A stretch of 64,000 nucleotides of DNA from positions 1 through 64,000 of the IMG/VR virus record IMGVR_UViG_3300048597_000624. The stretch is one strand, 5' to 3'. Below the pieces are notes generated by a model. That model was not told the DNA's origin. It did not search any database and saw only the letters and a list, made by a program, of their open reading frames with translations. Shown one piece after another: positions 1 to 64,000 of this stretch (its first letter is position 1; each line of letters starts with the position of its first letter). Origin of the DNA: a virus. The translations under genes and the position numbers were made by a program.

Positions 1-390
1 CTACTCCCGGAGTTGGTCCTGCACGTATTGGCGGGCTTTGTCGGCGTCCATGTTTGCGACTTTGATGAGGAGCATGGTCGTGGACTTTGCGACTGTCTGA
101 CGGAGACTCTTGGTCCGCTTATCCAACTCGTCGACTCGCTCTCGCAACGAGCGAATGAGGTCGTGTAACACGCTGAGCGACTCCCGCATTGCCTTCTCGC
201 CGGAGGGGTCGGGGTTGAGAGCCCGGCTCAGCAACTGCACGACAAACGGCGAAAAATAGTCGAACTCGGAGTTGCGGAACCGGCGGCAAAGTTCTTCAAA
301 ATCTTCTTGGTCCTCGTCGCCAAAGCGAACGGTGAAAGGGTTCTTCAACTCCTTTTCCTGCTTTTCCTGCTTCACTCGCTTTTTGGCCAT
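1..390 (-). CDS. Putative RHH/MobC-like relaxosome accessory protein (start re-called at MAKKRVK)
   Basis: N-terminal FTVRF strand followed by helices and a coiled coil; paralogous to 2830..3207 (PDPSxEKAxRE, LDxRTK); next to an oriT-like site. Confidence 0.5.
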   Translation of the reverse strand: MAKKRVKQEKQEKELKNPFTVRFGDEDQEDFEELCRRFRNSEFDYFSPFVVQLLSRALNPDPSGEKAMRESLSVLHDLIRSLRERVDELDKRTKSLRQTVAKSTTMLLIKVANMDADKARQYVQDQLRE

Positions 391-521
391 TTGGCAAACT
401 CGATGTGGGGTTTCAAGGGCCAGTACACAAATTGTGGACAAAAGGCCGAGCAGTTACCACCTGTCAGCGAAAGAGTTAGGACGAGGGCCTCTCGAATTTG
501 TGCACACGATTGTAAACAATC

Positions 522-547
522 CACCGCTAGGTGCGTCAGGTGTGCTG
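522..547 (+). other. MOBF-type oriT nic-like site
   Basis: CACC-GCTA-GGTG hairpin followed by CGTCAGGTGT^GCTG, resembling R388 (GCACCGAAAGGTGCGTATTGTCT) and IncN/F nic regions as recalled. Confidence 0.55.
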
Positions 548-734
548 TCGCCAAGGGGGCCGCCCCCGAAGGCGACTCTGATATCAGTGGGCCTGCGGCT
601 GGAGCGACGCGGAGGGGCGGTTTCACCGACCCGTAGCTTGGAGCGGACGCCGCAGGTTGAGCCGCCTTTGGCGGCTCAATCCCCGTCTCGCTCGCGAGGC
701 GGGGACCAGGATTTTGCTGACCGGGAGGTCAGCC

Positions 735-2810
735 CTATTTCGAGAACTCAAACTCGACCTTGCCATCGGTCAGCTTCAACCGGGCTTCAAACGGTTTTCC
801 GGCTTTGGATTTGAATCCTTTGAGCAGGGAACTCTTTCCGTCCCGCAGTAACACGCGGGCGGTCGAGGCGGAGATTGCCTTCCCGGCAATCGTCTTCCAA
901 ATGGTGAACTTGCAGCCTGCCTTCCAGCCGGAGCACGAATAGGATTTTGGTCCTTCCAAAACCGGGGCCTGGCACAAGGGGCAGGCCCCCAGGCTGCTGG
1001 CGGTCACGCAATCAGCGGGCGGCGGCGACGGCCTCGCGGTCGCGGCCTGTTCGCTGGTGCGAATGAGGCCGCGTGTGTAGTCGGCAATCTGCCGAACGAA
1101 CTCCTCGGGACCGGCTTCGCCGCGTTCGATTTTCTTGAGGCGTTCTTCCCAGTCGCCGGTCATTTCAGGCGACTTGAGACTCGCGTCTTCAATCAAGGAA
1201 AGCAGATAGTGTCCCGACTCCGTCGCGGTGAGCTTGGTTTTCGTGCGGGCGATGTACTTGCGTTGGAGGAGCGTTTCAATAATCGACGCTCGCGTCGCGG
1301 GGGTTCCAAGTCCCCGTTCCTTGAGGGCTTCGCGAAGCTCGGCGTCCTCCACGAATTTGCCAGCCGTCTCCATCGCTCCCAAGAGCGTGTTCTCCGTGAA
1401 AGGGCTGGGCGGAGTGGTCTGGCCTTTCCTCACGCTTGGTTCGTGTGTTCCGCTTTCGCCTGGCCTGAAGTCGGGGAGTTGTTGTTCGTCCTCGGGGACT
1501 TCCTCGTCCGACGCTTGCTCGTAGAGCAGCGTCCAGCCGGGGACCGTGATGCGGGTTCCCTTGGCCACGAATGGAACGCCAGCCGATTGGGCCTGTACGG
1601 TGGTGACTTCTTTCTCGCAAGCCGGAGAGAACGCGGCGATGAATCTCGCGACAATCGCCTCGAAGACCTGTTGCTGGTCATGCGGCAATGACTGGGGAAT
1701 GGTGCCGGTCGGAATGATGGCGTGATGGTCGGTGACTTTCTTGTCGTTCGTGATGCGAGCGGTGAAGGGAAGTTTCGCCAAATTGAGTCGGCCAATTTCA
1801 GTCGGCTTGAGGGTGGCGAGCTTTTGCAGAATGCCGGGGATAGTTGGTTCGATGTCCTTGGTCAAGTACCGCGAATCGGTCCGTGGGTAGGTGATGAGCC
1901 GGGCCTCGTAGAGCGACTGAGCGGCTTGCAAGGTCGCGGCAGCCGATAGGCCGAAGCGGCGGTTCATGTCCCGCTGCAATTCGTTGAGGTCGTAGAGTTG
2001 GGGCGGCGGCGACTTCTGCGGCTGTCTCTCCACCGTCTCAATTTTCAGTGGCTGCCCGGTCACTCGTTGCAATTGAGTCCTGGCGTTTGCTTCTTCCTCG
2101 AAGCGACCGCCAGCGAATCGAAAGACCGTGTCGCGATACTTGGTGAGCAATTCCCAGAATGGCGTGGACCGGAAGTTTTTGATTTCGTTGTCGCGACTGG
2201 CAATCATGGCGAGCACGGGAGTCTGAACGCGGCCTACGCTCCACAATTCGCCGCTACTTCGATGGCGGACGGTGAAATAGCGAGTGCCATTGATGCCGAC
2301 TATCCAGTCGGCCTCGCTGCGGCAGCGAGCGGCGGCGTAGAGATTATCGAAGGCGGCGAGCGGCTTGAGCGATGCGAACGCTGCTTGAATGGCCTGCGGT
2401 GTGAGCGAACTGAGCCACAAGCGGCGGGCGGGTTTGCCGGTGCAGCCGGTAAGCGTGAGGATATAGCGGAAAATGAGTTCACCCTCGCGGCCTGCGTCGG
2501 TGGCCGCGATGAGTTCCTCCGCCGTGCGGAACAATTGCTTGATGACGCTCAATTGGTGGCGAGCGTCTTTGTCCCCGGAGGGTCTAAGTCCAAACTTGTC
2601 GGGGATGATGGGCAGCGTTTCGAGTGCCCATTTCTTCAACGACGGGTCGTAATCTTCCGGGTCGTTCAAGGCCACTAAGTGGCCGAAGGCCCATGTGACT
2701 TGATAGCCGTTGCCCTCCAGATAGCCGTCGCGGCGAGTCTTGCATCCTAAGCATTGGGCAAGCTCTCTAGCGACGGACGGTTTTTCGGCAAGGACTACTT
2801 TCATCGACAT
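735..2810 (-). CDS. topB: DNA topoisomerase III (type IA) with C-terminal Zn-ribbon repeat
   Basis: AEKPSVA, ATDAGREGE TOPRIM, GRVQTP, ITYPRTDS catalytic Tyr, GLGTPATR, CPLC ribbon. Confidence 0.93.
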   Translation of the reverse strand: MSMKVVLAEKPSVARELAQCLGCKTRRDGYLEGNGYQVTWAFGHLVALNDPEDYDPSLKKWALETLPIIPDKFGLRPSGDKDARHQLSVIKQLFRTAEELIAATDAGREGELIFRYILTLTGCTGKPARRLWLSSLTPQAIQAAFASLKPLAAFDNLYAAARCRSEADWIVGINGTRYFTVRHRSSGELWSVGRVQTPVLAMIASRDNEIKNFRSTPFWELLTKYRDTVFRFAGGRFEEEANARTQLQRVTGQPLKIETVERQPQKSPPPQLYDLNELQRDMNRRFGLSAAATLQAAQSLYEARLITYPRTDSRYLTKDIEPTIPGILQKLATLKPTEIGRLNLAKLPFTARITNDKKVTDHHAIIPTGTIPQSLPHDQQQVFEAIVARFIAAFSPACEKEVTTVQAQSAGVPFVAKGTRITVPGWTLLYEQASDEEVPEDEQQLPDFRPGESGTHEPSVRKGQTTPPSPFTENTLLGAMETAGKFVEDAELREALKERGLGTPATRASIIETLLQRKYIARTKTKLTATESGHYLLSLIEDASLKSPEMTGDWEERLKKIERGEAGPEEFVRQIADYTRGLIRTSEQAATARPSPPPADCVTASSLGACPLCQAPVLEGPKSYSCSGWKAGCKFTIWKTIAGKAISASTARVLLRDGKSSLLKGFKSKAGKPFEARLKLTDGKVEFEFSK

Positions 2811-2829
2811 GCCTCACGAGCATGAAATG

Positions 2830-3207
2830 TTACCCACGCAAATGCTTCTCAACCCATTCTTTGACCTCGTCTTCGTTCCATCCTGCACATGATACGAGCA
2901 GGTGGGCGATACCGTTGGCGAAGCCGTTCCGCATTTTCTTGGTTCGGGCATCAAGTTTCTCGATGCCTTCCTGGAGATGGGCAGTGGCGTCGCGGAGTTC
3001 GCGTAGCAGTTCCCGGACAGCCTTTTCGCTCGACGGGTCAGGGTAGAGCTGTCTTTTCAGAAGTTGCTTGGCAAATGTCGAAATATTTGGGACGCCAGCC
3101 GCATCTTGCTGCCGTTCCAATTCGGCAAGGTCGTCCAATTCTTCTTTGGTGAAGCGTAGCGTAAGCAGGTTTGGGGTCTGGCTGGGTTTGCTGGTTGTTT
3201 TAGCCAT
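2830..3207 (-). CDS. Putative RHH-like DNA-binding protein, paralog of 1..390 (start re-called at MAKTTSK)
   Basis: LTLRF strand, PDPSSEKAVRE motif shared with first ORF; GGAGG RBS upstream. Confidence 0.55.
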   Translation of the reverse strand: MAKTTSKPSQTPNLLTLRFTKEELDDLAELERQQDAAGVPNISTFAKQLLKRQLYPDPSSEKAVRELLRELRDATAHLQEGIEKLDARTKKMRNGFANGIAHLLVSCAGWNEDEVKEWVEKHLRG

Positions 3208-3454
3208 CTGTTGGCCTCCTTCGTTTACCTCGTCGGTCGAAAGTGACACGCAAACCAAAGTATTTGAATAGGCGGTCGGCAACGTCAAGCCGCAAATTAT
3301 CTCGGTCGCCATTGATGAATTTGTTCAGCGTCGATTGGTCGACGCCTGATTCCTTGGCGATTTGGTAAACGCTCAGGCCGCTGCGGCGTGTGGTGTCACG
3401 CAAAATGGCGGCGAGGCCGGAAGCCTCGCCGCGTTTGTCCTTTGTTGATGCCAT
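3200..3454 (-). CDS. XRE-family helix-turn-helix regulator
   Basis: LSVYQIAKESGVDQSTLNKFING HTH pattern. Confidence 0.85.
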   Translation of the reverse strand: MASTKDKRGEASGLAAILRDTTRRSGLSVYQIAKESGVDQSTLNKFINGDRDNLRLDVADRLFKYFGLRVTFDRRGKRRRPTDG

Positions 3455-3457
3455 GTG

Positions 3458-3796
3458 TTAGTCGTTGCCCAAGTCCGTCAACCAATGGCTGACAATCTCA
3501 TCCCAATTGACTTCCTGCAATGCTGCTCCGAGCAAGTCGCTGTAGAGTGTGGAGTCCTCCAGCGGTGAGCCATCAGTCACTTCAGCCTTGAGCCGGTCTG
3601 CCAAGTTGTAGCGGGCTGCCTCTTGAGCCGTCCAAGTGCCGCGTTTGACTTGCTCGCACGTCGCGGCGGAGTCCCTTGACTCGCGTGTCGCTTCTCGCCA
3701 GTAGCAATGCGTTGCATGGTCATTGTCGAGCCACAAAGCCGTGGCCCAAGTTTCGTAGTTCGTCCATCCGTTGTAGCTCTTATCATTCTGTGTCAT
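3458..3796 (-). CDS. Hypothetical mobile-element protein (YNGWTNYETW motif)
   Basis: AGAGGA RBS, first gene after a consensus promoter. Confidence 0.7.
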   Translation of the reverse strand: MTQNDKSYNGWTNYETWATALWLDNDHATHCYWREATRESRDSAATCEQVKRGTWTAQEAARYNLADRLKAEVTDGSPLEDSTLYSDLLGAALQEVNWDEIVSHWLTDLGND

Positions 3797-3850
3797 GTTC
3801 CTCTATGTGGTTTACTGTGAGTTCGCCTATCGAACCCATTCAATAAGTAG

Positions 3851-3880
3851 ACTATAGGGCAATTGCCCTATGTTTGTCAA
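3851..3880 (-). promoter_or_regulatory. Sigma70-type promoter with overlapping 18-bp palindromic operator
   Basis: Minus strand TTGACA-N18-TATAGT; perfect palindrome ATAGGGCAATTGCCCTAT at 3854..3871. Confidence 0.75.
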
Positions 3881-4084
3881 CAAAAAAAGAGCATGTCGAA
3901 TAAAAAAGTTGGCCTCCAGCAAGAAAAGGTGTGCCGGTCATTGTCGGCCAATCGTGGCGGCTGCGAATCGTCGCTGTAGCCGAAAGCCTGCTACACTTCA
4001 CCCATCAAGAGCCAATTCACTGCTCAAGCTGTTTGGGTGATTCAAGCCGCAACCCCGACGCTGAACCGGTGGTATGCTCTCGCC

Positions 4085-4432
4085 TCACGCCTGCCGCTTA
4101 ATTTCGGCAACCTTGGCCACAAGGTAGCCGACTTCGTCGCCGTCGAGTTCGGCCACCTTTGCGATGCCGTGAATGTTATTGAGCAAGTCTTGCGACGCAC
4201 CGAGAAACGCCTTGAACGATGGTTCGCCTTCGCAGCGACCAAGTAAATGGCCGTCCGGCGTTATCGTCATCTCGACAAGTCGGGGCGTGGTCCAATCCTC
4301 GCCGAGCATACAGCCAAGGATTGCTTGGAAGTGCTCGCTGACCTGGACGGTCCGCAGCTTGCGGGCGGCATCTTGGCGGATTTGGTCGGGTTCTCGAATG
4401 TCCGATGTGCTCATAGTTGTCAAGACTTTCAC
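4085..4432 (-). CDS. Hypothetical protein
   Basis: ORF at the end of the ABC ATPase operon, protein-like composition; start uncertain. Confidence 0.6.
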   Translation of the reverse strand: MKVLTTMSTSDIREPDQIRQDAARKLRTVQVSEHFQAILGCMLGEDWTTPRLVEMTITPDGHLLGRCEGEPSFKAFLGASQDLLNNIHGIAKVAELDGDEVGYLVAKVAEIKRQA

Positions 4433-6465
4433 ATTTCCTTAAGCACGCGGCCATCAATTTTTAGCAACTGATGAGGAAGCCCTGAGAGGTGCGATTGGAG
4501 TCTTTCGATATTCTCGCTTGTGAAGAATATGACTTGCTGGCCAAATTGACTGGCCATTGATGTCCGGCGAAGCAATTCATTAAAACTCAAATCTCTCGTA
4601 CTTTGTTGACGTGGTTCGTCAAAAATAATGCAACCGGGATGATTCGACGGCTGACTTCTTGATAATTCTAAAAGCCCGTGAAGGTAGGACCAGATGGTGC
4701 GGATTAGGTCGCTTGCGGAAATGCTCGTTTGCAGTGAAAAGCTCGTTTGCAAGTCGAAGCCTTCGTGTTCTGGTCGATACGTGTCTGTTGAAATGACAAC
4801 TTGGTTTACTGGAAAGCTGCCGAATCCATACTGAGTCAACTGCTCCCGAAGCGTAGCCGTCCAAGCCAGAAGCTTTTGCTTATCGTCTGCCGTAACGTCA
4901 TCATTTGGGAGGCGGCTTAGGCGTTCTTGCACGTCTTTCCACCGCTGCGATAGCTCATCGAATCCCTCCAAGATTGCCTGAAGCTGCTGCTCGACTTCCC
5001 GGTCCTTGCGGATGGCGTTGTCCGTCGTCATCCTTGTTTGAATTGCGGCAATCGAGGGAAGCCGTCCATCGGACACCAAAGTCTCCCGTAAAGCTCGCAC
5101 TCGATCTCGTCGGGAAGACAAGTCCTCGTGAACTGCTCGCACTTGTCGGCTCCTCGACTCGACTACTTGACGTGCGTTAAGTTGCACGCCCTCGTACGTT
5201 CGTAGTTGCTCGGTAAGAAACTGAATGTTCTCATCAAGTGTCATGACGGATTGCTCCGGTTCCAAAGGAACTAGAGAATCCTGAATGGTTTGATGACAGA
5301 CCGGGCATGTACCTTGGTCTATTGATGAGTCTTGCCGCGATCCAAGCTGCTTCAGCACCCGAACATCTTTGTGCTGCTGAATATCCTCCGCAATCGCAGC
5401 CAGCCGGTCGTCCACTCGCTTTACTTCTTGTTGCTCTGATTCCAGTGCGTCGAGCAAGCGAGAGTGCAACGTCTGCTTTTCGCGGATTCCGTGTTCTGCC
5501 TCGGTCAACTCCGACTGTGCCACAGTGGCGATTTCCTGAACGCGTGGAATTTCCTCCAGTATGAGTTGATTGAGTGACTCCACGTTGGCCGCAATGCGTT
5601 GCCCGATGTTGATCCACGAATCACCTTCCGGTACTGCAAGTGTGGGAGGGACTGCCGGGGGCCAGGTGGCAACGGGTTTTTGAGGCAATGCCTGAATCGT
5701 CCCGCCTGCACTTTCGCCGAGGTCCGCTGCTCGTGAAACCCTATTCGTCCACTCGGCCTCGATGCGACTCTGTTCAAATACCAACTCTTGTCGGGTCAGC
5801 GCGATTTGGTGAGCATCCATATTCAACAGGAACTCTACCGAGCGCTTGTGGGCATCGCGAATCCGAAAATGCGATGGGAGCGGCGGTTGAACCGTTGACC
5901 AGCCCCGAGTCTGCTCAACGATAAAATAAGGAACAATGCACTGCATGTAGAGCGGATACTCATTGCCGTCGTATGTCTGCACGGTTGGCAAACTCCACCC
6001 CAAGAATTTGGCAAGGTAGTGATGGAACCCCAACTCTCTAGTAGCTGCTCCCTGTCGGCTAACAAACATATCTCGTGTTCGGACTGAAGCAGTGGGATTT
6101 GTGAGTGCCGGACCCTCGTGAACTGTTATTAGGTTCTTGTCTCTCTCGCCCTTGATCGTGCGTTGGATTACGATCCGCTGATTCTGTGCGTTTTCAATCT
6201 CCAAGAGTACTTCGGATTCCAAAACGTCGTGCTCACCGGTTGCGGAGTTGAGACGTGCCTTGACGGCGGGCGGCAATGGCAAATCGGCCTGACTCGGCGA
6301 AAGCATCGCCTCCATTCCCAAGGCAACTAGAATGGACTTCACACACGTCGATTTGCCCATTGAGTTGTCGGCCCATACGACAACAAGTCCATCGGGGAAA
6401 TCCAGCGTCGCACCGAATGGTCCGGCGTCTGTCTGCACACGAATCATCAATCGTCTGAATCTCAT
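4429..6465 (-). CDS. SMC/Rad50-like ABC ATPase of a Lamassu / ABC-three-component defence system (LmuB-like)
   Basis: Walker A ADNSMGKST, long coiled coil with CPVC zinc hook, SISASD signature, Walker B IIFDEP. Confidence 0.85.
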   Translation of the reverse strand: MRFRRLMIRVQTDAGPFGATLDFPDGLVVVWADNSMGKSTCVKSILVALGMEAMLSPSQADLPLPPAVKARLNSATGEHDVLESEVLLEIENAQNQRIVIQRTIKGERDKNLITVHEGPALTNPTASVRTRDMFVSRQGAATRELGFHHYLAKFLGWSLPTVQTYDGNEYPLYMQCIVPYFIVEQTRGWSTVQPPLPSHFRIRDAHKRSVEFLLNMDAHQIALTRQELVFEQSRIEAEWTNRVSRAADLGESAGGTIQALPQKPVATWPPAVPPTLAVPEGDSWINIGQRIAANVESLNQLILEEIPRVQEIATVAQSELTEAEHGIREKQTLHSRLLDALESEQQEVKRVDDRLAAIAEDIQQHKDVRVLKQLGSRQDSSIDQGTCPVCHQTIQDSLVPLEPEQSVMTLDENIQFLTEQLRTYEGVQLNARQVVESRSRQVRAVHEDLSSRRDRVRALRETLVSDGRLPSIAAIQTRMTTDNAIRKDREVEQQLQAILEGFDELSQRWKDVQERLSRLPNDDVTADDKQKLLAWTATLREQLTQYGFGSFPVNQVVISTDTYRPEHEGFDLQTSFSLQTSISASDLIRTIWSYLHGLLELSRSQPSNHPGCIIFDEPRQQSTRDLSFNELLRRTSMASQFGQQVIFFTSENIERLQSHLSGLPHQLLKIDGRVLKEM

Positions 6466-6956
6466 AGTGTGGTTCTCGCGAACATTTGATTCACGAGCGA
6501 TTCGGTTACGTTCTGTCGAATGGCGTCCATAAACTGTTTCTCGATAACGTAGATTCCTTCCGATTGCTCAAGCTCGACCGCAAAGGCTTTTCCTAGCTGG
6601 GTCAATTCAATCTTGTCGCCTCCGGCCCGCTTCAACAAACTTTCGCCAATTGCGAAATCGACGGCACGACTAAGGAACGGGTCGAAACGAACGATTACAA
6701 TGTGCGGGGACAGCGAGCCGCGAATTGCCGCCTGTAGGTCAAGGCGATTATCAACGCTGCTAATTCCCCAGTTCAACACATGAAGGCGTTTATGGGTTGA
6801 GCGTCCACTACGGCAGCATTTCTTGAGAAGAAGCACAATCAAGCCGATCCTCCACCCCGGTCGTAAATCGCCGGGGATCGCAATCGGTCGCCGTCGGAAG
6901 AGAAATGCGGTTTGCAATTCAGGAAGGTCAAGGTCGTTCTGCACGAGATCAAGCAT
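6462..6956 (-). CDS. ABC-three-component middle component (LmuC-like)
   Basis: 164 aa ORF overlapping both neighbours, between effector and ATPase; VRFDP and ELTQLG winged-helix-like end. Confidence 0.7.
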   Translation of the reverse strand: MLDLVQNDLDLPELQTAFLFRRRPIAIPGDLRPGWRIGLIVLLLKKCCRSGRSTHKRLHVLNWGISSVDNRLDLQAAIRGSLSPHIVIVRFDPFLSRAVDFAIGESLLKRAGGDKIELTQLGKAFAVELEQSEGIYVIEKQFMDAIRQNVTESLVNQMFARTTL

Positions 6957-7878
6957 TTGTGGCCACCTCTGGAAAATCCAACGGACAACGAAGCAACCAA
7001 TCCGCTACCGCTTCATGGGCGAGCGACTCGGCATTAAATGCGTGGAGTGCCTTCACTTCTGCCTGAAATGTGTCCTTCAGGGTCTTGATGGATGCCGTGA
7101 ATAGTTCGTGCGGAGCTTCACCACTGATTGCTGCCGCAGCAAGAAAGTTCTCGCGATGCAGTTTCGCCTGAACAACCTTTTCATAGACCTCGGGGTATTC
7201 ACGCAGCCCGTCGAGAATGTCTTGCCCTTCCAAGTACCACTTCAACACCTGCGTGTGAAACTTCCCTCGGTCGTCCTCATTGCGAATTGTAGTAAGCCGC
7301 CGCAGCTTGTCAGTTAGCGTGGCCGCAAGCGTGTCGTGAGTTGCTGCCCAGTCCGAGACTTGCTCGACGGTTGGTGAGTCTGCTTCCACGTGAAGTGCGG
7401 AAGTGCTATTGCTGAGTAGCTGGTCTCTCGCGGCACGAAAGTCTTCCTCTTGACAAACGACGACGCGAAACGAGTCGGCAACGTAAGGAAGGCTCGCCGC
7501 TACGACTTCCGTGGTCTTGGTGGCCGCATGGCCAACAATTTCCTTGCTATCGCTATACGGCACAAAGAGTGCCCATCGCGTGACCCTGATTGTCCCGAAC
7601 AATCTCTGAAGGGTGGCCCTGTTCGTGATGAACTTTCCAACATCGGCTGTCATCTTGTCGCGTTGCTTGGCATACCGAGCGGCAGTCGCTAGAGGTTCTT
7701 CGCAGCCATAAGCTTGATATGCATGACCATCGGTGACGGTAAATCCTTCGATCCCAGAGTCGCCTCGGTCGTTGTCGGGCACACGTTGATATTCAGTCGG
7801 GCCGTAGTGGCAGGATAGCAACGAGTTCGCCCACTGTTGCCATTCTTCGCCACAAAGTCTTGTGATGCTTGCTGCCAT
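6949..7878 (-). CDS. ABC-three-component effector, putative PD-(D/E)xK-type nuclease plus C-terminal domain (LmuA-like)
   Basis: GDSGIEGF...YQAY nuclease-like motif; C-terminal VADWLLRCPLDF. Confidence 0.7.
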   Translation of the reverse strand: MAASITRLCGEEWQQWANSLLSCHYGPTEYQRVPDNDRGDSGIEGFTVTDGHAYQAYGCEEPLATAARYAKQRDKMTADVGKFITNRATLQRLFGTIRVTRWALFVPYSDSKEIVGHAATKTTEVVAASLPYVADSFRVVVCQEEDFRAARDQLLSNSTSALHVEADSPTVEQVSDWAATHDTLAATLTDKLRRLTTIRNEDDRGKFHTQVLKWYLEGQDILDGLREYPEVYEKVVQAKLHRENFLAAAAISGEAPHELFTASIKTLKDTFQAEVKALHAFNAESLAHEAVADWLLRCPLDFPEVATNA

Positions 7879-7907
7879 TTACGTAAAAGTCGTCTCAGGC
7901 TAGTGGG

Positions 7908-9500
7908 TTATTTGTTGCCGCTTGGGTCATCGCCGTTTGGCGGCACTAAGTCCAAGCGGCTAGAGCTATCGCCTTTAGTTGGCACACTGTTGGGTTCGCT
8001 TGAGTCGTCGGCTGATTGAGTTGATGCTTTCTCATTGTTCTTGAGCGTTGGCTCCGGGTCGGAAGCTGCGTTCGATACTGGTTTAACCGTATCGTTATTG
8101 CCAGCAGGTATGGTCAATGTTTGCGTCGGATTGTTCGGCTGCGGAGTTTTGCCGACGACAAAAAAAGAGACGAAGGCGGCGAGGATCAGCAACACCAAGC
8201 CGCCTCCATAGAAAATGTCAAGCTTGTGAGAAGAACGGATTTTCCTACGCCCAACAATTGTTGGGCTAGCTGCTCCAATCGCAGTGGCTAATCCCAATTC
8301 TGGCAAACGCGTGCTATAACGCTTCTCGATCTTCAACCCATGCGTAACTGATCCGAGTAAAAGATTGTGGTACCAATGGCGGTCCATCAAGTAAAATGCA
8401 ATCCAGACCGCTGCACCAGCAAGCAACACCAAAGTAGCGAGCGGAATATGAGTTCCCCAAATACCAACCTCTACTTGCTCCTTTACGCTAAACGCGGCAC
8501 CGGCCAAGATAGCTCCGAGAATTGTCAACGCAAAATTGCGGACCTTCATTTCCAGTTCGTTGAAATGCTTTTGAACATCAACGGTAGTTTTCCAAGCATC
8601 CACAACCGTTTCTATTTGGTCCGGTGAGCGGTCAATGTATGGCTCGAAACTAAAGGCAGGCAACACGTCTGCCAGCGACTGGTTTAGAGTCAGTGTGGGC
8701 TTAATCTGGTCTTCGGATAATCCTTTCTCCTTTTCTACCGATGACGCGGTCCAATGCGTCACTCGTCGAAGCAATTCATATTCCGGCCTAGTCTGAGCAA
8801 TCCCGTACTTTGCCCACGCATCGGTGACTTTGGCGTCCTTTGCCATTGAAATATCTTTCATCAAGCTGTCGCCGATATACAGCACCTCCTCCGGTGAAGC
8901 GGCTACGTCCCGAATGATTTGCAGCAGGATCTCTGGGTTTGGCTTCAATTCTCCCTTGGGTGTGTGGCGAGGTACTGTCCGACGAAGCTTGTACTGGCCC
9001 GTTGGATAAATCCGAATTTGTTCAGCGGTCATACCCTGCGGCAAGTCGTGGTCCGCTGGCGAATAGATGTAGTCGAGTAATCGGTCAAGACCCAACTTTC
9101 GCATTCGATAATGCGAGTAGTACGCCATCGACTCGGTGTATCCGGTCAACAAGCATCCTGCGTCCTTTAGCTTCTGGAGCGTTTCCTCAACGTCTGGGAA
9201 AAGAGCAAGCGAATCTTTGCGTGCAGAACGATAAGCATGAATCGCTGAGTCGTATATCTGGGTAATATTTTCGCCGGGGTGTTTTGCCTGAAGTGATTCG
9301 AGTTCTTCAAGGGCGAACGCGTACTCAGACGTACCGTGACGGGTGAAGACTGCCTTGAAGTCGTTCAGCAAGACTTCTTGTTCAATGCCACTTGTTCGGA
9401 TGAGTTCGTCGAGCATCGCCTTGAAGGATTGATGCCAAATGTCCACCCAATCAAATAGGGTGTTGTCCAAATCCAGAATGACGACAGATATGCGTTGCAT
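7908..9500 (-). CDS. HAD-family hydrolase fused to a multi-TM domain and disordered tail
   Basis: DLDNTL motif I, KPNP motif III, IGDSLMKD motif IV; about three hydrophobic helices in the C-terminal half. Confidence 0.8.
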   Translation of the reverse strand: MQRISVVILDLDNTLFDWVDIWHQSFKAMLDELIRTSGIEQEVLLNDFKAVFTRHGTSEYAFALEELESLQAKHPGENITQIYDSAIHAYRSARKDSLALFPDVEETLQKLKDAGCLLTGYTESMAYYSHYRMRKLGLDRLLDYIYSPADHDLPQGMTAEQIRIYPTGQYKLRRTVPRHTPKGELKPNPEILLQIIRDVAASPEEVLYIGDSLMKDISMAKDAKVTDAWAKYGIAQTRPEYELLRRVTHWTASSVEKEKGLSEDQIKPTLTLNQSLADVLPAFSFEPYIDRSPDQIETVVDAWKTTVDVQKHFNELEMKVRNFALTILGAILAGAAFSVKEQVEVGIWGTHIPLATLVLLAGAAVWIAFYLMDRHWYHNLLLGSVTHGLKIEKRYSTRLPELGLATAIGAASPTIVGRRKIRSSHKLDIFYGGGLVLLILAAFVSFFVVGKTPQPNNPTQTLTIPAGNNDTVKPVSNAASDPEPTLKNNEKASTQSADDSSEPNSVPTKGDSSSRLDLVPPNGDDPSGNK

Positions 9501-9522
9501 CGGACTTCTCGTGACGTAGGAG

Positions 9523-10179
9523 CTATCGAGTTGTTATCTGGGTGTGAATGTCTTGTGAGGACGCCTGTTCTGTTCTTTGATTGCTTCGACCAGCCAATTC
9601 GCAGCGAATTGCGTCGATGTTGTAGGGAATGGCTCCTAGATTAAGGAGCGATTGGTTTTCAGGGTCGTCGAAAGTGAAAAGTGGCTTGCCAGCCTTCACA
9701 ACTTCGCGGGCGATGGCCTCAGCCTTGCCGCCGGGCGATGCATGAGGGATGAGCACTGCGGTCGCGATTGCGAAAACGAACTCGTTGCGTGTTTGGGCGT
9801 GTGCTTTCGTAGTTCGTCGAACTGTGTCGGCGAATGGTGACACAAGCAATAGCCTGCCACCATCAATGGCCTTTCGCCAAGCAGCGGGCAACCGCGGTTG
9901 CCTTAGCCCCTTGGCAAAGCAAACGATGATGGGTTGATCGCCACGCAATAGAAAGTCGAGGCACTCTCGTTCCATCGGCGAATGGAAGCCGCCAGTGACA
10001 ACGACTCCGGCGTCTCGCAACTCACGGATCGCGTCAAAGGCCTTGATCACAATGCTTCCGGGACACTGCACGGAACAGATAAGTCCCAGCGACAGACCCT
10101 GGAGAATGCTGTAGTCCCCAACGCCATTTGTGCTTGGGGCATTGTTTAGACGTTCGTGAGGATCGCATTGCCGCGTCAT
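9523..10179 (-). CDS. DprA/Smf-like (SLOG) protein
   Basis: GGFHSPME, LLVSPF, RNEF motifs; ATGA overlap with methyltransferase stop. Confidence 0.75.
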   Translation of the reverse strand: MTRQCDPHERLNNAPSTNGVGDYSILQGLSLGLICSVQCPGSIVIKAFDAIRELRDAGVVVTGGFHSPMERECLDFLLRGDQPIIVCFAKGLRQPRLPAAWRKAIDGGRLLLVSPFADTVRRTTKAHAQTRNEFVFAIATAVLIPHASPGGKAEAIAREVVKAGKPLFTFDDPENQSLLNLGAIPYNIDAIRCELAGRSNQRTEQASSQDIHTQITTR

Positions 10180-13100
10180 TCGTCGTCCTCACTGTCCGCA
10201 CCAACGCGATACTTGATGTCGTAATTGACGACAAAGTCGCTCTCGTCAGGCGTCATATGAAAATGCCTGCCTAGAACGTTGTCGATTTCATCAAGAATGT
10301 GCTTGCTGTACTTCGGGTAAGTACATTGGATACGCAACTCACCCCGGTCCTTGTACCGCATGGCAACTATCTTTGAGTTGCTCCGAACGTCCGTCATCAG
10401 TTCGCGGCAAAGGCGTTGAAGCTCAGCTACGTCTTGCCCTGCTGTAGGCGAGTCGAAATTGAAGCGAGCGAATCCGATGTCACGGCGGTTCAGATTCCTG
10501 CAATCGGAGTAGACGGTAAGGAGCCAGTAGAAGAGCGATGAATTCAGAATCGCTAGAAATGCGTCTCTTTGAGGCTCGGTTGCGAATGTAAGGTCTTTCA
10601 GTTCCGATGGCTCGCGTTTCTTTCCAGCTTCGTCTTTGATTGACGGTACGAAGTCCAGGATCTGCACGAAGTGGCTCAATTTGCGTGTATAATAGATATG
10701 CCACTTGCCAGCACGTTCGTACTCTCCAATAAGTCCTGGCTCTGCTTTGAACTTTGCCAGAATTGACGTTTCGATGGGCGATCCCACCTTTGCCATCGCC
10801 CCGCCCATGTTTAGCAAGGTCGTGTCAATGAACGACAGGCGATGGAACAGAGTCTCTCGTTCGACGGACTGCCATTTATTGTATGTTGTGGAGAACGTGC
10901 TGCGGCTACTGCCCTTTTCATGCAGAATGATGCAAAGTCGAATGTGCTCCAGCCCATCAAATAGTTTGCTCGGTCGGTCATTAAAGTTGCTCACGACTGA
11001 CGAACCTGTTGTGCGTAGAGCTGCCTGCAACGGTTCGTAGCCATCGGTGCATACGGAGGCAACTGGCTGAATCATGCCAACTCGTCCGTTCTCTGCTGAA
11101 ATGTGGAGGCACCGCTCCCAAACGAACGCATATAGATTGCCGCACCCCTCCGTCCTATAGCCACGGATGGTGTAAGCCTTTTTGACTTTCGCATACTCGA
11201 CATACGGCGGGTTCCCAATGATGACATCGAACCCCCCTGTGGCCATTATTCCGTAGAACTCCACAAACCAATGGAAGGGTTCGTGGCTGACCTTCCAATC
11301 TGCGAGGGCTTCTTCGTCGTTCGATTTCGACTTGCGTTTACCGACCGCGACGCCGTATTCGCCTGCAAGATACCGGTCGAGTTGAGCGTCTAGCGTTTGT
11401 AGTCGCCGACGCAATTCTTGCTTGTCCTTAGATGTTACTTTGCCGCCGTGCGTCGTTTGCTGAGCACGAAATTGTTGGAAGCATTTCTCGACAGCGAGTG
11501 AGTCTTCTTCGATTTGGTCGATTTCGTCGGCTGCGAAGCCAAAGGTACCTTTCTGGGATTCCCGCACCTGATCGAGCGAGACGTAGCCGACTAGCGTGTT
11601 GCCTGCACGAATGTTGAAGTCGATGTCCGGTAGCGGTTCAATCTGTTCAGCCGTATCGACTTGGGCAACAAGTTTAAGGAATAGGCGAAGCTTACAAATT
11701 TCGACCGCCTCCTCCATGATGTCCACGCCGAACAGATTGTTGATGATGATGCTCTTGAGTACGAAGTAGCGTTCGCTGGGGTGCTTGGCGGTCTGAGCGA
11801 GCACTTTCTTGAAATCGCTGAATTGTTCCGGGTGGTGAGTCTTGCCAGCCAAGTCCTCAACGAATCGCTCCATACGTTCCAAACAATCGCTGTAGAGACT
11901 TTCCAAGATGCGAAGGGCCGCGAAGAGGAAGGCACCTGACCCGCAAGTGGGGTCGAGCACCGTGACTTTCTGGATCGCCTGCCAGAAGGCTCGAAGTAGC
12001 TCCGGGCCTTCGCTGTTGATGATTGCGTCGCGGGCGAACTGCCAAATGTCGAGATTGAGCGTAATGAGGTCGTTGATCGCGTGGACCTGACCCTGCTGAA
12101 GCTTCTCGCGGAGTTCCAAACAGCGTTGCCGTCGGGCGACGTGTTCACGCCACGTCTCGGTCGGCAAAGCGAATGGTTCGACGGCTGGCTTGTTCCAACC
12201 GTCACGCTTGGCGACATTCTTGATACCTGCTTCAATCTCCTTCGGCAGAGGAAGAATCTTCCCGTCGTCGTCGATGACACCATGCCGAACGGCGGCGTAA
12301 ATGTAGCGGTCAGGATTGTCCCGTAACAGCTTCCAAAGGAAGCTTTCCGGCTTGAATGCGATTGGGCATTTCTTCTCAGCGGCATCGAACAGAAACGGAA
12401 TAATCGTGTTCTTGCTGATGTACTCGGTGATGTCTTCTTTGGTGTAGTACGCCCCCATCTGTTTCTGGTTGATGTACTTCTCGAAGATGTAGCCGACTAC
12501 GTCGGGATTGATCTCGTTGTCGGAACGCAAGGGACGCTCGTCGAGGTGCCAGCGGAACTCATCGAAGAAGTCGAAGAGCTTCTCGAAGGCTTTGTCGGGA
12601 ATGTCGATGTCGGGATTGCGTGCTTCCAGTTCGTGGACTTCAAAGAAGCCGCCGTTCAGGTACGGCACTTTTCCCAAAAGCTTTTCCAGCTCGCGGTCCA
12701 GCTTGCGTTCTTCCGGTGATTTGCCAAGCCCGTCGTGAAAGAGCCGGAGCAGGAAATAGCGATAGAACGTGAGGAATTTATCCTTGCCTTTGTTCTCTCG
12801 GACTTGCTTCATGCGGTTGCGAAGGTATTCCGTGTCGCTGTCGAGAAAGCCCTTCTTCTGAATGAAGTACACGAACATCAAGCGATTAAGCATGATGGAC
12901 GTGTACCATTGGAGGTCGCCTTCGCCTTTAATTCCCTTGATGAATTTCTGAAAGGCGGTGTGCTCGGCTTTGAAGAGTTCGTAGAACTTCTTCGTGACCT
13001 TATCCACATCGAACGCTTTGCGAACGCGGCCAACGGCACTGCTGAGCGTGAATTCTTCCTCTTCTTCAAACGATACAGCGATATTCGCGAGACGCTGAAT

Positions 13101-13490
13101 CAACGGGTCGCCGGATTGGGTTGCATCGTAGCGATGGTCACGGCTCGCCAGCGGCTTACCTGGCTCGCGGCGAACCCATTGCCAAACCTGCTGGCCGCCG
13201 GGTTGGTCGGCATAGATGACGAAATGCTCACGGGCCGTCTTGGTAATTTGGTTGTCGATCTTGAGCCGTGTGGCTCGGTCTGGAATTGAAGAGCAGACGT
13301 AGGCCGCAAAGCCACGCTTTTGGGCAATGGCGTTGAGTTGAATCGTTTGGCCGTCGATAGGAATGGCAAGCTGCCCTTGGTGCTTATCCCAACCCAAGTG
13401 TTCGCGAAAGAGCGTAGCGAAGTCGAACGACTTCAGGCATTTGCGAACGGCGGTGGCGTCGATGTTCATGGGTTGTTGTTCCTTGCTCAT
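10176..13490 (-). CDS. Eco57I/type IIG-like N6-adenine DNA methyltransferase (start re-called at MSKEQQ)
   Basis: GAYYT, LDPTCGSGAF, GVDI, IGNPPY; ATGA overlap with helicase stop. Confidence 0.9.
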   Translation of the reverse strand: MSKEQQPMNIDATAVRKCLKSFDFATLFREHLGWDKHQGQLAIPIDGQTIQLNAIAQKRGFAAYVCSSIPDRATRLKIDNQITKTAREHFVIYADQPGGQQVWQWVRREPGKPLASRDHRYDATQSGDPLIQRLANIAVSFEEEEEFTLSSAVGRVRKAFDVDKVTKKFYELFKAEHTAFQKFIKGIKGEGDLQWYTSIMLNRLMFVYFIQKKGFLDSDTEYLRNRMKQVRENKGKDKFLTFYRYFLLRLFHDGLGKSPEERKLDRELEKLLGKVPYLNGGFFEVHELEARNPDIDIPDKAFEKLFDFFDEFRWHLDERPLRSDNEINPDVVGYIFEKYINQKQMGAYYTKEDITEYISKNTIIPFLFDAAEKKCPIAFKPESFLWKLLRDNPDRYIYAAVRHGVIDDDGKILPLPKEIEAGIKNVAKRDGWNKPAVEPFALPTETWREHVARRQRCLELREKLQQGQVHAINDLITLNLDIWQFARDAIINSEGPELLRAFWQAIQKVTVLDPTCGSGAFLFAALRILESLYSDCLERMERFVEDLAGKTHHPEQFSDFKKVLAQTAKHPSERYFVLKSIIINNLFGVDIMEEAVEICKLRLFLKLVAQVDTAEQIEPLPDIDFNIRAGNTLVGYVSLDQVRESQKGTFGFAADEIDQIEEDSLAVEKCFQQFRAQQTTHGGKVTSKDKQELRRRLQTLDAQLDRYLAGEYGVAVGKRKSKSNDEEALADWKVSHEPFHWFVEFYGIMATGGFDVIIGNPPYVEYAKVKKAYTIRGYRTEGCGNLYAFVWERCLHISAENGRVGMIQPVASVCTDGYEPLQAALRTTGSSVVSNFNDRPSKLFDGLEHIRLCIILHEKGSSRSTFSTTYNKWQSVERETLFHRLSFIDTTLLNMGGAMAKVGSPIETSILAKFKAEPGLIGEYERAGKWHIYYTRKLSHFVQILDFVPSIKDEAGKKREPSELKDLTFATEPQRDAFLAILNSSLFYWLLTVYSDCRNLNRRDIGFARFNFDSPTAGQDVAELQRLCRELMTDVRSNSKIVAMRYKDRGELRIQCTYPKYSKHILDEIDNVLGRHFHMTPDESDFVVNYDIKYRVGADSEDDE

Positions 13491-16400
13491 TCGGCTTTGC
13501 GTAGCCCGAGTGAGCAGATCACCTGCGGCTCGGCGGTTTCGGAATCCTCGGCCACCCGACACAATCGGGCGTCCTGACGCAAGCCAATCACAAGCTCGAC
13601 GAGTCCGGCGTCGCTGACGCCACTCTTGAGTTGGCGATTCAATGTGTCTGTGGCCGACTGGAGCAGTGGGTACTTGTAGATGTCTTCAATGGCTTTGCTC
13701 AATTCTGGCGTTGCAAACAGCGTCCCCTTCATGTCCTCGGCATAGGCTTTGAGGCGTTCGTAGGTGCGGAAGCGAGCACCGGAAGGACGGCCAAGTTGCC
13801 CGCCAACGGACTTCTCCGTCTCGACGATTAGCTTGACGCCTTTGGCGACCATTTCGTGATGCTTGTCATGGCGGGGAATGGCTGGCGTATCTGGCGAGCA
13901 CTCTGCGGCTTTGATGATGGTGAACTGTGACTCCGTGACGCTTTTGCCCTCGGTGTTGACCCAAGCCAAGGCATCGTTGCCCTCGGCAGTTCGGAGATAA
14001 ACAAGGGCACCTTCGGGCTGGTCTGGAGTCGGCTGATGAGTACGGGCCGAATAGACGACGTTCGGCATGGCTGGAATGATCTTTTCCAATTCTGGATTGC
14101 TGTCGATGGCGTTCTTCCAAACCTGATAGGCATAGGAAGCCAAGTCCACTTCGGTGTCGTCCTCGCCGTCGAGGATGCCGGACTTCTCGTGGTAAAGATT
14201 CCACAACGGCAGGTCGTCCTGTTCGTCATCGAAGAAAGCTTCGTCGGTGCCGACAACTTCGGCATTCTCTTTGAGCCGTTGGCGGACGCGGCCCCGAAGA
14301 TTGATGATTTGTTCGACGCCGTCGGCTGGCAGGAACGAATAGCAAAGGATGGTGTCAGACTGTTGGCCGATGCGGTCCACACGACCGGCCCGTTGAATCA
14401 AGCGAATAATGGCCCACGGCAAGTCGTAGTTGACGATGATGGCACAGTCTTGCAGGTTCTGACCTTCGCTAAGCACGTCTGTTGCCAACACGACGCGAAG
14501 CTCGTTCGCTGGCGTAATCTTGTCACGCTTCTTATTGCTGACCGGACTGAAACGATGGGCGATGGCGGTCGGGTCGTCGGAACCGCCCGTCACACCGGCA
14601 AGCGACGGCACGTGTCGCGATTGAAGCTCACCTGTTAGGTAGTCCACCGTGTCGGCGAATTGAGTGAAGAGCAAGACTTTCTCATTCGGGTGTCGCTTTT
14701 GCAGTAGGTCCAGCAAGGCGATGAGTTTGGCATCACGGGCAGACTCCCAAGGTCCGGAGTCTTTCAAGACTTTCATCAAAGCTTGCCCGTCCTTGAGTAA
14801 GTCTTTTGCTAAGTCGGCTTCAAACAAGGCGGGGCGTAGCCACTTGAAACGTCGGCGATACTGGCTGGCATATCGTTCGTAGATTTCTTTCGCACGCTGC
14901 CTGAAGTCGGCTTCGGTGAGCACGCCTTTCAATTGCTTGGTTGGGTCTGTGTCATCGCCGTCGTCCCCGTCGGCGGCGTCCCATAGGTCACTGTCTTCGT
15001 CATTGGCCCATGTATCGAGCAGGCCCATATCTTGAGTGCCGATAGGAATTGGCAAATCATTCTCGATGGCGTGTAGGACAATGAAGTTGCGGAGCACGTG
15101 CCGTTCAAGCGACAGAATGAACGAGTGACCGCTGCTTTCCAAACGCTTAAAGAGATTGGTCCGGCAGAAACCTTTAAGTCGCGTACCTGCTCGCGAGAGG
15201 TCGGCCAGCACCCGCCCCTCGTCGGGAGTTGGTGGCTTGTGCGGCGACGGCGTTTGGTAGTTGCCGAGTCCATAACGCGGCAACGTGAGTTGGTTGACTG
15301 CCCGGACAACGTCGTCGGCAAACAGGCGAGCGTATTGGTCCTTGGGGTTCTTCGGGTCAATCGGGAATTTGACCGTCTTGGGAACGCGAACCGGAAAGTA
15401 GGACCGAGTCCCATCGGGGAACTCCAAAAACTTTCGATTGGTGGCCGTGTCGAGTTTGGCGTAGTTCTCTTGGATGAAACTGCGAGTGCGACGGACAAGG
15501 TAGAGCCGCATAAGGTCTCGCCAGTCGTCGGCATAAATGCTTTTTTCAAAAGCAGCTAACGAGCGGACCGGGCATTGGTGACGACGAATGAATTCGGTCT
15601 CGCCAAGCTCGCGGAGTAACCGTTCCGGGCGAATTCCAATGTCGTCGCTCTCGTCGATGAACAAGCGAAGCTGATTCGACAGGTCAAGATAGGTTTTGTT
15701 GTAGGGAGTCGCGGAGAGCAGGATGACTCGGCTGTCATTTGAGTTGATGTACTCGGCAATCGAGCGGTAGCGTTTCCCTTCGCGATTGCGAAGGTTGTGG
15801 CTTTCGTCGATTAGCACAAGCCGATAGCGACGCAGGTCGGGCAATTCTCGCTGCACGTTGGTCGCAGAGAGAACTTTGGCCCGTAAACGATATTGCTGCC
15901 GGTAGTCCTCCCACATTGGAACGAGATTCTTCGGACAAATAATGAGCGTTTCGACACCGTGGTCGTCCTCAAAGATCCTCGCCAACGCCGTCGCCATTAG
16001 CGTCTTGCCGAGACCGACAACGTCACCGATCACGACTCCACCACGCTTATTGAGGTGGTGTGCGGCAATCTTGACCGCTGCCTTTTGAAACTCGAAGAGC
16101 GTATTGCCGAAGTCGCTCGGGATGCGAAATTCGGATAGTCCTGCCCGTGCTTCCTGCGACAGGTGGTACGCCATTTTCACGTAGATGTGATGAGGTGGAA
16201 TTGGCTCCGGTCTTGCCCAACTGTTGTTGATGATGTCAACAAGTTCTTTCGAGATGTCGATGCAGAAGCGGTCGTCCCAGCGGTCATTGAACCACTTGGC
16301 TAATTTGTCGCAGGCGTCATGGTCAAGAACGTCGACATTGAGTTCGCCTTGTTTAGCTAGTCCGGCAAACGTCAAGTTGCTGCTTCCCAGATAGCCGGTG

Positions 16401-16861
16401 GTCGGGTTAATTGGGTCTCTGCGAAAATGCAAATAGAGCTTGGCGTGCAAGCTATGTCGTAAGAAGAGTTTAACAACGAGTTTATTGGAGACGATTTGTG
16501 CGGCGAGGCGTCGCAATCCAGCTTCGTCGTCGTTGGTGGGAATTCCGACCATTAACTGGTCGCGAAAATCTTGGGCTAGCTTCCGCTTCAGTACGATGGC
16601 TGTAGCCTGGTCGATCTCGTCCTGACTGTGCAACAAGCTGAGCGAAGAGCGGAGTTGGTCTTGCGGCATCTGCTGCATACCCACAAGCAGTCGGCAGCAT
16701 TTGCCCTCGCCACCGTCCCAACGCTCGACAAGTGAGTCAATTTGTTTCCATCCGCGAAGGTTGAAATAGCCGACGCAGAAGTCCGCACGTTCAGCTAGCT
16801 CCAGTGTTTCGCGGAGTGCCGGAAGCAGCGACCGTTCGATATTGTCGAAAATGCGGGGCAT
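13487..16861 (-). CDS. PLD-nuclease domain plus SNF2-family helicase
   Basis: HAKLY...GSSNLT PLD motif, DVVGLGKT, DESH, SATP, QRAGRVDRIG. Confidence 0.9.
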   Translation of the reverse strand: MPRIFDNIERSLLPALRETLELAERADFCVGYFNLRGWKQIDSLVERWDGGEGKCCRLLVGMQQMPQDQLRSSLSLLHSQDEIDQATAIVLKRKLAQDFRDQLMVGIPTNDDEAGLRRLAAQIVSNKLVVKLFLRHSLHAKLYLHFRRDPINPTTGYLGSSNLTFAGLAKQGELNVDVLDHDACDKLAKWFNDRWDDRFCIDISKELVDIINNSWARPEPIPPHHIYVKMAYHLSQEARAGLSEFRIPSDFGNTLFEFQKAAVKIAAHHLNKRGGVVIGDVVGLGKTLMATALARIFEDDHGVETLIICPKNLVPMWEDYRQQYRLRAKVLSATNVQRELPDLRRYRLVLIDESHNLRNREGKRYRSIAEYINSNDSRVILLSATPYNKTYLDLSNQLRLFIDESDDIGIRPERLLRELGETEFIRRHQCPVRSLAAFEKSIYADDWRDLMRLYLVRRTRSFIQENYAKLDTATNRKFLEFPDGTRSYFPVRVPKTVKFPIDPKNPKDQYARLFADDVVRAVNQLTLPRYGLGNYQTPSPHKPPTPDEGRVLADLSRAGTRLKGFCRTNLFKRLESSGHSFILSLERHVLRNFIVLHAIENDLPIPIGTQDMGLLDTWANDEDSDLWDAADGDDGDDTDPTKQLKGVLTEADFRQRAKEIYERYASQYRRRFKWLRPALFEADLAKDLLKDGQALMKVLKDSGPWESARDAKLIALLDLLQKRHPNEKVLLFTQFADTVDYLTGELQSRHVPSLAGVTGGSDDPTAIAHRFSPVSNKKRDKITPANELRVVLATDVLSEGQNLQDCAIIVNYDLPWAIIRLIQRAGRVDRIGQQSDTILCYSFLPADGVEQIINLRGRVRQRLKENAEVVGTDEAFFDDEQDDLPLWNLYHEKSGILDGEDDTEVDLASYAYQVWKNAIDSNPELEKIIPAMPNVVYSARTHQPTPDQPEGALVYLRTAEGNDALAWVNTEGKSVTESQFTIIKAAECSPDTPAIPRHDKHHEMVAKGVKLIVETEKSVGGQLGRPSGARFRTYERLKAYAEDMKGTLFATPELSKAIEDIYKYPLLQSATDTLNRQLKSGVSDAGLVELVIGLRQDARLCRVAEDSETAEPQVICSLGLRKAE

Positions 16862-16938
16862 TGAAAGTTATCCCATTGAGCAATCGTCAGGCTGCGAACA
16901 GACGTAATTAGGTGGTGAGGGTTGTCTATATGCTTTGG

Positions 16939-17205
16939 TCAGCGTGGCTTCGGTCTTCGCCGGGACGGCGAGTTGAGTTTCTTACGAATTCGCTCCAGCT
17001 CACTCCGACTGAAGAGCCGATAGTTGTTGACCGGGTGCCGGTACTCGGCGATTTTGCCGTCGCGGCCCCAATTGCGGATTGTGTTCGGTGATACGCCGAG
17101 TAGGTCGGCGGCCTCGTTGACCAACAGGTAATCGTTTGTTGAAGGCACGGGTGCGTCTTCCGTGGTCGCATGGGACGGACTGCAAGCGTGTAGAAACCTT
17201 ACCAA
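16939..17205 (-). CDS. MerR-like / excisionase-type HTH protein
   Basis: VNEAADLLGVSPNTIRNW...NNYRLF; start uncertain. Confidence 0.8.
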   Translation of the reverse strand: MVRFLHACSPSHATTEDAPVPSTNDYLLVNEAADLLGVSPNTIRNWGRDGKIAEYRHPVNNYRLFSRSELERIRKKLNSPSRRRPKPR

Positions 17206-17518
17206 AGCTCGACAACGATTAAAAGCACCTGCCGAAGTGCAGTTTTGGTAAAAGGCAATTGCTTTCTAGGCGGCAGAAGGCGGGCGGCGATGCAGCCGGA
17301 ACACTCCGCGACCGCCAGCGAGCCGAGTGACAGGTTTCCCCTGGCACGTCGTTGCTTTCGGTCGCATCCGTCACCGGCTGCCGTTGCTCGGTCTGGAAGG
17401 GAAGCAATCCCGACGACGGACTGTAGCTTCCCAGCAGAGCAGTCGGAGATTAGAATCAGGATGTTTCGCGGTCGTCACTCGCGGTCTGTAGATTTGTGGA
17501 CGGCCAGCGGCAACGGTC

Positions 17519-17589
17519 GCGGGTGTAGCTTAGTGGTAAAGCGTCGGCTTCCCAAGCCGATGATGAGGGTTCGATTCCCTTCACCCGCT
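17519..17589 (+). tRNA. tRNA-Gly(CCC), CCA not encoded
   Basis: GCGGGTG/CACCCGC acceptor, TCGGC-TTCCCAA-GCCGA anticodon arm, GGTTCGATTCC T arm, U73. Confidence 0.95.
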
Positions 17590-17594
17590 CTTCT

Positions 17595-18863
17595 TCACTC
17601 TTGAGACTTTGTCTTCTTGCGAAGCTCGACCTTTGCCGTCCGAAGTGCCGTGCGAACCCATTCGATGACTATGCGATTCTCCGGCGACACGGGCTTCATG
17701 TAGACATCTGCCATGTCGGAGCCAGCGGAGTGGCCCAGCCATCGTTTCATCGCTCCGATGGAACATCCGTCTCTTGAACCGTACTCGGTTGCTCCCAAAT
17801 GCCGTAGCGAGTAGAAGCCGCCGACGCCTTTGCACGGCTCGCCCAAGCGTTTGACGAGCTTCGACCACCATTGGTGAACTGAGTCCGCATGGGCGTGAAC
17901 GAGCGGCATCCCTTTAGCGGTAACGAACATCAATTCGCCATCGTCTCGCTTGCGATGCTTGAGATAATCTTGCACTGTCTTCCAAACGAGTGGCGGCGTG
18001 TCGCCATAACGCTCAATGCCGGTCTTGCCGCGACGTAGGTCGTAGCTCTTTTTGTCGATTTGTCCGACACGGACTGCGGCGAGGTCGCGTTGACCGAAGC
18101 CGCAGCCAATGGCCATCCATACCATCGCGGTTTCGCGAGGACTGCAATTGCTGAGAAGCAGCTTTAACTGAGCCAGCGACGGCAAGCGACGCTTCCGGGC
18201 AGGCTTGCCGTGATGCACGTCGCGTGAATCCCAATTCCACGCGAGCACTTGGCCACCGTGTTCGGGTCTTCCGGCACGGTCGATGATTGCCTTGACGAAC
18301 TGGAGTCTTTTCGTGACTTGCGAAGATGAGTAACCGGACTTAACGATGGCCCGATTGTAGGCTTCCACGTCGTCCATGCTGAAGTCGGCGAGCAACAAAC
18401 GTCCGGCTGCTCCCTGGCCGTGCCGCTTTGTGATGAATGCTAATATCTCCTTAGCGTATGCCTTCCGCTGGTCGAAGACGGCTCGGCAAATGCTGCCGCG
18501 TCGCCGGGGACCGGGCTCGTCGCGGACTCGCGATTCTTCAAACTGCAACAAGCCGGAGGCGACGTGCAGAAAACTTCCCGGCAAAATCTTGGCCGGAACA
18601 CCCTTGCTAACTGCCTTCAGTTCGACGTTCTGAAGGTCGAGTTTCTTGCGTCGCTTCGGCTTAGTAGTTGGCGTCTCGCCGCGAAGATGGGCAGCCACCC
18701 ATTCATGGTAGAGCTGGTCGGCCTGCTCGCGGCTGACCATACCAAAGCGATGCTTGCGAGGGTTTCCCGAGACTGGGTCACGAAACGAAACGTGCCAGCC
18801 GATGTCCCGGCTTTTGGTGAATTTCAGGGCGGGTATTCGCCGCTTGCGTGGGTTGCGAAGCAC
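17595..18863 (-). CDS. Tyrosine recombinase/integrase
   Basis: RGKTG, YSLRH, LGHS...ADVY; lies between tRNA and att site. Confidence 0.85.
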   Translation of the reverse strand: MLRNPRKRRIPALKFTKSRDIGWHVSFRDPVSGNPRKHRFGMVSREQADQLYHEWVAAHLRGETPTTKPKRRKKLDLQNVELKAVSKGVPAKILPGSFLHVASGLLQFEESRVRDEPGPRRRGSICRAVFDQRKAYAKEILAFITKRHGQGAAGRLLLADFSMDDVEAYNRAIVKSGYSSSQVTKRLQFVKAIIDRAGRPEHGGQVLAWNWDSRDVHHGKPARKRRLPSLAQLKLLLSNCSPRETAMVWMAIGCGFGQRDLAAVRVGQIDKKSYDLRRGKTGIERYGDTPPLVWKTVQDYLKHRKRDDGELMFVTAKGMPLVHAHADSVHQWWSKLVKRLGEPCKGVGGFYSLRHLGATEYGSRDGCSIGAMKRWLGHSAGSDMADVYMKPVSPENRIVIEWVRTALRTAKVELRKKTKSQE

Positions 18864-18908
18864 TGCCTGGACTCCTTAGAATCAGGCCGAGCGGGTAGCG
18901 GGATGCAC

Positions 18909-18950
18909 TTGGGAATTGTAGTGCAAGCCCAATTGGAAATGTAGTGCGAG
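18909..18950. repeat. Imperfect direct repeat, candidate integrase arm-type sites
   Basis: TTGGGAATTGTAGTGCAAG and TTGGAAATGTAGTGCGAG (core TGTAGTGC) between integrase start and att core. Confidence 0.45.
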
Positions 18951-18981
18951 GCTATGTTTTCCGCTCGGAAAACAGTAGTTT

Positions 18982-19032
18982 AGCGTCGGCTTCCCAAGCT
19001 GGATGTCGCCGGTCCGAGTCCGGTCGCCCGCT
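18982..19032 (+). repeat. att site: partial chimeric tRNA-Gly(CCC)
   Basis: 18 bp AGCGTCGGCTTCCCAAGC identical to 17540..17557, followed by a different tRNA-Gly 3' half (TGGATGTCGCCGGTCCGAGTCCGGTCGCCCGCT). Confidence 0.85.
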
Positions 19033-19105
19033 CTTTTGCATCTTCTTTCGCACATTGCATTTATGAAACGGAATCGATCGCGAGACCTTGGCCATGGCGA
19101 CGGCG

Positions 19106-19126
19106 ACTACGCGCTTAACTACGCGC
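19106..19126. repeat. Direct repeat ACTACGCGC x2, candidate arm-type sites of the prophage integrase
   Basis: 19106..19114 and 19118..19126, immediately before the ATG at 19127. Confidence 0.45.
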
Positions 19127-20233
19127 ATGCCGAAGATCAATCTTCCGCGGTACCAAGGTCCACATAAGTCAGGTCAGGCGTATTGCCGCTGGCAAAAGAA
19201 GACGATCTACCTCGGAAAGTATGGATCCGACGAGAGCGTTGACGAGTTCAAGAAGCTTGTCGCGGCGATCGTAGGTGGCGATCCTGAACCGATTAAGCCT
19301 CGGTTTCCAACGCCGGAACATCCCGTTGTTGACTTGGCGGAACCCTACCTGGACTTCGCCGAGTCCTATTACAGCCAGAACGAATACGACTGCATTCGGT
19401 ACGCGGTAGATCTCCTGCTTGAATTGCACGGCTCGACCGAGCTCGACCAATTTGGCCCCCTGGCGCTCAAGCAGGTCAGAGAGGCCATGATCGCGAAGGA
19501 TTGGTCACGGCCGTACACCAACCACCAAATCGCCCGGCTCAAGCGGATGTGGCGATTCGGGGTCGAGAACGAAATTGTGCCGGCCTCTCTGGCCCACGCC
19601 ATCGAGAGCGTCAAGGCACTCCGCAAGGGACGCACGGAAGCCCGCGAGACGGAACCGGTTGAGCCAGTGGCAGACGAAATCGTGGCAGCCACCCTGCCCT
19701 TCATGTCGGCCACGATCGCAATGATGGTTCGCACTCAGCGGATCGCTGGAATGCGGCCAGGCGAAGTCTGCTCCATGCAAATGCGGGATCTCGAGGGTCG
19801 CGGGGATACTTGGCTCTATCGGCCGGGGCAGCACAAGAACACTTGGCGCCGCAAGCCTCGGGTGATTGCCATTCCGGCGTCCCTGCACGGGCCGCTCTGG
19901 GAGTACCTCAAGCCTGAGCCAGAGGATTACGTCTTCACGCCCAAGCCCCGCGGCTGTGTCAAACGGCCCTGCTACACCGAAGACACTTACCGGGTGGCTG
20001 TAGCCCGTGCTGCCAAAAAGGCGATTGAGGCTGGGGCAAAGGCTGTGCATTGGTCGCCAGGTCAACTCCGGCACAGCGCTGCAGACGAAGCGGTTCGCAT
20101 CCTGGGCCCAGTAGCGGCCCAACGGCTACTCGGCCACGCCAACCTGGATACGACTTCCATCTATCTGAGCCAGATGGTTGACGACCTGGTGCACGTGACC
20201 GAGCAACTGGACGCGCGCCGCAGGTCAGAATGA
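19127..20233 (+). CDS. Prophage tyrosine integrase (start re-called at MPKINLP)
   Basis: GMRPGEV, HKN, QLRHS, LGHANLDTTSIY. Confidence 0.92.
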   Translation: MPKINLPRYQGPHKSGQAYCRWQKKTIYLGKYGSDESVDEFKKLVAAIVGGDPEPIKPRFPTPEHPVVDLAEPYLDFAESYYSQNEYDCIRYAVDLLLELHGSTELDQFGPLALKQVREAMIAKDWSRPYTNHQIARLKRMWRFGVENEIVPASLAHAIESVKALRKGRTEARETEPVEPVADEIVAATLPFMSATIAMMVRTQRIAGMRPGEVCSMQMRDLEGRGDTWLYRPGQHKNTWRRKPRVIAIPASLHGPLWEYLKPEPEDYVFTPKPRGCVKRPCYTEDTYRVAVARAAKKAIEAGAKAVHWSPGQLRHSAADEAVRILGPVAAQRLLGHANLDTTSIYLSQMVDDLVHVTEQLDARRRSE

Positions 20234-20798
20234 CTTACCTGACGGTTCAAGCCGGTAGATTTCCGCTTTCACGCGGATTGGCTTGTTGCTGCAAAGCTTT
20301 TTCAGGCGAGACTTTGCGGAAACCGCTTCCTTGCGGCTGAGCGAAACGCGGACAATCCGTTCCGAGCTTCCATTGACGAGCGAGAGTACGTAGAGACATT
20401 GGCGCCTCACTTTTGCCCTTCCCGCGCGCAGCCCGACCCCATTTATCCAATCTGGAGCCCTGAAATCGGGGTGCTAACGCGATTGATTCGCCCAGATCAC
20501 GGGTAAGGCCCCATGGGGCTCATAGCCGGGCACCCGCACAAACCTGCATCCGTGCGGACGAGTGAAATGTACCTTTCGTGCGGATTTTACTGTACGGTCG
20601 TTCAGATGCAAGCAAAGGTGCTATCGCAAAATCTGGTGGTTTATTTTGCCCAACCCCTACCAGTAGAAATCCCGCCCAGATGGGCATTCCGGGTCATGGA
20701 CGCGGGGGTACGCGCTGCTAAAGTCGATATAGGTACGGATATAGCAATCAAATCAAAATGGTTGCAAGTTGCTTCCGCGGTGCGGACAATCGGCCCCC

Positions 20799-21143
20799 AT
20801 GGCGCGAAAGCATGAGGCACGAAAAGCTGAGGCGGTAGTCTCCAAGAAAGCACCGCTGCCGCTGAAGGGAGAAATTCGCAAATTCAGCAAGACGGTTCTC
20901 GATTGCTACGACGAAGCCTACGTAACTCGTCATGCAATTAAGCGGATGAATGAACGGGACATCCTTTGGCGGGAAGTTGAGCATGTCCTCTCAAATCCAT
21001 CGTACACCAAGGGACTTGATACTGAGCCAGGTCAAGAGCGATGGGCGCGCAGGAGATCGGCATCACATTGTGTGGATGTCATTTTTCAGCGCTTAGAAAA
21101 ATCATTGCGAATCATCACGGTCATTCTTGTAGAACGTTGCTAA
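20799..21143 (+). CDS. DUF4258-like putative ribonuclease toxin
   Basis: VTRHAIKRMNERDI...LRIITV pattern; paired with a DUF2283-like gene. Confidence 0.7.
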   Translation: MARKHEARKAEAVVSKKAPLPLKGEIRKFSKTVLDCYDEAYVTRHAIKRMNERDILWREVEHVLSNPSYTKGLDTEPGQERWARRRSASHCVDVIFQRLEKSLRIITVILVERC

Positions 21144-21149
21144 ATACCA

Positions 21150-21446
21150 ATGAAACCGGACAAATTCCATCTTCAGTATTCGGTTGAGACAGACGAGGGC
21201 ACCGGAGACGTAATTGCCGTTTACTTCAAAGTCCGAAAGGGCAAAGCGGCTGCAACAAAAGAAGTTCTCGGCGGAAAGGTGTTTGCTGACTACAACAGTA
21301 AGGGCGAACTGCTGGGCGTGGAAATGCTCGGCCCCTGCGAAGTAAAGGTTCTCGACCAAATTACTGAGGTACCGCGAGAGCGACAGTTTATTTTGTCGCA
21401 CACGCCGCGAGCCATGCTGCTGCCAAGCGCCTCAGCTATGGCTTGA
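21150..21446 (+). CDS. DUF2283-like putative antitoxin
   Basis: AVYF...TKEV...VFADYNSKGELLGVEML. Confidence 0.75.
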   Translation: MKPDKFHLQYSVETDEGTGDVIAVYFKVRKGKAAATKEVLGGKVFADYNSKGELLGVEMLGPCEVKVLDQITEVPRERQFILSHTPRAMLLPSASAMA

Positions 21447-21464
21447 TGCCGATCTTGTTTCTCG

Positions 21465-21499
21465 GCCCGTGACGTCGCGTCAGATGTCACGGGCTTTTT
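21465..21499 (+). terminator. Intrinsic terminator after TA pair
   Basis: GCCCGTGAC/GTCACGGGC stem plus TTTTT. Confidence 0.8.
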
Positions 21500-21891
21500 C
21501 ATTCGCCAGATTCCAGATTGGAATAATGGGCCGGAAATTCCAATCTCCCTGCGGAGTGCGCCTTCTGCTGACGAAGCTCCGCGTTCGTCCTGAGTTCTGG
21601 CTCCGCCTCAAGTTCGGCATCGGTGAAGCCAATAAATCGCTGATCTTCTAGAGCGAGCGGAAAGAACGTCATCCGGTCGAGTTCGGCAGGACGCTCCGTC
21701 GTCCACTGTGAGAGCAAGCCATTTTCCAGCTTGGCATAGACCGGGGCGTACAAGACGTCGGGGCCTCGCTCCACGACAGTCGGAATGAAAATCCCGATCA
21801 TCAGCCACGGGCCTGCGCGATGAACTTCACCCACGGAAGGCAGGTTAGCCTTAGCCGAACATGATGGACAGCCAGCGGGAGCATTTGACAT
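21499..21891 (-). CDS. Hypothetical protein with CPSC motif
   Basis: Co-oriented end of late operon. Confidence 0.55.
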   Translation of the reverse strand: MSNAPAGCPSCSAKANLPSVGEVHRAGPWLMIGIFIPTVVERGPDVLYAPVYAKLENGLLSQWTTERPAELDRMTFFPLALEDQRFIGFTDAELEAEPELRTNAELRQQKAHSAGRLEFPAHYSNLESGE

Positions 21892-21895
21892 TCGA

Positions 21896-22081
21896 TTATT
21901 CCTTCGCGATTTGCAGCAGCCCGTTCGCCGCCATCACCATGAACCCCAATACGCACACCACCATCAACCAGAATCCCGCGCGGCGGAGCGGTACCCAAGG
22001 ATCCTCACCTCGCACGGGCGGGAGCGGGGCGGCCTCCCCGAACGATTCGTCGTCGTCGTAATAGTCGAATCGGCTCAACAT
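21896..22081 (-). CDS. Small single-TM membrane protein
   Basis: GAGGGAG RBS; C-terminal hydrophobic helix. Confidence 0.55.
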   Translation of the reverse strand: MLSRFDYYDDDESFGEAAPLPPVRGEDPWVPLRRAGFWLMVVCVLGFMVMAANGLLQIAKE

Positions 22082-22182
22082 GGGATGGGCTCCCTCGATG
22101 AGAAAAGGCCGCGACCGGCGGGCGCTGGTGGGGCCCGGGAAGCCCCTCGGGGTAGAGATGCCGGCCGCGGCCCAGGTTCCTG

Positions 22183-22563
22183 TTATTCGTCACACCTTTG
22201 TTCGAGTTTCCGCTCGATCGTTCGCAATCGCTTGTGGTGGTCATTCAATCGCTGATCGTGCACTCGCACTTTTCTGATGGCCATCCGTGCTCGTTCCAGC
22301 GATTCAGTTGCCGCCCTGGACAGCTCCTCAATTCGCCGTTCGCTTTGCTCAGCCCGCTTGATTGACTCGTCGATCAGCTTCCGCAGTGCATCGAGACCTT
22401 TTTCGTTCTCCTCCGCGAGCTCCTGTAGCCGCATGAGGTGCTCATTCATCGCGTTGAATTGCTTGTAGCTCGCCCTCAACCACGCGACGAACGCGCCTCC
22501 CGTTCCGATCACCGCCGCCGCTGCCGCCGCATTCGCGGTCGCCTGCCAGTCGATCTCTAACAT
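22183..22563 (-). CDS. N-terminal TM plus coiled-coil protein (holin-position candidate)
   Basis: Hydrophobic N-terminus, heptad-rich C-terminus. Confidence 0.55.
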   Translation of the reverse strand: MLEIDWQATANAAAAAAVIGTGGAFVAWLRASYKQFNAMNEHLMRLQELAEENEKGLDALRKLIDESIKRAEQSERRIEELSRAATESLERARMAIRKVRVHDQRLNDHHKRLRTIERKLEQRCDE

Positions 22564-22673
22564 GACGGGGGTTAGCTCCAGTCATTGGAGTCTCGTCATA
22601 GAAAATTGCCCGGCGCGATGACGTCATGCCACCGCGCCGGGCTGCCTGGGGAAAACGCAGTCAAATGGGATGA

Positions 22674-23246
22674 TTACCCACGACTCGCACTGATGGCTAC
22701 CGAACCCGAGCCATTCAATCGCGCACCTCGCCGTGCGGCAGCGGCTGCCGCTAAGGCTCGGATGGTGTTGATGACCGGACGCGGGGGACCGGTTCGGCTA
22801 ATTGCCAAGCTTGCCGATCGGCCTCCGCAGCCACCACCGGAGCCGCAACCACTCGAGAAGACTTGCGGTTGAGCTTGAGTCGTCGCCGTCGCCGTCGCGC
22901 TCGAGCCCGTTTGCACCGGAGCCAACGCCAGTACCTGGGGTTGCGTTTGTACCGTAACCTGCGGCGCTGCGCTGATGAAAAACCGTGTGGCGATCGTAGC
23001 AGGAGCGATCCCCTGCACGATGGCCTGTCCAGTTCCAGCACTCGCAAATGCGTTAGCCGTTACCGGGTTCACAGTCTGGACGGCCGCCAACGGCTGAGCC
23101 AAATTGCATTGGCCATTGGCGCAGCCAACCTGAGCAGCAGAGATGTTGGCGGAACTGATCTGGCGAGTGCCGCATTGAGCGTTCGCCTTTCCGACTGTCA
23201 GGCACAAGCAGAGTGCCGCAGCCACGATGCACAAGAGATTTCGCAT
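22674..23246 (-). CDS. Secreted low-complexity Ala/Gln/Thr-rich protein (start re-called at MRNLLC)
   Basis: Signal peptide ending ANA; AAAGGTGAG RBS. Confidence 0.6.
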   Translation of the reverse strand: MRNLLCIVAAALCLCLTVGKANAQCGTRQISSANISAAQVGCANGQCNLAQPLAAVQTVNPVTANAFASAGTGQAIVQGIAPATIATRFFISAAPQVTVQTQPQVLALAPVQTGSSATATATTQAQPQVFSSGCGSGGGCGGRSASLAISRTGPPRPVINTIRALAAAAAARRGARLNGSGSVAISASRG

Positions 23247-23272
23247 GATTCTCACCTTTCGTTGGAGTCTGG

Positions 23273-24112
23273 TTATTGCATCGGGACAGCGCTCGACTCC
23301 AAGAGCGCCGCCGTATTGTTCAAAAAGTTCGACCACGTCTCAGGAGACCCGAGAACCCCAGCCATTTGCGCGGGCGTTGCCACCTCCTTAAGCCGCACAA
23401 AGAACGACGACCATCGCGCAAATGGTTTCGGACCAATGGCGATTTCGCATGCCCTTTCGAGTTCGATAAACGGATCGGCTTCGAGCGGGACTTGTCCGCT
23501 GGCAATGAGGTTCGCGAGTTCTCGAAACGATCCGGCCAAGGCCTGACCCTCCCCGCCCTTGTTGGAGCTTTGCACTTCAGCGATCGACTTGAGTAAGAAC
23601 TCATCGACGTTGAACTGCTGTGGTGGGCCAACGAAATCTTGAGCGGTGACGTCGGGCTTGGGTGCTTCGACAATGACAAATTCCCACACGTGCTGCGCTA
23701 CCAAACCGCCGTTGCCCGCGACACTCACGTGCAGTTGATAAATCCCCGGCTGGCCAGCAAAGTTCGCGACTCGCCCGTCCGGCGAAACGTCAAGCCCATT
23801 GACCTGCGGCAGTACGCTCCAGGCGAAGCTCGTTACCGTACCGGTAGTTTCAGCAATGAAGTAAAGCTTGTTGCCAACAATGCCATCTGCCGGGCCTTTT
23901 AGGCGAACAGACAGTGGCGACTGCGATTCATTGACCACCCGCACGATCTGACTTTGCTCTGGCACGTGCAAGGTAGGCGGAGAGACGGGCAGCGGCTCAA
24001 CCTCAACAGCCACTGCGGAGCGAGGCATATCATCAACTGATTGACCGTCTAACGAGCCAGCGCCAAGCAGGACGGCTGCTGCTAAGGCTGAAATGGTTTG
24101 ATGCATGGTCAT
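23273..24112 (-). CDS. Secreted protein with Ig/PKD-like beta domain
   Basis: Signal peptide; FAWSV...PGIYQLHVSV pattern; ATGA overlap with peroxidase. Confidence 0.6.
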   Translation of the reverse strand: MTMHQTISALAAAVLLGAGSLDGQSVDDMPRSAVAVEVEPLPVSPPTLHVPEQSQIVRVVNESQSPLSVRLKGPADGIVGNKLYFIAETTGTVTSFAWSVLPQVNGLDVSPDGRVANFAGQPGIYQLHVSVAGNGGLVAQHVWEFVIVEAPKPDVTAQDFVGPPQQFNVDEFLLKSIAEVQSSNKGGEGQALAGSFRELANLIASGQVPLEADPFIELERACEIAIGPKPFARWSSFFVRLKEVATPAQMAGVLGSPETWSNFLNNTAALLESSAVPMQ

Positions 24113-25113
24113 CGTGGCAATCCCGGAGCCGTGATGCGTGGGTAAGTTGGTGAGGACAATCCTTCACGAAGGAAGGCTTCAAGCTGGGCCTGTTCCTCAT
24201 CATCCAGGCCGAGCAGTCCAATGCGGGGATCTTGGTTTCGATCGACGCGCCCCCCGATCGACCATCCCGCGTTGTATCCATCAATTACTGCTGCCAGATC
24301 GAGAATCGTTCCCGCGTGCATGTAAGGAGGTGTTCGGCTAATTTCGCGTAGTGTCGGTGTTTTTGCCGCTCGAATGTCTGCTGCCGTTGCTTGGCCTCGG
24401 AGAAATCCGCCGCGAAGGCGATCGCCGGTGTTCGAGAAGAATGCAATGCCCGTGTTGTGAAATTTGCCGTCGGTCATAAGCGGGTAGGTGTGGCACTCAT
24501 TGCACTTGAGCGTGATGCCAGCACGGTTGGGACGCAGGCCCATGAACAGCTGGAAGCCTGCCTCCGCCTGGGAGCTTAAGGCTCGCGTGTAGCCTGCCAT
24601 GCGTTTGTCGACCGGGGCGTCGAACGAGAGTACCGAGTTTTCAAAGCTGGCGATGGCATGACCAAGACGGGCGGCATTGCACGGCTGGCCATAGGCCGCC
24701 AGGAACAAAGATCGATAGCCGCGGATCGAGTTGACCCGGTTCACCACCTGCTGCACTGAGCCGTTGGCCATTTCGACGGGATTGACCAAGGGGCCAAGAG
24801 ATTGCTGCGCGTGGCCGAGCGTGTTTCCGTCCCAGAATTGATTGGGAAGGTAGGTCGCTCCGATCACTGTGGGGGCATTGCGGGTGCCGCGCAGGCCGCG
24901 TACGCCGATGGATACGCTCTGCGGTTCCGCAAAGCCATGGTCCGCGCGATGGCAGGTGGCGCAACTAACCGTGCCGTCGATTGAGAGGCGCGGGTCGTAA
25001 AACAGCTTGCGCCCCAATTCCACGCGCTCGGGGGTGACGGCGACGTTCAGCGGGGCGCCGGGCGTTGGCGGCTGAGCGAGAGCCAGTGCCAGGAATGCGG
25101 CGAAGAAATTCAT
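24109..25113 (-). CDS. Di-heme cytochrome c peroxidase (bCcP/MauG family)
   Basis: LGRKLFYDPRLS, CATCH, RNAPT, QFWDG, CNECH, KTPTLRE, PYMHAG; signal peptide. Confidence 0.92.
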   Translation of the reverse strand: MNFFAAFLALALAQPPTPGAPLNVAVTPERVELGRKLFYDPRLSIDGTVSCATCHRADHGFAEPQSVSIGVRGLRGTRNAPTVIGATYLPNQFWDGNTLGHAQQSLGPLVNPVEMANGSVQQVVNRVNSIRGYRSLFLAAYGQPCNAARLGHAIASFENSVLSFDAPVDKRMAGYTRALSSQAEAGFQLFMGLRPNRAGITLKCNECHTYPLMTDGKFHNTGIAFFSNTGDRLRGGFLRGQATAADIRAAKTPTLREISRTPPYMHAGTILDLAAVIDGYNAGWSIGGRVDRNQDPRIGLLGLDDEEQAQLEAFLREGLSSPTYPRITAPGLPR

Positions 25114-25874
25114 GCGGATGGCTCCGGATCGTCGCGACGCAAGACCTTCCAGTCGCGAGACTCATCCAAAACCCCCTGCACAATTGGCAGCAGCGAGCTG
25201 CCAGGCCGGGACATTGATATCAGTAGGTTGAGGATTCTGCCTTTTAACTCGTCGTCTTGAATCCAACGACCGGTGGTGTCTCGCGGCATCGGCACCGCTC
25301 GCGGCACTACTGCCGGACCTTCGTCATCCGGCGCGGGCGGTAAGTTGCCCCCCTCTTCCGCGTCGCAGATGAACAAATGCGGAAACGCACTGTAGAGCAC
25401 AAACACCATCACACCAGGCTTGAGCCGCCGCAGGTCGCTGCAGAACTGATCCACGTCCTCAATCGCGTCGTGCTCGAATGAATATCGAAGCTCTTCAATC
25501 TCCACGTCTGTCACTTGACCAACAAACCGTTGATTGGCATCGCTAAAGATCGCGCGATACCAGACCACCACGCGGCCGCATTCACTGGTTCCGATGCGAA
25601 GCTCCGCTTCTGGCTGCACTCGGCCGCGATGCTCATCGACAACGACGGTTGACTCTTCTTGTAACCAAGCCAACAGACGTTCCGCTGGCGACAGGATCTC
25701 ACGTTGTTGCGGCGTATAGGTGCTCTCATCCGTCGCGACAGGCTGAGCAGCGCGGCCGGCAATTGCCGGAGAGGTCGAGAGATCCCAAGCGGCGACAGTC
25801 AGACTCACGACCAATAACGTTAGACCAACGCCCACTTTCCACCTGCTGCTTAAAAACTCGGGCACGATTTTCAC
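25110..25874 (-). CDS. Membrane-anchored or secreted hypothetical protein (start re-called at GTG, VKIVPE)
   Basis: AAAGGAG RBS before GTG; N-terminal TM helix; stop overlaps peroxidase start. Confidence 0.6.
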   Translation of the reverse strand: MKIVPEFLSSRWKVGVGLTLLVVSLTVAAWDLSTSPAIAGRAAQPVATDESTYTPQQREILSPAERLLAWLQEESTVVVDEHRGRVQPEAELRIGTSECGRVVVWYRAIFSDANQRFVGQVTDVEIEELRYSFEHDAIEDVDQFCSDLRRLKPGVMVFVLYSAFPHLFICDAEEGGNLPPAPDDEGPAVVPRAVPMPRDTTGRWIQDDELKGRILNLLISMSRPGSSLLPIVQGVLDESRDWKVLRRDDPEPSA

Positions 25875-25903
25875 TGCTTCACTCCTTTGTGAGTCATCAA
25901 CAA

Positions 25904-26986
25904 TCAAAAATTGAAAGCCAGGTCGAACTGCCCGGCCGGCGAGTAAATCTTGATGGGCCCCAATTCCAGCAGCAGCGCGACGTCGCCAGGGTCCGCGGCG
26001 CCACCGTCCGGAGCTTCCGGCGGAACAACCGAAGCCAGTAGCTTGTCGACCTTGAGCAATCCGCGGCCAACCGCGCGACCGTCGTTGGGGTCGACAATGT
26101 CGATCGCCCCGTCGTCCAGGTGCTTGCGGAGCTCGTCCATCGTCCGCAGCGGAGTGATTCCCCCGCCGAGCCGCTTGTGTCGATCGAGCAGCAGCGCGGT
26201 GCAGCCGGCGACCATCGGGCAAGCCATGCTCGTCCCGCTGATCGTTGCATGCCCGCCATTGAGCCAGAGCGATGTGACGTTCGTGCCTGGGCCGGCGATG
26301 TCGACTTCCGGTCCGCGCGACGAGTAAGGCGCGGGCTGTCCGTCCTCGCCATAGGCCGCGACCGCGATCGTGTCGAGATTCGGGTGTCCCACAGGCTGGT
26401 GGTAGCGTGCCGGGAAGTTCACGTCGTAATCCCGGCCGGTATTTCCCGCCGCGCAGATGACGAAGACTCCTCGCGAGACGGCATATTCGATGGCTGCCGC
26501 AATCTCCGGATCTGGGTATGGAGAACCAAAGCTTGCGCTAATGACGTGAGCGCCTTGCGCCACCGCCCAATAAATGGCCGCAGCGATCCAGCGATTCTGT
26601 CCGGTCCCTCGATGGAGCACCTTGCCGATCAACAATTCGCACTCGGGAGCGAACCCGATAATTGGGCCTTTGTCTTGTCGAGCCCCAACGATGCCCGCGC
26701 AGTGCGTGCCGTGGCCGTCCTGATGATCGTCCCAGAACTCGTCGGAATCGCCATAGGGCGTGAAGTTGCGGCCCGCAAGGATCGCATCAAACAGATCCCC
26801 TTCGTTCGCGTGGATTCGATCAACCCCCGTGTCGAGCACCGCGACCCGGATGCCTGCCCCGGTCGCTCGCGCGAGCGCATCCGGTAAGCCGGCCTGCCCC
26901 CAGTCCAAGCGGTCCTTGAGCTCATTGGCCAAGAACACCGTTTGGACTTCGTACGGCGGCAGGTGGCTTTCGCGGCGATTCGACAT
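25904..26986 (-). CDS. S8 subtilisin-like serine protease
   Basis: VAVLDTG, GHGTHCAG, AAGN, SGTSMACP triad motifs; no obvious signal peptide. Confidence 0.93.
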   Translation of the reverse strand: MSNRRESHLPPYEVQTVFLANELKDRLDWGQAGLPDALARATGAGIRVAVLDTGVDRIHANEGDLFDAILAGRNFTPYGDSDEFWDDHQDGHGTHCAGIVGARQDKGPIIGFAPECELLIGKVLHRGTGQNRWIAAAIYWAVAQGAHVISASFGSPYPDPEIAAAIEYAVSRGVFVICAAGNTGRDYDVNFPARYHQPVGHPNLDTIAVAAYGEDGQPAPYSSRGPEVDIAGPGTNVTSLWLNGGHATISGTSMACPMVAGCTALLLDRHKRLGGGITPLRTMDELRKHLDDGAIDIVDPNDGRAVGRGLLKVDKLLASVVPPEAPDGGAADPGDVALLLELGPIKIYSPAGQFDLAFNF

Positions 26987-27040
26987 GGGATTGACCTTTG
27001 GAACGAACGGATGAACACACCAACTGACGTTGGCAGGCGG

Positions 27041-27445
27041 TTAGGCCGTGGCGGGCGGGGCGGGGAGCGCACCGCGAATCGCAGCGATCAACTGCATCAC
27101 GAGCTTGATGATTGCAATGATCCCTGCGAGGTCGCTTGCCGAAGACTCACCGGCGAAAGCTTCGTCGATGCAGGCATATTGCTCATCGAGACTCAGCGGA
27201 ACGGCATCGGACGCGACCGAGAAGTCCAGGGAAATTCCGAACAGCGCGAGAAGTTCCTTGACGAGAGCGCCGATCTTTTGCACGTTCTCGGAGTTGATGA
27301 GTTCCAGCAATTTGCGGAGTCGCGAGCCGTCGGCACTGCGCAATAACTCGGCAAGTCTGCGAGCCAGTTCGATCAATCGAACTCGGTCGCCGACGGCGGC
27401 AGCGTAGGCCATCAAATTGAGCAGCGCGGCAGATTGAGCCGTCAT
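27041..27445 (-). CDS. Hypothetical amphipathic/membrane protein
   Basis: Follows tRNA, hydrophobic C-terminal helix. Confidence 0.55.
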   Translation of the reverse strand: MTAQSAALLNLMAYAAAVGDRVRLIELARRLAELLRSADGSRLRKLLELINSENVQKIGALVKELLALFGISLDFSVASDAVPLSLDEQYACIDEAFAGESSASDLAGIIAIIKLVMQLIAAIRGALPAPPATA

Positions 27446-27493
27446 AGAAGCACCCTTTGCAAGGAGTGAAAGAAAGAATCCCGGTCCCGGAAG

Positions 27494-27569
27494 TAGCAGG
27501 GGCTGGATTCGAACCAGCGATCTCAGGGTTATGGGCCCTACGAGGACGGCCAGACTCCTCTACCCTGCA
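27494..27569 (-). tRNA. tRNA-Met(CAT), initiator-type, phage-encoded, C at position 33
   Basis: T1:T72 mismatch, A11:T24, GGG/CCC in anticodon stem, loop CCCATAA, GCTGG-TTCGAAT-CCAGC, A73. Confidence 0.88.
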
Positions 27570-27616
27570 CGGGCATACTGCCAGCAAGGTCGGCGCGCGT
27601 AAAATGACCAGACATT

Positions 27617-27874
27617 TCAAGCGCTGGTCGTGCTAGCGTCTTGAGCGGAAATAAAATCGGAGAGCTGCCGCACCAGGTGAGCCGGAATGCGGTCGAAATG
27701 CCGCTTCACGCCATCCGCGATCGCGTCAGCATCAGGACGATCTTGACACTCTGGGCAACGCCGAGCGCGGACGTCGAACCCCTGCATCGGTACTTTCTCT
27801 CCGCAGCCGGTGCAAATCCAACGATGCTCGCGGTGCTTTTTCCCTGCACGCTCAGCCATCAGTCTCGAACCCAT
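27617..27874 (-). CDS. Small zinc-finger protein
   Basis: CTGC...CPEC. Confidence 0.55.
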   Translation of the reverse strand: MGSRLMAERAGKKHREHRWICTGCGEKVPMQGFDVRARRCPECQDRPDADAIADGVKRHFDRIPAHLVRQLSDFISAQDASTTSA

Positions 27875-29295
27875 TCCCCGGTGCCATCCGCATGGGTCAC
27901 GCGCGATACGCGAAAGCTACCGCAATCCACGGTGGTCACCAAGGGCCAACCATGAACCTGCCTCGCTGGCACGAGCGGTTCGCCAACAATTCCTTCACAA
28001 GTGTCGTCCACTTCCTGCAGTAACTTGGACAATGTGTCGAGCGTCGACGGTCGCGGTACTCCCTTGTCGACCGACAGTACGGGCGAATGGGAACCGCAGA
28101 GCAGAATCGCATGCCGCGCGTGCTCGCAGCCCTCGTCCGTCCAACTCCACTGATTGAGCGCCGCCGAGTCTTGGAACCAAGCTTTGCAGCCGCCCAGACG
28201 CAAACCCTTGCCGCGGCGACGATCAACCGCCACCGCGCCCCGCATGCACTCCAAATCGGCTGGCGTGTAAATCTTGACCGAACTGTACCCGCCCAGCGTG
28301 GCGCCCGTGCCGAAGGATTGCTTCATTCGCGTGATGCGGTACAAGTCACCCGCTTGCATCCAGGCGTTGGCGGATCCGCCGACGGCGCCGGGAAACGCTT
28401 CGACCATGGCTTGATGCAAAAGCGACTGGCACTCCTGGATGACCCGCTCTTTCATCACGTGATTCCACCGCCAGTAGCGAGGATCAGCGTCGTTCCACCG
28501 CATGACGGTCGCCAGGTCGGACTTGTCGAGTTGCATCCGCTCCTGAATCGGCAGCCAGCGCGGATCATCGAACACCACTTGCTGGATCCACTCCGATCCC
28601 TTCTGCCGGCACTCGTGAAGATTCCAAGCCTTAAACTCCCAGTCGATGTCGAACACCGTGGGGTAGGGGGTCCAGCGGGCGAGCTTGTTCAGCCGCGATC
28701 GCCAGCGAATGGGCATTTCTGAGAGCCAGCGCGGGTTGGGCCAGACGCCAAACTCGGGGGCAGCCATCGGCAGGTCCGCCGCAATGTGGAGGGAGCCGGT
28801 TGCGAGTTGATAGGCCCGGGCCTCAAGCGGTCGTCCTGCGAACAAATCAGCCGTTTCCTCCGGAGTGAGTCGTTTTAACCAGCCCGCGCGAGCGTTGCCG
28901 ATCGAGGTTTCATCCCAGCCCAGGTTGATCGCCTGGACGAGATTGGGGTATTCGCCTTCCTTCACGGCACCATGGACGTGGCAAAGGCGGCGGCGCGCGA
29001 CCGGCGCTGGACCATCGGCCCGCAACAGTCGATCGAGGATCGATCCGGGCAGACGCGCGACCATCATGTTCGCACTGTCGAGCACCTTATCGTAAATCTG
29101 GTCGGCCGAAACGTCCTTGCCGAAGACGTCGCGGTCGGCGAGCAATTGCAGGAATCCCGCCGCGCGAAGGTTGTCCGGCCAGGTGAACGACTCAGGGACG
29201 CCCAGCCCGCGGCGAAGGTCGGCCGGCGAGAGCAGGGATAGCAGGTGGTCGAAAATGTGGCCGAGACTAATGGATGAAGCGGCGGAGGTGGTCAT
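27859..29295 (-). CDS. Hypothetical protein, 478 aa, Trp-rich
   Basis: Long co-oriented ORF; no motif recognised. Confidence 0.7.
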   Translation of the reverse strand: MTTSAASSISLGHIFDHLLSLLSPADLRRGLGVPESFTWPDNLRAAGFLQLLADRDVFGKDVSADQIYDKVLDSANMMVARLPGSILDRLLRADGPAPVARRRLCHVHGAVKEGEYPNLVQAINLGWDETSIGNARAGWLKRLTPEETADLFAGRPLEARAYQLATGSLHIAADLPMAAPEFGVWPNPRWLSEMPIRWRSRLNKLARWTPYPTVFDIDWEFKAWNLHECRQKGSEWIQQVVFDDPRWLPIQERMQLDKSDLATVMRWNDADPRYWRWNHVMKERVIQECQSLLHQAMVEAFPGAVGGSANAWMQAGDLYRITRMKQSFGTGATLGGYSSVKIYTPADLECMRGAVAVDRRRGKGLRLGGCKAWFQDSAALNQWSWTDEGCEHARHAILLCGSHSPVLSVDKGVPRPSTLDTLSKLLQEVDDTCEGIVGEPLVPARQVHGWPLVTTVDCGSFRVSRVTHADGTGEWVRD

Positions 29296-29313
29296 TGCAT
29301 GCCCTTTCGCTGT

Positions 29314-29970
29314 TTATGACTTGCCATTAAACGCCAGCAACCAGTCCCAGTCGTGCTTGGCGAAATGTTCGCGGTAAATGCTGTCTTCGCGCAACGCAGT
29401 GTCGTCTAACGAAACGAACCCCGCCGCGCCAAACTGTTCCCGCCACCACTCGAGCGGCTTGATGCAAATATGCGTGGGATCCTCGCCAGGCGTGCCGGGC
29501 GTTCTCCCTTGGCGTCCAAACGAGTCCGCGGTGTCGAGCGCGACAAAGATCAACCCGCCGGGCCGAAGCGCCCGTCGCAGTTCGCGCAAAATGAACGGCA
29601 CCAATTCGGGCTTCCAATGCTCGGCGACTTGTGCGGAATGAATCGCGTCGAACTCGTCATCGCCGAACAAGTGCAGGTTGACCGCATCGCAGATTTCCCA
29701 GCGCTGATACGGCCATTGCTTGCGGGCGATGCCGATCGTGTGTTCGTTCAGATCGATCCCGGTGCAAGTCATCGCGCCCGCATCCATGATTCCGTGCGCG
29801 ATCGCGCCGCAGGCGCAGCCCACGTCGAGCACTCGTCTCCCCGAAAGGCCAAGCGAACCGACCCACCAGCGACCGTACAGCTTCTGCCAGTCGGAGTAAT
29901 TCGCGTAGTCGAGCCCGTTGTCTCGGTGCTGCTCGTAGTAGAGCCGGTCGTAGGCCGTGCGGGTGAGCAT
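29314..29970 (-). CDS. Class I SAM-dependent methyltransferase
   Basis: VLDVGCACG, GID, FDAI...VAEH, LRPGG. Confidence 0.9.
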   Translation of the reverse strand: MLTRTAYDRLYYEQHRDNGLDYANYSDWQKLYGRWWVGSLGLSGRRVLDVGCACGAIAHGIMDAGAMTCTGIDLNEHTIGIARKQWPYQRWEICDAVNLHLFGDDEFDAIHSAQVAEHWKPELVPFILRELRRALRPGGLIFVALDTADSFGRQGRTPGTPGEDPTHICIKPLEWWREQFGAAGFVSLDDTALREDSIYREHFAKHDWDWLLAFNGKS

Positions 29971-31184
29971 TAGAGAGCCGCCAATCTTTCTTTGAGCAGT
30001 GCGGGCAGGAAGTAGCGATAGTGCTTGTCCGCCTCAGCGAACCGATACTTGCGCCGGAAGTATTCGTCGCCGGTGTCGTGGTCGCCGAAGATGAAACGTC
30101 GATGGCCGGGACGAATGACATGCTCCACGTTGTCGGCCAGGCCGTAGTAATTGACCGGGTGGAACTGATGCCAAGCGATCATCGTGGGGGTGTCGGTCGC
30201 TCCCGCCACGTGCTCGGGGCCGCTGTCGATGCCGATCATGTAGGCCGACTGCTGAATCATGGCTGCGATCTTCTCGCCATCACCCGTGCCGGTCCCACCC
30301 CAGAATGGATGTTTGACGTCGTTGATGGCGATGCCATCTCGCTCCGACAACCGCGAGCGAGGTTTCGTCTCCCACTCCAGCACGAACGGGAGAAACCCAG
30401 CCCGCTTGGCGACAAGGCAGAGTTCTCGCGCGACGCGCTCGCTCATATCCTTGGCGTCTTTGGCAGAGTTGCCTTGGTAGTGGATGAGCACGATGGGGTA
30501 TCGCTGTCCGGAAGCCACTCGCCGTCCGCACATTTCCGCCAGGTAATCGCTGGCCGACTCCATCACCTCATCGCTGATGCAAACGGCGTAGCGGCAGAGT
30601 TCCTCGATCGGTTCGATTTGGAAGGCATGACGCAGGTACTGTTCGGCCTTGGTCGATGGAGAGTTGGAATAAGTCTCCCACGGCTCGTGCCACGGAACCC
30701 AGCGATAGTCGGTGTAGCCTTCCGCTGACTTGTCCTCGGAGTAGACATGGCGAGCCAAGCCGCGAAAGAGCGTATGGGCTCCCACCTTGGACGAAACATC
30801 AATTGCCCATTCCGGGTGCAAGTGTCGCAGGTGGAGCAGTACCGTCGTGAACTGGACCGCATCGCCAAAGCCGTGCTCGAAGCGTGCCAGCAGCGTTGGC
30901 TGCTTGATCCAGGCTGCTAGGGGCCTAGGGATGGGTAGGGCCCAATTGAGCCAGGCTTGCCGCCACGGACATTTGCATCCGGGAGACTTCTTGATCCCAA
31001 CGGCGTCCAGCGCGGCAGACACTAGATCTCCTGCGCCTTGAAATTCAAGCGGTACGTCGTCCAGAGACACGCTGTCGCAGGTTCGATTGATCTGGTCCGT
31101 CGAATACCCATGTGTTCGCGCAATGAATCCGCATCGCCGACACGACGCTTCCCGGTCTGAGATTAGATAGAAATCGCAGCGCAT
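29970..31184 (-). CDS. GT9-like glycosyltransferase with Cys-rich N-terminal extension
   Basis: HGFGDAVQF, IGIDSGPEHVAGATDTP motifs. Confidence 0.8.
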   Translation of the reverse strand: MRCDFYLISDREASCRRCGFIARTHGYSTDQINRTCDSVSLDDVPLEFQGAGDLVSAALDAVGIKKSPGCKCPWRQAWLNWALPIPRPLAAWIKQPTLLARFEHGFGDAVQFTTVLLHLRHLHPEWAIDVSSKVGAHTLFRGLARHVYSEDKSAEGYTDYRWVPWHEPWETYSNSPSTKAEQYLRHAFQIEPIEELCRYAVCISDEVMESASDYLAEMCGRRVASGQRYPIVLIHYQGNSAKDAKDMSERVARELCLVAKRAGFLPFVLEWETKPRSRLSERDGIAINDVKHPFWGGTGTGDGEKIAAMIQQSAYMIGIDSGPEHVAGATDTPTMIAWHQFHPVNYYGLADNVEHVIRPGHRRFIFGDHDTGDEYFRRKYRFAEADKHYRYFLPALLKERLAAL

Positions 31185-31187
31185 GAT

Positions 31188-31859
31188 TTACATCAACGTG
31201 AACACTTGAGCGGTCATGACGCCATTGAAGTCGCAGAGGTCGGTTCCAAGAGGGTGACGCGCCCAGTTCTCATTGACCGTCTCGGACAAATTCATGCAAT
31301 CAATCGGCTCGTCATAGGTATTACTGACCGCAAAAAAATTATTAGGATGCGGAGCCGGGGAGCCGTGATTGCAACCAACACGGATTGCATAGAGAGTTGG
31401 GCTGAACTTTTGGAAGCACAGCGAGCATGCCGCGTTTGTGCATGTTCCTCCCGAGATCGACGTGCAGCATTGATTGGAAGTTGTTGCCGCGAAGTACCAC
31501 ACGCCGTTGTAGCTAAAGCAGCAGCTTGCCGGAGGGAACGCCAAGCCGATTCCGCTGATGACAACTTCGTATTCGACGGCCGCAACGCCGTCCTTGCAGG
31601 CATCGCACAACACAACGCTGCTGCCACTCAATCGACGTCGCCGCGTTGAAGTCGACGTGCTCCCAGGCGGCGGAGGCGGCGGCGGAACGTGTGTCGACGT
31701 CGAAGTACTCCCGCGATCGCGCGTGCTCGTGCTGCCCGGATCCATCCCGCAGCAGCGCGGCACCCCCGCCATCTCTAGCAGCGGAAGCGACATGGCGACG
31801 AACATCGTCAGCTTCCACACCCAAGATCGCTTCCACAGCATGCCGCGCGGAATAGACAT
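31188..31859 (-). CDS. Cys-rich phage protein with Pro/Ser/Thr linker
   Basis: Multiple CC/CxxC motifs; contiguous in tail operon. Confidence 0.55.
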   Translation of the reverse strand: MSIPRGMLWKRSWVWKLTMFVAMSLPLLEMAGVPRCCGMDPGSTSTRDRGSTSTSTHVPPPPPPPGSTSTSTRRRRLSGSSVVLCDACKDGVAAVEYEVVISGIGLAFPPASCCFSYNGVWYFAATTSNQCCTSISGGTCTNAACSLCFQKFSPTLYAIRVGCNHGSPAPHPNNFFAVSNTYDEPIDCMNLSETVNENWARHPLGTDLCDFNGVMTAQVFTLM

Positions 31860-31862
31860 CGA

Positions 31863-33422
31863 TCAGCACTCCCGTTGCCACATTTCCCAACGATTCGCGT
31901 CGGCCATGTAGCGCATATAGCCTTGGTCGGTCCCTTCCGCAGGTCCGATCCCAATCGGATCGTGCAGCAACACTTCAAGCCCGCTGTCGATCAGTTCGCC
32001 ATCCACGCCGTCCGCATCGGCGACCATCATCTTCACTGTCCCGCTGCTGCCTTTGCCGATGCCGCCTTCCTGCGTGCATTCCCAGCGGGCTTCGGGCCAG
32101 TATTGAGGTTGCTCGTCGAAGCAATGGCAAAGTTCGGTGATCGCGAAGTTGGGCGGCAGGGAGTGGGCTTCAATCAATGCCTGCGGGCCGTCTGGTCCGA
32201 TCGACCCGAACGAGCAGAGCACGTAATCGTCAGACCCTCGTGTCCGTAAGCTTGGTCTTACAAAATCACACGCATGGCTGACGTCGTACCAGACATACAT
32301 TCGAGCGTAGTAATCGTGGGCAATCAGTTCGGCCAGGGCGTCTAGTTCCGCTTGATTTACTGGCTCGCTCGGTCCGCCTTCGCTGTCGGTAAAGTCAGCA
32401 AGTGCCGTTGTGCGAATAGTAATTACTGACCGGTAGACGCCTTCGCTGCCCATGTAATCTCGCGCGTGCTTGGTAATTGCATATTCCTCTCCGCGCGGAG
32501 ATACGATTCCCTCTCGCCACTTGCGGAACACAACATCCACACGCTCGGGAACGTGAGCGTGTCCGACTCTAATGTGATACGACAAGTTCGTTTGTCCGCC
32601 TGTCACGCACGAACTTCTGTTTGGGTGTATGTCACTCAGACCAACAACTTCATCGGTCGCAAAGAGTCCAGTGGGCGGCTCGGACAACACGACATGATCG
32701 CCCTGGCAAATCACGCGGCGCCCAACCGACGCAGCCGCAACATCTAGTAGGACTGCCGGGTTGTCATGCATGCTGCAAAGCGTATATGGATCCGGCTTTC
32801 CGTATCCCTCGTCGAGAGATCCGGGAATATCCAAGGTCAAGCCCAAGTCGTCTTCAATTGCGTGGAAGAACTCTTCCCAAGTCGGTGGCTCGTCGATTGC
32901 GGGATTGAATTCCTTGTCCCACGAAGTGTTTCTGAATTGCCACCAATATCGCTGGTCGACCAGTGGCAGAATGAAGAGGTCTTCGGGAATAACGAAGCCT
33001 TGTCGTGAATGCAGGCCCCGGGGCTCGAGTGCCCACATCTTTAGTTCCGTGGCGTTCGTTCCATTGGAGAGAAAGAGCATTCCAGAAGACTCGGAAGAAC
33101 CTTGGATCAACGGCCTCGCTTGATTGAAAATGGCCTCGTATTGCTCAGCGTTTATCAGAAAACACCCAACTGCCCATCGGCTGGCGCCAGTTGGCCAGTA
33201 AATTTGATTGACCTTCAGTTTTGGAGGCTCGGGCCAGTTAATGAGAGGGATGCCGCGAGGGGTTGGGCCTGATGATTTCTGCCTCCACGTGCCGTAGAAG
33301 TTGTGATTGGGCCCAGCCGGGAGAATGTGTGAAAGCGGCATGTACTGATCGAAATATTCAACCAGCTCGGCAGTCGGCAGCAGAAGCGGCACGCCAGCGT
33401 AAGAAATCACGTCATGGCCCAA
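31863..33422 (-). CDS. Putative tail/baseplate protein
   Basis: 519 aa in tail region; position only. Confidence 0.5.
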   Translation of the reverse strand: MGHDVISYAGVPLLLPTAELVEYFDQYMPLSHILPAGPNHNFYGTWRQKSSGPTPRGIPLINWPEPPKLKVNQIYWPTGASRWAVGCFLINAEQYEAIFNQARPLIQGSSESSGMLFLSNGTNATELKMWALEPRGLHSRQGFVIPEDLFILPLVDQRYWWQFRNTSWDKEFNPAIDEPPTWEEFFHAIEDDLGLTLDIPGSLDEGYGKPDPYTLCSMHDNPAVLLDVAAASVGRRVICQGDHVVLSEPPTGLFATDEVVGLSDIHPNRSSCVTGGQTNLSYHIRVGHAHVPERVDVVFRKWREGIVSPRGEEYAITKHARDYMGSEGVYRSVITIRTTALADFTDSEGGPSEPVNQAELDALAELIAHDYYARMYVWYDVSHACDFVRPSLRTRGSDDYVLCSFGSIGPDGPQALIEAHSLPPNFAITELCHCFDEQPQYWPEARWECTQEGGIGKGSSGTVKMMVADADGVDGELIDSGLEVLLHDPIGIGPAEGTDQGYMRYMADANRWEMWQREC

Positions 33423-33895
33423 TCGAACTCGACCCGAATCTTCCAGGCCATCCTGAACGTCGAACCATCACCATCGACGGGTGACGAATACGCCAAGGGC
33501 TCGAGCGGGCTGCGAAGAATCTCGTCGCCGCCGGATTGCAAATCGTGGGCGTTGAGCGCTTTGAGAACCTTCTCAGCCAGTGGCAGCAGCCCATGCGCGG
33601 AGTCCGTCAACGCCGATTCGGTGTGGCCTCGTTCGTCGCGGTTGGATTGGACGTCGATCGCGATCAGCACCGCGCTGTCAAACGTCGTCTGCTCTCGGCC
33701 GCCGCCCTCCCAAAGGCCTCGATCGAGCTGGCCGGAGTCGGGGCAAACTTTGCAGACCGGCACCGGATCGGCCTTCGTGTCCTCGAACCGCGAGATAAAG
33801 CAGGTCGAATCGGAGTTGAACTCCGTCACTTGGGCCTGGATCCGCGCGACGATGGCCGCCAGGATCGTTTGCAGGTTGGTTGAGACGCGGGCCAT
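33407..33895 (-). CDS. Putative tail terminator/completion protein
   Basis: ILAAIVARI N-terminal helix and beta-rich C-terminus typical of this class. Confidence 0.45.
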   Translation of the reverse strand: MARVSTNLQTILAAIVARIQAQVTEFNSDSTCFISRFEDTKADPVPVCKVCPDSGQLDRGLWEGGGREQTTFDSAVLIAIDVQSNRDERGHTESALTDSAHGLLPLAEKVLKALNAHDLQSGGDEILRSPLEPLAYSSPVDGDGSTFRMAWKIRVEFDWAMT

Positions 33896-33965
33896 AAGCC
33901 TTCTCCCGGATCGCCGTTTTGCTTATGGCGAGATACAAGCAAAGCGGCGGAATGCTTGTGTACGA

Positions 33966-34433
33966 TCAGAGGCCAGCGAGGTCGTCGGCCGCTGGGGCTC
34001 CCTGCGCAACGGTGGGAGGTTCCTGCGCAGGGACTTCTTGCGCAGGGAGTCCGAAACTCTCGAACAGTTCCACCAGCGAAAGCACGGAGTCGATCAAATC
34101 CCCCAGGTCGATCGAGGGACTTGCCGGCATGGCCGGTTCGACCACGCCGTTGACCAGATCGCCCACAGTCGGGCTTTCCCAGAATGGCCGAACTTCCTGG
34201 GCTTCATGCTGATGCAGAACCACCGACGGCCGCCCGCGAAGCGCCGACGCAACCGACTCTGCGTACTTTCCAACCAGGTCGAGCGCGGCATAGGCATCGG
34301 GTGTCTCGCCGAGACGATGGAAAGTGAACTCCTCTAATCGTTCCACGTTGTTGTAAAGTTCGTTTATGCACGCGGAATGACCGCGACCGGCAATTGCTGC
34401 GCACGTTGCAATTCGTTGATTGAGGTATTTCAC
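33966..34433 (-). CDS. Hypothetical protein
   Basis: AAGGGAG RBS before GTG; co-oriented. Confidence 0.55.
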   Translation of the reverse strand: MKYLNQRIATCAAIAGRGHSACINELYNNVERLEEFTFHRLGETPDAYAALDLVGKYAESVASALRGRPSVVLHQHEAQEVRPFWESPTVGDLVNGVVEPAMPASPSIDLGDLIDSVLSLVELFESFGLPAQEVPAQEPPTVAQGAPAADDLAGL

Positions 34434-34445
34434 GGCACGTCTCCC

Positions 34446-36059
34446 TTACGAAATCAAACTGTCCGGAATCGTGATCCCGACGCCACTCGTAGTGGGCAGC
34501 AGCAGTCCCTTGGCTTTCAAATCGAAGTTTCTGTCCATCCATTCGTGGAACTCGCCCGCGCGGTCGTTCGTGACGGCCAGGCCATACCGGTCGCCAATCG
34601 CCCAAGCGATGTTGCCTTCGAACGCCGCGACACTCGGGCCGCCGCTGTAAATCTGCGTCATGGCCACCAGCGAGAAATCGTCCGCGAATACGCTGCTGGT
34701 ATTGCTCACCGCGGTTGAGATTCGGTAGCGCAGATAAACCTGCGGAGGCAGCACGCGCGGGGTGCGGAACGCCACGTTCTTTGCGGCATAGCTGGTCGTC
34801 AGCCCGGTCGCGGAAATCGTCAGCGTGTTGGCCGTCCCCTCGTCGTCGTTGATGACGGCGCCGCCATCCCAGAGCGAGACTTGCAGCACGCCAGCCGCCG
34901 GGACCGAATCGACCTTGAATTGTCCGTTGAACGCATACTGCGTTTGCGGTGAGAGCGACAACGGTACAAGGATCTCGGTCAGTTCCGATCCGTTGGAATC
35001 GAACTCCAACGCCTTTCCGTCGCCATAAACGTGCGTCGAACCGGCAGTCGTGGTGTTGTGAGCTATCGACGGGCTGCCGCCGGTCAAGTAGCTCGTGCTG
35101 GTCAACTGAGTGACGTTGCCGCCCACGCCGTTGAACGTGATCGTGTGCGTGTAGTTCGGCGATGTGCCGGTTGCCGCCACGGTTACGAGCTCGAGTCCCT
35201 TCAGAGCCCGCAACCGCGACTGGACGGTCGAAGCAGGAGCGTTGTACGCGATGAGAGCGGTCGTCTGGACCTGGCTCGCGGCGTTGGTGTAGCTCAGCGT
35301 GTAATAGCCGTCGGTTGGGGTGCCGCTGATCGCGACCGTTTGCACTTCCACGTCCGTAAGCTTGATCGTGGTGCCGATCGTCCCGAGTACCTTGATCCAG
35401 TCGTCGGGGAAGTTGGCTTGGTCGTCTTCGTCCTCGAACCCGCCGTTCGTGATGAGTCCCCCGCCGGTTGTGACTGTGACCGTTGCTGACTTGCCCGATC
35501 CCGCCGGCCAGGATTCGGACAGCAAGTTGCGAGCCGCCACGGGGGCCTTGAGCCGGAACGACGTCGCGGCGGTCGCTTCGATTTGGATCGTCTCCGCCAG
35601 CATCAGTTCGTTGACCAGTCCATCCGCGCGCTTGGTGCTGACGACGAACGTGCCGTTGCCTGCGGGGGAGCCCACGGCCGAGACGGAGGCACCGACGGCG
35701 TTCTCTTCGACGGCCTCGGTATCGGCGATCATCTGCCGAATAATCTCGCGCAGAACGGACGCGATGTCGTAAGCCGGCAACGCGACGTCATCCTTGACCA
35801 TCTGGATGCAGGTGTTTTCGATCGCGGTTTTCAGCGCGGACTGGAGCGTGTCGGTGTTCGTTTTGAAGTTGTTCAGCGCTGGGGGCAGGCCCGCGACGGC
35901 CGCTTCAAGCTCGGGGCTGACCGCGGCGAACTCGTCGAGGGCGTCCTCAACCTCGGCCGGAACGGTCGTCCCCCGGGCGGTGTTCAGGACTTCCTGGGCG
36001 TAGAAAAGTTTGCCCAATCGGACGGGAAGGCTGCCGCTGCCGGACCAAGAGAGAGCCAT
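34446..36059 (-). CDS. Putative virion structural protein with carbohydrate-binding-like domain (start re-called at MALSWS)
   Basis: LITNGGFE...W motif, Thr/Gly-rich beta composition. Confidence 0.6.
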   Translation of the reverse strand: MALSWSGSGSLPVRLGKLFYAQEVLNTARGTTVPAEVEDALDEFAAVSPELEAAVAGLPPALNNFKTNTDTLQSALKTAIENTCIQMVKDDVALPAYDIASVLREIIRQMIADTEAVEENAVGASVSAVGSPAGNGTFVVSTKRADGLVNELMLAETIQIEATAATSFRLKAPVAARNLLSESWPAGSGKSATVTVTTGGGLITNGGFEDEDDQANFPDDWIKVLGTIGTTIKLTDVEVQTVAISGTPTDGYYTLSYTNAASQVQTTALIAYNAPASTVQSRLRALKGLELVTVAATGTSPNYTHTITFNGVGGNVTQLTSTSYLTGGSPSIAHNTTTAGSTHVYGDGKALEFDSNGSELTEILVPLSLSPQTQYAFNGQFKVDSVPAAGVLQVSLWDGGAVINDDEGTANTLTISATGLTTSYAAKNVAFRTPRVLPPQVYLRYRISTAVSNTSSVFADDFSLVAMTQIYSGGPSVAAFEGNIAWAIGDRYGLAVTNDRAGEFHEWMDRNFDLKAKGLLLPTTSGVGITIPDSLIS

Positions 36060-36083
36060 AGGGAAAGCCTGTTTCGCCGTGTG

Positions 36084-36150
36084 CCAACGAAAAAAGCCCG
36101 CCAGCAAGCCGATATTGGCTCGAAGGCGGGCCCGGTTGTTCCGACACCCA
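36084..36150 (-). promoter_or_regulatory. Attenuator element copy A (conserved hairpin overlapping terminator)
   Basis: TGGGTGTCGGAACAACCGGGCCCGC...GCGGGCTTTTTTCGTT. Confidence 0.85.
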
Positions 36151-36168
36151 TGTTGAGTTGTGCGGGGT

Positions 36169-36198
36169 ATTCTAGCGATCCCTGGCGGCCAGTGCCAA
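36169..36198 (-). promoter_or_regulatory. Sigma70-like promoter feeding attenuator A
   Basis: TTGGCA-N18-TAGAAT. Confidence 0.55.
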
Positions 36199-36267
36199 GG
36201 TTCTTGCTGACTTTCGGATTTGCCCAAATTAAATTAAACGCTGGATTCAGGCCCGGGAGCCCATGAA

Positions 36268-37437
36268 ATGTCCAACGAGTCCCCCACTGTCGACGCCGAC
36301 CTTCGTTTCTCGTTCCGCTGCCCGTCGTGCGGCGCCAAGTGCAAGAGCAAGGTCAAGCACGTCGGCAAACGCGTGGATTGCCCGAAGTGCGGGGCATCGA
36401 TCGCGGTGCCGAGTTACTCCGGAAGGGGAGAGCAGTTCGAAGATTTGGAAATGACGGATTTGCTCAAGCGGGAGCCCGGAAGGATCCAGCCGGACGCCCC
36501 GACGATCAAGGATTGGCAAGCCACTCCGTCGCAGTCCGGATCCGGACGGAGTGTGGAAGAAAGCCTGTTTGACGATCTGCCCAGCGCGGAGGAATCGCGA
36601 GTTCGGTTCGATGCGATCAGTCGCGATGACGACTCGGATGACGATCAGCCGAGTATTGATCTGACGATGAGGGCGAAGCCGGAGCGGCGAGATGGCCCGG
36701 CAGTTCCAACGTGGGCTCCCGGCACAGTTGCAATCATTGCCTGGATGTTCCTAACGACCGCGCACGCCGCATGGATTTCATGGAGCAATACTGAACTGCC
36801 AGCCCAGGTGTACACTGCCTTTACAAGTTCCATTGGCGCATCGAATCTGTACTGGGCGGTATTTCTCTCAATTCGCGCTTGGAGAGTTGCGAAGTTTTAT
36901 TCAACAATTTCTGGAGGCGCGCTGCCCGCGTTTCCGCAATTCATTCGCTACCTGATGGCTATCTCCACGTCATGGTTTGGGATCGGAGCGGTAAGCTTCC
37001 TCCTTACGGTCCCTTACGCCATTTTTTCCAATGAGAACCTTGGGATTGTGCTGGCTGCGATTGGAATGTATTGGGCTCTTTCTCTCGTGATGTGGCTTGC
37101 GACGATTACGGTGCTTGGTGTTGTGTATTTCATCACTAAACCGCCAGTAGTCTATGCAATGCCTGCTCCCAGTCTCGATCAAGAACGAACGACGGCAAAG
37201 TCCATTAGCCTTAGTGAAATTGCTGTTTTGTTTGGGCTCTTGGCGATATGCGCCGTCTGCGGAGCGGCAATTGGAGTTTCTGCACGCGCAATCTATCCGC
37301 TGTCGCCGGCCAACGTGGGGATTCAAGGTCGCTTTGACAGGCTACCTATCAGAGCGAACGGAGCCCAAGCCCAACAGAACCAGCAAATGTGGAAAGACAT
37401 GATTCGCGGTCTGGCAAACCAGAACCAGCAGAACTAG
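36268..37437 (+). CDS. Zn-ribbon plus multi-TM membrane protein (moron-like, opposite strand)
   Basis: CPSC...CPKC, acidic linker, about five hydrophobic helices. Confidence 0.8.
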   Translation: MSNESPTVDADLRFSFRCPSCGAKCKSKVKHVGKRVDCPKCGASIAVPSYSGRGEQFEDLEMTDLLKREPGRIQPDAPTIKDWQATPSQSGSGRSVEESLFDDLPSAEESRVRFDAISRDDDSDDDQPSIDLTMRAKPERRDGPAVPTWAPGTVAIIAWMFLTTAHAAWISWSNTELPAQVYTAFTSSIGASNLYWAVFLSIRAWRVAKFYSTISGGALPAFPQFIRYLMAISTSWFGIGAVSFLLTVPYAIFSNENLGIVLAAIGMYWALSLVMWLATITVLGVVYFITKPPVVYAMPAPSLDQERTTAKSISLSEIAVLFGLLAICAVCGAAIGVSARAIYPLSPANVGIQGRFDRLPIRANGAQAQQNQQMWKDMIRGLANQNQQN

Positions 37438-39125
37438 AGGATCCCGTCAATGAACGCCGATCCTGGAATCGTGTTGTCGTCAGCATTGGTGCTGTCGTAA
37501 GCCCGCGACCCCATGCGCAGTCTTTCGAGTCGCGACAATGATTTTGTCAGCGCGAATTTGTATTCAGCTTCAATGCGGTAAAGCAACTTTTTCACGTCGG
37601 CTGTGAGTTGCGGCGCGTGCGGGATGATGCTTACGTCCATCAGAACCGCCACGCCGGGCGCTTCGTTGTAATTCGCGAATGACGGTAGCTGCGGTGGTTC
37701 TCCTACCCGCTCCGCCTTGATCTTCACATGCCGATACGTAAGCCCGCCGCCTGGCTTTGTTAGCTGAACAACGAAGACATCATCGTCGCTGTCGCCGCCT
37801 CCAGCGATCGGCAGGGCGATGCGGTACGGATTGTGCTCGTATCGCCCAGACACTTCGTACACAGTGTAAATGGCTTGCTTGTGCTCTTCGCTGTATGGAC
37901 CCGCCTGCTTGGGTAAATCGCCGTAGGTGACTTGCGGCTCTGGCGCGTTTGATTCTTCGGGAACGTTCTCTGACTGTTCGGTGGCTTCGGTCTTGAAGAT
38001 CGAATGCTCGTCATTGCAAGGCGATTGCCAATACGAAACGAATAGTCCGATTGGAGATGCTTCTCCAGTAACGGGAGGGACTGGCGACCGAAAGCGGTTG
38101 TACTCGTCTATCGAGACAGGCTTGCCCATCATGCTCAATGGGTCGTTGATGTTGAAGGCAACTCCTTCTCCGGACTGATTGTGGAGAATTCGGACAACCA
38201 TTCCGACTCGATTTTCATGCAGATAGTCAACGATTGAGGCGTTGAGAATGAAATACTGATTGTTTCCCATTGCCGCTAGCGCCAGTTTGTTTTCGATAAC
38301 TTGAGCGCATGAGACAAGCAGCGCAGTCTTGCTTGCCGATGGTGGGCCTGTTAGCTCAATTTCAACTTCTCCGTGAGTGACAATTCCATCAGGCGAACTT
38401 GTGGTATGCCTTGCCGTCCACGACGTGGCACCACCCGGCGCGGCATACGGTATCTGGCGGTCAACGATCGTGTAGTCGATCGTAAGTCCAGCGGTGTCCA
38501 CGTTGAAGTTCATTGAATGCCGCTTAAAGCCTGGCTGTAATGGAGGAACGACCAGGTTGCGGAATGCGTGAGGTTCCATGTTGACCGTACTGACTTGAAG
38601 TCTCCCCGCGATTGTCCGCGTGCAGTACCAGTCTCCATCGTAGTCGTCGATGCTCGACCATCGGTTCGATAGAACTCCGCTAATGTTCGTCGCGTCTTCG
38701 CAGATCAGGCGACAAACCTCAATCGTAAATTCAATGCGGAGAATTCTTGCGCCGGCAGCGTGGGTGATCTTCACTCCAGACGGCTTGGGGCCGCTATTCA
38801 AATCCCACTTACTGCGCTCTTCCGAATCTGACGGAAGCGCCCGAAGGATTACCTCCTCGCCAATTTTGTACTCAAACTCCCGGCGCGGTTCATTCAAGCG
38901 ATCTTGAATCGCCCGAAAGTTATTCGCCATGTTTGTGTTTCCAGGAGAAGCCCCCAGGTAGGGAGAAAGAAACTCCGGGTGAACCAAACCGGACACGGTA
39001 ATACGGAAGCGATGATAGAGAAGATCCGTTCCGGAAGGGTCGTATATTGGTTCCTGGGAGAACTCCTTGGTCAGGACGTTTGTTAGGCCAATTCCGTTGT
39101 AGGTGACCTTCGTGTCGTCAGACAT
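37434..39125 (-). CDS. Putative tail protein
   Basis: 563 aa directly after tape-measure-position gene. Confidence 0.55.
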   Translation of the reverse strand: MSDDTKVTYNGIGLTNVLTKEFSQEPIYDPSGTDLLYHRFRITVSGLVHPEFLSPYLGASPGNTNMANNFRAIQDRLNEPRREFEYKIGEEVILRALPSDSEERSKWDLNSGPKPSGVKITHAAGARILRIEFTIEVCRLICEDATNISGVLSNRWSSIDDYDGDWYCTRTIAGRLQVSTVNMEPHAFRNLVVPPLQPGFKRHSMNFNVDTAGLTIDYTIVDRQIPYAAPGGATSWTARHTTSSPDGIVTHGEVEIELTGPPSASKTALLVSCAQVIENKLALAAMGNNQYFILNASIVDYLHENRVGMVVRILHNQSGEGVAFNINDPLSMMGKPVSIDEYNRFRSPVPPVTGEASPIGLFVSYWQSPCNDEHSIFKTEATEQSENVPEESNAPEPQVTYGDLPKQAGPYSEEHKQAIYTVYEVSGRYEHNPYRIALPIAGGGDSDDDVFVVQLTKPGGGLTYRHVKIKAERVGEPPQLPSFANYNEAPGVAVLMDVSIIPHAPQLTADVKKLLYRIEAEYKFALTKSLSRLERLRMGSRAYDSTNADDNTIPGSAFIDGIL

Positions 39126-39139
39126 CTCTCACTCTCTTC

Positions 39140-40336
39140 CTAGTCCCGTTCGTCTTGTCGTTCGCGCTGGTTCCGACCTTTCTGGCCATTCGGAGCTTGC
39201 CCCCACCGGACGGTATTAAACTTTCCATTCGCCATGTCGCGCAACGCTTGATTCCACACGCCGGTAGTCTTTGCATTTCCGTTCGCAATTCCTCGGTCAA
39301 TATTTTGAAGCAATTGCACAATCGGATTAAGTCCAAGCTCTGCAGTCTTGGTCTGCAACCATGCCCAAATTGCAACCAGCTTTGCGGCGATAGTGGCGAG
39401 AACGTTTAAAGTGTTTGCCAGTTGCTGCTGGAGAGGGTGCAGTTGAGTTCTCATGTCGTTGATGGCATCGGCCAACATCTTAGTTGATCGTTCAGTTCCG
39501 GATGCCATCTGGTATTGACGCTGCATGTCCGATCGTTCGAGTTCTGCGAAAGCTCTCGCGATTCCCCCGCTGTATCGCTTCAGGCCCTCCTGCGATCTGA
39601 GTTGCGTATCAGCAAATTGCTTGCTCGCCACACCAGCAGCAAGCAACGAGCCGGCCGCCGCGCTCCCGGCCGTAGCGAGAGTGGCCATCGCCATCGCTGA
39701 CTTTTCAATCCGCTCGTCTTGCTCCTTCCTCGCCCGCTCCGCATCCGCCGAATCCGCCTCATCGGCCATCCCGCCGCCGATGATGTCCCCATACTGCTCC
39801 TTGTAGCCCGCGCGACGCTCCGCCCTCTGAACATCCGTCAGCGGACTCGCGGGGGCACCGTCCGCAGCGGTCGCCACGCCTTGGGACCGCTGCCGTAGCG
39901 ATTGCTGGACAAGGTTGGCCAACCGCTGGAACGTGCTGCGATCGTTCTTGGCCGGCGCGTTCGGCTCGGATGGAGCCTGCGATCGAGGCTGCTGTGACGG
40001 CTGGGCGAACGACCGAAATCCAGTCTCGCGCCCCTCCGCAGGACGAATCCCGTACTCCCCGCTCGCCGACGGCGTGTACTTCCCCGTCTCGACTGGACGG
40101 ATGCCGTATTCACTCCCCGACCCCGGCGACAGGTACTGATTGACTTTGCGTCCCGCGCGAGCCGCCAAGTCTCCCAAGCCTTCGTTGCGAACTACCTGGG
40201 CGGTCTGAGCGACAACCGGGCGAGCGGCTGCCGCGGCTCGAGTGAGCAAGCCGGAACCGGCCCGGGCGGCAATGGGGGCGATCTTCGGAATAAGTCCGGT
40301 CGCCATCGAAGCCAGCAGTGCCAATGGGGCGCCCAT
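39140..40336 (-). CDS. Tape-measure-position protein, short (398 aa)
   Basis: Ala/Gln-rich helical protein immediately after the chaperone frameshift gene. Confidence 0.55.
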   Translation of the reverse strand: MGAPLALLASMATGLIPKIAPIAARAGSGLLTRAAAAARPVVAQTAQVVRNEGLGDLAARAGRKVNQYLSPGSGSEYGIRPVETGKYTPSASGEYGIRPAEGRETGFRSFAQPSQQPRSQAPSEPNAPAKNDRSTFQRLANLVQQSLRQRSQGVATAADGAPASPLTDVQRAERRAGYKEQYGDIIGGGMADEADSADAERARKEQDERIEKSAMAMATLATAGSAAAGSLLAAGVASKQFADTQLRSQEGLKRYSGGIARAFAELERSDMQRQYQMASGTERSTKMLADAINDMRTQLHPLQQQLANTLNVLATIAAKLVAIWAWLQTKTAELGLNPIVQLLQNIDRGIANGNAKTTGVWNQALRDMANGKFNTVRWGQAPNGQKGRNQRERQDERD

Positions 40337-40992
40337 TTACTGAACCCTCGTATCACGCGTCTCGTTCAGACGGGCATGAGTCTCCGCCATTGCGTAGAGC
40401 GCGGCTCCCTCGTCGTCCGATTCCGCCATGGCGCAGAACACAGCTTCGCTCAGCATGTCACTGCCATGCGACTTGAACGCCTCTACGATGCGCTGGCGGG
40501 CTCGGATTTCGGCTCGGCTTCGGTTGAGCCAGAATCCGACGACTCGTTCGTAGCCCCCTCCTGCGTCGTCTCCGTCAACTCCGCCGATGCCTCCTGGGAA
40601 GCATCCGCCGGCGACGTCAAAGCCGTAACAGACGGCGAGGTCAGAGTCTGGCTGGTACTTTTTTTTAGCCCCGCCAAGTACTCCATAAAGTCGACGAACA
40701 GTTGGACGGTTTCGCTTTCGGTCGCGCCATGCTGCGTACCGTCGGCGTCTTCCGTCCATTCCTTTAGACCGAAGATATCCCGCATGGCGACGATCAGGCG
40801 GCTCTGGGCTTCGAGGTCGCCGGCATCGATCAATGCCGGATCCGACGTCAGATTGAACGAGTTGTGCATCCCCAGCTTGCGGTGGGCAGCAATCGGATCG
40901 ATCGCGCGATTGATTTCTCCCGGCTTCTCTCCGTCGCTGTATCGAAAGATTTCCCGGGTTGGTTTGTTGTCCGTCATGGTCCCGCTGTACAT
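40337..40992 (-). CDS. Tail assembly chaperone pair (short form stops at 40483; -1 frameshift form ends at 40337)
   Basis: A8 run at 40659..40666 read CTA AAA AAA AGT; -1 frame is open to a TAA abutting the next ATG. Confidence 0.7.
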
Positions 40993-41019
40993 GGATAGCG
41001 CCTTTCCATCTCTTCAAAA

Positions 41020-41502
41020 CTAGGAAGTCACTGCGTTTCGAAGCACTCCCGAACCGTTCTTGTGGGCTTCGAACTCGCAGACGAACCGAGAATATTTGGT
41101 ACCCCGATTGCAGTTGATTGCTCCGCGCACAAACACCCGCGGGTAGTTTCGCGGAAGCAGCGTGGACGCGATCAGCAAGCGAATCGTCTTGCTGTCCTGG
41201 AACATGAGCGTGCCTGGAGTGCCAGGGGTGCCGGCCGTTCCGCCAGCCAGGCGAGCTTCCACCTTGGCGGCAACCGTAGAATCCCACTTGGTGAGCTCCA
41301 TGCGGATGCGGGCAATTTCCCCCAGGTACTGGACGTCGATCGGCGGGCCATCATCGCCGCCGTGCTGGTCGCCAGGGACGTCGAGGAAAAAGCCCTCTTC
41401 GTCGATGACGATGCCGTTGTCGGAGTAGCCGAGATCTTCCAGGCCGGCTCCAGCGTCGATACGGACCAGAGCCGGGCCGGGAACGATGACTGCAAGTGCC
41501 AT
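41020..41502 (-). CDS. Major tail tube protein
   Basis: LGYS...G, D-rich loop, 160 aa, between adaptor and chaperone. Confidence 0.7.
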   Translation of the reverse strand: MALAVIVPGPALVRIDAGAGLEDLGYSDNGIVIDEEGFFLDVPGDQHGGDDGPPIDVQYLGEIARIRMELTKWDSTVAAKVEARLAGGTAGTPGTPGTLMFQDSKTIRLLIASTLLPRNYPRVFVRGAINCNRGTKYSRFVCEFEAHKNGSGVLRNAVTS

Positions 41503-41520
41503 GGCTTAAATCCCTCTCGT

Positions 41521-42027
41521 TCAACCAGCCGACAGCGGCGACGGACGCCGCGCGGGGTAAAAGTTTCGGACGTTGTCGCGAAGTAAGTTCTGGTTCCGCA
41601 CCGCCGATATCGAGGGCGTCAGCGCCTTGGGCAGGGCCGCGTCCTGCTGCGGTTCGAGGTTGAAGACATTCCGCCCCCGGCGCAAATCCTCGAGGTGGGC
41701 CTCGGCACGATCCATCGCCGCGACTCGCGCTTCGCTGGCTCCATCCGGGCGCCGCTCCATGAGCATCCCCATGGCGACTTCGCAGGTGATGCGCTTCAGA
41801 TACGCCTGCGAGTTGTCGGTGAGGCTCGACAAGTCCGCGACCGTGTACCGCTTGCCGACCAGCAGCGCCGCTTCGATACGGCCGCTGGCGTCTTCGAGAA
41901 TCGCGAGCAGCCGATCGTCGGTTGCCAGGTCAACTTCCTCGACTCGCGTACCGTCCCCGACCAAGTCGCCGATCTCGCGACTATCGAACCGGACGATCAT
42001 GTCGGCGGGGTCGGCGTAAGAGGCCAT
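41521..42027 (-). CDS. Head-tail adaptor, Mu gp36/DUF1320-like (start re-called at MASYAD)
   Basis: YADPADM..RF, LEDASGRIEAAL...Y, AEAHLEDLRRG. Confidence 0.75.
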   Translation of the reverse strand: MASYADPADMIVRFDSREIGDLVGDGTRVEEVDLATDDRLLAILEDASGRIEAALLVGKRYTVADLSSLTDNSQAYLKRITCEVAMGMLMERRPDGASEARVAAMDRAEAHLEDLRRGRNVFNLEPQQDAALPKALTPSISAVRNQNLLRDNVRNFYPARRPSPLSAG

Positions 42028-42115
42028 ATCAACCAGCGAGTAAAAGAGAGAAGCTCTGGCGGGCGTGTTCGGCGCCACCCGCCAGAGCAAGCGAGCCAGC
42101 AAACATCAAGACGGA

Positions 42116-43165
42116 TCAGTCGCAGGCACCGGTGAACAAGAACCCAGTGACGGGAGCCGTCACGATGGTGTCGTAGTTCTCGGTGATGCGACCCTTGGTG
42201 CGGCGGTTGTCGGGGTCGTCCTTCGTCTCGATCGTCATCTCCTCTTTCATGAAGATGGTGATCGTCGAGAACGAGGGAGCGCCTTCCACACCAACCAGTC
42301 CGCCCGGTCGAGCGCACATGAACGGCGTTGTGTCAGGCAGCACGAAACCGCGGCTGGTGGTCGCACCCTTTTGCGTCGAAACGCGAACGGTCTTTTCGAC
42401 CACAAGCGGGAAGCCATACAGCTTGTCCGGGAGTCCGAACATCGAATTGCCGCCGGCCAACTCGCCGCGGATTTGCGGGAGAGCGTCCGGGCTGCCCTTG
42501 ATGTGGTCAACGATCTCTTGCGCGACCGCCAGCTTGCGGGCCAAGCCCGGGCTGATGACGACAACCAAATCGTTGATGTCGATCGCGGCCAGCGTGTCCT
42601 TGAGGATCAACTCGGCCGCGTGATTCAGCGACCGCTTGATCGACTGGGCCGCCGTGGTCGAGACGTCCCACTTGGTCGACACGCCGGTGATCGAACCGCC
42701 GGTCACAGCGCTCACGTGTGTCGAATCGTAGTTGCCGGAGGTCGTCGCAGCGGTGATCGCTCGCAACGTGCGGGCGGTCATCATCCGTTGGGCGTGGATC
42801 CGGCTGTGGGCCGCGATGATGTCCCACGTCGCCTGTTCGGACGTCAAGTAGCCGATATTGAACCCGGTCGCGATGCGTTTCGCAGCGTAGGCCAGGTATT
42901 CGTGCGACTCGGTGCCGTCGTTGAAATCCGGCGACTCGTTTCCGTCCGGCCATTGCAGGTCGGCCAGATTGGAGTTGACCAGGCGGCCAGCCTGTTCGAC
43001 CGTCATTTTCATGTAATAGCCGACCATCTTGTCGACTGGGACGATTTGGGCGTATCGATTGACCGCGAAATCCTTAACATTCCGCGAGAAATCGACGACC
43101 ATTTTTCCACTCGCTTCGTGCGAGGGGACGTAGGTGTTGTTTGCGCCTGGAAGTGTGGCTGCCAC
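42116..43165 (-). CDS. Major capsid protein
   Basis: 349 aa after decoration gene, ends GFLFTGA; GGAGA RBS before GTG. Confidence 0.8.
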   Translation of the reverse strand: MAATLPGANNTYVPSHEASGKMVVDFSRNVKDFAVNRYAQIVPVDKMVGYYMKMTVEQAGRLVNSNLADLQWPDGNESPDFNDGTESHEYLAYAAKRIATGFNIGYLTSEQATWDIIAAHSRIHAQRMMTARTLRAITAATTSGNYDSTHVSAVTGGSITGVSTKWDVSTTAAQSIKRSLNHAAELILKDTLAAIDINDLVVVISPGLARKLAVAQEIVDHIKGSPDALPQIRGELAGGNSMFGLPDKLYGFPLVVEKTVRVSTQKGATTSRGFVLPDTTPFMCARPGGLVGVEGAPSFSTITIFMKEEMTIETKDDPDNRRTKGRITENYDTIVTAPVTGFLFTGACD

Positions 43166-43319
43166 GGCTCATCTCCAGACCCTTCCGTCATGGTCGCTTC
43201 CGTCGTCATGTGCTATGTGCGTCTTCGCCCAGGACGGAGCCGGGCTTTTCGGGGGCCAGCCTAGACGCACTAGTTCGGTAAAAACTGTTCGGTGTGAATC
43301 GGTTGATTTGGTTGATGGA

Positions 43320-43739
43320 TTACGACAAGGCAGGGATGAACTTGAAGATCACGATTTGCACGAGGATCTTGTTGCCCGATGCCCCGGCCGACAGTGCGAT
43401 CGCACCGACGTGCTGCATGGTCGTGCCGGTGGTTGCCGCAGCAACGCCCTTGCCGTCCGCATCGGACTTGAGGTAGTCGCCGGCCACGACGTCGCCACCC
43501 AGTTCGAGCGGGCAAACGTCACCCAGGAAGTAACCCTTGAGCGCTTCGCCGGAAGCGGCCGCGTCAGCACCTGCCCCGGGAATCGGAGCGTCCTGCGCGG
43601 CTTCGCTCGAAATGCCGATGACCGGTTCGTTCGCATCGCTCTCCAGCAGCGTGTGATTCGCCGAAGTCGAATGCTTCATGAACCGGGAAGGATTGATCGT
43701 TCCGCCGGCGAGGAACGCAGGAGCAGCAGCACGAGCCAT
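43320..43739 (-). CDS. Capsid decoration/cement protein (DUF2190-like)
   Basis: IGIS, GGDVVAGDYLKSDADGKGV, VGAIAL. Confidence 0.75.
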   Translation of the reverse strand: MARAAAPAFLAGGTINPSRFMKHSTSANHTLLESDANEPVIGISSEAAQDAPIPGAGADAAASGEALKGYFLGDVCPLELGGDVVAGDYLKSDADGKGVAAATTGTTMQHVGAIALSAGASGNKILVQIVIFKFIPALS

Positions 43740-43756
43740 GATTTTGTCCTTTGCCT

Positions 43757-43815
43757 AACGAAAAAAGCCCGCGACTCGTTTACTGAGGTCGCGGGCCCGG
43801 TTGTTCCGACACCCA
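43757..43815 (-). promoter_or_regulatory. Attenuator element copy B
   Basis: TGGGTGTCGGAACAACCGGGCCCGCGAC...GTCGCGGGCTTTTTTCGTT. Confidence 0.85.
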
Positions 43816-43858
43816 ATTAAGTTGTAAGAGCCGGCTCTTTCGCCGGCGGAATCAGCGA

Positions 43859-45232
43859 TCAGGCTTTCGCGAGGGCGGCCTCGTAGGAAATGCCTTCGGA
43901 TTGAGCGATGTTGACCGCCCGCTTCGCGCGAGCCTCGGCGTCGGCATCGCTTTGCCCCGTCTTGATCGGGGGTCCGGAGTAAACCCGACGTTCGACCGGG
44001 ATGCGTTGATACCGCTCCTTGATTCGCGCTTCGTGCTTCTCGAATTGATCGTCGCTCAGTTCGATCGTCTCTTCGAGCTCGGCGGAGACGTCGAGCATGT
44101 GAGTCTTGGCCAGTTCGTCCAATCGCGAGTAGCGAACGCTGCGACGGTTCTCGCGTTCGAGCGCCGCGACACGCTGTTCGAGCACCTTGTTTTCACCGTC
44201 TTTCATGGCGTACTTCCTTTTCAAATCGACGTTTTCGCGGCGGTATTTCTCGGCCACGGTCGCGCTCGCCTTGCCATCGACGTCATCTTCGACGGAGCCG
44301 GCGGCTCGCTCGTAGAACTCTTTGGACTTGGGGTCATCCCCTTCGCACATCGCTCGCTTGAGCTTGGTGCGGTCTTCGTCGCCCAGGATGCCCAGGAAGT
44401 CCTTGGCGCCCTTGTCGTCGCCGTCTTCCTGATATTTGCGGAAGGCTTCGACGTTGGTGTCGTCGTCGGCAAGTGGAGCGGCACCCAGCCCAGCCGCATC
44501 CGCTTGGGGAACGGTCGGCGCGGGGCCAGTCTCTTCGGCCATCTTCGAAGCCGCCCACTGAAAGACGTCGGTTTGTTGAATTGCGTTCACAACCTGCTGG
44601 ATGTCTTCCGGCGTGAGAGCCATTTTGCGCTTCTCCTGAGTGGTGCCATCGGTCGGTACGAAGACGTTCGCACCACCAGGCGCGACGGCGGCATATTTGC
44701 GGACTTGGCGTCCCTTTTCGAGACGTCGGTAGTGCAGGCCGGGCGGCAACCCCAGGTCGAGGCGGGGCGTCTCGCCGGCCAGTAGTGAAATCGGGTCGAT
44801 GAATCGGTCGTGCAAGTTCTCTTCCGCCCAGACTTCGACGCTTCGGCGGGGATACTTGCGGATGACGTCGGCGCGATCCTTGAAGATTCGGAAGCGGGCG
44901 AAGATTGCCGCGCGAGGTCGTTTCCGGCCAAGGCGCCCCAGTTTGAACGGGCCAGCAAACCCAACCACTTCAGGATCTCGATCCTCTTCACCGGGATTGG
45001 GAGTGTGCCGCAGAATGATTGGCACATAATCGCCGGTGTCTTCGATCCGCAGGTTGTTGTTGTGGCACATCGATTCGAGCACCGGCAGGTCGTACACCTC
45101 GTCTTCGCCCTCGAAAGCCGTGACGTGCTCGGCGAAAACCGCGACGTCGTCCAGCACGATGAATTGCGATTCGTCCAGCGGTGCGCTGGAGAAGTCAATT
45201 TCGGCCGGGGCTTCGAGAGTGGCTGTTGCCAT
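43859..45232 (-). CDS. Prohead protease / scaffold fusion (start re-called at MATATLE)
   Basis: PIILRH, VVGF, YPRRSVE, ISLLAGETP assemblin-like motifs; acidic coiled-coil C-terminus. Confidence 0.75.
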   Translation of the reverse strand: MATATLEAPAEIDFSSAPLDESQFIVLDDVAVFAEHVTAFEGEDEVYDLPVLESMCHNNNLRIEDTGDYVPIILRHTPNPGEEDRDPEVVGFAGPFKLGRLGRKRPRAAIFARFRIFKDRADVIRKYPRRSVEVWAEENLHDRFIDPISLLAGETPRLDLGLPPGLHYRRLEKGRQVRKYAAVAPGGANVFVPTDGTTQEKRKMALTPEDIQQVVNAIQQTDVFQWAASKMAEETGPAPTVPQADAAGLGAAPLADDDTNVEAFRKYQEDGDDKGAKDFLGILGDEDRTKLKRAMCEGDDPKSKEFYERAAGSVEDDVDGKASATVAEKYRRENVDLKRKYAMKDGENKVLEQRVAALERENRRSVRYSRLDELAKTHMLDVSAELEETIELSDDQFEKHEARIKERYQRIPVERRVYSGPPIKTGQSDADAEARAKRAVNIAQSEGISYEAALAKA

Positions 45233-45241
45233 GCGAGGTAA

Positions 45242-45302
45242 CCAACAAAAAAAGGCCCGCGATTCCATTTTGGAGTCGCGGGCCCGGTTGTTCCGACACC
45301 CA
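45242..45302 (-). promoter_or_regulatory. Attenuator element copy C
   Basis: TGGGTGTCGGAACAACCGGGCCCGCGA...TCGCGGGCCTTTTTTTGTT. Confidence 0.85.
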
Positions 45303-45314
45303 ATCGCTTTGTTC

Positions 45315-45542
45315 TTACTTCAACGATTCTGAGTTGGTTGCGTGGACGACTTCGATCAGCCCGTTGTCCACGCACAGCTCGACGTTGACGCGGCCATAAT
45401 AGCCACGTCTTAAAACGTCCGTCAATAGATTCTTCAACCGCGAGTTGGCTAACGCCAGCATCCTCTGGTTCTTCTCGAAGTCCACCGTAGGGACTTCAGG
45501 CGACGTCGTTGTACCACTCAAATCAGAATTCTCCTCGGTCAA
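45315..45542 (-). CDS. Small DUF2292/YezD-like protein, candidate antiterminator
   Basis: LRRGYYGRVNVELCVDNGLIEVV...ESLK; stop is 13 nt upstream of attenuator C. Confidence 0.55.
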   Translation of the reverse strand: MTEENSDLSGTTTSPEVPTVDFEKNQRMLALANSRLKNLLTDVLRRGYYGRVNVELCVDNGLIEVVHATNSESLK

Positions 45543-45568
45543 AAGCCGTCCCGGCCGGCCGAGTTTAC

Positions 45569-45748
45569 TTAGGATGTTTTGCGGTTCTTCCGCTTCACTG
45601 TGCTCGCGTTGACCTTGGCTGCCTGCGCCTTGGAAGCCTTGGACTTGCGGCGGTACGTCTCTTTCTCGCTGGGCTTGGTCATTACCGCATCGCCCATGAA
45701 GCCTGGTCCACGGATCGGCGTATCGAAGATCTCAGGTAGATCGGCCAT
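45569..45748 (-). CDS. 59-aa basic protein missing from ORF track
   Basis: MADLPEIFDTPIRGPGFMGDAVMTKPSEKETYRRKSKASKAQAAKVNASTVKRKNRKTS; TGATG coupling to portal stop. Confidence 0.6.
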   Translation of the reverse strand: MADLPEIFDTPIRGPGFMGDAVMTKPSEKETYRRKSKASKAQAAKVNASTVKRKNRKTS

Positions 45749-54709: not shown

Positions 54710-56196
54710 CGCGAATGCCTCTTGAACTGCAATTGCTTCCGCTGGGGAAGCGGCGCCTTCTTCGCAACTGGCACTTCTCCGCCTACTCGCTGCCGATCAC
54801 TATGCAATCCATATCGCAGCGCGTCAACGCAGTCATCGTTGCGCTTGAGCGGAGTGGGGGCCGCGACCTGCGGATTTATGCCGCGCCCGTTCGACCGACG
54901 CCAGCGGTAAGTTCGCATTTCCTTGGCCAGGTGCGGGCAGTTGCCGCGGTGGATCAGCAGCCGCGGCCGGTTGGTCATCGAATTGAGTTTCAGCATCGAC
55001 CGGACTGTCTCGATCCCCTTGTACACGTTGTTGTTCGCCGGCGAGACCGGGATCCCGTGGGCGGCAAAAAGGTTGATTAGGTCTGGCCGAGACGGATCCG
55101 CATAGGTCGAACCGTAGCGGGCGTTGTTCGTCGGCCAGGGGTGCCGATCCTTGATCTCGGCAATGTGGTCCAGCGCGGTCAGGTGCTGCGAGTTGTTCCA
55201 GTATTCGTCGTAGACGTGGTAGTCGCCCAGCCCATCGCGGAATAGCCACAGCGTTACGAACGGGTGTTCCGCCGACGCGCCCCAGTCGATCGAGCGGAAA
55301 TGCCAGGCACCGGGCGGGATCTCGATGTCGTCGACGAGGTGGATGCGGGGGTTGAAAGTCTGGTAGATCGAGCCTTCGTAGCTGGCAAATGCTCCCGTCT
55401 TGCGGGTTTCCAGCATTTCATCGGAGACCGACGCGAAGAACGTGTCGTACCATTCGTCCGACAGGTTCCCGCGATTCCGCTCGGTGTTGAGGCGGAAGAA
55501 CGACCAACCCTCGGGCGGATCGTCGAAAATCTCTTCAATCGGAGCCGACAACTCCGGATCGATCGGCGTAAACTCGCCCCACACGCCACCGGGGTACATG
55601 CAATCTCGGCAGCCGCGCAGCACTTCGAGGAAGATCTCGAACGGGAACTGCTCTGAGAACCAAGCGCCGCCGATCGAACTAGCCTGCATCTTGTCGCGGC
55701 CCTGCTCGTAGCTCTTGAACTCGACGATCCAGTTCTTGCCCGGGCGCCCGTGCCATGGCTTGAGCGGAACGGCGTAAGGCCAGCCGCGATTGACTCGGTA
55801 CCACTGCACGCGCTTCCAGTCGATCACGTCCTTGGGCAGGTAGCGCGAGAGCTTTTCAAACCAGCACACGCCGCAGGACTGATCGTAGGTGTTGGAGATC
55901 ACCCAGAACGGCGTATCGCGGCGTGGCGGAGGCTGGTCGAAGAGCAAGAACTTCGCGCACTTGTAGGCGCCGGCTTCGGTCTTGCCCGAGGCGTTGCCGC
56001 CGATCGCCATGGAGACGACCGACTTGGAATGTACGAACCCTTCCTGCTCGTCGTAATCGGCCGGGTTGTCGGGCCGCGGCTGGAAGGTGTACAGCGCTTG
56101 CTGGTGGAAGCGGTTGAATTCGCCGATTAGGTCATCGTCGCCGCTCGAAAGAACGACGTCCCAATCGTCGGCAGTGAAGGGTGAGGCGATGGGCAT
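54706..56196 (-). CDS. terL: Terminase large subunit
   Basis: GGNASGKT Walker A, FKSYEQG, SIDWG, YADPS, DDCVDALRYG nuclease motifs. Confidence 0.92.
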   Translation of the reverse strand: MPIASPFTADDWDVVLSSGDDDLIGEFNRFHQQALYTFQPRPDNPADYDEQEGFVHSKSVVSMAIGGNASGKTEAGAYKCAKFLLFDQPPPRRDTPFWVISNTYDQSCGVCWFEKLSRYLPKDVIDWKRVQWYRVNRGWPYAVPLKPWHGRPGKNWIVEFKSYEQGRDKMQASSIGGAWFSEQFPFEIFLEVLRGCRDCMYPGGVWGEFTPIDPELSAPIEEIFDDPPEGWSFFRLNTERNRGNLSDEWYDTFFASVSDEMLETRKTGAFASYEGSIYQTFNPRIHLVDDIEIPPGAWHFRSIDWGASAEHPFVTLWLFRDGLGDYHVYDEYWNNSQHLTALDHIAEIKDRHPWPTNNARYGSTYADPSRPDLINLFAAHGIPVSPANNNVYKGIETVRSMLKLNSMTNRPRLLIHRGNCPHLAKEMRTYRWRRSNGRGINPQVAAPTPLKRNDDCVDALRYGLHSDRQRVGGEVPVAKKAPLPQRKQLQFKRHSR

Positions 56197-56558
56197 CAGC
56201 AGTAAGCCGTAGACGTCGGACGTTTCAGGGTCGGCGGTACGCTCGGGTCATCCATCCAAGCGCGGAACTCACGAGTCTCGCCCTGGCCGTCGCACTCCGG
56301 GCAGCTTGCTCGCTTCGAGAACAACCAGCCGAGAATGCCGCGAGCGGTCGGGAGCCAGCCGCGGCCGTAGCAGCGCGAGCACGTGCGATCTGTCGGGCAG
56401 TTTGGATAGTCCATCGTGCGTTGATCGCCAGAAGACTTGACCATGGCTCGCCTCAGGTGCCGCGGAACCGGAACGGACGAACCAATCCGCTGACCCCAGA
56501 CGCCAGTACGAACGACGTCCGGTTTTGTTGGCATCGGAGGTGGTCCGTTGCGGCTCAT
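56196..56558 (-). CDS. DnaJ-type zinc-finger-like small protein
   Basis: CSRCYGRG and CPECDGQG. Confidence 0.6.
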   Translation of the reverse strand: MSRNGPPPMPTKPDVVRTGVWGQRIGSSVPVPRHLRRAMVKSSGDQRTMDYPNCPTDRTCSRCYGRGWLPTARGILGWLFSKRASCPECDGQGETREFRAWMDDPSVPPTLKRPTSTAYC

Positions 56559-56582
56559 GTCAGCCTTTCACTGAATCACTAG

Positions 56583-56619
56583 AAAAGCCCCGGGAGGTGG
56601 TTTCGGATCCTCCCGGGGC
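56583..56619 (-). terminator. Intrinsic terminator lacking the conserved leader
   Basis: GCCCCGGGAGG/CCTCCCGGGGC plus TTTTCT. Confidence 0.7.
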
Positions 56620-56638
56620 GCGTAGCAACAACAAGCCG

Positions 56639-57562
56639 CTACGCCGCTGATTCCTGCGTAGCCTTGGCCTTTTTCTTCGCCTTCGACGTCTCGCCCGATT
56701 GACGCCTCAGCATCCGCGTGACGAACTTGGTTTGGATCCCGAGATACTCGGCGATCTGCTTGGGCTCGTAGCCGCGCTGCGTCATCAACGCGACCCGTTC
56801 TTCGTCGCCGAGTTGATACTCCTCGTCATTCAGCGGGGGAGCATCCTCCGCGGAATCGAGCGGTCCGCCGTGCTCGTCATCGTCGATCGCATCCTCATCG
56901 AGATCCTCATCGTCCGGGCCGGCTTCAACCTCCGGCGCGTCGCTCTCGACCACGCCCGACGCTTCCGCCCCAGGACCGGCCATCGTCCGCATCACGCGAC
57001 TGCTGCGAGCCTTGGGAGCCTTGGCGTTGGCGGCCCGATTCGCGTTTCGCTCCAGCTTGGCTTCGAGCTCGCGCCGCTCGTCCAGGAACTGCTGGTCGCG
57101 CGTGCACAGCGTGCCAGGCTTGATGATCGACCCAGGATTTGCGATTTCTTTGTCGATGTCATCGTAGTGGATCGGCCACATGGCACTGATCTGGAGCTTA
57201 CTGACGCCGGCCTTGGCGAGCTCGGCGACGGACGGGATCGGCTCGAGCGGCTTGGGCGGGTTGAACTGCTCTCGCAATCGGAGGATGTTTTCCCACGCGC
57301 GCCAGAATCCCTCGTGCGGATTGGGATTCTTCTGGTTGTCGCGATTCTCGAATTTTTCCCACTCTTCGCTCATGCGAACCATCGCGTCGCGCATCGGCAT
57401 GCACGCCGGCGGCAGCTCCGCGTCGAACCATTTCTGGAGCATCGTTTCGAGCGACTCATAGAACTCCACGCTGGGGTATTGCGCGGGAGAGATCACGTAG
57501 GCCTCGTGAACCTCCTTGAACCCGTCGATCTGATCGAGCAGCATTTTCACTTGAGCGTTCAT
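56639..57562 (-). CDS. Hypothetical protein with acidic linker and C-terminal HTH
   Basis: GYEPKQIAEYLGIQTKFVTRML. Confidence 0.65.
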   Translation of the reverse strand: MNAQVKMLLDQIDGFKEVHEAYVISPAQYPSVEFYESLETMLQKWFDAELPPACMPMRDAMVRMSEEWEKFENRDNQKNPNPHEGFWRAWENILRLREQFNPPKPLEPIPSVAELAKAGVSKLQISAMWPIHYDDIDKEIANPGSIIKPGTLCTRDQQFLDERRELEAKLERNANRAANAKAPKARSSRVMRTMAGPGAEASGVVESDAPEVEAGPDDEDLDEDAIDDDEHGGPLDSAEDAPPLNDEEYQLGDEERVALMTQRGYEPKQIAEYLGIQTKFVTRMLRRQSGETSKAKKKAKATQESAA

Positions 57563-58194
57563 GACTGGCCCTTTCCTGGTTTGCCGTTGCCGTTGTTAGG
57601 TGAATGGCCGTTGCGGCTGGCATTCCGCGGCGGGCCGATGTTCGGTCGAGCTTGGGACGATTGAGGCTTGGACTGGGACGATTCGGGTTGCTGGGGCTCT
57701 TGCGGCTTCCTGTCGCGGAACGAATCGATCTTCTCCCGCAATTCCCGCAAAGCTTCGGACGGCGACTTGATGTCATCCGTCAAATGCGTCAGCCCCACGT
57801 TGATGTTCTCGGATCGATCGCTTTGGCCAAGATGCTGCTGGCCAAGCCACTTGAGCATGGAGGGATTGCCCTCGCGCGCGGCCTTGAATTGCAACCGCCG
57901 CAGGGACATTTTGCCGGCTTCCTGTCCGTCCTTGATGACCTGGGCGAACCGGCGCTGCAGGGTGTCTTCCGAGCAATCGAACACCGCCGCCATTTCCTTG
58001 AGCGTGCATTGAATCTTCGCCATTTCGAAGACTTGCTTCTCACTGATCTCCTTGCGCGGCCGACCGCCCGGATGCTTGGGCTTCTCGCCATCCGCTTCCG
58101 CCGGCGGAGTCGCGTTGCTCGCCTGCGAAGCCTTGGAAGCTTTCGAATTTGCTGGTTTCTTTTTTGCTGGTTTCTTCTTCGCCATGATCGTCAC
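57559..58194 (-). CDS. Putative terminase small subunit
   Basis: GRPRKEI, CTLKEMAAVFDCSEDTL HTH, MLKWLGQQHLGQSD. Confidence 0.7.
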   Translation of the reverse strand: MTIMAKKKPAKKKPANSKASKASQASNATPPAEADGEKPKHPGGRPRKEISEKQVFEMAKIQCTLKEMAAVFDCSEDTLQRRFAQVIKDGQEAGKMSLRRLQFKAAREGNPSMLKWLGQQHLGQSDRSENINVGLTHLTDDIKSPSEALRELREKIDSFRDRKPQEPQQPESSQSKPQSSQARPNIGPPRNASRNGHSPNNGNGKPGKGQS

Positions 58195-59415
58195 TTACGC
58201 CGCGATATACCGCACGCCGTTCCCTGGGGTGGGACTCATCGCATAGGTTCGCGCCGGGTCGGCCGGGTCGCCGTGCGTGGAGTGGATAATCGCCCGTTCG
58301 CCCGGCCCGAGTTCGTAGCCGCTGGATGCGTCGACGTCAGCATCTCCGATGTACACGACGTCCTCGTTCGTCGCGTCGGCGATCACTTCCAAGCGATCGT
58401 CACACGGAACCGACTGGCCGTTGATCGACAATGGGAACGCCTGCAAGTCTCGCGAGGCACCGATCCGCTGGTTGCGAGCAAAGTTGTGCAGGAACCGCCG
58501 GAAGTCGAGCTTGAGCGTGTCGGCTCCTCCAGTGGGCAGGTCGCACACTTCGCAGATATCCGATTCGCTGGGGCGCGCGTACTCAATGTCGTCGAGGTAA
58601 TCCGCCAGCATGTGGTTGACTGTTTCGAGCTCGGTCGTGGATATCGGCTTGTTCGGGTGAATCTCGTCTTCCTGGAACGCGAAGGTCGAGTCGTCTCCAC
58701 CCTCGTGCATCTGGATGACCTGGCCCCCCAGCGTGATCGTGTCGCTGGCCAGCAGTGTGGCGTAGAGCGAATCGAAATCGATCATCGGAATGCGACGTCG
58801 CTTGCACTCCAGCCGGATGCGCTCATTCAGGCGGTGGATCGCCGCATCGACCAGCAGCCGACCCGACGCATTGGGGAACAGTCCCTGCACGTAAGGCGAC
58901 TTCGAGTAGCTGATGCAGTTGCCGATGATCGGATAGCCCGTGCCGTAGCCGAGGTAATCATCAACCCCGCCGAACAGCGCCCGGAAGGCTCCATCGAGGT
59001 AATCATCGATCGTCGATTGTGCCCAGCGGCCGAGGTAAATCGACTCATACGCGACGTTCTGCAGCGGGCTGAAATCGTTCTCCAGGATGCGGAAGATCGC
59101 GACGTTCGACGTTCCCGCTTCGAGCAGAGCGCCGGCCCCCACGTCCAACCCGAGCACCGTGCGATAAATCTGATCGCCAAACAGTCCATCCACGCGATAG
59201 GCCGAAGTGACAGTCGCGCCGTGCTTGCCGGCGTAGACGTTCGCGGTCGCGCCGGCAACGGCCAGGTTGTACGGCCGGTTCGAGCCGTCGAGTTCGCCGT
59301 ACCAGTCCGGGTAATACTCGATGCCCAGGTCGTACCAGTGCTTGGCGTAGACTGGAGCGGCCGCCGCGGTGAGTGAGTTGCCGACTCCACAAGCTTTGCC
59401 GACTAATGCTGGCAT
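58195..59415 (-). CDS. SGNH/GDSL-like hydrolase with C-terminal small beta domain (start re-called at MPALVG)
   Basis: GNSLT, NLAVAGA, END, DEIHPN blocks. Confidence 0.7.
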   Translation of the reverse strand: MPALVGKACGVGNSLTAAAAPVYAKHWYDLGIEYYPDWYGELDGSNRPYNLAVAGATANVYAGKHGATVTSAYRVDGLFGDQIYRTVLGLDVGAGALLEAGTSNVAIFRILENDFSPLQNVAYESIYLGRWAQSTIDDYLDGAFRALFGGVDDYLGYGTGYPIIGNCISYSKSPYVQGLFPNASGRLLVDAAIHRLNERIRLECKRRRIPMIDFDSLYATLLASDTITLGGQVIQMHEGGDDSTFAFQEDEIHPNKPISTTELETVNHMLADYLDDIEYARPSESDICEVCDLPTGGADTLKLDFRRFLHNFARNQRIGASRDLQAFPLSINGQSVPCDDRLEVIADATNEDVVYIGDADVDASSGYELGPGERAIIHSTHGDPADPARTYAMSPTPGNGVRYIAA

Positions 59416-59419
59416 GGGA

Positions 59420-60586
59420 TCACAGGCCTCCCAGCGAGCCTTGGTCGTAGGCGAAGGCCACCACGTCGCCCACCACTCCCGAGCCGAACGTGAGGATCGC
59501 ACAGTTGTGGTTCGACTCGTAGCCGAGCGTGCCGGGATCCACTTCGCCCGAGAAGGCTACCGTCGGCACGCCCGTCTTGGTGGTGCGCGTCGTGACGAGA
59601 TACTTCGTCCCGTTCATGCGAACCTGCACGTAGCGGGTGGAGCCAGCAGTCCAGACGCCAGCTTGCGTGTTGAGGATCGTCCCGGGGGTGCCGGCGACGA
59701 CCGGACGCAGGTTGAGATTGCCCGTCGTCAACTCGCGCTCCAACAGCAGGCCGGTCGTTCCGGCGCCGTCGAGCCGAAATCCTAAAAACTCATAGCCGCC
59801 GGTGAGCGGGTTGGAGGCGGTGACCTTGAAGTCGATCACGGTATCCGCTTCACCCAAATCGAACTGAGTTCCCGACGAGAGATTGCCCGAGTTGGCGTAG
59901 AGTTCGGCGATCGTCACGCCAGCAATGGGGATCTTCCAGTTGTCGAACGAGCCGACCGCGCTGTCGTTGGCCACGGCGGAATAGAGCGTGGCGTCGGCGT
60001 TGGAGAACTCACGCAGCAAAAGCTTGTAGGTCGAAGAGAATCCGCCCCCCTTCGCGAGCATCCATGAGCCAGCGGCCCCCAGCACGATCGCAAAGCGGTA
60101 GTCATTGCCGGTGGCGATGGAGCCGACGTTGACGTTCGAGCCAGCCAGTCGAGCTTGCAGCGTGCCGGCGGACCCTCGCAGGCCTCCGCGCGGAGAGTTG
60201 TTGATCGTGGTCGAGTTCCACCAGCCCACGTACCAGTTGCCGGTTGTAGAGAGATTCAGGTCGACCGCCATTGCCAGTCCAGCGGTACGAGTTTGCGAGG
60301 TGGAAAAGTACGCGGCCAGGTCGGCGGTTGAGGCGGACGCCTGCGCGGTGAACGCGAGCCGACTCGATGCGATCGCCCAAGTGCCGTCGGCCTGAGTGAG
60401 AACCAGAGCACCTGGCCCGGGCTCCGCGGTGCGCGGGGTCGCGACTGGCGAGGCGTCGTCCGTGGTGAACTGATCGAACAGGATGTTGGTTTCAGGCGGC
60501 ACGAACGGTTCGCCGGCCGGGCTGGAGAAATACTCGCGCCGACCGCCACCGGATTTGGTCGAGCCTGCCGAACGAAAATAACCCAT
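59420..60586 (-). CDS. Beta-rich putative virion/receptor-binding protein
   Basis: Thr/Gly/Ser-rich, lectin-like composition. Confidence 0.55.
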   Translation of the reverse strand: MGYFRSAGSTKSGGGRREYFSSPAGEPFVPPETNILFDQFTTDDASPVATPRTAEPGPGALVLTQADGTWAIASSRLAFTAQASASTADLAAYFSTSQTRTAGLAMAVDLNLSTTGNWYVGWWNSTTINNSPRGGLRGSAGTLQARLAGSNVNVGSIATGNDYRFAIVLGAAGSWMLAKGGGFSSTYKLLLREFSNADATLYSAVANDSAVGSFDNWKIPIAGVTIAELYANSGNLSSGTQFDLGEADTVIDFKVTASNPLTGGYEFLGFRLDGAGTTGLLLERELTTGNLNLRPVVAGTPGTILNTQAGVWTAGSTRYVQVRMNGTKYLVTTRTTKTGVPTVAFSGEVDPGTLGYESNHNCAILTFGSGVVGDVVAFAYDQGSLGGL

Positions 60587-60610
60587 CAGGGCACCTCAGC
60601 GCCTCAGTCG

Positions 60611-60889
60611 TCAGCGAACGATGTAGCACACGCCCTGGCTGCCCGTAGAGGCGAACAAGTAAATCTCGGCGGGGTTGGCGAGGTTGCCGTGTACCGACTT
60701 GACGAACACCGATTCTCCGGCGGCGATGAAGACGCCAGTGCCAGCGTTGACGTCGGGACCGCCGACCCAAACCAAATCGTCATTGTCGACGAGCGCCTTG
60801 ATGTCCACCCCATCGACGGCGAGTGCGGAGGGCCCAAGGGCGACCGCTTCGTCCTCGATCTCGAGTTTTTGGCCAGTGACGAGAGCCAT
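60611..60889 (-). CDS. 92-aa beta-domain protein, paralog of the SGNH C-terminal domain
   Basis: NDDLVWVG...G...GE...SVHG..A.PA..Y...GV.YI shared; AAGGAG RBS. Confidence 0.7.
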   Translation of the reverse strand: MALVTGQKLEIEDEAVALGPSALAVDGVDIKALVDNDDLVWVGGPDVNAGTGVFIAAGESVFVKSVHGNLANPAEIYLFASTGSQGVCYIVR

Positions 60890-60893
60890 GTGA

Positions 60894-61289
60894 TCACCGC
60901 TCCTTGTCGGCGGGTTTCTCGGAAGAATCAGGAGATTCGAGCTTCGGCGGCTCCGTGATGATCACCGTGCCCATGCCGATGATCTTGACCGTCTCGCCCG
61001 TCTCAGAGTTGACGAAGGCCGTGTCGGTTCCGCCCATGCCCGAAGCGTGCTTGATGATCTTCGAGGCGTACCAGACGGTTTTGGAGCCGACAGGCATCAC
61101 GAGCAGCACGTGCTTGTCAGTTGGGTTGACGCGCTGGGGCTGTGGGTTGCGTCGATGCTGAGGCGGGATGTCGATCGCATGGGCGGCGCTGTCGATCGTC
61201 CGTCCCCCAGCGAGCACTGCCCACAAGATCAGGCAGGCGGCAACCGCGGCGACCATCTCACGCGACACCAGCTTCGTGATTCGATCCAT
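60894..61289 (-). CDS. Membrane-anchored hypothetical protein, first gene after attenuator D (start re-called at MDRITK)
   Basis: N-terminal TM helix; longer ORF call would run through the terminator. Confidence 0.6.
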   Translation of the reverse strand: MDRITKLVSREMVAAVAACLILWAVLAGGRTIDSAAHAIDIPPQHRRNPQPQRVNPTDKHVLLVMPVGSKTVWYASKIIKHASGMGGTDTAFVNSETGETVKIIGMGTVIITEPPKLESPDSSEKPADKER

Positions 61290-61297
61290 GCAACCCA

Positions 61298-61367
61298 CCA
61301 ACGAAAAAAGCCCGCAGGATGCTTCGCCGTGAGGCGGCACGCTGCGGGCTCGAGGTTTTCGATACCC
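61298..61367 (-). promoter_or_regulatory. Attenuator element copy D (covarying variant)
   Basis: GGGTATCGAAAACCTCGAGCCCGCAG...CTGCGGGCTTTTTTCGTTGG. Confidence 0.8.
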
Positions 61368-61391
61368 GTTCGGTTGTTTGTTCGGGAGGTC

Positions 61392-61421
61392 AGGATAGGC
61401 GCGAGGCGGCGGCGAAGTCAA
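61392..61421 (-). promoter_or_regulatory. Candidate late promoter feeding attenuator D
   Basis: TTGACT-N18-TATCCT. Confidence 0.6.
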
Positions 61422-61455
61422 GCGAGTTCGCCTAAGAGGGCCGCAAAACTATCCG

Positions 61456-62187
61456 CTACGCATCCACGATCTTGATCGGCTTGCCACTCCCGCTGGCAGG
61501 CTCGACCAGCAGCACCTGCCGTTCGGTTTTGTGGCCATCCACGTTCACGGTGATGACGCCGCGCGTCCCGCGAGGTAGCGCGACGGGATTGCTAAAAACG
61601 ATCTCGTCCGGACCGACGTGGGACAGGCAATGGAGGTCGGTGACGGCGAAGGAGAGGACGACGCGCGCGGAGTGGGACTGAGAATGAGATTCGCCACTCT
61701 TGTCGCCTGCCTCCTCTGGCGTGATCGTAACCCAAGCCTGAACTTGAGAGCCGAATCTCATATCGACCCATGGCATCCAGTCGGCGTTGTCGTAAACGTA
61801 CACGTCCTTCGAGTTGTTGTTGTGCTTTCTGATCGCCGCGTCAACGTAGAGTTGCCGCTCTGGTCGCATGTATGTTCGGACCTGCCTGAGAAGATACTCC
61901 TTCAAGTCTGGATCGCACTTGTCGAGCAACTTGTGATAGATCAGGAGTCCAGGACTTCGCAGGCCGTTTGGCATTGTTGCCATGGCTTCGAGTTCTTGGA
62001 TCGTTGGAGTTTGTTCCGCATGTCTCAGTAGCACGTAGAGGGCTTCGAGGTCTTTGCTGTCGAGCTGCAACGTTTCGTTTGCGGAGTCAAATTTGCTGGC
62101 TTCGTGATCGCCACGAAGTCTGTCAATTGCTTCCTGAACGGTTTGTTCCTTGCGACGTGCTTTGCGTTCATCATCCGTCGGCTTCAC
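61456..62187 (-). CDS. Hypothetical protein (start re-called at GTG, VKPTDD)
   Basis: GTGA overlap with upstream stop. Confidence 0.55.
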   Translation of the reverse strand: MKPTDDERKARRKEQTVQEAIDRLRGDHEASKFDSANETLQLDSKDLEALYVLLRHAEQTPTIQELEAMATMPNGLRSPGLLIYHKLLDKCDPDLKEYLLRQVRTYMRPERQLYVDAAIRKHNNNSKDVYVYDNADWMPWVDMRFGSQVQAWVTITPEEAGDKSGESHSQSHSARVVLSFAVTDLHCLSHVGPDEIVFSNPVALPRGTRGVITVNVDGHKTERQVLLVEPASGSGKPIKIVDA

Positions 62188-62450
62188 TCCGCACCGCCTT
62201 TCTGGCGGTCCAGTATCTCCGACAGCCAACTCGGAATTCGTTGCGGATGATAGTACGCTTCCATTGCCAAGCGTACACGCTCCCGCTCCTTCCGCACCGC
62301 CTCTTGCACCTTCGCTTCCACGTCCGCCCCGGCGTTGATTTGTGCGGCAAGTGATTCCCCGTCCCAGTCTCGAATTGACTGAGCGTGCCAACTGCTACCG
62401 TCCGATCCTTGGATATCTACACCAGAACGCCTAACCGTTGCCCAAAACAT
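62184..62450 (-). CDS. Hypothetical early protein
   Basis: AGGAG RBS before MFWATV. Confidence 0.5.
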   Translation of the reverse strand: MFWATVRRSGVDIQGSDGSSWHAQSIRDWDGESLAAQINAGADVEAKVQEAVRKERERVRLAMEAYYHPQRIPSWLSEILDRQKGGAE

Positions 62451-62775
62451 CGCCGCTCTCCTTTCGCTGGTTGATTGCAACCGACAATTCGCATGCGGCT
62501 GAGAAGAATGCACCGGACAGCCCGTGCAACTCCTCTGGCAAGTCATCCAATGCGGAGCGTGAGTACATGCTCACTATGTCTGCCAACATTCCTATTCGAC
62601 TTCCGGCATGGAACAGTGCCGTTGCAACTGCCTCGTCAAAGTTAGGGCAGGTCGCCGTGAACGATATTGCGCATTGCCGCTCGTCTGGCTCTTGCGCAAT
62701 CGTTACCGTCCATCTACCTTCCCGCAGGTCCATCAGGGGGCTCCTTTCAACTCTTCGTCTCTTCTCCTTCTCCAA
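62431..62775 (-). CDS. Hypothetical early protein
   Basis: Tiled ORF; start uncertain. Confidence 0.5.
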   Translation of the reverse strand: MEKEKRRRVERSPLMDLREGRWTVTIAQEPDERQCAISFTATCPNFDEAVATALFHAGSRIGMLADIVSMYSRSALDDLPEELHGLSGAFFSAACELSVAINQRKESGDVLGNG

Positions 62776-62951
62776 ATACTTCCGTCCGCTCTCACTACCT
62801 TGTCCTCATTCAACCTTTTCCACATAAACTCTCCGCAATCTTTACAAACCACCGTATAGATTTTGTCCGGTGCTGGGTCAGTAGTAGGCTCTACATTGCT
62901 GGACCTACAACGGTGGCATGTAACCGGATCGCCTCTGTCAAATAGAGCCAT
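62733..62951 (-). CDS. Small zinc-ribbon protein (start re-called at MALFDR)
   Basis: CHRC...CKDC; start supplied by the junction repeat. Confidence 0.55.
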   Translation of the reverse strand: MALFDRGDPVTCHRCRSSNVEPTTDPAPDKIYTVVCKDCGEFMWKRLNEDKVVRADGSIWRRRRDEELKGAP

Positions 62952-62955
62952 CCCC

Positions 62956-63120
62956 TCACTCCTCCCGCCGCAAGTGAACGCCTTCGGAAATTGCAATCGC
63001 CAATCGTTCAAGTATGCCATCAGCAACCGCGTTGTACTCATGGTCGCCTGACTGCAATGGAAGTTGTTCCCGAAAATACTTGATTAACTGCAAGATTGGC
63101 TCTCTCTCGCTTAGGTCCAT
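62956..63120 (-). CDS. 54-aa protein missing from ORF track, ends RREE
   Basis: MDLSEREPILQLIKYF...VHLRREE; TGATG coupling to upstream gene. Confidence 0.55.
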   Translation of the reverse strand: MDLSEREPILQLIKYFREQLPLQSGDHEYNAVADGILERLAIAISEGVHLRREE

Positions 63121-63404
63121 CACGCCAACTCCTTCGGTACGTCAATCTCAAACGTAAACGGCTGCATCACATGTCCTTGGTCAAACGCGAGTAGCCACGT
63201 TGCCGCTTTGATCGGCATTGGTGCTCGGTGGTAAGTCTGCCCCCAGATCAGCGATGCAAACTGATGGCACACTGTTACCTCTGTGGGACGGAATCTACGC
63301 TGCAAGGCTCGTGCAATCGGGCACGTTCGGCAGTTAGCCCGCAGGCCCGCTGCAATATCGCCTTTGGTTACTCGAATCTTCACTGTTACCTCGTCCACAA
63401 TCAC
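63120..63404 (-). CDS. Hypothetical early protein
   Basis: CPIARAL motif; GTGA overlap inside junction repeat. Confidence 0.55.
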   Translation of the reverse strand: MIVDEVTVKIRVTKGDIAAGLRANCRTCPIARALQRRFRPTEVTVCHQFASLIWGQTYHRAPMPIKAATWLLAFDQGHVMQPFTFEIDVPKELA

Positions 63405-63718
63405 TCCTCCCGCCGCTTGAACTTTTCGGTCGGCTCCTCGTCGCCGTTATCAACTCGCGCTTGGCGATAAGCGTCCCGACATGGCTCGCACCAGTCGCCG
63501 TCGGTCACGCCGTGCTCGCAAATTCCGGCATTCTCCAAGTGCTCTTGGTAGGCCTTGTGGATCTCAGCCGCGCACTCAATGCACACGAATCCGCCTCGCT
63601 CCAGGACAACGCCGTCATTGCCACCAAGCACCGTCGCCACCTTGCAAACGTCGCAATGCACGGTGTCCTCGATCACAGCATTGTCGAATTCTTCCTGCGT
63701 TGGTTGGTCCCAGCTCAT
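63401..63718 (-). CDS. Cys-rich zinc-finger-like early protein, ends RREE
   Basis: CDVC, CIEC, CEH...CEPC. Confidence 0.6.
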   Translation of the reverse strand: MSWDQPTQEEFDNAVIEDTVHCDVCKVATVLGGNDGVVLERGGFVCIECAAEIHKAYQEHLENAGICEHGVTDGDWCEPCRDAYRQARVDNGDEEPTEKFKRREE

Positions 63719-63739
63719 GCAATCACTCCTCCCGCCGAC

Positions 63740-63859
63740 CTACGGCAGCGTCTCGCCAACATTCACGCCAACACTTCCGTCACCTTCGCAATTTGGGCAG
63801 AACGGTTCTCCGTCCTCATCCTCTTCCATCGGATAGCCGCACTGATCGCACATATCCAT
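63740..63859 (-). CDS. Tiny zinc-ribbon protein (MDMCDQCG...CPNC)
   Basis: Bounded on both sides by junction repeats. Confidence 0.5.
   Translation of the reverse strand: MDMCDQCGYPMEEDEDGEPFCPNCEGDGSVGVNVGETLP

Positions 63860-64000: not shown

Follow-up and report, generated by a model that had tools for sequence, protein, structure and literature searches.

The control of late genes in phage lambda, through N and Q, is textbook knowledge. Lambda N acts processively and needs boxA and Nus factors; its nut sites lie apart from the terminators, and the boxB hairpin is small, its loop being purine-rich and 5 nt long. Q factors are also processive and load at a DNA site of the promoter. In the BglG/SacY/LicT-RAT systems, a hairpin in the leader has nucleotides in common with a terminator's 5' arm, and in the ANTAR systems (AmiR/NasR/EutV) a protein bound to leader hairpins competes with the terminator. 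Phages commonly tune expression by means of intergenic terminators. To our knowledge, late-gene control has remained unknown for Planctomycetota phages and for most metagenomic phages.

The window analyzed here is a stretch of 64,000 nucleotides, bases 1-64000 of an 85,224-bp provirus record (a Planctomycete prophage). A 25-nt sequence, TGGGTGTCGGAACAACCGGGCCCGC, occurs in it three times without mismatch (copies A, B, and C; Table 1), exactly where the sequence-only reading had placed it, and the variant described there was located at 61344-61367 (minus strand) as copy D. The inner stem UCGG/CCGG is changed to UCGA/UCGA in copy D, with the G:C to A:U and U:G to U:A exchanges as previously noted. 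No further match was found in the window with up to 3 mismatches (0 matches in 100 shuffles), and the full record contains exactly four copies, all on the reverse strand (0 control matches).

All four copies continue into GCCCGC...GCGGGC, T6-7, and then (C)GTTGG with interiors that vary between copies, again as read before. With 7-9 perfect base pairs, energies of -19 to -28 kcal/mol, and T6-7 directly after the stem, they are predicted intrinsic (Rho-independent) terminators. When all terminators with a perfect stem of at least 6 and T5 or more were sought in the full record, 7 sites were returned, the four motif-bearing ones being the strongest on the minus strand. An ATG follows 14-30 nt past each T run. 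This gap is too short for a promoter, and expression of late genes, that of the capsid included, would therefore be possible only via read-through.

Table 1. Coordinates of the four elements and the adjoining features in the window (P1 energies of copies A and D alone were computed with 2-3 flanking nt).
Feature	Position	Strand	Details
Sigma70-like site before copy D	61392..61421	-	TTGACT-18-TATCCT; consensus match only, 9/12
Copy D hairpin P1	61344..61368	-	GGGU-A-UCGA-AAACC-UCGA-GCCC; 27.8 bits; alone -10.8 kcal/mol
Copy D predicted intrinsic terminator	61304..61349	-	stem 61310-61349, U tract 61304-61309; GCCC common with P1
ATG of 131-aa ORF after copy D	61289
Small ORF, candidate trans factor	45315..45542	-	75 aa, DUF2292/YezD-like; stop 13 nt before copy C P1
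Copy C hairpin P1	45278..45302	-	GGGU-G-UCGG-AACAA-CCGG-GCCC; 31.4 bits
Copy C predicted terminator	45247..45284	-	stem 45254-45284, U tract 45247-45253
ATG of 457-aa ORF after copy C	45232
Copy B hairpin P1	43791..43815	-	33.7 bits
Copy B predicted terminator	43761..43796	-	stem 43767-43796, U tract 43761-43766
ATG of 139-aa ORF after copy B	43739
Major capsid gene	42116-43165
Sigma70-like site before copy A	36169..36198	-	TTGGCA-18-TAGAAT; consensus match only, 10/12
Copy A hairpin P1	36126..36150	-	29.7 bits; alone -9.9 kcal/mol
Copy A predicted terminator	36090..36131	-	stem 36096-36131, U tract 36090-36095
ATG of 537-aa ORF after copy A	36059

On sequence evidence, the four elements are members of a real, conserved RNA family. 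Its hairpin, P1, is built of an outer helix of 3-4 bp, one bulged purine, an inner helix of 3-5 bp, and an A-rich loop, most commonly AACAA. Among the 33 hits of a covariance model, 92.0% of the cells pair and compensatory changes are present in 6 of the 8 pairs (41 cells), as counted on alignments fitted to that model. The covariation score was 0.540 compared to 0.245 ± 0.023 for shuffles, none of which (0/500) reached 0.540, and it was at most 0.129 when the partners were slid. The U10:R27 pair is found in 32/33 rows and the alternative register in 21/33. The hairpin with a bulged purine is thus a conserved, covarying structure, as the sequence-only reading had it.

A T4 run lies within 80 nt downstream in 31 of the 33 hits, and in 30 of these 31 the terminator fold reuses at least 3 of the 4 nt of the P1 3' arm for pairing beside the U tract. 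The arms involved form 14 distinct triples (e.g. CGCU/GGCG/CGCC and AGCU/GGCU/AGCC). Since the 3' arm of P1 is also the base of the terminator, the two folds are mutually exclusive, which upholds the earlier suggestion of structures competing for a common arm. Family-wide energies are -3.8 to -8.7 kcal/mol for P1 and -15.3 to -35.9 kcal/mol for the terminators. A pattern describing P1 only gave 64 unique metagenome matches: the inner stem was complementary in all 39 that had an overlapping terminator and non-complementary in 9 of the 25 without one (Fisher p = 7e-5). In a few copies (L012, position 5014, and L019, position 9878), P1 leads into a hairpin that has no T4 run. By eye, a weakly scoring site (L056, position 9944; 13.4 bits, E 0.63) resembles these T4-less copies.

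The covariance model finds the family in related and unrelated phage contigs, with six copies in phage G006, two in G009, and a single one in G007. A search of 46 capsid-related loci on both strands (662 kb) gave 24 hits at E ≤ 2, every one of them on the late-gene strand. Rfam 15 at gathering scores returned only 2 tRNAs in the window and no match to the elements. In E-value mode, the best hits in the 12 kb around the four copies reached 14-22 bits, compared to gathering scores of 38-380, and none lay on the fold of the elements. As judged from these comparisons, this is a phage-restricted, widespread, and uncatalogued RNA family. All sequencing runs found to contain the locus are contigs, probably of DNA, and they derive from relatives that are mostly 90-99% identical.

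A scan of 401 Planctomycetota genomes gave 5 hits versus 1 control hit, and 1 of the 5 was real, i.e. had a terminator, so the motif is not scattered through these genomes. A dispersed repeat of the REP type was rejected on this single real hit and on the one-strand orientation of the 24 phage hits.

The copies precede late-gene blocks at positions that are conserved, largely as the sequence-only reading had proposed. Copy D is ahead of a block with the small and large terminase genes, copy B is ahead of a scaffold-like ORF followed by the major capsid gene, and copy A is ahead of a tail-like ORF. The head-module ORF after copy C, previously called protease/scaffold, has no family match. The sequence-only reading had also put promoters in front of copies A and D: sigma70-like sites do end 19 nt (A) and 24 nt (D) before the hairpins, but such sites are no more numerous per region than in shuffled sequence, so only their position is suggestive. 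In G006, TTTGACCC-N17/18-TAnnnT is found 34-42 nt ahead of 4 of the 6 copies. Copies B and C come after the stop codons of preceding genes, and neither hairpin has a promoter-like site immediately in front of it.

The ORF directly upstream of copy C, already singled out for testing by the sequence-only reading, proved to belong to the single protein family that accompanies the hairpin. Among 35 metagenome instances for which the RNA pattern was the sole search criterion, 25 have an ORF that matches the small-ORF HMM and ends no more than 100 nt upstream of P1, in the same orientation; of the 24 HMM hits in these loci, 19 are same-strand and at most 75 nt upstream. The distance from stop codon to P1 is 5-98 nt, mostly about 20-30 nt. 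A different gene is upstream in the other 10 instances, which is expected for extra copies and adds no support. Of 8 whole phage contigs, 6 encode a family member; the usual place of the small ORF is between portal and protease. G007 has no protein in common with the prophage studied here (tblastx) and shares the element alone (blastn); its one copy is nevertheless preceded by the small ORF. In L123, the pair is located upstream of the portal gene and not downstream, so inheritance of a gene order within the head module does not by itself explain the adjacency. The genes downstream of the pair also differ (portal, the phrog_29592 family, or a protease-position homologue). No homologue was detected on the incomplete contigs of G006 (68%) and G009 (53%), and G010 and L027 have the small ORF with no element after it.

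The small proteins resemble DUF2292/YezD/OscA (PF10055) in an aromatic-Gly ... Gly core and in size. PF10055 matches 8 of 32 family members (best E 1.3e-6) and the OscA model NF033785 matches 1 of 32 (E 0.0085). The 75-aa protein of the window has no match to PF10055 at E ≤ 1 and is linked to the matching members only via the family HMM. OscA is presented as a small protein of unknown function from a sulfate-transporter cluster (PMC2996968). The proteins are about 60-75 aa long, and an AF2 model of the candidate protein predicts a helix and a beta-hairpin. No known RNA-binding fold was recognized (Foldseek best E 0.7, VIA best Z 4.2), and the 75-aa sequence, judged by eye, is not basic. We found no description in the literature of a hairpin-terminator paired with a DUF2292-like protein. 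Genomic association suggests that the small protein probably lets transcription pass the terminators.

Of the known systems, BglG/SacY/LicT-RAT, which the sequence-only reading had invoked, is alike in logic: the overlap with the terminator arm is there, a stabilizing protein would block the terminator locally, and there is one site per terminator. Family membership was rejected, as the CAT_RBD domain (PF03123, E ≤ 0.1) has no match in five phage records (G000, G006, G007, G010, and G011), in a search whose controls match in 5 of 14 genomes. In contrast to RAT, the hairpin here is shorter, has a single bulge and no Rfam match, and serves phage late genes at 4-6 sites per genome, and the candidate protein is modeled as an unrelated helix plus beta-hairpin. 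No PRD or sugar-phosphotransferase-type protein was seen in Pfam scans of 30 ORFs, and control through PRD domains or the phosphotransferase system is unlikely in a phage context. An ANTAR system was likewise rejected: PF03861 has no match in the five phage records, and the element is a single hairpin with a 5-7 nt loop rather than two tandem hexaloops.

With lambda N and P22-type N, the locus shares a small phage protein, a 5-nt-loop hairpin in leaders, a (here predicted) control of terminator read-through, and a regulator gene upstream of the terminators to be opened. Unlike nut, the site overlaps the terminator in 30/31 cases and precedes each one. With lambdoid Q and Q21-like factors, it shares a constitutive-looking late promoter, a close terminator, and late genes that would be reached only after antitermination; BrrG of the Bartonella gene transfer agent is described as an example (bioRxiv 10.1101/2024.11.20.624540). 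It differs from Q in having a covarying RNA hairpin with many U:G pairs and in the promoter-less setting of copies B and C.

With motif, covariation, common arm, positions, phage-restricted distribution, and protein-RNA synteny observed, we favor, at a probability of roughly 0.55, a scheme in which the four elements are conditional terminators, or attenuators, that lie in the leaders of the late blocks and gate these blocks by protein-dependent local antitermination, the 75-aa protein being the likeliest factor. We infer its termination, read-through, RNA-binding, and timing steps as follows. The RNA alone would fold into the far more stable terminator and not into P1, so transcription that begins at the sigma70-like promoters or comes in from preceding genes would halt 14-30 nt short of the following start codon. 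If a trans factor kept the outer helix of P1 closed, the terminator would lose its bottom pairs beside the U tract; with these pairs removed, RNA polymerase would read on. The 75-aa DUF2292/YezD-like protein could be made from the terminated transcript, build up, and then open copy C and the other copies, so that its accumulation would time the expression of packaging, head, and tail genes.

It seems unlikely that P1 is instead a nut/put-like loading site for processive antitermination, where the hairpin would act on RNA polymerase itself or through a recruited factor and the modified polymerase would ignore the next and possibly later terminators, with the overlap a by-product of compactness. 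The small size of the hairpin and its purine-rich 5-nt loop would suit such a site, as would the location of many copies 3-25 nt downstream of a promoter-like -10 (as for nut, put, and Q-type sites) and a small protein that has no recognizable RNA-binding fold and could bind polymerase instead. However, the hairpin and the terminator overlap by 2-4 nt in every confirmed case and are never spaced, both partners of the common arm covary with it, and a new site at each of 4-6 terminators per genome would be superfluous for a processive complex. We also give little credence to the idea that the terminators are always active but leaky, insulating the late blocks and fixing the ratios of their transcripts, with P1 a 5'-UTR element for stabilization, processing, or translation and the small ORF merely syntenic. 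The U tract and CGUU tail (13/33 elements) do lie just ahead of the ribosome-binding region, and module ancestry could account for part of the synteny of an ORF between portal and protease. Yet the covariation of the P1 5' arm with the terminator base would be left unexplained, strong terminators (-15 to -36 kcal/mol, T6-7) would stand before the genes needed most, and the ORF-P1 adjacency persists with differing downstream genes.

That the element chiefly serves the small ORF, as an autoregulatory or translation-coupled mRNA 3' end to which the other copies are secondary, is improbable: the stop codon is close to P1 (5-98 nt, 13 nt in the window), but the spacing is too variable for a fixed ribosome footprint, and copies A, B, and D and the four promoter-proximal G006 copies have no small ORF upstream. 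Still harder to credit are trans-acting sRNAs with a common 5' hairpin, formed by terminated transcripts of about 60-80 nt from the promoter-proximal copies. Their layout of promoter, hairpin, and terminator, A/C-rich stretches, and U tail would fit, and a leader terminated at a late promoter is reported to work as an sRNA (PMC7547250); against this, copies B and C are inside operons after stop codons, and the stems differ among copies of one phage while the shape is kept, which argues against a common antisense seed.

Local antitermination by the small protein would amount to a compact system with two parts open to testing, the RNA being about 25 nt and the protein about 60-75 aa long, which recurs ahead of the packaging, head, and tail genes of many unrelated phages. 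More tentatively, DUF2292/YezD-like proteins may be a new class of RNA-binding antiterminators whose cognate site is a bulged hairpin with its 3' arm in an intrinsic terminator; the module and its extra copies might then be a master late-gene timer in many unrelated phages, and bacterial YezD and OscA may control downstream operons likewise. If true, this would be the first function for DUF2292; it would add a new protein-RNA pair to the known antitermination systems and supply both a portable genetic switch and a marker for annotating late operons in uncultured phages.

A string search of the window placed three identical copies of the 25-nt motif (A, B and C) and its 24-nt variant (D) on the minus strand where the sequence-only reading had reported them, and bore out its description of each copy as running into GCCCGC...GCGGGC and a U tract, with hairpin interiors that differ from copy to copy; read on the minus strand, the tract is T6-7 and (C)GTTGG comes after it. 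Allowing up to 3 mismatches, no further match to the 25-nt motif was found in the window, and none in 100 shuffles; the whole 85,224-bp provirus record contains exactly four copies, all on one strand. Of the six terminator-like sites that a scan of the entire record returned for the gene strand, the four bearing the motif are the strongest. Promoter-like sites, recognized as consensus matches only, end 19 nt before the hairpin formed by the motif (P1) in copy A and 24 nt before that in copy D. At all four copies the T run lies 14-30 nt from the start codon, an interval too short for any promoter, so the capsid gene and other late genes should be expressible by read-through only.

Replication and methylase genes occupy 62-85 kb, upstream of copy D, which is followed by a block encoding both terminase subunits, small and large, and a portal fusion. 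Beyond this block a 75-aa ORF precedes copy C, and a 457-aa head-module ORF separates copy C from copy B; copy B leads into a scaffold-like ORF and the gene for the major capsid protein, with copy A and a tail-like ORF last. The portal fusion joins portal (phrog_113, E 9e-31) and NUDIX hydrolase (phrog_1198, E 5.5e-17) domains and has a long extension at its C-terminus. The run of minus-strand late genes is broken, immediately upstream of copy A's promoter-like site, by a plus-strand ORF of no clear family, and one of two tRNA genes found with Rfam, that on the minus strand, sits within the prophage late-gene run. Across 30 or more ORFs of the record, Pfam and PHROGs gave replication, methylase and structural matches only.

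Coordinates of the motif copies, associated elements and neighboring genes
Feature	Record	Coordinates	Strand	Remark
25-nt motif, copy A	this provirus	36126-36150	minus	
25-nt motif, copy B	this provirus	43791-43815	minus	
25-nt motif, copy C	this provirus	45278-45302	minus	
24-nt variant, copy D	this provirus	61344-61367	minus	
U tract, copy A	this provirus	36090-36095	minus	
U tract, copy B	this provirus	43761-43766	minus	
U tract, copy C	this provirus	45247-45253	minus	
U tract, copy D	this provirus	61304-61309	minus	
Post-U-tract tail	this provirus	36084-36089, 43757-43760, 61300-61303		also at related loci
Small ORF	this provirus	45315-45542	minus	75 aa
Portal fusion ORF	this provirus	45748-50202	minus	1484 aa
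ORF of no clear family	this provirus	36268-37437	plus	389 aa
tRNA gene	this provirus	17519-17589	plus	76.7 bits
tRNA gene	this provirus	27494-27569	minus	47 bits
P1 directly upstream of capsid gene	L012	5014-5046		
P1 directly upstream of capsid gene	L019	9878-9910		
P1 directly upstream of capsid gene	L056	9944-9976		
TTTGACCC, six gene-strand copies	G006	62167, 54397, 45623, 40390, 37086, 16422	minus	
CsrA homologue	this provirus (G000)	84169-84324	minus	outside the window
CsrA homologue	G006	30273-30575		
CsrA homologue	G008	55470-55685		
CsrA homologue	G009	58106-58249		
CsrA homologue	G010	74660-74869		

Variants of the motif were found in four other contigs in a pattern scan of viral contigs, and 38 loci encoding relatives of the capsid protein have sense-strand terminators behind a hairpin of the same shape and other sequence (e.g. 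GGU-A-UUGG-AACAA-CCAA-GCC, GCU-A-UCGA-AACAC-UCGA-GGC, GG-UA-CUCAU-...-AUGAG-CC). A first covariance model (CM), of the hairpin alone with 26 seeds, gave 31 hits at E<=0.16 in 664 kb, every one on the late-gene strand. Its five non-seed hits count as four distinct sites, because locus L020 duplicates L019; all four continue into an overlapping hairpin, with a U tract at two. With a second CM (46 loci), 24 of 24 hits at E<=2 fell on the late-gene strand. In the alignment of 33 CM hits, which is model-fitted and carries a bias toward structure, pairing is formed in 92.0% of cells, compensatory changes occur in six of eight pairs (41 cells), and the covariation score is 0.540, versus 0.245 when shuffled (0 of 500 as high) and at most 0.129 with slid partners. 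The register proposed initially, GGGU/GCCC with a single bulged purine, turned out to be the better one, its closing pair being present in 32 of 33 rows versus 21 of 33 for the alternative.

A check free of this model-fit bias used a 20-nt pattern of P1 only, found in at least 120 metagenome stretches, from which 80 loci were taken. An overlapping terminator was present at 39 of 64 unique matches (matches at contig ends left out); the inner stem was complementary in all 39 of these and non-complementary in 9 of the 25 others (Fisher p = 7e-5). Downstream of the metagenome copies lie phage genes, among them a portal, a large terminase, a scaffold, homologues of the tail and head-module proteins of the present phage and five members of phrog_29592. 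A DNA operator or hairpin-promoter was rejected because columns 10:27 hold a U:G pair in 24 of 33 rows and the orientation to the genes is fixed, and an ECF-type promoter (GGAAC ... CGTT) was rejected, by eye, on a spacing above 40 nt and the lack of GGAAC in copy D.

A T4 run lies within 80 nt downstream of P1 in 31 of the 33 hits. For 30 of the 31, the terminator fold also takes up at least 3 of the 4 nt that make up the P1 3' arm and pairs them with bases 0-7 nt away from the U tract. The shared arm and both its partners vary in concert, giving 14 distinct triples. The P1 fold and the terminator fold exclude each other. P1 energies run from -3.8 to -8.7 kcal/mol, with -9.9 and -10.8 kcal/mol for copies A and D folded alone with 2-3 flanking nt, and those of the terminators from -15.3 to -35.9 kcal/mol; since the terminators are far more stable, the RNA alone should terminate. 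CGUU directly follows the U tract in 13 of 33 family members, and GUUU or GUUG in five more. Pairing of this tail (UUUUUUCGUU) with the P1 loop was drawn by RNAfold for copies C and D, but we found no covariation between the two, because the CGUU tail is retained in copies whose inner stems differ; it is conserved in sequence, not through pairing with P1.

At loci L012, L019 and L056, where P1 stands directly upstream of the capsid gene, the overlapping hairpin has no U tract. The L056 copy is weak (13.4 bits, E 0.63), and the 3' arm of its overlapping hairpin covers the capsid start codon, which suggests that the switch may also exist in a translational form.

Whole related contigs contain 1-6 copies, always on the gene strand, with six in contig G006. 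There, TTTGACCC-N17/18-TAnnnT precedes four of the six copies at a distance of 34-42 nt, and the octamer occurs 7 times versus 1.8 expected. The octamer resembles a -35 element belonging to a phage promoter set; of its six gene-strand occurrences, four would drive hairpin-terminator leaders and two do not. GTDB genomes with capsid relatives are Planctomycetota MAGs and one MAG labelled Gammaproteobacteria; in the CM search of five host MAGs, 150 candidates were scored per genome. The P1 pattern with at most 1 mismatch matched 5 of 401 Planctomycetota genomes versus one control match, and among the five only the exact match has a promoter-like site, a terminator and a start codon. With one real copy in 401 genomes, the motif is not a scattered, REP-like host repeat, the alternative that the sequence-only reading had raised against itself, and a host regulon was rejected on the same count.

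Scans of Rfam 15 at gathering and E-value thresholds gave no match on the elements. P1 with its terminator is a real, conserved phage RNA family absent from the catalogue, with a predicted attenuator role. As far as our literature searches reached, neither the motif nor DUF2292 as an antiterminator has been described. The accessible part of Weinberg 2010 (PMC2864571) lists a 'Rhodopirellula-1' motif, cis-regulatory, from Proteobacteria and Planctomycetes and with no Rfam number; known here by name and class alone, it could be a precedent for the P1 family. Sequencing matches to the locus are contigs, probably of DNA and from relatives mostly 90-99% identical, and are uninformative on expression. 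In one such relative, the run X4 contig, 697 other letters replace 45303-46594, where the portal fusion ends and the 75-aa ORF lies, and the joint coincides with the 5' edge of copy C.

Initial screens by tblastn and blastp detected no shared non-structural protein among the phages and missed a small-ORF family that surfaced only through pairwise comparison and HMMs. In this provirus and contigs G008, G011 and G012, the ORF just upstream of copies encodes 69-77 aa with weak mutual similarity (E 7e-6, 2e-5); HMMs add members in G007, L027, L051, L056 and L087 and weaker matches in G010 and L029-L032, so that six of eight whole contigs have the family. G007 is a complete 92.9-kb phage that has only the element in common with the present phage (blastn, 76% identity across 83 nt; nothing real by tblastx), and there too the element has the portal gene on one side and a protease/capsid-like gene on the other. 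As a partner test we used metagenome loci retrieved by the RNA pattern alone, terminator-confirmed and with at least 200 nt upstream (n=35). The same-strand ORF ending within 100 nt upstream belongs to the family in 25 of the 35, with 20 scoring E<0.05 in a search of the 35 sequences, and each of the 25 has the aromatic-Gly...Gly core; other genes lie upstream in the remaining ten, as with copies A, B and D here. When all six-frame ORFs of those loci were searched with the HMM, 19 of 24 hits shared the strand of P1 and lay no more than 75 nt upstream of it. At locus L123 the pair of ORF and P1 stands ahead of a portal gene, so this adjacency is more than conserved head-module order. The small protein is strongly associated with the P1-terminator family.

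Among Pfam families, PF10055 (DUF2292) alone matches multiple members (8 of 32; best E 1.3e-6), with no match to the window's own small protein. OscA (NF033785), according to PMC2996968 a small protein without a known function that is encoded in a sulfate-transporter cluster, matches one of 32. In the AF2 model of the small protein (mean pLDDT 79.8) the N-terminus is disordered and the fold consists of a single helix (residues 22-43) plus a beta-hairpin, with no significant structural neighbor in Foldseek or VIA; Atlas gave viral hypothetical clusters only and a weak DUF2292 lead. CsrA homologues (PF02599; E 4e-26 in this provirus) are encoded in five of the eight whole contigs, the eight being G000 and G006-G012. 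Several leaders have GGA motifs between the U tract and the start codon, but most P1 loops have none, for which reason phage CsrA was set aside as the trans factor.

We favor, at a probability of about 0.55, a factor-dependent local switch between antiterminator and terminator that would gate every late block, probably by means of the DUF2292-like protein, and would operate as a feed-forward timer. Intrinsic terminators should not terminate when a shortened stem is set apart from the U tract; loss of the bottom 3-4 terminator pairs to P1 would leave such a stem and thereby prevent termination. Counted against this reading are contigs G006 and G009, 68% and 53% complete, with no detectable small-ORF member; G010 and L027, where the small ORF has no adjacent element; the few P1 copies whose overlapping hairpin lacks a U tract; and the small protein itself, which has no known RNA-binding fold and is not basic by reading of its sequence. 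That P1 is instead a processive, nut/put-like loading site seems unlikely given the invariant overlap of P1 with the terminator and the layout of one site per terminator. Constitutive leaky terminators next to an unrelated 5'-UTR hairpin are a little less probable again, as they do not account for the way the 5' arm covaries with the terminator base. It is quite improbable that the element serves the small ORF itself, since copies exist without the ORF, and we give trans-acting small RNAs the slimmest chance of all.

The favored switch shares its logic with the BglG/SacY-RAT systems, an antiterminator hairpin overlapping a terminator, yet the element belongs to neither that family nor ANTAR, no ANTAR or CAT_RBD domain being found in five phage records. 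Unlike lambda N/nut and Q, which act processively and load away from terminators, the site here overlaps each terminator; Q-type factors such as BrrG load on DNA and not on an RNA hairpin. The regulatory logic would be a known one built from new parts, its function predicted from sequence.

Follow-up and report, generated by a model that had tools for sequence, protein, structure and literature searches.

The open reading frame (ORF) investigated here, on the minus strand of a phage head module, is a real, coding-like gene. Its product belongs to a divergent protein family which, by profile and model comparison, is remotely related to DUF2292, and it is encoded adjacent to an RNA leader hairpin, P1, whose pairing is maintained by compensatory changes and whose 3' arm overlaps a transcription terminator. 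That the 68-aa protein is an antiterminator acting on this P1 attenuator is plausible, not established, and in our judgement falls somewhat short of an even chance; RNA binding and antitermination by the protein are what we infer from the observations laid out below.

The window, i.e. the whole stretch of 64,000 nucleotides that was analysed, covers the initial 64 kb of an IMG/VR provirus record of 85,224 bases. The ORF belongs to a minus-strand, Mu-like head module, in which a 1484-aa portal fusion (Portal_Mu and NUDIX) is followed by a 59-aa basic ORF, the 68-aa ORF and a 457-aa gene in the protease/scaffold position, and then by a 139-aa cement/scaffold-like gene, the major capsid protein and a Gp36-like adaptor. 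The terminase-portal operon of this provirus ends with the 68-aa gene. The features referred to in the following are these:

45315-45542, minus strand: ORF as originally flagged, 75 codons from TTG 45542 to TAA 45315, with a codon score like that of in-frame genes
45315-45521, minus strand: probable actual coding sequence, starting at TTG 45521 and 68 aa long; GAGGAG at 45531-45536 lies 9 nt upstream
45396-45425, minus strand: sigma70-like site within the ORF, TTGACG-18-TATTAT, some 95 nt ahead of copy C and a consensus match only
45569-45748, minus strand: very basic 59-aa ORF directly upstream of the 68-aa gene, coding-like
45280-45301, minus strand: leader hairpin P1, copy C, GGGU-G-UCGG-AACAA-CCGG-GCCC, eight pairs with a bulged purine and two G.U pairs
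45247-45285, minus strand: intrinsic terminator C, hairpin 45254-45284 followed by T7 at 45247-45253, its 5' arm overlapping the 3' arm of P1
43859-45232, minus strand: 457-aa gene starting at ATG 45232 and gated by copy C, protease/scaffold position, without a Pfam or PHROG match
43761-43814, minus strand: copy B, P1 at 43793-43814, terminator and T6, located before the 139-aa cement/scaffold-like and major capsid genes
36090-36198, minus strand: copy A, sigma70-like promoter TTGGCA-18-TAGAAT (36169-36198), P1 at 36128-36149, terminator and T6
61304-61421, minus strand: variant copy D, promoter-like TTGACT-18-TATCCT (61392-61421), P1 at 61346-61367, terminator and T6

Copy A precedes a major-tail-like gene starting at 36059, and copy D stands at the front of the operon containing terminase, portal and the 68-aa ORF. 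In other loci, the position of the 59-aa basic ORF is occupied by other genes. Contigs of relatives that are about 95-97% identical come from three runs labelled RNA-Seq, which probably contain DNA and are uninformative on transcripts.

The preliminary description had reported an ORF of 75 aa whose stop lies 13 nt before an attenuator. An ORF of 75 codons, open from a TTG, was indeed found at this position, on the minus strand and with the C-terminal residues quoted there (...RRGYYGRVNVELCVDNGLIEVVHATNSESLK), and the spacing is as described: the TAA stop occupies 45317-45315, 13 nt ahead of G1 (45301) of leader copy C, which is followed by the hairpin and the T7 tract. The length needs to be amended, since the in-frame TTG at 45521, giving 68 aa, is probably the true start; it is preferred over the 75-codon start because the GAGGAG lies at a spacing of 9 nt from it and because the alignment with P0002 begins at query residue 9. 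This protein, 68 aa long and 42% identical (E 3.1e-7), was the sole close relative among 1.8 billion representatives; a word-based protein search returned only the query itself.

Shortness, a TTG start and the absence of a match to the ORF in Pfam and PHROGs are what one would expect of an ORF that is not expressed as a protein. We nevertheless consider this extremely unlikely. The codon-usage score of the ORF (0.102 per codon) resembles the mean of 0.108 for in-frame 75-codon windows from 23 long genes of the record; off-frame, a score of 0.102 or more is reached by just 1.8% of windows. In an alignment of 18 members, extending down to 17% identity, a single residue, a glycine, is invariant, no internal stop occurs and the hydrophobic/glycine pattern is retained. 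AlphaFold2, too, produced a model with a mean pLDDT of 72, in which a helix (residues 12-39) is followed by two strands (42-52 and 55-66) predicted to form a beta-hairpin.

The RNA element that follows the gene is a 22-nt leader with the consensus GGGU-R-UCGG-AACAA-CCGG-GCCC, folding into an 8-bp hairpin with a bulged purine and two G.U pairs. It is identical at three minus-strand sites of the window, with G1 at 45301 (C), 43814 (B) and 36149 (A), and occurs as a variant with G1 at 61367 (D), which reads GGGUAUCGAAAACCUCGAGCCC and in which the changed partners keep their pairing. In all copies, the 3' arm of P1 (CCGGGCCC) overlaps the terminator foot by 4-6 nt. Since this arm thereby forms the bottom 4-6 pairs of the terminator, P1 and the terminator are mutually exclusive. 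Copies A to D carry G+C-rich hairpins directly before a U-tract, which makes them intrinsic (Rho-independent) terminators; their interiors differ, their folding energies range from -24 to -37.5 kcal/mol (z -2.2 to -5.5), and they end in T6-T7. In the folds computed, z-scores lie between -2.2 and -5.7. A run of at least four T, read by eye, ends 22 of the 26 elements, and the next start codon follows the T run after about 10-35 nt (0 to 34 nt as measured).

Pairing in P1 was complete, with 200 of 200 cells paired over 26 elements (25 distinct rows), and none of 500 shuffles equalled the observed values. Two pairs changed in a compensatory manner from G-C to A-U, one in L019 and one in copy D, and one further pair changed from U.G to U-A. 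The backing of the structure by covariation is modest but real, modest because five of the eight pairs never vary. Conservation of the two G.U pairs argues that P1 acts as an RNA rather than as a DNA palindrome. Apart from the bulged R, 22 of the 26 copies share the 22-mer, the other four differing at 1-5 further positions. No Rfam family matched the P1 element; around copies B and C sub-threshold chance matches were all that appeared, and at gathering level the window contains two tRNAs only. Of 25 elements, 7 have a sigma70-like promoter match in the 110 nt ahead of them, as compared to 3.2% of random windows; the -10 hexamer of the match lies 19 nt upstream of copy A and 24 nt upstream of copy D. 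This enrichment suggests that the elements are leaders gating promoters that are otherwise open.

Three other functions of the motif were considered and dropped. A sigma54 or ECF-type promoter within it has no conserved -12 or -10 partner by eye. Translational coupling via the stop of the ORF does not agree with a distance from stop to motif that varies from 4 to 350 nt and within which a tRNA can intervene. As to a general host regulatory motif, a covariance model found the true element only in the seed genome, G001, among 151 Planctomycetota genomes, and the other top matches of the model in such genomes were without a terminator; P1 thus belongs to mobile elements and not to a host regulon.

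That no host-wide regulon is evident would also suit elements that need no trans-acting factor at all, i.e. constitutive, partly leaky terminators or insulators in which P1 tunes the folding kinetics and to which the ORF is unrelated. At locus L028, where the element is flanked by a Phd/YefM-like antitoxin gene and a RelE/ParE-like toxin gene and has no family ORF, such fixed attenuation would make sense. For the elements as a whole we regard it as very unlikely. The loop, the bulge and the 5' GGGU are invariant while the terminator interiors have fully diverged, a pattern pointing to recognition by a partner, and fixed terminators placed before the most abundant virion proteins would oppose their high expression.

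A scan of public collections with the leader motif yielded 22 further distinct elements ending in a hairpin (alignment A7); the genuine-looking genome records among the motif matches were from Planctomycetaceae or Planctomycetota. The ORFs upstream of these elements were scored with a family HMM made from the first ten small ORFs (alignment A3), before the 16 upstream ORFs scored had been seen. In 16 of the 22 non-window elements, a family ORF ended 4-350 nt upstream (E<=4.1e-5). As for the remaining six, L032 and L044 had a weak or by-eye match and L022 and L028 none, and upstream sequence was too short in L037 and L040. Among the 20 non-window loci with enough upstream sequence, clear family ORFs were therefore present in 16 and weak ones in two. 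Starting from the protein, a search of viral contigs gave eight loci, and all seven that include downstream sequence have the leader-terminator. L019 and L020 were reached through this protein search; they carry a compensated P1 variant that had escaped the DNA scan with its exact 18-mer.

The proteins of these cassettes represent at least 12 lineages and are 17-43% identical to that of the window. The family, one of Planctomycetota phages and prophages, is rare, comprising 12 clusters among 5.8 billion proteins, none of them with a Pfam domain or a name. Between P0001 and P0003, BLASTP found no alignment at E<=100, for which reason their family link rests on HMM and profile evidence. The surroundings of the cassette change from locus to locus: it is found with a Mu-type portal in the window and with a lambda-type portal in L004, the genes upstream of it vary, and a tRNA-Met gene separates the ORF from the element in two phage groups. 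On the downstream side, one gene family accounts for 11 loci, with the window, L010 and L032 outside it at BLASTP 1e-3; this grouping used crude ORF picking, and several other singleton rows are probably in the wrong frame.

Adjacency of this kind may have a different origin. The 68-aa protein could be a neighbour by position, that is, a head-module assembly factor or a portal/scaffold accessory factor, and the attenuators could be switched by an early phage protein or by a conserved component of the host, for instance its RNA polymerase or a Nus-type factor. We take this to be a real possibility, although not one towards which we incline. In Mu-like head modules, the stretch from the portal/MuF genes to the scaffold gene is where a new late transcription unit begins, as with the PI promoter of Mu. 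Since the ORF and the element are located at this expected transcription-unit boundary, their adjacency could stem from a shared gene order, and conserved gene order could explain much of it. The single downstream gene family in 11 loci likewise implies that much of the adjacency was co-inherited.

The cases in which ORF and element part company point in the same direction. In the window itself, copies A, B and D have no adjacent family ORF. The same is true of L028 and of L022, which lies in a satellite-like island with integrase, excisionase and primase; in the 7.9-Mb assembly of L022, no family member was found at E<=0.01, so that the G002 assembly has the element and no family member. The family profile in turn found five members in 401 Planctomycetota genomes, none of the five with the canonical hairpin. 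L051 and L108 have a different leader and a strong terminator, followed by a scaffold-like gene in L051 and a prohead-protease-like one in L108 (by eye); L106 and L107 are without a terminator and L105 is ambiguous. Distant homologs stay ahead of a prohead-protease-like gene in the absence of the canonical hairpin, which agrees with a neighbour by position. The preliminary description had stated that homologs lacking the downstream motif would refute its proposal. This applies to the five distant homologs and not to the close relatives, for which co-occurrence holds in 16 to 18 of 20 loci and in seven of seven viral ones.

Other observations are less easily reconciled with a neighbour by position. 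The cassette is kept with different portal families and different upstream genes. Even in L051, where no same-strand gene of at least 50 aa ends just upstream and a leucine-rich-repeat-like ORF (by eye) lies on the opposite strand, the family ORF is still beside a leader-terminator-scaffold unit despite these changed surroundings. Moreover, no other candidate for a regulator was present among the 18 window proteins scanned. These proteins, a minority of the window ORFs, matched no antiterminator family in Pfam, Q and N included; the earlier statement that the window contains no Q-like or other late activator is thus borne out within this set of 18.

The properties of the protein itself have to be weighed as well. 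Its structured core is neutral to acidic, with a net charge of -4 to +2 in 17 of 18 members and a pI down to 4.8. A nearly invariant RNA opposite a diverging protein would be a better fit for a conserved host partner, since a sequence-specific partner is expected to keep more polar contacts, which argues against recognition of P1 by this protein. Together with the occurrence of each partner without the other, the non-basic core speaks against the antiterminator reading and for a protein that is a neighbour by position. Comparisons of structure did not connect the family to a known RNA-binding protein by fold or by sequence family. Foldseek found GnsA as the best match in the PDB (E 0.68) and a best E of 0.13 among viral models; VIA-align over 48,161 chains gave none at Z>=5, the top one (Z 4.7) being a phage Mu baseplate chain; and a profile search of PDB sequences returned only a designed helix (E 2.2). 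The HMM and Foldseek searches suggested in the preliminary description thus brought no informative match with Pfam HMMs or with Foldseek, and a link to DUF2292 by profile-profile comparison.

By eye, the ORF had been likened there to the DUF2292/YezD proteins. As far as membership in the Pfam family is concerned, this did not hold: PF10055 gave no match to the ORF at E<=1, and at E<=10 it matched neither anything in the complete 85-kb record nor any of first 10 and then 18 family members (Pfam gathering threshold 22 bits). The likeness as such was upheld. Nine genuine DUF2292 ORFs (A6), from nine of 201 Planctomycetota genomes having one, were compared by hhalign with the family (A5), giving a probability of 72.9%, an E value of 3.1e-5 and a score of 28.3 over 35 columns. 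None of 200 column-shuffled controls reached 28.3 (mean 8.3, sd 2.0, maximum 15.4) and the reversed control scored 10.8. In the AlphaFold2 model of DUF2292 (pLDDT 77), a helix (9-23) is followed by two strands (28-35 and 38-46); the order of helix and then beta-hairpin over about 40 residues is common to this model and that of the window protein, each model having been read separately. Both families have the pattern [FY]G-x-[VI]-x-[IL]...G-x-[IV]. They differ in the first strand, which is two residues longer in most members of the window family, and in their setting, a phage head module for the window family as opposed to a position upstream of secreted, porin-like or sulfate-binding-like genes for DUF2292. 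The nearest named atlas cluster is a viral one with DUF2292 in 38% of its members (score 0.76), a lead only. On these profile and model comparisons, the family is a remote relative of DUF2292 and not a member of it. In the part of the literature consulted, DUF2292 is rarely mentioned and no function is established for it.

DUF2292 genes also have a hairpin next to them. A hairpin CC[GA]G-N4-5-C[CT]GG-AG followed within 150 nt of the DUF2292 stop in seven of nine discovery loci and in three of nine held-out Planctomycetota loci, with two more near-miss hairpins by eye among the held-out ones; the background is 0.003-0.0055 per 150 nt, and the pattern, defined after the sequences had been viewed, is to be taken as a lead. 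It occurs in both a CCGG/CCGG and a CCAG/CUGG version. The gene after it has a signal-peptide-like N-terminus and is porin-like or sulfate-binding-like by eye. Rfam gave no match adjoining DUF2292 genes. As a lead drawn from sequence, this layout raises the chance that the superfamily works with a hairpin just after its own gene, and as an independent gene-then-hairpin arrangement it counts against the 68-aa protein being a neighbour by position.

In shape, the hairpin after DUF2292 genes is similar to the upper part of P1 (UCGG-AACAA-CCGG), and by eye none of the nine downstream regions inspected contained a terminator made of a hairpin and a T run. It is worth considering that the 68-aa protein might bind this upper hairpin for mRNA processing, stability or translation, might promote termination, or might act on RNA polymerase with the RNA as a loading site. 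In the folds of lowest energy for copies A and L028, the upper 4-bp hairpin can form alongside the terminator, and the tRNA-Met gene found just before the element in two phage groups implies RNA processing nearby. We still find such roles improbable. The T run of at least four after the stem in 22 of 26 elements points to termination as the regulated step, and the short gap between the T run and the start codon leaves no space for a separate promoter.

As an antiterminator, the 68-aa protein would act as follows. P1 and the terminator would compete, and by itself the far more stable terminator would win, so that transcription would stop. The protein would hold P1 closed as it leaves the polymerase, and closed P1 would take from the terminator the bottom 4-6 pairs next to the U-tract. 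RNA polymerase could then pass the terminator and transcribe the genes for scaffold/protease, decoration, capsid and tail proteins. With the 68-aa gene at the end of the terminase-portal operon, the arrangement might work as a timer by which the portal is made first and the shell proteins after it. Should copy D, which heads the operon encoding the protein, respond to it as well, positive feedback would result.

This pairing of protein and RNA is favoured because the adjacency persists across at least 12 divergent lineages and through changing neighbours, and because an attenuator built in this way plainly calls for a switch and a comparable layout is found at DUF2292 genes. The earlier proposal of the ORF as the best candidate for a trans-acting antiterminator is accordingly strengthened by co-occurrence in close relatives and by a hairpin competing with the terminator foot, and weakened by elements without the ORF and by distant homologs without the hairpin. 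A broader idea, which we put forward as doubtful, is that the DUF2292 superfamily including the phage branch forms a hitherto unrecognised class of regulators, very small proteins that bind a target RNA hairpin directly following their own gene. The phage target would be fused to a terminator and gate the late genes as a checkpoint with portal first and shell later, and the host hairpin CC[GA]G-N4-5-C[CT]GG would control genes for secreted, porin-like or sulfate-binding-like proteins.

If the antiterminator reading is true, it would provide a new antiterminator family together with a new RNA motif that Rfam does not contain. For late-gene control in Planctomycetota phages it would offer an initial point of access; a full-text literature search found no description of prophage antitermination in Planctomycetes. 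It would also be the first functional lead for DUF2292/YezD, a Pfam family without an assigned function. The small size of the cassette, a 68-aa protein and a 22-nt RNA, makes the hypothesis directly testable. If, on the other hand, the link is only positional, the invariant hairpin-terminator still needs a partner, which would probably be derived from the host.

Several known control systems share features with the arrangement described here. As with the constitutive promoter PR', the terminator tR' and the antiterminator Q of phage lambda, late structural genes are preceded by a sigma70-like promoter, with a conserved leader and a terminator following within about 15-45 nt, and the small stem of P1 with its A-rich pentaloop recalls lambda boxB. 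Unlike for lambda Q and N, where a single loading site makes the polymerase processive, there are four local copies here, each overlapping a terminator, and the candidate factor is encoded inside the late region. Neither the ORF (Pfam and PHROGs) nor the 18 family members (Pfam) matched the Q or N families. HK022 put is also a conserved phage leader RNA before terminators; it is about 70 nt long, has two stems, acts processively and needs no phage protein, whereas here a 22-nt hairpin without an Rfam match is fused to each terminator. The kind of mechanism, an antiterminator hairpin stabilised by a protein, is known; the protein family and the RNA motif have no Pfam or Rfam entry and are not described. 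The geometry is that of the BglG/SacY/LicT systems, in which a protein bound to the RAT hairpin keeps the terminator from forming: a bulged, conserved leader hairpin overlapping the 5' arm of a terminator is present here as well. The CAT and PRD domains of those proteins are absent (Pfam, 0 of 18 members), and the candidate in their place is a 68-aa protein of a helix and a beta-hairpin encoded in a phage late operon.

In a related phage, assembled as a 68-kb contig from sequencing run X4, the 5' edge of leader copy C marks the exact point where similarity to the window stops. The relative carries 697 other letters in place of the 1292 nt that lie 5' of this leader in the window (45302-46595), and the segment swapped out comprises the small ORF, the end of the portal fusion and, between them, a 59-aa ORF. 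The last two, and the tRNA-Met gene of the window, are located as follows.

45569-45748, minus strand: coding-like 59-aa ORF, very basic in its C-terminal tail, just 5' of the small ORF
45748-50202, minus strand: 1484-aa portal fusion in one frame
27493-27569: the window's own tRNA-Met gene, elsewhere and away from the element

In the portal fusion, Portal_Mu and NUDIX domains share a single frame with a weak MutS_I-like stretch and a C-terminal HExxH motif. At other loci, different genes occupy the position of the 59-aa ORF.

At three loci (L004, L005 and L006), a near-consensus sigma70 promoter, TTGACA-17-TAGATT, overlapped the TGA stop of the small ORF, with the match ending 14 nt 5' of the leader hairpin. 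In two distinct phage groups (L019/L020/L034 and L010/L012), a tRNA-Met (CAT) gene directly 5' of the element separated the hairpin from the small ORF. Locus L051, in a second prophage of Planctomycetota genome G001 (at ~135.7 kb of C1), encodes a 60-aa family member. There, the last 18 nt of the gene recurred ~120 nt downstream, immediately ahead of a different leader hairpin, which was followed by a terminator and a scaffold-like gene. This repeat looks like the trace of an insertion between gene and leader.

The element was also observed by itself. A Planctomycetaceae genome contig (L028) contained a canonical leader-hairpin-terminator element at ~3972-4036 on the minus strand, flanked by genes for a Phd/YefM-like antitoxin and a RelE/ParE-like toxin; a TTGACA-17-GATCAT site lay 20 nt 5' of it, and the small family ORF was absent from its vicinity. 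On another Planctomycetaceae contig (L022), the element at ~4600-4674 was found within an island of tyrosine integrase, excisionase-like HTH and primase-like genes, a layout suggestive of a satellite-like island. The 7.9-Mb assembly to which this contig belongs had no family member at E<=0.01.

Within 150 nt 3' of the stop codon, genuine DUF2292 genes of Planctomycetota genomes (L057-L067 and L098-L104) had a small hairpin of their own, CC[GA]G-N4-5-C[CT]GG-AG. This hairpin had no Rfam family match. It was present at 7/9 loci of the first sighting and at three of nine held-out loci, against a background rate of the pattern of 0.003-0.0055 per 150 nt. Both CCGG/CCGG and CCAG/CUGG stems occurred, and the next gene had a signal-peptide-like N-terminus and encoded a product that, read by eye, was porin-like or sulfate-binding-like.
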